A stretch of DNA of 30,064 nucleotides from Coleofasciculus chthonoplastes F2-STO-03 (GTDB taxonomy: Bacteria > Cyanobacteriota > Cyanobacteriia > Cyanobacteriales > Coleofasciculaceae). The stretch lies in NCBI GenBank assembly GCA_040222015.1, contig JAVJWO010000198.1, forward strand, positions 1-30,064. The letters run 5' to 3'. Made by a program: the position numbers and the translations under genes. Shown piece after piece: positions 1 through 30,064 of the stretch (positions are counted from its first letter, which is position 1; each line of letters starts with the position of its first letter). The notes below the pieces were generated by a model. That model worked only from the letters and a program-made list of their open reading frames with translations. It was not told the DNA's origin and did not search any database.

Positions 1-3000
1 CCGCAGTCGGGAGACCACTTGAGTGGCGAGGAGGGAATGTCCCCCCAGTTCAAAGAAGTTGTGATGGATACCTACTTGCGGCTGTTTCAGGACTGTTGCG
101 AATACATTGGCGATTATTTCTTCTTTTTGTGTTCTTGGCGGCGTCCAAGCCGACTGTGAAGTGAGATCAACTTTGGGTTCTGGCAAGGCACGGCGATCGA
201 GTTTGCCGTTGGGGGTCAAGGGTAAAGCCTCTAAGAACACAAAGGCGGCAGGTATCATGTATTCGGGCAATTTCTGCCGGAGAAAGCCCTGTAGTGTACT
301 GATGGTCGGTTGTTCTCTCTGATGCACCACATAAGCGACCAAACGTTTATGCTGATCAGCGTCTTCCCAAACTAAGACCGCCGTCTCCTTGACCTGTGGG
401 CATTGAGTCAAAACAGTTTCTATTTCCCCGAGTTCGATGCGGAAACCTCGAATTTTCACCTGATAGTCCATCCGACCCAGAAATTCAATTGTGCCGTTGG
501 GCAGGTAGCGAACCCGATCGCCTGTACGGTACAGTCGGAGTCCTGGCTCTTGGGCAAAGGGATCACAGATGAAAACTTCTGCTGTTCGTTGCGGATTGTT
601 CAGATAGCCTCGTCCTACACCGTGACCGCCAACATAGAGTTCTCCGGTTACTCCTATGGGTAGCGGTTGCAATTGAGCATCCAACACATACAATCTTGTA
701 TTCCCTACTGGACGACCAATGGGCATATTTAACACCTCGGTCGTTGGCGGCTGGAAAATAAAGTGATGAGTGACATCATCAGAACATTCAGTCGGACCAT
801 AGGCATTGACCATGGGAATGGTCGGATAGTAGTCGAACCACTGACGACACAACTGGGGGGGCAATGCTTCTCCTGTCAGGATTAACCATCGTAATGTTGA
901 CAAGTCAAACCGTTGGTGCTGCTCACCCTTGAGGTCTTCAATCACCATCCGTAACAAGGATGGCACGATCTCCAAAAGGGTGATTTGCTGTTCCTCGACT
1001 TGAGAGAGCAGTTGAGTCGATTGTGCCGCCACCTCATCATTGAAGATATACACTCGACCGCCGACTAACAGGGCGACGAGGAATTGCCAAACTGAAATAT
1101 CAAAACTCTGGCGGGCATTTTGGGCGACGCGATCGCGATGGGTCAGTTGCAGGTCTTGGATTTTGGCATATAAGTGATTCACCATGCCCCGATGTTCGAC
1201 CATTGCTCCTTTCGGGACTCCTGTCGAGCCTGATGTATAAATCACATAGGCGAGATGATGGGGCTGACAGTCAATGGTCAGGTTTTCGGCTGACTGCTGC
1301 TCCCACAAGTCTTCCAGGTGCAATAGTTTGGGGTGGGCTGGTGAACCGATGCGGTTTAGGGCTTGATCGAGAACAGATTCCAAGGGTTGGGATACCAACA
1401 CAAAGGGGGCTTGACTCTGCTGTAAAACCTCACTGATGCGTTGTTGAGGATACTGGGGATCGAGGGGAAGATAGGCTCCACCTGCCTTGAAGATGGCGAT
1501 CATGCCCGTCAAGAACTCAATGCTGCGATCGGCGAATAGTGCGACTAGGGTTTCGGATCGGACGCCATACTCCACTAGCCGCCTTGCCAAACCATTGGCT
1601 CGGCTGTTCAGTTCGGCATAGGTTACCTGTTTCCCCTCACATACAACGGCTATTGCCTCTGGGGTTTGTTCCACCTGCTTTTCAAACAGTTGATGGATAC
1701 ACTGATCCTGAGGATAATCGTTCTGGGTGTTGTTCCATTCCACGAGCAATTGCTCTCGTTCCCCATCGGTGAGCAGCGGAATTTGCCGGACTGGACAATC
1801 CGGATCGTCAACAATCGCCGCTACCATGGTCTGGAAATGCTCACTCATACGACGAATCGTGTCCGCCTCAAATAAGTCGCTGTTGTACTCCCAGGTTCCG
1901 AATAATCCTGACTCTCCCTCGCCCATTGTCAACATCAGATCAAATTTGGCGATGGTGTGTTCAGGTGTCAATGGTGTCAGGGTCAACTCTGACAACTCCA
2001 GCGTGCCAACGGGCGCATTCTGAATCTCAAACATCACCTGAAACAGGGGGTTGTGACTCAGGCTGCGATCGGGTTGCAAGGCTTCAACGAGCTGTTCAAA
2101 GGGTAAGTCTTGGTGATCATAAGCCTCTAGCGCCATCTGTCTTACCCGTTGTAACAACTCCCAAAAGCTAGGATTACCCTGTAAGTTAATCCGCAGCACT
2201 AAGGTATTAACAAAGAAGCCAATCAGTGGCTCTATCTCTTTCCGATTACGATTAGCAATAGAGGACCCAACCAGAATGTCCGGCTGATGACTGTAGCGTG
2301 ACAACAGCAGCGCAAAAGCGGCGAGCAGCGTCATGAACAAGGTGGTTCCAGCCTGCTGACTTAAGCGTCGGATTTTTTGGGTCAGATCAGCACTGAATTG
2401 AGATCGATGCCTATTCCCTTGAAAGGTTTGCACGGGAGGACGAGGTCGATCTGTGGGCAACTCTAGCAGGGGTGGCGCTCCCGCTAGCTGGTGTTTCCAG
2501 TAGTTGAGTTGAGACTCTAGCACGTCTCCCCGCAGCCATTGCCGTTGCCATTCCGCGAAGTCAGCATACTGGATGGGTAACTCGGCGAGGGGAGAAGATT
2601 CTCCTCGACAGAAGGCTTGGTAGAGTGTTGACAACTCTCGAATAAAAATCCCTACCGACCAAACGTCTGCCACTATATGGTGTACAGTTATTTGTAAAAT
2701 ATGAGAATAGTCAGCTAGTTGTAATAAGTTCACTCTCAGCAAGGAGTCTGAGGAGAGGTTAAAAGGTTTGCTAGCTTCTTCGCTGATATGCTGTTGTACC
2801 TTACCCCATTGCGCCTCTGACGCCATCCCCTTCAAGTCCAGTACCAATAAAGATAGGGGTGCAGAGCTAGCAATGACTTGACAGGGTAAGCCATCAATAA
2901 CCTTAAAGGTTGTTCGCAAAACTTCGTGACGTTGCTGGATTTCCTGTATCGCGCTCTCTAACGCCGCAATATTCAGTTGACCCTCTAGCTGTAATGCACT

Positions 3001-3111
3001 CGAAATATTGTAAGACGTGTTACCCGGTTCTAACTGATCGAGAAACCAGAGTCGTTCTTGAGCAAAGGATAAGGGAAAAATATACAAATCTTCTGAGACT
3101 AGATCAACCAT
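1..3111 (-). CDS. Non-ribosomal peptide synthetase, N-terminal part (condensation-adenylation-PCP); runs off the left edge
   Basis: Manual minus-strand translation from ATG 3111: MVDLVSEDLYIFPLSFAQERLWFLDQLEPG (C1), HHIVADVWS (C active site), LIGFFVNTLVLR, YVIYTSGSTGVPKG (A3), FDISVWQ (A4), NAYGPTE (A5), NFFELGGHSLLATQVVSRLR (PCP) ending at base 1 in the same frame. No stop in the window, so it is missing from the ORF track. Confidence 0.97.
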   Translation of the reverse strand, partial: MVDLVSEDLYIFPLSFAQERLWFLDQLEPGNTSYNISSALQLEGQLNIAALESAIQEIQQRHEVLRTTFKVIDGLPCQVIASSAPLSLLVLDLKGMASEAQWGKVQQHISEEASKPFNLSSDSLLRVNLLQLADYSHILQITVHHIVADVWSVGIFIRELSTLYQAFCRGESSPLAELPIQYADFAEWQRQWLRGDVLESQLNYWKHQLAGAPPLLELPTDRPRPPVQTFQGNRHRSQFSADLTQKIRRLSQQAGTTLFMTLLAAFALLLSRYSHQPDILVGSSIANRNRKEIEPLIGFFVNTLVLRINLQGNPSFWELLQRVRQMALEAYDHQDLPFEQLVEALQPDRSLSHNPLFQVMFEIQNAPVGTLELSELTLTPLTPEHTIAKFDLMLTMGEGESGLFGTWEYNSDLFEADTIRRMSEHFQTMVAAIVDDPDCPVRQIPLLTDGEREQLLVEWNNTQNDYPQDQCIHQLFEKQVEQTPEAIAVVCEGKQVTYAELNSRANGLARRLVEYGVRSETLVALFADRSIEFLTGMIAIFKAGGAYLPLDPQYPQQRISEVLQQSQAPFVLVSQPLESVLDQALNRIGSPAHPKLLHLEDLWEQQSAENLTIDCQPHHLAYVIYTSGSTGVPKGAMVEHRGMVNHLYAKIQDLQLTHRDRVAQNARQSFDISVWQFLVALLVGGRVYIFNDEVAAQSTQLLSQVEEQQITLLEIVPSLLRMVIEDLKGEQHQRFDLSTLRWLILTGEALPPQLCRQWFDYYPTIPMVNAYGPTECSDDVTHHFIFQPPTTEVLNMPIGRPVGNTRLYVLDAQLQPLPIGVTGELYVGGHGVGRGYLNNPQRTAEVFICDPFAQEPGLRLYRTGDRVRYLPNGTIEFLGRMDYQVKIRGFRIELGEIETVLTQCPQVKETAVLVWEDADQHKRLVAYVVHQREQPTISTLQGFLRQKLPEYMIPAAFVFLEALPLTPNGKLDRRALPEPKVDLTSQSAWTPPRTQKEEIIANVFATVLKQPQVGIHHNFFELGGHSLLATQVVSRLR

Positions 3112-3175
3112 ACTGTAACGATTTATCCAATTATTAATGATGATTAACAGAGAATCGCTGTCCAACCCTTGTTCA

Positions 3176-4894
3176 TTAACATCGATTCAATAATAAATTT
3201 ATTTCTGGCAATATTTCATGTTCAACTCTACCATTATTTAATTTGATAATTCGATCGGATAAATGATAATACTGATCATCATGAGTAATCGCGATAACAA
3301 GTTTTACTTTCTGTTTCAAGTCAGGCAATATTTGCGTATAAAAAACGGTCTTAAAGAGAGGATCTTGATCGGCAGCCCATTCATCAAACACGTATATCGG
3401 TCGATCTTCTAGGTAAGCAGAGAGCAAGGCAAGACGTTTTCGCTGCCCCTGAGATAACGTTGTGGTTGACAGTACACCATTATTTACTTTTACCTTGTCA
3501 TCAAGTTGCAGCTTAACCAGATAATCATGAATTTTTTCGTCCGATATGATTTTACCGGAATTCAACCAATTCTCAAATAGGTAAAAGTCGAAGAAAACCA
3601 CCGAAAAATACTGTCGATACCAATCAGTATTTTCAGCATTGATTTCTTTACTGTTGAGTAATATCTTACCATCTACTGGACTATAAAGACCCGTTAAAAT
3701 TTTGATCAAGGTTGACTTTCCACTTCCATTGCCTCCAATCAGAAAAACAATCTCTCCTGGGTAGAATTTTAAATCAATCGGTCCGACTGTAAAAACAGAA
3801 TCATCAATTTTATTTTGATAGGTATAAGTAACATGGCTCAGTTCTAGGCACTGGAGCTGTAGGGGAGGAATTAACTGATCGGACTGAGGCAAGTTGTGGC
3901 TAACACTATTGGTAGACGTCTGTTCTTCACTACTGGTTAAACTCAACCTATCTTGATCACTGTCTTCGTTAGCAGACATTAATTTCAAATCAAGCAACTT
4001 AATCTTGTCCAGCGCCACCCTAGCCTTACTGAATGTAGTTAACGAAGTCATGATAGAATCTAACGGCACAATCAGATAAGTAATCGTCAAGACGTAACCG
4101 GATAAAACATGACTTTGAGCATTGTTTAAAGTGGGCAATAGAAAAATAACTATACCAATTGCCACAAAAAAAAGAATTTGCGCCCAGCTTGTTGCTACCG
4201 CAAATAGACTCATGCCAACCACATTCTCATGTCGGTAGGATTGTGCCGTTTCTTGCAGATCTTGCAACAGGATTTCTCGTTTTGTCTCATGAAGCATTAA
4301 CTCCTTGGTTCCCTCGGTGATACCGCGAAACTCTTTAAACAGTTGATCCTGCTGTTCCCGAGCCAAACTCATAAATTCTCTTGCCTTATTAGCGGTTAGC
4401 TGATAACTTCCGATTCCGATTACCAGAAAAACTAGGATAAGCATAAACACGGTAGGAGAAAGCCAACATAGATAAACCAAGCAACTGATGACAATAACAG
4501 CATTAACACAGACTCTAGGTAAAATTATAGCGACACTAGAGATTGACTGAATATCATCAGTCAGTGTCGCCAGAATCCGATGATTGCCCAGCTTTTCTAA
4601 ATGAGATAAAGGCGAGTCTAGAATCATTTTGCTCAAAAGCATTCTCAGATTTAAAATAACTTCTTGTGCCAGCGATATCAATAGAGTTTGAGAAAGGATG
4701 TTGCTAATAAAACGGAAAAAGCAGAGAGAAACAAAACCAATAATGATTAATTTATTCACCCCTAAAGGATCAACTTCACTATTATTAATAATCGCAATGA
4801 TCCCTGTCGTCGTTAGTCCGCTGAGTAAGCTGGTGATAGCGGCAATAACAAGAACTTTCCAAGAGGACGTGACAAGAAGACGAATGAGATACAT
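3176..4894 (-). CDS. Cyclic peptide export ABC transporter (SyrD/PvdE/YojI family), fused TMD+NBD
   Basis: About 6 TM segments, Walker A GGNGSGKST, family signature LSQGQRKRLALL and DRPIYVFDEWAADQDP. Confidence 0.95.
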   Translation of the reverse strand: MYLIRLLVTSSWKVLVIAAITSLLSGLTTTGIIAIINNSEVDPLGVNKLIIIGFVSLCFFRFISNILSQTLLISLAQEVILNLRMLLSKMILDSPLSHLEKLGNHRILATLTDDIQSISSVAIILPRVCVNAVIVISCLVYLCWLSPTVFMLILVFLVIGIGSYQLTANKAREFMSLAREQQDQLFKEFRGITEGTKELMLHETKREILLQDLQETAQSYRHENVVGMSLFAVATSWAQILFFVAIGIVIFLLPTLNNAQSHVLSGYVLTITYLIVPLDSIMTSLTTFSKARVALDKIKLLDLKLMSANEDSDQDRLSLTSSEEQTSTNSVSHNLPQSDQLIPPLQLQCLELSHVTYTYQNKIDDSVFTVGPIDLKFYPGEIVFLIGGNGSGKSTLIKILTGLYSPVDGKILLNSKEINAENTDWYRQYFSVVFFDFYLFENWLNSGKIISDEKIHDYLVKLQLDDKVKVNNGVLSTTTLSQGQRKRLALLSAYLEDRPIYVFDEWAADQDPLFKTVFYTQILPDLKQKVKLVIAITHDDQYYHLSDRIIKLNNGRVEHEILPEINLLLNRC

Positions 4895-4966
4895 GGTTTT
4901 GGGGGCTTAACTAATTCCAATAAAAAGCGATTGGCTTGGATATTGTATCGATTGCTTGTCACTCCC

Positions 4967-6019
4967 TTACTCGTCTTCACGCTGTAACCATGACACTGGG
5001 AAAAATGATGTCAGCCTAGTCCCTAAATTAGTCTCATTTGCTAGTTGGTAGGCTAGTTGTCCTAAAGCCATGTCAAGTACGCCAAGTCCGAAGGGACTAA
5101 ATACAGCAATTTTACTGTTATTTTGCCGAGGAGCAGCCACACCATTGAGGATATCACTAAGGGGACATCTGATGAAATCTCGATTCCCGGTTTTTTGTTC
5201 AGCCAGATGAATCGATGTTTGCGCCCGACACACATGATCGATATCATCAACAATGTTGTCCACAGATAAGATTATTTCAGGGGACAAGTCTCGTAGGGAC
5301 GTGTGTAAAATAATACTATCAGATTGGCAGGCTGAAATGTCAACTATATGGGGTTGGCTTGCTGTTGTTGCCAAGGCGATTACCGAGGAATGTTTAAATA
5401 CATCATCGGAATGATCAACAATTACCAGTTCGATTTTTTGAGATAATTGCTGACATTTACGTTTGAATTGCTCAGATTTTTCCCAACTTACATCATAAAG
5501 GAATAATGTTTCGATTTCCGGGCGAACCCTCAAAAGGAAGCGAACCGTCTCAAAATTAATTAAACCACAGCCAATCAAACCCACTGTAGCCAACGATTGC
5601 TGGTCTCGCAGGTAATGCGCTGCGAGTGCCGCACTAGCTGCCGTGCGCTTGGCACTAATAACAGAGCCTTCCATAATAGCTTGTGGACGTCCTGTTTCTG
5701 TCGAATTAATAATTAAAATAGCTGAAGCTCTTTCCATACCCTTAGCTAAATTGCCGGGAAAAGAAGCAATCCATTTAATGCCTGCTGTATTGATCTCACC
5801 GCCCAAGTAAGCTGGCAAGGCAATAATTCGTTCCTTGTTTTTATCCGGAAAACGTAAAAAACTAGAATGAGGCAGGGTGCTATCGCCTCGACCATGTATA
5901 TTATAGGTTAATTTGACCAGATCCAGGATTTCCTGTTCGCGGTTTTTGAAGAGAGTAATAATATCATCACCTTTGAGAAGAAGAACGTTATCCGTATTGC
6001 TTGTATTATAATTTTCCAT
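4967..6019 (-). CDS. sbnB: 2,3-diaminopropionate biosynthesis protein SbnB (ornithine cyclodeaminase family)
   Basis: RIIALPAYL, GIKWIASFPGN, MERASA, GLIGCGLIN NAD-binding motif; directly downstream of sbnA. Confidence 0.92.
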   Translation of the reverse strand: MENYNTSNTDNVLLLKGDDIITLFKNREQEILDLVKLTYNIHGRGDSTLPHSSFLRFPDKNKERIIALPAYLGGEINTAGIKWIASFPGNLAKGMERASAILIINSTETGRPQAIMEGSVISAKRTAASAALAAHYLRDQQSLATVGLIGCGLINFETVRFLLRVRPEIETLFLYDVSWEKSEQFKRKCQQLSQKIELVIVDHSDDVFKHSSVIALATTASQPHIVDISACQSDSIILHTSLRDLSPEIILSVDNIVDDIDHVCRAQTSIHLAEQKTGNRDFIRCPLSDILNGVAAPRQNNSKIAVFSPFGLGVLDMALGQLAYQLANETNLGTRLTSFFPVSWLQREDE

Positions 6020-6145
6020 GCTGGCTGTTTATTTAGTCTGGCAATGATTTCGGCAAACGCTAGTTCTTGCTAAAGTTTTAAAATTCAGGCTATTTTGTCC
6101 CTATTTTTTCATCAGAGTCTTCTGAATCAGTAACATTTCCTATTA

Positions 6146-7168
6146 TTAGTTCAACAGCGTGACATTCAACGTACCAAAGTGTTTTTCAACCCAACTATCG
6201 GAATATACAGTATCAAGGTAGCGCTCGCCGCGATCGCACAGAATCGCTGCACAAGTTGCCCCCTCTGGAATGTCTGCTCTTTTTTTCGCGATCGCACTGA
6301 TCACTCCCCCAGATGAGCCTCCCGCTAATATTGCCTCCCAACGGAGCAAATGGCGGCAGCCTACTACACATTCTAAATCAGATACATGGATATAGGCATC
6401 TTCTAGTCCCGGTTGGAACAATTCTGGCACTCGCGCTGCCCCATGTCCTGGTAAGAGTCGCTTGGCTCGTTTATCGCCAAAAATGACGCTTCCCTTGGCA
6501 TCAACAGCAATAATTTTTGTACTGAGGTTGTTACTTCTAATATATTCAGCGCAGCCACGGAGGGTGCCACAGCTACTGGTTGAACAAAATAAATAGTCAA
6601 GTTTTCCATTAAGGGATGTGACTATTTCGTGCATTGTCTGATGATGAGCAGAGGCATTATTTACGTTGGCATATTGATTACACCAAAAGCTATTCGGAAT
6701 AGAACTTAGCAAGAATTTAACTCGATCAATGCGAACGGGCAAAAAATCACCAGTGATGGGATCGGGCTTGGTCACCAGATCAACCTCTGCCCCATAAGCT
6801 TTGAGAATGTTAATATTTTGCTTGGTTGTTTTGGGATCAACAACACAGATAAAACGTAACCCTAGAAACGCACAGGTTTGCGCCAAGCCTATGCCTAAGT
6901 TCCCGGAACTCGATTCAATAATTGTACTGTTGGCTTGAATATCTCCTCTAAAAATCGCATTTTTAATAATATTAAAAGCTGAACGATCTTTAATACTACC
7001 TCCAGGATTAAACATTTCTAGTTTGCCAAAAAGTTGAAATTTAGCATCCTTGAAAACATGGTTTAATTTTACTAATGGCGTAGTTCCTATTGTCCCTAAA
7101 ACACCTTCATTGATTGAATTTATATCGATGAACGCATCTTCAACTGGATACTGCTTAGTTAATTTCAT
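6146..7168 (-). CDS. sbnA: 2,3-diaminopropionate biosynthesis protein SbnA (PLP-dependent, cysteine synthase fold)
   Basis: KLEMFNPGGSIKDR (PLP Lys), ESSSGNLG, GGSSG, DRGERYLDTVYSD; paired with sbnB. Confidence 0.92.
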   Translation of the reverse strand: MKLTKQYPVEDAFIDINSINEGVLGTIGTTPLVKLNHVFKDAKFQLFGKLEMFNPGGSIKDRSAFNIIKNAIFRGDIQANSTIIESSSGNLGIGLAQTCAFLGLRFICVVDPKTTKQNINILKAYGAEVDLVTKPDPITGDFLPVRIDRVKFLLSSIPNSFWCNQYANVNNASAHHQTMHEIVTSLNGKLDYLFCSTSSCGTLRGCAEYIRSNNLSTKIIAVDAKGSVIFGDKRAKRLLPGHGAARVPELFQPGLEDAYIHVSDLECVVGCRHLLRWEAILAGGSSGGVISAIAKKRADIPEGATCAAILCDRGERYLDTVYSDSWVEKHFGTLNVTLLN

Positions 7169-7320
7169 TTTTTCTAATTATCTACACGATTGGATTTGCT
7201 GAGATATCGCTATTTAATTTATTAACTCGCTTCCAGGGAAACATTCTTAAAAATTATCGAAACATATTGTGCCGCTTAAAATATACATAACACCACCGAT
7301 ACGGTATACACTAAACCGGA

Positions 7321-8136
7321 TTAAATTGTAGTATACCTATCATCTTTTTCCGGTTGTAATGGCGTGTAATCTCGGCAGACTAAAAATTCTGGTCGCCGTT
7401 GTTTCTTAGGGATGGGAATATTTTGGACGCTGCTGTAGGTAATAATAATTTGCCGACGATTGTAAGGAGAAATATTAGGCACAGAGGCGTGAGCTATATT
7501 GCCATGAAAAAACAGGACAGAACCTTTGGCACCAACAGGAGCGACAATCCCACGGTTTTTTGCCATTTTCTCAACATTATTATGGCTCAAACAGTACTTA
7601 AGATTAGCGCTGAAATTAGCTTGCCAATCGGCAGCTTCGCCATGACCATTTGATTCACTCGCTTCAACATCAATCAATCCATACTTGTGAGAGCCAGGAA
7701 TTAGATAGAGAGGACTATTGAACTGATTAACCTCATCCAAGAAAATACTGACATTTAATACCTCAGGACGAGGTAGACCATCTTCTTTATACCAAAATGT
7801 GTAGTCTTGATGCCAGGGCCACACATCACCTCGGAAAGCCGCTTTCATATTCACTTTAAACTGGTAAAGATAAACCCATTCGTTGAGAATTTGTTGAGCG
7901 GGCTGTACCAAACGATGGTGTTGAACCAAGCTCTTAAGAACTTGGCTATATTCGTGACAACCATGCAAGGCACGTACTGTTTTATTGTCGTTCTCTAAAA
8001 TCGTACCTGGAGCATCCTTGGGTAGCCTTTCAAGTTCTCTCTCTAGGTGGCTTATTTCTTGATGAGAGAAATAGTCACCAAGAAATAAGAATCCATTTTT
8101 TTCGTAATCTTTGCGCTGATTTTCCGATAAGAGCAT
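7321..8136 (-). CDS. Fe(II)/2-oxoglutarate dioxygenase, PhyH family; L-proline trans-4-hydroxylase-like
   Basis: YQFKVNMKAAFRGDVWPWHQDYTFWYKEDG with HxD motif, distal His in FHGNIAHAS and 2OG-binding Arg. Confidence 0.85.
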   Translation of the reverse strand: MLLSENQRKDYEKNGFLFLGDYFSHQEISHLERELERLPKDAPGTILENDNKTVRALHGCHEYSQVLKSLVQHHRLVQPAQQILNEWVYLYQFKVNMKAAFRGDVWPWHQDYTFWYKEDGLPRPEVLNVSIFLDEVNQFNSPLYLIPGSHKYGLIDVEASESNGHGEAADWQANFSANLKYCLSHNNVEKMAKNRGIVAPVGAKGSVLFFHGNIAHASVPNISPYNRRQIIITYSSVQNIPIPKKQRRPEFLVCRDYTPLQPEKDDRYTTI

Positions 8137-8381
8137 GATTGTTTAGCCCATATTTAAAACTTGTTGGCTTTTTTTCAGGAAATTACTCAGGGCGTTGCTA
8201 GGACAAGCCATCCGAATAATACTGATCAATATAATACACCATAATCTGGAAAAAGCAAAACTTTTTACGCCTTAATTATCAGATATGCTATTCCATTTTA
8301 TTTATCCACACAACCGGAATCTAGGTTAAACTGTGATTGCATGGTTTAGCTTGCTTACTCTCCCCATAAGCATCGGTATAC

Positions 8382-9713
8382 ATGATGACGGAAAACCTCA
8401 AATCAGTGATAACTTATAAACATAAAATCAAGTGTCCAATTTGTCAAACTCAACTCGATGACAATGGGTTCATCTTGGAATGTCCAACTCAACACGAGCC
8501 GACACTACTGACAACAAACTACTCGACTAAACAGTTTAAGCCGGATGAGCATAGTCCAGGTATTTTTCGATATAGAAGCTGGCTGCCGATCATTCGTAAC
8601 TTAACGAGTAGAGCAGGGGGAACAGTAACGTACCAAAGTCAAAAACTTAACCAACGTTTAGGTCTTCCCAACCTCTGGATCGCCTTCAACGGTTATTGGT
8701 CAGAAAAAGGTGCCACACTTGAAAGCGCTACCTTCAAAGATCTGGAAGCTTACGCCGTGCTTTCGCGAATTCCAGTGTGGCACGACGGTATTTTGGTTGT
8801 TCCCTCAGCCGGCAATACGGCGGCAGCGTTTGCCCATGTTTGTTCCCAGAATCAAGTGCCATGTTTGATCATTATTCCTCAAAGCGGACTCTGCAAAATG
8901 CGGTTTTCCCAACCCCTCGATCCCTGTGTAAAGGTTGTGTCTTTGACTGGCTTCACCGACTATTACGATGCGATCGCTCTTGCCAATCGTGTATCAAAAC
9001 TTAACGGTTTTTTTATCGAGGGAGGTGTGAAAAATGTGGGACGACGTGATGGAATTGGTACAACTCTACTCAATGCCGTTGAGCGGATTGGACAATTGCC
9101 AGACTACTACTTTCAAGCGATCGGCAGTGGTGCTGGGGGAATTGCTGTTCATGAAGCAGCAAAGAGGCTGGTTGCTGATGGTCAATTTGGTCAAAAACTC
9201 CCACGCCTGATGTTGAGCCAAAATTTCCCCTTTGTTCCGATTTACAACTCCTGGCATTCAAAACGGCGGGAGTTAGTCAGCATTGACAGCCAAATTGGGA
9301 AGAAGCAAATACAGCAAATTGTGGCTGATGTTTTATCAAATCGACAACCCCCCTATTCGGTTAAAGGAGGAGTCTTTGATGTGCTGACGGAAAGTCAGGG
9401 CGATATGTTAATAGCTAATAATCTCCAAACCATCCGTGCCATTGAACTATTCAAAGAAACTGAAGGAGTCCATATCGAGCCAGCTGCAGGCGTAGCCCTT
9501 GCGACTCTGCACAAGGCTGTAACCGATGAACAGATTGACCGGACGGCTATCATCCTTCTCCATATTACAGGTGGGCGATGGCATCAAGACCAGTTAAATC
9601 AAAGGTTGATTCCTGTTGAGCCATCTCTTTGTCTCGATGAGCAGGCACTTTTCGCGCCAGAGACATTAGAGAAAGTGATCGGATTATTTGGATCAACGAT
9701 TAAAAGCTGTTAA
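8382..9713 (+). CDS. Cysteate synthase (PLP-dependent, threonine synthase fold)
   Basis: N-terminal CPIC...C Zn-ribbon-like segment, LWIAFNGYW, TFKDLEA (PLP Lys), SAGNTA, EGGVKNVGRRDG, PDYYFQAIGSGAGGIA, LSNRQPPYS, all characteristic of the cysteate synthase subfamily. Confidence 0.85.
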   Translation: MMTENLKSVITYKHKIKCPICQTQLDDNGFILECPTQHEPTLLTTNYSTKQFKPDEHSPGIFRYRSWLPIIRNLTSRAGGTVTYQSQKLNQRLGLPNLWIAFNGYWSEKGATLESATFKDLEAYAVLSRIPVWHDGILVVPSAGNTAAAFAHVCSQNQVPCLIIIPQSGLCKMRFSQPLDPCVKVVSLTGFTDYYDAIALANRVSKLNGFFIEGGVKNVGRRDGIGTTLLNAVERIGQLPDYYFQAIGSGAGGIAVHEAAKRLVADGQFGQKLPRLMLSQNFPFVPIYNSWHSKRRELVSIDSQIGKKQIQQIVADVLSNRQPPYSVKGGVFDVLTESQGDMLIANNLQTIRAIELFKETEGVHIEPAAGVALATLHKAVTDEQIDRTAIILLHITGGRWHQDQLNQRLIPVEPSLCLDEQALFAPETLEKVIGLFGSTIKSC

Positions 9714-9742
9714 CAATCCTCAAGTCATCTTGAAAACAACTG

Positions 9743-9770
9743 CCTGAAAAGCGCTACAGCGTTTTTCAGT
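9743..9770. terminator. Hairpin between convergent genes, possible bidirectional terminator
   Basis: CTGAAAAGCGCT-AC-AGCGTTTTTCAG imperfect inverted repeat between the stops at 9713 and 9790. Confidence 0.4.
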
Positions 9771-9789
9771 TACTCCCTCGATCCTTAAA

Positions 9790-11424
9790 CTAGGATCGTG
9801 CCAGTTTTTCAAATCGCCACAATCCTCCCGATGGACCAGGCAACTGAAAGGCATAGGTAAGAGAATAATCTTCATCCTGTTCGAGTTGATCAAACCAACT
9901 ATTTTTACGATAAAATAAGAAAATTTGACGGTAATCTTGCGGAATCTTTTTCAACTGATTATCCATGGGGGAAAGCAAGTGAACTTTTGGATCTAAACGA
10001 TGGCTTAAGGCGAGGATTGTTCCGACCATTATAGGCGAGTTATTGCTAATCAGTAAAGGACTCTCTGATTGATTGATTATTTGCGCGATGTTCATAATGT
10101 ATTTTCCTTCTATTTGTGTCCACCAACTCTCGGATTGAAAAAGCTTTACATCAGAAACTAGCCCGGCTATAACTAACCCGGCTATGATGACTCCACCAAC
10201 GATTTTTTTAGAGGTCTTGCGAGCAAAAATATAAGACGTTATTCCATAGGCAATAGCAATTTCTAGACTTAGACATAAGGGTAACTGATAACGAATCACA
10301 AGAGAGCGAGTTCCGCCAAACAACAGATCATAAACCAGCAGAAATATTCCCGTAAAGCTAGCCAGACAAACGACAAATAGTCCCGCATTTTTGGGTATTT
10401 TTTTTGCAAAAATTATTAACAAAAAAACAACCAAGCTGGTCGCCAAAATTAAGGTAAAAAAAGCATACTCAAAAGGACTTTCTTGAGTAAATGTTTCAAT
10501 CCAAAGAGAGTCAGAAGCTAAATTAATATCAAAAAATGTTCGGGTGGATCTCATCAAGAAAATAGCGATTATATCCCAAGGATTATCTATAATCTTGAAC
10601 GTCCACCCAAATGTTAGCTGTAAAGCTGTTTTCAGGTTATTTATAAACAAAATTATCCAGGGACTAAACAAGAAAAAAGCAGCGGCTGTACTCAGAAGAT
10701 AATTAAGGACTGTTTGGATACGACGTTGGCTGATAATAACATAAATGCCGAAGGCTGTCGCTACTAAAACTGTTAGCAAATGGGTGTATAACCCCAAGGT
10801 TAACGTAAAAGCATACACTGCCCAACACAATTTATTATCCCGACGAATAGCTCGCAATAAAGCCGCACTTGATATGAGAACCGTTACCATCCACAGACTG
10901 TATTGGCGTGCTTCTTGGGCAAAGACGACTTGTAAGGGAGAAACAGCGATTAATGCCATGGCTATCCATCCCACAACTGGAGATTCAAATAACTCTAAAC
11001 ACAGCCAATACACACTGGGAAATATTAACAGACTAAAAAGCGCTGATAAACTCCTCAAAACCACAGGAGAATCCCCAAATACTTGTGCCCACAATCTAAC
11101 CGTCACATAATACAGAGGCGGATGCTGTGGATCTGAAGTGATTAAGTAGTTCACGGTGTCAGCCACAGTTCGCTCTGGATCAATATGTTGATATTTTTCT
11201 ACAGTCGTAACCGGAATGGGAGCCTGATGATTAAAGATTTCCTGTTGAACCTCAGCCAGTGTGTGACCAGAAATCGCTAGGGAGGTAAAACATTCATCAC
11301 CCCAGTAAAATTTTTGTCCAATATGGGCAAAGCGAAAGAAAATACCTATAGCAATTAAACTTATTACCAGAACTTTTAACCAATTCGGGGGATTAACCTT
11401 GGCTAATGATTGTGGGTTTTCCAT
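9790..11424 (-). CDS. GT-C membrane glycosyltransferase (GT39/PMT/ArnT-like)
   Basis: WGDE acidic motif after TM1, QHPPLYY, AQEARQYSLW, YTH, multiple TM helices. Confidence 0.88.
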   Translation of the reverse strand: MENPQSLAKVNPPNWLKVLVISLIAIGIFFRFAHIGQKFYWGDECFTSLAISGHTLAEVQQEIFNHQAPIPVTTVEKYQHIDPERTVADTVNYLITSDPQHPPLYYVTVRLWAQVFGDSPVVLRSLSALFSLLIFPSVYWLCLELFESPVVGWIAMALIAVSPLQVVFAQEARQYSLWMVTVLISSAALLRAIRRDNKLCWAVYAFTLTLGLYTHLLTVLVATAFGIYVIISQRRIQTVLNYLLSTAAAFFLFSPWIILFINNLKTALQLTFGWTFKIIDNPWDIIAIFLMRSTRTFFDINLASDSLWIETFTQESPFEYAFFTLILATSLVVFLLIIFAKKIPKNAGLFVVCLASFTGIFLLVYDLLFGGTRSLVIRYQLPLCLSLEIAIAYGITSYIFARKTSKKIVGGVIIAGLVIAGLVSDVKLFQSESWWTQIEGKYIMNIAQIINQSESPLLISNNSPIMVGTILALSHRLDPKVHLLSPMDNQLKKIPQDYRQIFLFYRKNSWFDQLEQDEDYSLTYAFQLPGPSGGLWRFEKLARS

Positions 11425-11441
11425 CTATTAAACCTGTTCTG

Positions 11442-11678
11442 TTAAACGACTTTGCTCACAGAATTATCCATGTTCTGGCGTAGGCTTTTCGGGCGCATAT
11501 CTGTCCAGACTTGCTGAATATAGCTCAGACATTCCGTCTGAGAACCCCGTTTGCCCCCATCCCACCAACCTAGAGGATTTTCCCAGTCGGCGGGCAAAAT
11601 GGAATACTGATGTTCGTGATTCTTGACAACTTTGTAAATTACCCGGTCTTCCTGATCAGCCTGGTTTTCCCTATTCAT
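11442..11678 (-). CDS. mbtH: MbtH-like protein (first conserved Trp replaced by Leu)
   Basis: YKVVKNHEHQYSILP...PLGW...CLSYIQQVWTDMRPKSLR; strong AGGAG RBS. Confidence 0.95.
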   Translation of the reverse strand: MNRENQADQEDRVIYKVVKNHEHQYSILPADWENPLGWWDGGKRGSQTECLSYIQQVWTDMRPKSLRQNMDNSVSKVV

Positions 11679-11706
11679 TGTTATCTCCTTTATTGTTATC
11701 TCCTTT
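11677..11706. repeat. Perfect 15-bp tandem duplication containing the mbtH ribosome-binding site
   Basis: ATTGTTATCTCCTTT twice; reads AAAGGAGATAACAAT twice on the minus strand, followed by the G of ATG. Confidence 0.85.
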
Positions 11707-11745
11707 TCGGTTATGGTTCTGTTGGGTTGAAGGGATAGCCATTAA

Positions 11746-12522
11746 TTATCTATGGACAATCCTAGGAATATGATGTAACAATTTTTGGGCAATGATTTGC
11801 AACAATAACGGTTCAGCGGAATGCAAAAAGAAATGATCTCCAGGCAGTGTATATAATGAGAATGAAGTCCGCGTTTGCATCTGCCACTCTCCCACCTCAT
11901 CCGGATGAGCTTCTGAATCATCTGAACCACAAAAAGCAGAAATAGGACAATTCAGGGGTGATTCAGGGATATAAATATATGTTTCCAACACCTCAAAATC
12001 TGATCGCAGGATAGGAAGCAGCAACTCCATCAGTTCGGCATTCTCCAGCACAGCTTGAGGTGTACCATTTAAACGGCGTAACCTGTCCAGGAACTTGGAA
12101 TCGGGTAGCCCGTGAATGGGTGAATGACGAGCGGGTAGGTGCGGGGCGCGACGACCTGAGATAAACAAGTGAACGGGATTCAAGCCGTACTGTTGACGCA
12201 GGTGACGGGTCAGCTCAAAGCAGATCAATCCGCCCATACTGTGACCAAAGAAGGCGAAGGGCTTATCTAGATGGGGAAGTAGGGCTTGAGCCAGTGCTTC
12301 AACCAGGGGTTGTAATCGGGTAAAAGGAGCTAACCGGATCTGCTTTCCCCGTCCTGGCAATTCCATAGGACAAACCTCGACCGTTTTGGGTAGGCTATCG
12401 CCCCATGTCCGAAATATCCGAGCCGCACCTCCAGCATAGGGAAAACAAAACAAACGTAAGTTTGCCTGGGTATTGGGTTTGGGATCGATTGCCCACGTAT
12501 CGATAGTTGATGTCCTCCTCAT
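11746..12522 (-). CDS. Type II (editing) thioesterase
   Basis: RLFCFPYAGG, ELPGRG, FFGHSMGG nucleophile motif, PGDHFF catalytic His. Confidence 0.95.
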   Translation of the reverse strand: MRRTSTIDTWAIDPKPNTQANLRLFCFPYAGGAARIFRTWGDSLPKTVEVCPMELPGRGKQIRLAPFTRLQPLVEALAQALLPHLDKPFAFFGHSMGGLICFELTRHLRQQYGLNPVHLFISGRRAPHLPARHSPIHGLPDSKFLDRLRRLNGTPQAVLENAELMELLLPILRSDFEVLETYIYIPESPLNCPISAFCGSDDSEAHPDEVGEWQMQTRTSFSLYTLPGDHFFLHSAEPLLLQIIAQKLLHHIPRIVHR

Positions 12523-12905
12523 TATGATTTAACACTGGTTGATTTAAAGTTCACTTTTTTGAGTATTTTTATTCGAGTTTAGCTTTGATGTATTGTGCCA
12601 CAAGTCGTCGGACATAGGCTCTGATCTGTATGTAAAATTTTGTAAATTTACCTGTTTTTGTTAGCGTTGAAATATAGCAGTACGCTCTCGCGTAGTTACA
12701 GTACAAATGTTCTAAACTTATCATCTTGACAACACCGCAGGGATTGAACCGTGTTACCTTTCGTTTGCCATACTCGTTGTCGTATGATGTTATTCATTTG
12801 CTACTCGACATTGATTTTCCAAAATGACGGAATTCGTAGCACACCGTCACATAGGAAGTCAAGTCAACGAGGTAAAAATTCCCAACGTTATCCATCAGAT
12901 CTTGT

Positions 12906-14984
12906 ATGCGCTACTTTGAAGAATACTGTGAAGTCAATCTTGAACCCGGTACTGCACCATTTACTTGGGTGTTTAGGAGTGAGGAAAAAATCCGCATCAG
13001 ATTTGGTGTCGCTGTTGATCAACATCCAGATTGCGGTCAAATTATCTATGAGTTGAATGATGGACAAGGATATTGCGATTCCCATCAAATTACAGCCGAG
13101 ATGGAAAGCGTTGTCGAAAATGGGTTCAAAATGTTTTCAGTCATCCTACCACCGATCAGTAGTGGGGGAGGATGTCGATACTGGCTGGGTTATTTAGATC
13201 AGTTCGGTAATGAGCATACCAGTCAGCACTCACGTTTTCTTTTGGTCTGCGATGAAGCGCCTCAGTCCATGGCTGAAATCCCATCGGTTTTCCTTGGGTT
13301 TGTTGACAATCAACCGTTGTATGGACCCAAGCCCGTTGTCGCCATGACACCTAGCCCTACTGATTGGAATGCACGTCTGTTTTACTCGATCATCATTGAT
13401 CGATTTGCTCGAGGCTCAGACCGCCATCGCACGGGTCTAGGCGCGGTCAAATACGATCCGTCTTGTCCATACGCTAGCCATGGTGGCACAATTCATGGTG
13501 TGATTGAGAAAATCAACTACTTAAAATCATTAGGAATACGAGCCATTATTCTCAGTCCTGTGTATGTCAACGCCGCTGACGGATACCACGGCTATCATCC
13601 CATCCACCTATTGATGGTTGAGCCACGTCTAGGAACACTAGCCTGTTTACGTGAACTGGTGGCTAAAGCCCATAAAGCTGACATCGCTGTAATTTTAGAT
13701 GTGGTTAATAATCACATCGCCGATAGTATTCAGTGGGAGGAATATGGAGGTCCTCCTGGTGGAGAATTCAAATACGTACACGGTGATGATACTGCTGTGA
13801 TGCCTTTTCCGGTAGAAGTCCGCAACACCTCGCTTTTCCACGGTCCGGAATACACCGATATGGTGAATCAAAGACTCTTTGGCTTCTTGGAAGATTGGCG
13901 TACAGAAACAAGCTATGTTCGCGAACTGCTGATTCAACACTTGAAGTACTGGATTGCTCAAACGGATATTGATGGCTTTCGATACGATTCAGCCCGTCAT
14001 GTTGGTCTAGATTTTTGGGAACTTTGCGTTGAGGAAATATCACGGTTTGCTAAGTACCTGGGTAAACATCAGTTTTTACAGATCGCCGAACACGCTGGAA
14101 GTAGCCACGAAGAATTGATTGCATATAACAGTGCCAAATTCTCAAATTTACTAGATTATCCAACCTACTATATTGTCAAGCACTCTCTTGTTGATGCCAA
14201 CTGGCTAGGGGGTTTTGCCGAATATTTTTGTGGAATTCTGACGCCATCACAGCCCTATCATGCGGGTTGGAGGAACAATATTATGTTCTTGGATAACCAA
14301 GACACAACTCGCATATTTCATGAATTCTTGAGTCGTATCCCCAATCAAGACCAGGCTCGCGTCCGTCTTCATTTTGCCATAGCTTGCTTGGTTCTCGGGC
14401 CTCAAATCCCTTCTATCTATCAAGGAACAGAGCAGGAATTTTCTGGTGCGCTCGGCATGCATCAACGAGAGGATACAGGAGATTGGATTGGTCATGATTG
14501 CTATGTCAGGGAAGATATGTTTGATAACCCTGCCTGTGTGTGGCATTTTGGTCTGATTAACCAAAAAAGTTTCGCTCCATATAGCAGGAATAACTCGACC
14601 TTTGTGCTGATTCACCAGCTTGCCGAAATTCGGTTTGAAAGTCGCTTAATTCAGAGTGGCAAGCGTACCCTACTGTGTTCGAGAAAGGATGGTCTTTGGT
14701 GTGTACTCATTCATGGGACGACTGATGAGCCGCCGCTCTTGGTGGCGATGAACCTTGGCTCAAAACCTGTCTCTGATCATGCTTTAACACTGCCTAAGTG
14801 GTATGGTGCGTTCGACGGAGTTGATATGCTGATGACGACGGCGGGCGGAGCATTCTATTTTGTGGAAGGGGGGCTGCGAATTCGACTTTCACCCTTCACA
14901 TTTGTGATCGGACAACTCTGGAAAGAATCTCAAAAAAGTGCGATAGTCGAGACAACGGTTACTGATATTATTAAACATGAATGA
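12906..14984 (+). CDS. Alpha-amylase family (GH13) glycoside hydrolase/transglycosylase
   Basis: IIDRF, YHGY, DVVNNH (region I), DGFRYDSARHV (II), AEH (III), FLDNQD (IV); no signal peptide. Confidence 0.9.
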   Translation: MRYFEEYCEVNLEPGTAPFTWVFRSEEKIRIRFGVAVDQHPDCGQIIYELNDGQGYCDSHQITAEMESVVENGFKMFSVILPPISSGGGCRYWLGYLDQFGNEHTSQHSRFLLVCDEAPQSMAEIPSVFLGFVDNQPLYGPKPVVAMTPSPTDWNARLFYSIIIDRFARGSDRHRTGLGAVKYDPSCPYASHGGTIHGVIEKINYLKSLGIRAIILSPVYVNAADGYHGYHPIHLLMVEPRLGTLACLRELVAKAHKADIAVILDVVNNHIADSIQWEEYGGPPGGEFKYVHGDDTAVMPFPVEVRNTSLFHGPEYTDMVNQRLFGFLEDWRTETSYVRELLIQHLKYWIAQTDIDGFRYDSARHVGLDFWELCVEEISRFAKYLGKHQFLQIAEHAGSSHEELIAYNSAKFSNLLDYPTYYIVKHSLVDANWLGGFAEYFCGILTPSQPYHAGWRNNIMFLDNQDTTRIFHEFLSRIPNQDQARVRLHFAIACLVLGPQIPSIYQGTEQEFSGALGMHQREDTGDWIGHDCYVREDMFDNPACVWHFGLINQKSFAPYSRNNSTFVLIHQLAEIRFESRLIQSGKRTLLCSRKDGLWCVLIHGTTDEPPLLVAMNLGSKPVSDHALTLPKWYGAFDGVDMLMTTAGGAFYFVEGGLRIRLSPFTFVIGQLWKESQKSAIVETTVTDIIKHE

Positions 14985-15046
14985 TAAATTTAGACATTAG
15001 TTCTTTTTGGGATTAATCTCCTTGGGGACGACTTGAAAAACAGCCG

Positions 15047-16255
15047 ATGAATGTCAATTCAGCTAATTGCCTCTTACCTGTTCCGTCTGGTTCCTTTGTG
15101 GTTCCAGGTTTAACGACTGTCTTATCCACAACCGAAGCACATCCCCTCGGATTTTCCCTGATTATTCCGACTTATAAAGAAGCAAAAAATCTTGCCAAGC
15201 TTGTCGAGCAATTGAGCCGATTGCTCGATTCGCAATTGGCGGGGGACTATGAACTGATTGTCGTCGATGACGATAGTCCGGACGATACCTGGAAAGTGGC
15301 GCAGGAACTCACGGCTGATTATCCTCAGCTACGAGTGATGCGGCGGATTGAGGAACGGGGATTGTCTACCGCTGTAATTCGAGGATGGCAAGTGGCGCGG
15401 GGAGAAGTTTTGGGGGTAATTGATGCGGATCTCCAGCATCCTCCAGAATTGTTATTGCAGCTATGGAGTCAGATCCAAGGGGGCGTCGATTTAGCCGTTG
15501 CGAGTCGCCACGTTGAAGGCGGTGGCGTGAGTGATTGGAGTATTATCCGCCGCTTTTTATCCCGTGGCGCTCAGATGATTGGGTTAATTCTGTTACCGGG
15601 AGTTATCGGTCGGGTTTCTGACCCGATGAGTGGTTATTTTATGGTGCGTCGTAACTGTTTAGTTGATCGCCCTTTAAATCCCCTGGGATACAAAATTTTG
15701 ATTGAAGTCTTGGGTCGAGGGAAAATTCCTGAGATTGGGGAAGTGGGGTATGTGTTTCAAGAACGTCAAGTGGGCGAAAGTAAAGTAACCTGGAAACAGT
15801 ATGTGGAGTATTTACAACACTTACTGCGCTTGCGTTTATCCCTAGGATATATTGGTCGATTTATTCGTTTTGGTCTAGTCGGCTTCAGTGGAGTTTTTGT
15901 CGATATGGCAATTTTTTATCTGCTGCGAGATAAACTGGGATTGGGATTAACGCTCAGTGCGGCTCTATCTGCTGAAGTCGCCATGTTCAACAATTTCTTG
16001 TGGAATGATGTATGGACATTTGGCGATATTTCTCAACATCAACCGGGATGGCGTCAGTGGTTTGAACGATTTGTGAAGTTTAATGGTATCTGTTTAGCCG
16101 GACTCATTCTCAATGTTTTACTCGTAAATTTGTTGTTTAATGTCTTTGGCATCAATGAATATGTTTCTAAGTTAATCGCGATCGCGGCGGTGACGGTGTG
16201 GAATTTCTGGATCAATCTTAAGCTGAGTTGGCGTGTAACCGATGTGCGGCAGTAA
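15047..16255 (+). CDS. GT2 polyprenol-phosphate sugar synthase (Dpm1-like) fused to a GtrA flippase domain
   Basis: IIPTYKE, VVDDDSPD, DADLQHPP, SDPMSGYF, GESK, then RFGLVG...NNFLWNDVWTF...WNFWIN GtrA domain. Confidence 0.92.
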   Translation: MNVNSANCLLPVPSGSFVVPGLTTVLSTTEAHPLGFSLIIPTYKEAKNLAKLVEQLSRLLDSQLAGDYELIVVDDDSPDDTWKVAQELTADYPQLRVMRRIEERGLSTAVIRGWQVARGEVLGVIDADLQHPPELLLQLWSQIQGGVDLAVASRHVEGGGVSDWSIIRRFLSRGAQMIGLILLPGVIGRVSDPMSGYFMVRRNCLVDRPLNPLGYKILIEVLGRGKIPEIGEVGYVFQERQVGESKVTWKQYVEYLQHLLRLRLSLGYIGRFIRFGLVGFSGVFVDMAIFYLLRDKLGLGLTLSAALSAEVAMFNNFLWNDVWTFGDISQHQPGWRQWFERFVKFNGICLAGLILNVLLVNLLFNVFGINEYVSKLIAIAAVTVWNFWINLKLSWRVTDVRQ

Positions 16256-16427
16256 TTCCTGCATTTTGAAAGAGTGCGATCGCAGACCCCAGAAACCGAA
16301 CACTTGACCTTTCTGACCTTCATGGAAATAAACACCTTACTTTTCTGACCTTTTCATCGAGGCAAAAAAATAATACTTATAGAAATATAGGTAATTCAAT
16401 TAATAAGTCTTGAAATTTAGGATGAGT

Positions 16428-17429
16428 ATGCAGACAACACAGAACAAAAATTCAGAAGCTGCTACCCGGACACAAAATCTCATAGATGTTGTTATTCCCG
16501 TTGCAGTCAAGGATTTACCCAAACTACCTATCTGTATCAGGCAACTATCTAGGAATTCTCTCACTCCAATCAACAAGATCTATATTGTTACTCAACAATT
16601 CATCTGCCAGCAAAAACGATATCTTGAACCCTCAGTTGTCTGGATTCCTGAAGAAAGCTATTCATTCAGTTTAGTTGATATTGAGCAATGGCTCATTAAC
16701 AAAGGAAATAAGTATAGTAATAGCTCTTGGTATTATCAGCAGTTACTAAAATTTTACATCTTTGATACAATTCCTAACTTACTCCCTAATACTCTAATTT
16801 TAGATGTAGATTTTTTTATTAGTCAGCCTCTTGCTTTCTTAACTAATCAGGGTCAAGCAATTCTCTCCTATGGATATCCTTTTAAGTGGTTACTTAACAC
16901 CAGAGACTACCCAAAAGAGAACCATCACAGTCATATTGAATTTGCTCGTCGATTTGTTCCACAATGGTTCCCCGTGAATCCATTTAGTGGTATGCATCAC
17001 CATATACTTTTCAAAAAAGAAATAATCACGAAACTTTTTTCTGTCGTTGAAAATCACCATCACCAATATTTTTGGCAGGCTTTTTTAGATAATGTTGAAT
17101 TTTACAAATGGAATGCTGCCTCGGAATATGTAATTTATTACCATTTTGCAATGAAATTTTTCCCGAAAACATTAATATCCAGATACTTGAAAAGTTGCGA
17201 CTTTATTCACGATCATCAAGAAAATAGTTTCACTCTAGATGTTGCTAAAAATATACTTGAACAGAGAATTTTTGACACTGTGGGTTGTCATGGTTTCTTG
17301 AATTTACGAGCAAGGCTCAAAACCATGGACTATATTCCTGATGATTTGAAAGAAAGAATGTTAACTTCAGAGCAGATTGTGTTTAAATTAATTTTGGATG
17401 ATGGTGTTTTAACGATAGAGGGACTCTAA
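16428..17429 (+). CDS. Putative GT-A fold glycosyltransferase-like protein (DUF6492-like); start may be 16410-16428
   Basis: IDVVIPVAVKD, WYYQQLLK, ILDVD (DxD), SEY motif; AT-rich. Confidence 0.6.
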   Translation: MQTTQNKNSEAATRTQNLIDVVIPVAVKDLPKLPICIRQLSRNSLTPINKIYIVTQQFICQQKRYLEPSVVWIPEESYSFSLVDIEQWLINKGNKYSNSSWYYQQLLKFYIFDTIPNLLPNTLILDVDFFISQPLAFLTNQGQAILSYGYPFKWLLNTRDYPKENHHSHIEFARRFVPQWFPVNPFSGMHHHILFKKEIITKLFSVVENHHHQYFWQAFLDNVEFYKWNAASEYVIYYHFAMKFFPKTLISRYLKSCDFIHDHQENSFTLDVAKNILEQRIFDTVGCHGFLNLRARLKTMDYIPDDLKERMLTSEQIVFKLILDDGVLTIEGL

Positions 17430-17432
17430 AAG

Positions 17433-18380
17433 ATGACTAACAATGATCAAGAAAAAGAAAATAAGGTAAGTGGGGTTCAATCCAGATCGCAGCTCGTCAA
17501 AAATTTCATTGAATCAGGCTTGGCTTTGGGGATAGAAACGGCAACTTTTCAGGGAGGAGATTTAGGTTTATTTGAAGGATACCTTAAAGATGATGTGATC
17601 TTTAAATACTCCTTGTTAGATGGATTTACTTGGTCGTATGCTGTGCAAGATTTCCTACTCAAGAAAATTTTTATCGATCAAAGAGGAACTTATATTGATG
17701 TTGGAGCAAACATTGGTTTGATCAGCATTCCTGTGGCGGAAAAGGGCAAAATAAAATGCTATGCCTTTGAACCTGAACCTAATAATTATAAATTACTTCG
17801 TCGAAACATTTTGGCTCATAACGTAGAGTCATTAATCGAGACCTATTCGATTGCACTTTTTTCAGAAAAAACACAGCTTCATTTTGAAGTGTGTTCTAGA
17901 AACTATGGAGATCATCGAATAAAACCCAATCAAAACTCTGAAATTAAAGAACACTATAATGAAGAAAGTCGCCAAATTATCAATGTCAACGCGGAAAAAC
18001 TAGATGATGTGCTTGATTTGAGACAGTTGAACTCACCCATTGTTCTCAAGGTTGATATTCAAGGTTCTGAAATACAATTTTTCAAAGGAGCCGAGAAATC
18101 TCTAGAATTAGTAGATTACTTAATTGTAGAGTATTGGCCTTATGGAATATTATATTTTGGAGATACTCTTGAATCATTCTTAGAGATTTTGAAAAAATTT
18201 CCTTTCGCAGCTTTCGTAGGATTATTTGATAGAGTTCGATCTGTAACAGTAGAACTCAAGCCAGTTGAGCAAGTTATTGAGGCTATCCGTGCTGAGGTTA
18301 ATCCTAAAAATATTGACCCCGATCAAGAAATTAATATTGTTTGTTCAAGAAATCCCACGTTCCCAGCAGAATTTAAATAG
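17433..18380 (+). CDS. FkbM family SAM-dependent methyltransferase
   Basis: YIDVGANIG, YAFEPEP, LKVDIQGSE, VEYWP. Confidence 0.92.
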   Translation: MTNNDQEKENKVSGVQSRSQLVKNFIESGLALGIETATFQGGDLGLFEGYLKDDVIFKYSLLDGFTWSYAVQDFLLKKIFIDQRGTYIDVGANIGLISIPVAEKGKIKCYAFEPEPNNYKLLRRNILAHNVESLIETYSIALFSEKTQLHFEVCSRNYGDHRIKPNQNSEIKEHYNEESRQIINVNAEKLDDVLDLRQLNSPIVLKVDIQGSEIQFFKGAEKSLELVDYLIVEYWPYGILYFGDTLESFLEILKKFPFAAFVGLFDRVRSVTVELKPVEQVIEAIRAEVNPKNIDPDQEINIVCSRNPTFPAEFK

Positions 18381-18470
18381 AGCGCTCCTAAATGAGTGGT
18401 GATATAGTATCTGACAAATTACCCATAATAAAAGATTTGGAGTTTTTTATTTTGTCCAAACTGATCAAGG

Positions 18471-20289
18471 TTACCAAACAGACCAAGGCGATTGTATTTG
18501 AGGTTCATCGTTGTACATAAATTGCTCAAATATCTGCTTCATTTCCTCTAAAGAAATATGACCATCTTGATTGAGATCGAGTGAATCAAAAGCAACTTTA
18601 GCATCTTGAATAGTACCAATTTTATAGGCTTGATAAAACATTTTTAGCTCATGGATAACAATTTGTCCATTGCTGTCGGTATCGATCATTTGGAAGAAAG
18701 TATCGACAAAATCGTGATCGAGCTTTCTTCCCATATATTCTAGCCATTCTTCGGCAGTGATCTTGCCATCTTTATCGGTATCCATTAAAGTTTGCAGTCT
18801 CTCGCCCAAGCCAATCCAATACGAATGAACAAGCCAATATTCAGAAGAACCCAAATTTAAACCCTGAATCTCGGCAATTGTATTGACAACTTGCTCAAAG
18901 TCGGCTCGTTCAATAAATCCATTTTTGTCGTAATCTAACAGCGTAAAAAGGCGTTTTAACTTACGTTGACGTTGATTATTAACAGCCATCGATAGCTGCG
19001 ACGATCTTGCCACTTTCCAGCTTATAATGCTCACGATCAGCATCAGTATCGTTTTATTCCAAAATGTCCACGAAGGACTTAAATTGCCAAAAACAAACCC
19101 ACTGAAAACGGGGCTAACAGTACAGGCTAACGCTCCAATAGCACCTGCAAAACTCAATATTTTAGCTTGTCGTTTTGCCCCAGCAGCCTGAGAAAGAAGG
19201 CTGTTTAATACCGCAGGTCTGCAAATATTAAAGCCAATTACTTGGATAACCAGTGCGCCTAAAACTAACGCTATGTTAGTTGAGAAGGGCATTATAAATA
19301 GTCCAAAAGCGGTTAAGATAGAACCCCAAAATAGTAAATTAGCTTCACCATAGCGGTGACTAAGTGGTCCGACTACTACACTTTGAACCGTTACACACAA
19401 TATGCCCCATAAGACATAGACATAGCCAATTTTTTGAGGACCCCAGTTAATCTGCTGTTGAATCCAAAGCGGCAAAATAGTAAATACTCCCATCAAGGAA
19501 AACCTAATCAAAAATGCTGATAATAGGAGTAGATGTATGGGGGGAGGCTGAACCAGCTCTGGCAAAGTTGACCAGTTATAGCAACCGCCATGGCTGTTAG
19601 GACACATCATTTATGTAGAGACGCGCCATGGCGCGTCTCTACAATGGTGCCGAACGTCCTAATCGATGTGTCTATTGCTATAAATGATGGTTTTGGCGAT
19701 TGCCTTTTTGGTTGTGACTCTGTTGGTTTCGATTCGGGTAGAGTCAACCAGGCAATGAGAAATCCTAGCAGCGCCATACAAGCAGCAATGAAACAGGGTA
19801 ACATAAAGTTGGATTGTTAGGATCGCTGCCAACTAACGCGCTACTCAGTCCAGGTCCAATCAAACAACCCAGTCCGGACGCTGCACCAATTATTCCCATA
19901 CTTTTAGTACGATTTTCATTAGTGGTAATGTCGCTGATATATATGGTTGCCAATAGAAAACTAACTGCCATAGTTCCTTCTAACATTCGGCAAACAAATA
20001 GCATCCATAGAGCAGTGGCTTGGCTCAACCACAAGTAAGCCAAACCACTACCAATAAGACTGAGTAACAACATGGGACGACGACCAAAGCGATCGCTCAT
20101 CGTCCCCCAGAATGGTGTAGTGATTAACTGGCTCAATGAATAGATGCTAAAGAGTAACGCGATCGTGCTAGGTGAAGCGTCAAACTTTAGACCGTAAAAT
20201 GGCACGAGGGGTACAATCAGACCATCTCCTATCGCATCTATCAATACAGTTAAAAATAGTACAATGTAAATAAGTTTTTTATTTTTCAT
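18471..20289 (-). pseudogene. TetA-like MFS transporter fused to a C-terminal 4-EF-hand domain; disrupted by a 1-bp frameshift (~19810) and a MITE
   Basis: N-half from ATG 20289 (GTMSDRFGRRP motif A), TM6 in a second frame (MLPCFIAA...LTLPES), C-half plus EF loops DYDKNGFIERAD, DTDKDGKITAEE, DTDSNGQIVIHE, DLNQDGHISLEE in a third frame. Correcting both lesions gives one ORF of about 571 aa. Confidence 0.88.
19579..19680. mobile_element. 102-bp MITE with TA target duplication and central GTAG palindrome
   Basis: TA|TAGCAA...TTAGGAC...TGTAGAGACGCGCCATGGCGCGTCTCTACA...GTCCTAA...TTGCTA|TA; removing it plus one TA restores ...PKPSF-NWSTLPE... in frame. Confidence 0.9.
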
Positions 20290-20481
20290 TGTATTTTGGC
20301 TATCTGAATAAGTAGGCAGACGCAATTACCCGGATTCTCTCACAAAAATAAAACAAGGGGCAAGATATGCAAAACTATAGATATATCAAGCATATCGGTA
20401 ATCTAAGACTATGGTCCCGACATCAACAGATTGTATTCCAAAACAGTTCAAATTTAAACCCGTATAAATCTGTGTCAGTCC

Positions 20482-20660
20482 AGTAGGGTGGGCATTGCCC
20501 ACCCGTCTTAAATCAGTGGAATTCCATTTAAATTAGGTATTAGTAGCGAGCAAGATACTCGCACTACAAGGCTTTCGCTATTATTAATATTAAGGAGTCA
20601 TATACTGAACAGCTTACTCCAAGCATTGATAGCTAAGGATTTTCAGGTTGTGGAGTAAGC
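20482..20660. repeat. Cluster of short palindromic (REP/SDR-like) repeats
   Basis: GTAGGGTGGGCATTGCCCACCC; GTAGCGAGCAAGATACTCGCACTAC; GCTTACTCCA...TGGAGTAAGC. Confidence 0.7.
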
Positions 20661-20732
20661 CCTAAATATTCAAAATTATCGGACTGGGTCGGGGTTGGTT
20701 TAGGTCAGTTAGTGGTTGGAACCCCAGCGTTA

Positions 20733-20850
20733 TAGCGCTACGCGCCAGGGAATAGGGAATGGGGAATGGGGAAGAAAAAAGCTTGCTCATCAAGGGATTG
20801 AGCGATTTTGAATTTTTCTTCATTTGTCCTAACGTGTCTGCGTAGTGCTA
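20733..20850. mobile_element. 118-bp MITE with TA duplication, nested within a GGGG..GGTTT/AAACCC..CCCCTAC repeat pair
   Basis: TA|TAGCGCTACGC...GTCCTAACGTGTCTGCGTAGTGCTA|TA; contains (RGGGAAT)n heptamers. Confidence 0.75.
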
Positions 20851-20886
20851 TATCGGTAAAACCCACCCCTACACATTCAAACAAGC

Positions 20887-20920
20887 AAAGGACAAATGAC
20901 CAAGGACAAATGACAAATAA
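20887..20920. repeat. Heptamer (STRR-like) repeats GACAAAT/GACCAAG
   Basis: AAGGACAAATGACCAAGGACAAATGACAAATAAC. Confidence 0.6.
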
Positions 20921-20924
20921 CTAA

Positions 20925-21377
20925 CTAGGCTTGCTGCCACATTTGTTTAATTTTAGACGGTAAAAACTCAGCAACTTCTTTGACTCGTTCCTCAGACAAC
21001 TCATCTTTAGTGGCGGAAAAGATGGCTTTAACCACGGTTTCTGGGCTAACGCCTTTGGGCAAGCTAGCTTCTTGACGGATTCTAAACAAGAAGGTATCAG
21101 CATCAAAATTGAGAGGGGGACGAATTCGACTCAGAAAGCTGACAATTGGATTGGTATCTTTCCACAGATCGGCAATCTCTTTTTGCTGTTCTTCGGCTGG
21201 AGTCGGTACAGATCCATCGTTTTGACGCAGTTCTGATTCGACCCGATCTGAAGCGTCTGTGTTCATTAAGTCGCGCATGGTGCGGAACACTACTTCAGTG
21301 ACATCACGGGCGTCGTAGATGTCTTCTAAGGAACCCTGCTTTTTGACTTTTTCTAAGAAAGCTGTATTGTCAGCCAT
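20925..21377 (-). CDS. DUF2267 domain protein
   Basis: FLEKVK...ARDVTEVVFRTMRDLM...KAIFSATKDELS; AGGAG RBS. Confidence 0.8.
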   Translation of the reverse strand: MADNTAFLEKVKKQGSLEDIYDARDVTEVVFRTMRDLMNTDASDRVESELRQNDGSVPTPAEEQQKEIADLWKDTNPIVSFLSRIRPPLNFDADTFLFRIRQEASLPKGVSPETVVKAIFSATKDELSEERVKEVAEFLPSKIKQMWQQA

Positions 21378-21581
21378 AGTTTTCTCCTTGTGTTTCAGGT
21401 CATGGTTGAGGACTTTGAATGTCCTGATTTCCCAGTTTTATGTGAATGATCCAGTAAAGACAGAAAAACGATTTGTATGAATTTCAGATTATTTTGAGGA
21501 TTTTTCAGGTTCTGGGTTAACACTTTAACCTAGGATAGCAGCGTTAGGGCTGGCATCTACCTCAAGAGGCATATTTTATTC

Positions 21582-21611
21582 GTCATTTGTCATTTGTCAT
21601 TTGTCATTTGT
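21582..21611. repeat. (GTCATTT)4 heptamer tandem repeat overlapping the ATPase stop codon
   Basis: GTCATTTGTCATTTGTCATTTGTCATTTGT. Confidence 0.8.
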
Positions 21612-24293
21612 CGTTCGATCCGCGATTAATTTGGCAATTTGCCCAATGACTAAGGGAACTAAACTCATTCCCATGATGAGTAACCAACCCTGTAGGCTAG
21701 GGGCATGAGTTTGCAGGATATCGGAGAGGATGGGTAGATAAATGGCAATGGCGAGTAATCCAGTACACAGGATCAGAGCGCCCCAGACGTACTTATTGCG
21801 GGTGACTTCATTAACCAGTACACCTGATCCGCGATCGCGCATATTGAAGACGTGCCATAGTCGGGAAAAGGCGATGGTGAGAAATGATATGGTAACGGCT
21901 TGATTTTTTTCCAATCCTAACCAGTTGAAGGCGAGGTAAAAGGAACCCAAAACCGGGGCAGCTATGATTAAACCATATCCCGCGATGCTTGCCCAGTGAC
22001 GCTTGGTGATAATCGACTCCTTGGGATCACGGGGGGGTTCTTCCATGAGGGTGGGAGATCCTTCACCCACACCCAGCGCCAGGGCGGGGAAGACATCGTT
22101 AATGATATTCAGATATAAGATTTGTAGAGGCAAGATGGGTAAGGGCGCATTGACTAACGAGGTGGCGGTGACTGCCATAATTTGACCGACATTCCCGGAT
22201 AGCAGAAAAATCGTGAATTTGCGAATATTGTTAAAGATGGCTCGACCCTGTTCCACCGCCGCGACAATCGTGGAAAAGGCGTCATCTTGCAGCACCATAT
22301 CCGCCGCTTCTTTTGCCACCTGGGTGCCTCGTTGTCCCATGGCCACACCGATATTCGCTTTTTGGAGGGCGGGGGCGTCATTCACCCCATCCCCCGTCAT
22401 TGCCACAATTGCCCCAGTGCCTTGATGCAAGGCAATCAGATTCAACTTTTGTTCGGGAGAAACCCTGGCAAAAATCGGGGTTTTGACCAAGCGCTGACGT
22501 TCCTCAGAAGAGGATTCACCGGGGCTTTTCAGGTCTTTCCCCTGCACCACATCCGCTTGTTCATCATCGGTTAACCCAACGGCTAAACCAATATTTCGGG
22601 CGGTGACGGGTTGATCCCCTGTCACCATAATCACCCGAATTCCCGCGTTTTGACATTCATCTATTGCCGCCCGTACCTCTTGGCGGGGGGGATCAAGTAA
22701 GCCCACGACGCCTAAAAAGGTTAGATCTTCGTAGGGTTTAGCATCTTCACTCTCCACCGTTTTTTGTGCCAATGCCAGAATCCGTAACCCTTGCGCGGCG
22801 AGGTCATTACTGCGTTGCTTCCAGGCGTCGCGATCGCTGAGTTCTTTTTCACCGTCTGGGGTTAAGATACGGGTACACACCTCTAGGACAGATTCCGGTG
22901 CGCCTTTGACGGCAAAGCGATAATTACCATTACTTTTATGCAGCGTCGCCATCATTTTAGTGTCGGGATCAAACGCTTCTTCCCGCACTTCGGGCATCTC
23001 TTCTAGTAGTTCTTCGCGCCGCAGATCCGCTTTTGCCCCCGCAATCAGCAGCGCCACTTCCATCGGATCACCGATAACTCGACTTTCATTAGAGTCTTCC
23101 GGTTGTAATGCTGCATTATTACATAAGACGCCAACTTCTAAGGCGGGGCGGAGACTATCATGCTCTAAGGGGTTCAGGGTTTCATCCTCTTGGGTGAACT
23201 CTCCTTCTGGTTCTAATCCCTCACCACTAATTTCAATATCACCGGAGTCGAGGACAATATGACTCACCGTCATCCGATTTTCGGTTAAGGTTCCGGTTTT
23301 ATCCGTACAAATAATGCTAGTCGCCCCTAGGGTTTCCACCGCCGCCAGTTTATTAATTAGGGCGTTCCGCTTTGCCATGCGCCACATCCCTCGCGCTAGG
23401 GCAATCGTTGCCACAATCGGTAGTCCTTCGGGAATCGCGGCGACAGCTAGGGCGACGGAGGTTTCCACCATCAGGCGAATATCTTTGCCCACAATAATGC
23501 CGGAAATGGCAATCAGGACGACAATAACTAGAGTGACCCAAATCAAACGGCGTCCCAGTTGATTCAGCCGTTTTTCTAGGGGAGTACTTTCCTCGGTTTT
23601 GGCTTCTTGGGTTAATTCAGAAATGTGACCCAATTCAGTCTGCATTCCTGTTGCCACAACCACCCCTTCCCCGGAACCGCGAGTTAGGGCTGTCCCTTTG
23701 AACAGCATATTGGTGCGATCGGCAAGTTCCACATCTCCTTCTATCGGTTCTGTGGTTTTGGTAACGGGGACGGATTCACCTGTAAGGGACGACTCATTCA
23801 CCTGCATTTTCGAGGTTTCCGTCAGCCGCATATCTGCCGGAATCAGATCTCCGCTTTCCAGGAGTACCATGTCTCCGGGTACCAAGTTTTCCGCGTCAAT
23901 CTCCTGCATCTGTCCTTGGCGACGCACTTTGGCTTCGGTGCTACTCAGGTTTTGCAAGGCTTCCATGGAACGCACGGCTTGGTACTCTATGAAGAAGCCA
24001 ATGGCGGCGTTAATTAAGATGGCAAAAACAATGGCAATCCCTTCAATCCACTGAGCAAAGGCAAAGGATAGAATAGCGGCAATGGCGAGAATCCCAATGA
24101 CTAAACTTTTGAACTGTTCGATCAGGATTTGTAAAGGTCCGCGACGCTGGGCTTCTTGCAGACGGTTCGCGCCATACTGTTCCCGTCGCTGTTGCACCTC
24201 GGTGTCCGAGAGTCCGTCATCCTCAGAAACATCCAGTTTCTTAAATAGATCGGCTGATGAAATTGTCCACGGTTGGTTGGGAAGATCCGCCAT
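21597..24293 (-). CDS. Cation-transporting P-type ATPase (P2A, Ca2+-ATPase-like)
   Basis: TGES, PEGL, DKTGTLT, KGAPE, DPPR, MVTGD, AMTGDGVNDAPAL, about 10 TM helices. Confidence 0.95.
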   Translation of the reverse strand: MADLPNQPWTISSADLFKKLDVSEDDGLSDTEVQQRREQYGANRLQEAQRRGPLQILIEQFKSLVIGILAIAAILSFAFAQWIEGIAIVFAILINAAIGFFIEYQAVRSMEALQNLSSTEAKVRRQGQMQEIDAENLVPGDMVLLESGDLIPADMRLTETSKMQVNESSLTGESVPVTKTTEPIEGDVELADRTNMLFKGTALTRGSGEGVVVATGMQTELGHISELTQEAKTEESTPLEKRLNQLGRRLIWVTLVIVVLIAISGIIVGKDIRLMVETSVALAVAAIPEGLPIVATIALARGMWRMAKRNALINKLAAVETLGATSIICTDKTGTLTENRMTVSHIVLDSGDIEISGEGLEPEGEFTQEDETLNPLEHDSLRPALEVGVLCNNAALQPEDSNESRVIGDPMEVALLIAGAKADLRREELLEEMPEVREEAFDPDTKMMATLHKSNGNYRFAVKGAPESVLEVCTRILTPDGEKELSDRDAWKQRSNDLAAQGLRILALAQKTVESEDAKPYEDLTFLGVVGLLDPPRQEVRAAIDECQNAGIRVIMVTGDQPVTARNIGLAVGLTDDEQADVVQGKDLKSPGESSSEERQRLVKTPIFARVSPEQKLNLIALHQGTGAIVAMTGDGVNDAPALQKANIGVAMGQRGTQVAKEAADMVLQDDAFSTIVAAVEQGRAIFNNIRKFTIFLLSGNVGQIMAVTATSLVNAPLPILPLQILYLNIINDVFPALALGVGEGSPTLMEEPPRDPKESIITKRHWASIAGYGLIIAAPVLGSFYLAFNWLGLEKNQAVTISFLTIAFSRLWHVFNMRDRGSGVLVNEVTRNKYVWGALILCTGLLAIAIYLPILSDILQTHAPSLQGWLLIMGMSLVPLVIGQIAKLIADRTTNDK

Positions 24294-24596
24294 GATGGGT
24301 TTGATTGTGATTAACCTGTAATTTAGATGGGGTAACAGTTGGGGATTGTGCCAAGGGGGGTTAGAGGTTAGCGCGATCGCACCACAGGATTACCTTATTA
24401 GGGTTATATACTAGAGAGTTATGCCAAAGAATCCTCCTTTTGAAGGAAGATTCAGCTCATTTTGGAGAACAAACGGCTCTAGCGTGGTAGAGCGTAAACG
24501 TTACCCAATCGGCTAACGATGGCATTGAGTTTCGTTTCTCAACCCTTTAATCAGTCGCCCATTAATATTCTGCCTCCACCATGCGGTTAAATTGAA

Positions 24597-24663
24597 TAGG
24601 GGCGGGTTTTGTTGTTCATTAATCGGTGACTAGCTGAATTGATTCCCTAAACCCGCCCCTACA
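24597..24663. repeat. REP-like inverted repeat
   Basis: TAGGGGCGGGTTT...AAACCCGCCCCTAC. Confidence 0.7.
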
Positions 24664-25162
24664 GAGTTTTGGCTTCTTGTAACCGCTAATTCTAGTTACA
24701 CCAACCTATGCCAGTCCGACTACTTACAAGTCAAACGATTACCCAACAGTCTACTGTAGCGTCTTCTCCAGACTGCGATCGCGCCACGTAAGCTGGAGTT
24801 TAAGTAACTAAACCAAAGCCCAAACCCCCTTATTTTAATAGATTTAATCTCAAATAAATAAGCGGATTGGCTGTGTAAGGGAAACAAAGCTAAACCCCTC
24901 TGTTGGAAGAGGACTATCATTGAACATTACGTGCCATAATCAAGAGTGCCTTCACTTGTGAGGCTTGCGTAGAGCGAGACAGGAGTAAAGAATGTTCTCA
25001 CCTGTCAAGAGAGCTGCTATATCCAATCCAGTTCATGACTCACACTTGAGTCGTAACGGATGGCAATATAGGATAGCAGACTGAACAGGACTATAATTAG
25101 GAGCTTGGCTTTCCTGGGAAACCCATACCTATTATGGACGAGGGATCTAGCCAAGAATCAAG

Positions 25163-26149
25163 ATGACTCAACAATACGATGTATATGGTCTCGGTAATGC
25201 CCTACTGGACATTGAATTAGAAGTTTCCCCAGCGGTACTCCAAGAATTGGGCATTGATAAAGGGGTGATGACGTTAATTGAAGAAGATCACCAGCACAAG
25301 ATCCTGAAACACTTAGAGGGTCAGTCAATGAAGCGCGGCGGTGGGGGATCGGCGGCAAATACAATGATTGCCGTTAGCCAATTTGGGGGTAAAGCTTTCT
25401 ATTCTTGTAAAGTCGCCAATGATGAAGATGGACAGGTTTATCTGGGGGATTTGCTCGGCTTTAATGTTGACACAAACCTACAATACCATGCCCCTGAAGC
25501 TGGAGTTACAGGTAAATGCTTGGTGTTTGTTACGCCGGATGCCGATCGCACGATGAATACGTTCCTGGGAATTTCTGCAAGCTTCTCAGAAGCGGAATTA
25601 GTCCCCGACGCGATCGCACAGTCCAAATATACCTATATTGAAGGGTATTTGGTGACGGGTGCTGCCAGCAAAGCGGCGGCGATTCAAGCCAGAGATCTTG
25701 CCAAAGCCGCAGGTCAAAAAATCGCCCTATCCCTGTCTGATCTCAATATGGTGAAGTTCTTTAAAGATGGATTACTTGAAATCATCGGTTCAGGCGTGGA
25801 TTTCCTCTTTGCCAATGAAAGCGAAGCCCTAAAAATGGCAGACACTGAGGATCTTACAGTTGCTGTTGATTACTTGAAAGGGTTAGCTAAGGGGTTTGCG
25901 ATTACCCGTGGTGCGAAAGGATCGGTAATCTTTGATGGACAAGAGATAATCGAGATTGATGCAGTCCCCGTTAAAGCAGTTGACACCGTTGGCGCAGGAG
26001 ATATGTATGCTGGCGCGGTTCTTTACGGACTGACTCATGGTATGAGTTATGCTCAAGCCGGAGAGTTAGGGTCTAAAGCGGCAGCAAAGTTAGTCACGAG
26101 TTTCGGTCCACGCATGGACACAAAAGACACTCGTTCTCTATTAGCTTGA
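25163..26149 (+). CDS. PfkB family carbohydrate/adenosine kinase
   Basis: GNALLD, GGSAANT, DADRTMNTFLG, FANESE, VDTVGAGD. Confidence 0.93.
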   Translation: MTQQYDVYGLGNALLDIELEVSPAVLQELGIDKGVMTLIEEDHQHKILKHLEGQSMKRGGGGSAANTMIAVSQFGGKAFYSCKVANDEDGQVYLGDLLGFNVDTNLQYHAPEAGVTGKCLVFVTPDADRTMNTFLGISASFSEAELVPDAIAQSKYTYIEGYLVTGAASKAAAIQARDLAKAAGQKIALSLSDLNMVKFFKDGLLEIIGSGVDFLFANESEALKMADTEDLTVAVDYLKGLAKGFAITRGAKGSVIFDGQEIIEIDAVPVKAVDTVGAGDMYAGAVLYGLTHGMSYAQAGELGSKAAAKLVTSFGPRMDTKDTRSLLA

Positions 26150-26249
26150 TCTGGCGAGAAGCCTCACGCCATAATCTACGATTTGGCGTTGAGATGAATC
26201 GCCCGTGAAGAAAAATTTATTTTCACTCTGAATTTTTATCTGCAAGAGT

Positions 26250-26275
26250 AGTATAATTGTCGTGGGAGGTGATAG
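26250..26275 (+). promoter_or_regulatory. Putative -10 box and RBS of tnpB
   Basis: TATAAT followed by GGGAGGTG a short distance before the TTG start at 26279. Confidence 0.45.
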
Positions 26276-26278
26276 AAG

Positions 26279-27685
26279 TTGAAGCGAAGTAAAGACACAT
26301 TCAAGACAAGTTACCAGTATCGAATTGTGCCAAATAAGCAACAGTCAAAACAGCTAAACGAATGGCTGTACAAGTTGTGCCGTATACACAATTTAATGCT
26401 CTCAGAACGGTTTAAATGGTGGGAGTGTAACCGCTCACCTGTCAATGCTTGCTCAATCTATATCACTCACCTACCAGAACTTAAAGACCCACCAACATAC
26501 TACCATCAAAAACGCGCTAACCATTGGTCAAGGGAGTCTGATGATGCCTTATATAAAGGTGTTCATTCTCAGGTTATCCAGGAAGCAATTAAACGAGTAG
26601 AAGATACTTTCAATCGGTTCATCAAGGGTGACTTTAAAAGACAGAGAAGCGGTAAGCCTCGATTTAAGTCTGTCAAGCGTTACAGGACATTTTGTTTCCC
26701 TCAGCTTAAGGCAGACTGTCTAACAGTTTCGCCCCATCCCCATAAGCGTAAAAACGGGAAAGCCAGACGAGACATTGCTCAAATCAATCTACCTAAGATT
26801 GGTCAGGTTAAAGTTATTTATCATCGCCCTATTCCCGAAGGATTTACTATTAAAACGGGGCGAGTCTCTCACAAAGCAGATGGATGGTATGTGACTTTAT
26901 TGCTAGAGGATAAGACCATCCCCAGTCTGACTCCACCAGAGATACAGGCAAATGAAGAGAACTCCTTAGGGCTAGATGTTGGTTTAGAGAAATTCTGGAC
27001 AGCATCCGATGGAACCGTTGAAACTATCCAACAGCACTATCGCAAGTCAGAGGACAAACTAGCCAAGCTTCAAAACCGCAAGGACAAAAAGCCGCACAAA
27101 TCAGCATCACGGCGCAAATTGGCAAAAAAGATATCTAAGCATCATCAAAAGCTACAACGGAAGCGTAAACAGTTCCATTATGAGTCGGCAACGCAACTTG
27201 TAAGCCGTGATGAGCAAGTATTCTTTGTTGAAGATATCAAGTCCGCTAACTTATCACGCAAAAACAAGCCAAAACAGGATGCTGATGGCAAATATTTACC
27301 CAATGGACAAAGCGCTAAATCGGGTTTAAACAAATCAATCAATGATGCTGGCTGGGGTCAATTCCTTTCAATTCTCATTTACAAAGCTGCGAAAGCTGGT
27401 AGAGACGCGCCATGGCGCGTCTGTACGGTGGTGAAAGTGAAACCTGATAACACGAGTCAAGTATGCTCTTGTTGCGATCTCCTAGTTCAAAAGGATTTAT
27501 CAATCCGAGTACATGAGTGTTTGTGTGGATTGATTCTAGACAGAGATTGGAACGCGGCGATCAATATCAAGAGAGTGGGGCTGGGCATAATCAAGAGAGT
27601 GGGCTCTTGCATATTCCCCACTATAAAATGCCGGAAGCGTAGCCGTAAGACTACGACAAAGGAAGCCCACACTATACCCGTTTAG
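26279..27685 (+). CDS. tnpB: RNA-guided endonuclease TnpB
   Basis: YQYRIVP HTH, GKPRFKS, RuvC-I GLDVG, RuvC-II VEDI, SINDAGWGQF, TSQVCSCC..HECLCG Zn finger, RuvC-III DRDWNAAINI. Confidence 0.95.
   Translation: MKRSKDTFKTSYQYRIVPNKQQSKQLNEWLYKLCRIHNLMLSERFKWWECNRSPVNACSIYITHLPELKDPPTYYHQKRANHWSRESDDALYKGVHSQVIQEAIKRVEDTFNRFIKGDFKRQRSGKPRFKSVKRYRTFCFPQLKADCLTVSPHPHKRKNGKARRDIAQINLPKIGQVKVIYHRPIPEGFTIKTGRVSHKADGWYVTLLLEDKTIPSLTPPEIQANEENSLGLDVGLEKFWTASDGTVETIQQHYRKSEDKLAKLQNRKDKKPHKSASRRKLAKKISKHHQKLQRKRKQFHYESATQLVSRDEQVFFVEDIKSANLSRKNKPKQDADGKYLPNGQSAKSGLNKSINDAGWGQFLSILIYKAAKAGRDAPWRVCTVVKVKPDNTSQVCSCCDLLVQKDLSIRVHECLCGLILDRDWNAAINIKRVGLGIIKRVGSCIFPTIKCRKRSRKTTTKEAHTIPV
27399..27426. repeat. 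GTAG-type palindrome inserted in frame within tnpB
   Basis: GTAGAGACGCGCCATGGCGCGTCTGTAC, near-identical to the core of the 19579-19680 MITE; encodes RDAPWRV. Confidence 0.85.
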
Positions 27686-27755
27686 GGTTAGTGTGGGAGG
27701 ATGTCACATGGATAATTCTACAGCAAGCAGGCAGAAAGCTGAATAGAAAAAGCTT

Positions 27756-27779
27756 GTAGAGACGTGCCATGGCACGTCT
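27756..27779. repeat. GTAG-type palindrome
   Basis: GTAGAGACGTGCCATGGCACGTCT, with compensatory changes relative to the other copies. Confidence 0.75.
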
Positions 27780-27872
27780 GGGAGATGGGGGAGATTATGT
27801 AGGAGCTAACTTTCACTACTACCTTTTTGGTTACACCCAGATGTAACTCGCGCCCGCCCCGACTTGACGAAT

Positions 27873-27963
27873 CAGGACTTACGCAGCTACGCAAACTATC
27901 GTGGCAATGGTGCGTTACGCTACGCTAACACACCCTACATATAGAGCCTTTGCGTAAATCCTA
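27873..27963. mobile_element. 91-bp MITE with CAGGACTTACGCA-type terminal inverted repeats
   Basis: CAGGACTTACGCA...TGCGTAAATCCTA flanked by CGAAT direct repeats; internal GGTGCGTTACGCTACGCTAACACACCCTAC hairpin. Confidence 0.75.
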
Positions 27964-27996
27964 CGAATGACAAATTATTAAATTAGGAGAACTCCG

Positions 27997-29109
27997 ATGG
28001 TTCAATCAAATACCAACCCGTTCAATGAACAAGAGCAATCAACGGCATCCATATCCGCTGACGAAGGCGGAAACTATTCCTATTGTTCACTCCCTGAAGT
28101 AGCGCCGCGTGACTTGTCAGAGATTGTCGATCGCAATCGTGCCAATCTGATCCAATTCCTGGATAAAAAATGGGTAAACGGCACAATCTTACATTATTAT
28201 TTCTTCGATCAGCCAACAGAGTGGGCAACCACAGAGACTGAAAAAAATGTTGTGCGTCAAGCCTTTAACACCTGGAAACAGGTGGGAATGGGTCTCGAAT
28301 TTAAGGAAGTCAATTTACCAGATGAGGCAGAAATCCGGATTGGTTTCCTGCGTGGAGATGGCGCTTGGTCTTATGTTGGCAGAGATGTTCTCAATATCGG
28401 GCGGGATGAGCGAACCATGAATTTTGGTTGGGATTTAACCCGATTTCCGGGAGAAATTAACACCGCCATTCATGAGATTGGTCATACACTCGGACTTCCT
28501 CACGAGCACCAAAATCCTAATGCTGGAATTGTTTGGGACGAAGAAGCGGTTTACGCTTCACTCGCTGCACCTCCGAATAATTGGGATCGAGAAACCACCT
28601 ATTACAATATCATTCGCAAGATTAACCCGGATATGGTGCAAGGGTCAAAGTGGGACCCCAACTCAGTCATGCACTATCCCTTTGGCGCGGGTTTAATTAA
28701 AGAACCGCAACAGTATCAAAATGGGTTAACTCCAGAACCTGGATTATCGGAACGGGATACGACTTGGGTTAAGCAGTTTTACCCACCTTTAGACGAGAAA
28801 GATTACACCGAACTTAAACCCCTAGAATCGGTTCGCTTAACCATCGAACCCGGGGAACAGATGAATTTCCGGATCGAACCTAATGCGACGCGATCCTATA
28901 TGATTCGCACGTTTGGCGCATCAGACACGGTTATGGTGCTGTTTGAAGAGGTTGACGGTGAACTTCGTTATCTTACCGGAGATGACGATAGTGGCGAAGA
29001 CTACAATGCTGAGATTAAGGTCAGGTTATTTCGAGGGCGTCGATATGTATTACGTATCCGACTCTACTATAGCGATCGCGCGGGAGAAACAGCCGTAATG
29101 ATGTGGTAG
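27997..29109 (+). CDS. Astacin-like (M12A) zinc metallopeptidase with C-terminal PPC-like beta domain
   Basis: GAWSYVG, HEIGHTLGLPHEHQ zinc motif, SVMHY Met-turn, GDDDSG; AGGAG RBS. Confidence 0.9.
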   Translation: MVQSNTNPFNEQEQSTASISADEGGNYSYCSLPEVAPRDLSEIVDRNRANLIQFLDKKWVNGTILHYYFFDQPTEWATTETEKNVVRQAFNTWKQVGMGLEFKEVNLPDEAEIRIGFLRGDGAWSYVGRDVLNIGRDERTMNFGWDLTRFPGEINTAIHEIGHTLGLPHEHQNPNAGIVWDEEAVYASLAAPPNNWDRETTYYNIIRKINPDMVQGSKWDPNSVMHYPFGAGLIKEPQQYQNGLTPEPGLSERDTTWVKQFYPPLDEKDYTELKPLESVRLTIEPGEQMNFRIEPNATRSYMIRTFGASDTVMVLFEEVDGELRYLTGDDDSGEDYNAEIKVRLFRGRRYVLRIRLYYSDRAGETAVMMW

Positions 29110-29204
29110 ACTGTTCGGCATTTAGATTGGGATACCTACTAAGGAACTGGTGTTTAGACTAACCCATGATAAATGATGCCTGGGAACCTGAGAGCAAACT
29201 AGAT

Positions 29205-29283
29205 CAGGGCACGATAGTATCGTGCCCCTACTAAATTAATTATCCTTAAGCTGTGGTAGGGACACGGCATTGCCGTGTCCTAT
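29205..29283. repeat. Two REP-like palindromes
   Basis: GGGCACGATAGTATCGTGCCCCTAC and GTAGGGACACGGCATTGCCGTGTCC. Confidence 0.7.
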
Positions 29284-29402
29284 TATCACCATCGTAGTCT
29301 AAAATCCAGAAGGAAGCTAACAGGAAATAACCAATTTACATACGTTTTAACTTAAACCTTTCCCCCCACTATATTCGCTGGAATTGAGTGGGGGTTGCAC
29401 TA

Positions 29403-29471
29403 CAGCGTTTTCCACGCTGATGAGGTACATTTAGGGTAGGACTTTTGCTCTCAGAAGACTGAGAAATGCTG
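29403..29471. mobile_element. 69-bp MITE-like element bounded by TA
   Basis: TA|CAGCGTTTTC...TGAGGTAC...GAGAAATGCTG|TA imperfect terminal inverted repeats; coincides with the toxin breakpoint. Confidence 0.6.
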
Positions 29472-29532
29472 TATAGTCAGCAATAGCATTCAAATCCCGA
29501 CTCGCAGAAGGTGAAATCAGATAACGACTCAT
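29431..29532 (-). pseudogene. Truncated RelE/ParE family toxin (first 20 codons only)
   Basis: MSRYLISPSASRDLNAIADY is a typical ParE N-terminus directly after the antitoxin; it then reads into the MITE and stops at 29431. Confidence 0.75.
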
Positions 29533-29549
29533 TCTATCTCTTGACGCGC

Positions 29550-29795
29550 TTATTTAAATCTCTCTAAAATCACCGCGACAACAGTGTCCCCATCTAATCC
29601 TTCCCCTCGATCAAGTTCTGCAATCCCTACATCAATTTTATTCCGCGTTTCCTCTATCCATTGTTCATACTCACCCTGAAGCTTTTTTAACAAGCGAAAA
29701 GCCATATCAATTACTTCCTCCTGATTGGCAAATCTTCCACTTACCACTTGAGATTGAATAAATTCTTCATGTTCCGGTTTTAAACTAATATTCAT
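29550..29795 (-). CDS. ParD-like ribbon-helix-helix antitoxin (CC2985 family)
   Basis: MNISLKPEHEEFIQSQVVSGRFANQEEVIDMAFRLL...IDVGIAELDRGEGLDG; ATG 29795 has an AGGAG RBS. Confidence 0.88.
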   Translation of the reverse strand: MNISLKPEHEEFIQSQVVSGRFANQEEVIDMAFRLLKKLQGEYEQWIEETRNKIDVGIAELDRGEGLDGDTVVAVILERFK

Positions 29796-29894
29796 GGTTT
29801 CTCCTACAATTTCAATAACTACGCTACATTCTCTGCAATCTTCTCTTCCAACTCCCACGCCTGATTGTAAACCTCCTGAATTTACCCACACTCA

Positions 29895-30064
29895 ACACCC
29901 CACACCCTACACCCCACACCCTACACCCCACACCCTACACCCCACACCCCACACCCCACACCCCACACCCCACACCCTACACCCCACACCCTACACCCCA
30001 CACCCTACACCCCACACCCTACACCCCACACCCCACACCCCACACCCCACACCCTACACCCCAC
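29895..30064. repeat. Heptamer tandem array (ACACCCY)n, about 24 units, running off the right edge
   Basis: Mixed ACACCCC and ACACCCT units read directly from the sequence. Confidence 0.95.

What the first reader, a model, noticed from the sequence alone, without database searches (positions are those of the whole stretch)
1..20289. Candidate undescribed NRPS cluster for a sulfonated, Dap/hydroxyproline-containing glycopeptide
Seen: NRPS, MbtH, type II TE and a cyclic-peptide exporter sit with three building-block pathways (SbnAB, a proline-hydroxylase-like dioxygenase, cysteate synthase) and three or four sugar-handling genes. Known: SbnAB make L-Dap, and cysteate synthase makes L-cysteate. 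Inferred: the product carries Dap, 4-hydroxyproline, cysteate and sugar(s). I do not recognise this combination from any characterised cyanobacterial cluster.
Basis: partly seen in the sequence, partly recalled or inferred. Interest (0 to 1): 0.88.

Follow-up and report, generated by a model that had tools for sequence, protein, structure and literature searches.

The report
Sulfonated lipopeptide cluster in mat cyanobacterium
These genes are one arm of a 55-kb inserted gene cluster in a mat-forming cyanobacterium that most likely builds an as-yet-undescribed fatty-acid-capped eight-residue peptide carrying a sulfonic-acid amino acid, a thiazole ring and probably a sugar.

Summary
The genes are real, but the window holds only the right arm of the cluster. 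The rest lies on G000 contigs C200 and C197, and the whole cluster is contiguous in a same-genus genome (G002; Coleofasciculus). It is a ~55-kb island, missing at this site in 5 of 5 other congeners, encoding FAAL-PKS plus eight NRPS modules. Predicted product: 2,3-dihydroxyacyl-Thr-thiazole-D-cysteate-Hyp-Asp-Dap-Asp-(beta-OH-)Asn/Gly. Each precursor pathway has a matching module. The cysteate module's code is identical to that of the cysteic-acid module of discodermin. The Hyp and Dap codes recur beside homologous hydroxylase and SbnAB genes elsewhere. GT39, amylase and GT2-GtrA resemble the hassallidin HasF/B/D/E set, so glycosylation is likely but less secure. The line ends in T-E with no built-in thioesterase, so release is unexplained. 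Neither genome has a detectable TonB receptor, which argues against a siderophore. Window 16,410-20,289 is a variable add-on with a broken MFS gene. Cysteate peptides are known from Streptomyces and Entotheonella; my searches found none from cyanobacteria, but MIBiG could not be searched and no compound was detected. Verdict: a new variant of a known kind.

The parts
1..3165 (-). NrpsA, first module C(LCL-type)-A-T; A code DIWEITADDK, predicted L-Dap. The gene runs off the contig; in homologs it continues C-A-T-C-A-T-E (3647-3649 aa). The likely start is the ATG 18 codons into the ORF.
3176..4894 (-). Cyclic-peptide ABC exporter (PvdE/SyrD type)
   Evidence: TIGR01194 over cut-off
4967..6019 (-). 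SbnB, L-Dap biosynthesis
   Evidence: TIGR03944 over cut-off
6146..7168 (-). SbnA, PLP enzyme, L-Dap biosynthesis
   Evidence: TIGR03945 over cut-off
7321..8136 (-). 2OG-Fe(II) dioxygenase, probable free-proline trans-hydroxylase
   Evidence: Hyp-type A codes next to homologs
8382..9713 (+). Cysteate synthase (threonine-synthase family)
   Evidence: TIGR03844 over cut-off; PDB 9k3c cysteate synthase E 2e-106
9790..11424 (-). GT39/PMT_2 membrane glycosyltransferase, HasF-like (52-57% to cluster-type homologs; best hits 40-43% to resident paralogs)
11442..11678 (-). MbtH-like protein
   Evidence: PF03621
11746..12522 (-). Stand-alone type II thioesterase (RifR-like); the only TE in the cluster
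12906..14984 (+). GH13 alpha-amylase-like protein, HasB-like (61-78% to homologs, several beside NRPS clusters)
15047..16255 (+). GT2 + GtrA fusion (HasD/HasE-like); right boundary of the island and a direct repeat of the resident copy at the left boundary
16410..17429 (+). DUF6492 protein; variable add-on outside the conserved island
17433..18380 (+). FkbM-family methyltransferase; variable add-on
18471..20289 (-). MFS transporter fused to EF-hands, broken here by a frameshift near 19,810 and a 104-bp repeat insertion at about 19,577-19,680; intact 571-aa homologs exist

Best explanation
A functional, horizontally acquired FAAL-PKS-NRPS island makes an exported, acidic lipo-octapeptide. A fatty acid is loaded by the FAAL, extended once, alpha-hydroxylated by the luciferase-like monooxygenase and beta-reduced by the KR (the DH is split in two and probably dead), giving a 2,3-dihydroxyacyl cap. 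NrpsB adds Thr and a Cys-derived thiazole. NrpsC adds cysteate and epimerises it to D. NrpsD adds hydroxyproline and an acidic residue (probably racemase-made D-Asp). NrpsA adds Dap, the same acidic residue again, and Asn (beta-hydroxylated, G000) or Gly (G002). The GT2-GtrA/GT39 pair then attaches a hexose from a lipid-linked donor to a hydroxyl group. The product is a surface-active defence or signalling compound rather than a siderophore. Shown: gene content, domain order, codes, island boundaries, purifying selection. Inferred: substrates, protein order, glycosylation and role. Release is unresolved (stand-alone TE most likely, terminal E-like domain possible).
For: G002 holds the whole cluster on one scaffold at about 95% nucleotide identity to C197+C200+C198, and 141-nt shared contig ends give the same path in G000. 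Domains. Cysteate: NrpsC code DSTKIGHVGK is identical to DscC_A8, the module that the authors assign to the cysteic-acid position of discodermin; both are followed by an E domain (PMC12858407 passages and supplement part 4). Asp-type A domains near cysteate synthases have Ala/Ser at position 236 in 10 of 11 (genomes) and 3 of 4 (metagenomes), against 6 of 118 in the nearest general homologs, where 108 of 118 have Leu. Hyp: DAHIVTHVVK or a close variant occurs in 4 of 11 loci fetched around hydroxylase homologs. Dap: the identical code lies beside SbnA/SbnB in L033. Thr and Asn codes are identical to codes listed for Thr and Asn modules in the same supplement, and the Gly and Cys codes are close to theirs. 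The Arg/His-pocket module is followed directly by a 56%-identical racemase in G084 and G200, where no cysteate synthase was found in the phylum search. G002 has Gly in place of Asn and only a broken 71-codon remnant of the beta-hydroxylase. The FAAL/KS/Ox/KR start gives a 2,3-dihydroxyacyl in cyanochelin B (PMC12628792 section 5). dN/dS is 0.08-0.47 in 18 of 18 valid rows. No TonB receptor was found in G000 or G002, against 3 of 3 other congeners tested.
Against: No compound has been detected, and all substrates are code-based predictions. The 11 cysteate-linked domains fall into only about 4 lineages, and 1 of 4 metagenome cases has Leu. Imacidin congeners carry Asp or Glu in place of cysteate, so the module may be promiscuous. 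The beta-hydroxylase gene sits directly upstream of nrpsC, as the hydroxylase does before the D-beta-OH-Asp module of cyanochelin B. The closest cyanobacterial cysteate synthases (0 of 6 named cyanobacterial loci; also G013, G020, G029) have no NRPS in the DNA fetched, so the enzyme has other uses. The same racemase subfamily also sits beside cysteate synthase in non-NRPS loci, so the repeated modules could load D-cysteate. The one Dpr code seen in print (LpcH_A5) differs from ours, and I recall a near-identical code being assigned to Dab. GT39 orthologs were found in only 3 of 12 amylase loci and GT2/GtrA in 2 of 12. No release domain is present in cis.
Confidence: 0.66

Rival explanations
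1. The product is a cyanochelin-like amphiphilic siderophore. NrpsC loads Asp, the adjacent hydroxylase makes D-beta-OH-Asp, and cysteate synthase is incidental.
For: Same FAAL/KS/Ox/KR start with a Cys heterocycle, and a hydroxylase gene just before an Asp-like C-A-T-E module, as in cyanochelin B. The peptide is rich in acidic residues.
Against: PF00593 found no TonB-dependent receptor in G000 or G002. G002 has lost the hydroxylase while NrpsC keeps the same code, and the change that goes with the loss is Asn to Gly in NrpsA. The code matches a cysteic-acid module. The accessory genes are hassallidin-like.
Confidence: 0.08
2. The product is the same sulfonated lipopeptide but is not glycosylated. 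The sugar genes are passengers (GT2-GtrA is the integration repeat; the amylase and GT39 serve other ends).
For: The GT2-GtrA gene is 85-89% identical to a single resident gene in 5 of 5 cluster-free congeners and marks the island edge. Congeners carry 2-5 GT39 paralogs. The cassette is incomplete in most amylase loci.
Against: This GT39 is closer to homologs in NRPS clusters (52-57%) than to resident paralogs. It is kept at dN/dS 0.29 inside the island, between cysteate synthase and MbtH. Its counterparts HasB/D/E/F belong to the cluster of a glycosylated lipopeptide.
Confidence: 0.16
3. The duplicated Arg/His-pocket modules load racemase-made D-cysteate, giving a di- or tri-sulfonated peptide.
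For: Racemases 35-46% identical to ours sit next to cysteate synthase in L018, L029, L049, L154 and L174. The racemase has a weak CuyB cysteate-racemase hit.
Against: The CuyB score is 99.6 against a cut-off of 190, while asp_race is over its cut-off. The same module plus racemase occurs in G084 and G200, where no cysteate synthase was found. The downstream C domains group with LCL rather than DCL types in a quick tree.
Confidence: 0.06
4. The cluster is decaying or incomplete (it has lost its terminal TE) and makes no released product.
For: No cis TE. A 66%-identical relative of NrpsA (P0342) ends in TE after Dap-RH-Gly modules. The MFS-EF gene here and the hydroxylase in G002 are broken.
Against: The T-E end is the same in three full or partial NrpsA sequences (G000, G002, P0327). 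The terminal domain has dN/dS 0.15. Near-identical DNA occurs in several independent tidal-flat and mangrove metagenomes.
Confidence: 0.04

Closest known systems
Hassallidin (has) clusters of cyanobacteria
   Same: Accessory set: alpha-amylase (HasB), GT2 (HasD), GtrA (HasE), PMT-type membrane protein (HasF), Asp/Asn beta-hydroxylase (HasM), MFS and MbtH (PMC5834425 passages and supplement rows). Identities of 52-74% to homologs in loci with hassallidin-type NRPS codes. The 2,3-dihydroxy fatty acid of hassallidin is recalled, not read.
   Different: Different NRPS (8 modules versus 9; Thr-Cys-Cya-Hyp-Asx-Dap-Asx-Asn/Gly codes). It has a FAAL-PKS start, Cy/Ox domains, Dap/Hyp/cysteate pathways and a racemase, and no terminal TE.
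Cysteate-containing nonribosomal peptides: discodermins (Entotheonella), imacidin, JBIR-95 and the S. lincolnensis peptide (Streptomyces)
   Same: The A-domain code is identical to discodermin DscC_A8, with an E domain. The imacidin cluster also encodes cysteate biosynthesis beside its NRPS (bioRxiv 10.1101/2025.10.02.680127, passages and section 6). JBIR-78/95 and the S. lincolnensis papers were seen only as reference-list entries.
   Different: Cyanobacterial host; PKS-extended lipid, thiazole, Dap, Hyp and glycosyltransferases; the discodermin cluster has no identified cysteate gene.
Cyanochelin B (Leptolyngbya siderophore)
   Same: FAAL-PKS with an in-line flavin monooxygenase and KR giving a 2,3-dihydroxyacyl; Cys heterocycle near the lipid; Asp-like C-A-T-E module with an adjacent hydroxylase.
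   Different: No TonB receptor found in either genome; oxidised thiazole after Thr; cysteate-type code; glycosylation cassette; no reductive terminal domain.
Uncharacterised FAAL-PKS-NRPS clusters in G084 and G200, and NRPS P0342
   Same: G084 shares amylase, GT2, GtrA, GT39, MFS, FAAL, KS-AT, LLM-KR, an Arg/His-pocket module with the same C-terminal tail, and the racemase. P0342 is 66% identical to NrpsA with Dap-RH-Gly modules.
   Different: They end in TE and have other residues; no cysteate synthase, SbnAB or proline hydroxylase was found in the G084/G200 loci.
Laxaphycin/heinamide clusters (LxaN) and microcystin (McyF, side-chain-linked D-Asp)
   Same: In-cluster proline 4-hydroxylation (PMC8471579 passages); a stand-alone Asp racemase and omega-linked acidic residues (PMC3252866 passage).
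   Different: Only single parts are shared. Sequence similarity to LxaN or McyB was not tested; the likeness of the Arg/His pocket to McyB is recalled and was not found.

Membership tests
FAAL-initiated PKS-NRPS lipopeptide cluster | FAAL-ACP loading followed by PKS and NRPS modules | tested here: met
   FAAL-ACP-KS-AT-DH(N) and LLM-DH(C)-KR-ACP followed by NrpsB on C200 and in G002
FAAL-initiated PKS-NRPS lipopeptide cluster | Terminal release domain (TE or R) on the last module | tested here: not met
   The last module ends T-E, and the only TE in the cluster is the stand-alone type II enzyme
Hassallidin family | Four NRPS with nine modules for the hassallidin backbone | tested here: not met
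   Eight modules with different codes versus the Thr/Tyr/Gln/Gly codes in G198, G277 and G105
Hassallidin family | HasB/HasD/HasE/HasF-type accessory genes | tested here: met
   Same families and sizes; 52-78% identity to homologs in NRPS loci. Named Has proteins were not themselves aligned.
Hassallidin family | Glycosylated, antifungal product | not testable with these tools
   Needs chemistry
Cyanochelin-type beta-OH-Asp siderophores | Linked TonB-dependent uptake system | tested here: not met
   No PF00593 match in G000 or G002, and matches in 3 of 3 other congeners
Cyanochelin-type beta-OH-Asp siderophores | Asp modules with a conserved beta-hydroxylase | tested here: inconclusive
   The hydroxylase is present in G000 but a broken remnant in G002; the Asp-like module has a cysteate-type code
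Cysteate-containing nonribosomal peptides | Source of cysteate encoded with the NRPS | tested here: met
   TIGR03844 over cut-off, inside the island, conserved in G002
Cysteate-containing nonribosomal peptides | A domain with a cysteate-type pocket | tested here: met
   Identical 10-residue code to DscC_A8; small residue at 236 enriched near cysteate synthases
Cysteate-containing nonribosomal peptides | Cysteate shown in the product | not testable with these tools
   Needs LC-MS/NMR or A-domain assay

The most novel reading that the evidence does not exclude
The assembly line really ends in T-E, and the terminal epimerase-like domain (or the stand-alone type II TE working as the true cyclase) releases a D-terminated, sulfonated glycolipopeptide, for example by ring closure onto the Dap side-chain amine. 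That would be an undescribed NRPS off-loading mode, in the first cysteate peptide from a cyanobacterium.
Probability: 0.25. Interest if true: 0.72.

Novelty: new variant of a known kind. Interest (0 to 1): 0.55.

Why it matters
It predicts a specific, searchable compound from a dominant mat-building cyanobacterium, with a sulfonate amino acid for which my searches found no cyanobacterial precedent. It offers a usable mining rule (a small residue at A-domain position 236 in Asp-type pockets marks cysteate loading). It shows natural module engineering within one genus: a 3.4-kb module duplicated almost exactly, and an Asn/Gly pocket swap coupled to loss of a hydroxylase. It also poses a testable question about how a line ending in T-E releases its product. 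All component enzymes belong to known families, so this is new chemistry from known parts rather than a new kind of system.

Tried and rejected
Literature searches that found no description of this cluster: 'cysteate synthase'+'NRPS' 0 papers; cysteate+nonribosomal+adenylation 3 hold, 2 listed, neither cyanobacterial; six 10-letter codes 0 papers; cysteic acid+cyanobacterium+lipopeptide+thiazole 1 review, listing only; Coleofasciculus+NRPS terms, 30 of 1,690 listed, titles and abstract starts only, none on this cluster. Searches (hassallidin+amylase; proline hydroxylase H11) gave nothing useful. Vestola 2014 is not held. The McyB second-module code was not found. No copy of the full combination outside the genus: among 80 genome loci around cysteate-synthase homologs, 0 had the hydroxylase, GT39, GT2 or amylase at my thresholds, nor did any of the 80 metagenome loci; many are short contigs. 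Other congeners G001, G003, G005, G007, G008 gave only paralog-level matches (long matches about 63-70% identity) to the PKS-NRPS DNA and no amylase match. A missing terminal module elsewhere was sought: the further C-domain genes of G002 (C22, C56, C5) have no counterpart among G000's hits, though G000 is fragmented. The C-domain tree is the quick version, as the careful run did not finish. The promoter/terminator scan was at chance level (14 versus 10.4 +/- 3.8). Two metatranscriptome runs cover 25 and 23 of 30 bins at low depth with contigs only, which does not show transcription. One dN/dS row (NrpsC E sub-range) was out of frame through my coordinate slip and was dropped. The 221-aa protein upstream of the FAAL has no Pfam or NCBIfam hit and only weak 2OG-oxygenase leads. 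The scan's earlier findings held nothing. I did not run a complex prediction for NrpsD-NrpsA docking.
Full report
What is in the window. The window is the whole of contig C198 of a 7.7-Mb, 219-contig genome. Sources name proteins in the same 90% clusters as Coleofasciculus. The dioxygenase's best sequence and structure matches are trans-3/4-proline hydroxylase H11 (43-45% identity), ahead of the leucine hydroxylase GriE and ectoine hydroxylases. The NRPS contributes one module and runs off the contig.

The rest of the cluster. C198's left end shares 141 nt with C200's left end, and C200's right end shares 141 nt with C197's right end, as expected when an assembler collapses a repeat. One of 8 other same-genus genomes, G002, has a 98% cysteate-synthase match, and its scaffold C35 carries C197, C200 and C198 in one piece at about 95% identity. 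The two gaps are the same C-A-T module, present twice and identical at 3,397 of 3,408 nt. A full-length 3,647-aa database protein 96% identical to the window's NRPS (P0327) shows the same module in the Asn-type line. Gene order in G002: nrpsA (C-A-T-C-A-T-C-A-T-E), a 221-aa possible 2OG oxygenase, FAAL-ACP-KS-AT-DH(N), LLM-DH(C)-KR-ACP, nrpsB (C-A-T-Cy-A-Ox-T), nrpsC (C-A-T-E), nrpsD (C-A-T-C-A-T), racemase and MFS. G000 has an Asp/Asn beta-hydroxylase between nrpsB and nrpsC; G002 keeps only a broken 71-codon remnant of it.

Boundaries. In 5 of 5 congeners examined (G001, G003, G005, G007, G008) a resident GT39-GT2/GtrA pair is followed directly by the DNA that follows the cluster, so the site is empty (G008's contig gives only 100 bp past the junction). 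The island therefore runs from the end of the resident GT2-GtrA gene to the end of its copy at window 16,255, about 55 kb. The two copies are most alike at their 3' ends (94-97%), which fits integration by recombination through that gene (inferred). Window 16,410-20,289 lies beyond the repeat. It is absent in G002, present in metagenome X1, and partly deleted in X5. Its MFS-EF-hand gene is broken here by a frameshift and a 104-bp repeat that X1 and X5 lack. It is not required for the pathway, though the methyltransferase could tailor the product in some strains.

Substrates. Ten-residue codes were read by aligning each A domain to the window's own and picking positions by the standard motifs; the position scheme is from my own knowledge. 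NrpsB: DFWNIGMVHK (Thr) and DLYNLSLIWK (Cys, with Cy and Ox, hence thiazole). NrpsC: DSTKIGHVGK. NrpsD: DAHIVTHVVK and DARHLSLMVK. NrpsA: DIWEITADDK, DARHLSLMVK, then DATKVGEVGK (Asn) in G000 or DILQIGVVWK (Gly) in G002, through a local swap of the pocket region. The NrpsC code is identical to DscC_A8, which antiSMASH calls Asp but which sits at the cysteic-acid position of discodermin (PMC12858407: passages, supplement search and part 4 of file 1). Asp-type pockets within 10 kb of cysteate synthases carry Ala or Ser at position 236 in 10 of 11 genome cases (about 4 lineages) and 3 of 4 metagenome cases, whereas 108 of 118 nearest general homologs carry Leu and 6 of 118 carry Ala or Ser. Of 11 loci fetched around hydroxylase homologs (of 19 other genomes with a match), 4 have the DAH-type Pro-like code (one identical), 2 have only an ordinary Pro-type code, 2 have neither and 3 have no A domain in the DNA fetched. 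The Dap code recurs exactly next to SbnA and SbnB in Acidobacterial locus L033; against it, the Dpr code printed for lipodiscamide differs. The duplicated Arg/His-pocket module is the least certain. It is followed directly by a 56%-identical racemase in G084 and G200, where no cysteate synthase was found. None of 120 such modules is followed by an E domain in my motif count, and the next C domains group with LCL types (quick tree). I read this as racemase-made D-Asp, possibly side-chain-linked as in microcystin (PMC3252866 passage; the pocket likeness to McyB is recalled only).

Order and release. The FAAL-PKS feeds NrpsB. NrpsC ends in E with a typical communication tail, and NrpsD starts with a DCL-type C domain. 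NrpsD's tail and NrpsA's N-terminus resemble the tail and head of consecutive NRPS genes in G084 and G200, so NrpsA is last (inferred). NrpsA ends in an E-family domain with its catalytic motifs recognisable and under purifying selection (dN/dS 0.15). No NRPS-fused TE is in the cluster in either genome. A 66%-identical relative, P0342, has Dap-RH-Gly modules followed by TE, so the T-E end looks derived. Release by the stand-alone type II TE is the simplest guess; release by the terminal domain is the bolder one.

Sugar genes. The amylase has close homologs in 13 of 400 other cyanobacterial genomes. In 12 of these 13 loci fetched, three lie in NRPS clusters with hassallidin-type codes (G105, G198, G277), one in a partly captured cluster of that kind (G200), two in other FAAL-PKS-NRPS clusters (G084, G160), two near other NRPS genes and four with none in view. 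GT39 orthologs (52-57%) were in 3 of 12 loci and GT2/GtrA in 2 of 12. The hassallidin cluster has genes of the same families and sizes: HasB amylase 670 aa, HasD GT2 265 aa, HasE GtrA 154 aa, HasF PMT-like 547 aa (PMC5834425 passages and supplement rows). A lipid-linked hexose transferred by GT39 to a hydroxyl is the established logic of these families (own knowledge). I put glycosylation at about 75% given that the peptide is made.

Role. A siderophore role is unlikely, since no TonB-dependent receptor was found in G000 or G002 while 3 of 3 other congeners have one. This holds despite the cyanochelin-B-like start (PMC12628792 passages and section 5). All 18 valid gene or domain comparisons between G000 and G002 give dN/dS 0.08-0.47. 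Near-identical DNA was laid from two independent DNA metagenomes, one with a single 12.3-kb contig spanning the NRPS to the TE. An exported amphiphile for defence or mat surface chemistry is the most likely role (inference).

What tells against co-evolution of cysteate synthase with NRPS in cyanobacteria. The enzyme is rare (4 of 401 genomes), and the other cyanobacterial copies examined sit with GH3 amido synthetases, racemases or decarboxylases, not NRPS. Across bacteria, 32 of 80 genome loci and 18 of 80 metagenome loci have an A or C domain in the fetched flank. The link here rests on its position inside the island and on the NrpsC pocket.

Novelty. Cysteate peptides and their clusters are known: imacidin (bioRxiv 10.1101/2025.10.02.680127, passages and section 6), discodermin, and two Streptomyces papers seen only as references. 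In-cluster proline hydroxylation is known from heinamides (PMC8471579 passages). Five searches found no description of this cluster or of a cyanobacterial cysteate peptide, but the library lacks most subscription chemistry journals and MIBiG was not available.

Noticed in passing
L018:7286-12157, L019:3652-8622, L024:1555-6558, L028:10010-12631, L029:8543-12555, L016:11925-15087: In several cyanobacteria and unclassified bacteria, cysteate synthase sits with a GH3 acyl-amido synthetase plus either a racemase or a PLP decarboxylase and a DedA protein. This suggests an undescribed N-acyl-cysteate or N-acyl-taurine pathway.
   Followed up: partly
L015:4023-14331 (G020:C80): Cysteate synthase with a TauD-methyltransferase fusion, two methyltransferases, a PLP decarboxylase, a PRMT-like methyltransferase and a 372-aa protein with no Pfam hit; possibly a methylated-taurine osmolyte pathway.
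   Followed up: no
G084:C93:107500-152200 and G200:C1:4241000-4273700: Related FAAL-PKS-NRPS clusters with an Asp module, an Arg/His-pocket module, a racemase and a terminal TE; G084 also has the amylase/GT2/GtrA/GT39 cassette. I could not assign them to a known compound.
   Followed up: partly
G002:C35:17510-20917 and 50471-53878: A whole NRPS module is present twice, identical at 3,397 of 3,408 nt, pointing to recent duplication or ongoing gene conversion; it explains the contig breaks in G000.
   Followed up: yes
window 19577-19680: A 104-bp element with TA ends, terminal inverted repeats and a central palindrome; 61 of 131 BLAST hits in G000 align over 80 bp or more, so it is MITE-like.
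   Followed up: partly
window 18471-20289: An unusual MFS transporter fused to a C-terminal EF-hand domain (571 aa when intact, P0190), possibly calcium-regulated.
   Followed up: partly
window 26279-27685: IS605-family TnpB-like gene, absent at this position in G002.
   Followed up: no
window 20925-29891: Flanking resident genes: DUF2267, a P-type cation ATPase, a PfkB kinase, an astacin/matrixin-like peptidase and a ParD-like antitoxin; a short tandem repeat ends the contig.
   Followed up: no
G000 and G002 whole genomes: No TonB-dependent receptor was found in either near-complete genome, unlike three congeners.
   Followed up: no
G000:C200:25058-25723: A conserved 221-aa protein between nrpsA and the FAAL gene (dN/dS 0.13) with no Pfam or NCBIfam hit and weak 2OG-Fe(II) oxygenase leads; its target is unknown.
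   Followed up: partly
L058-L060: A second Asp-type code family near cysteate synthases in Streptomyces also has Ala at position 236 (3 loci, one lineage), hinting at convergent pocket widening.
   Followed up: partly
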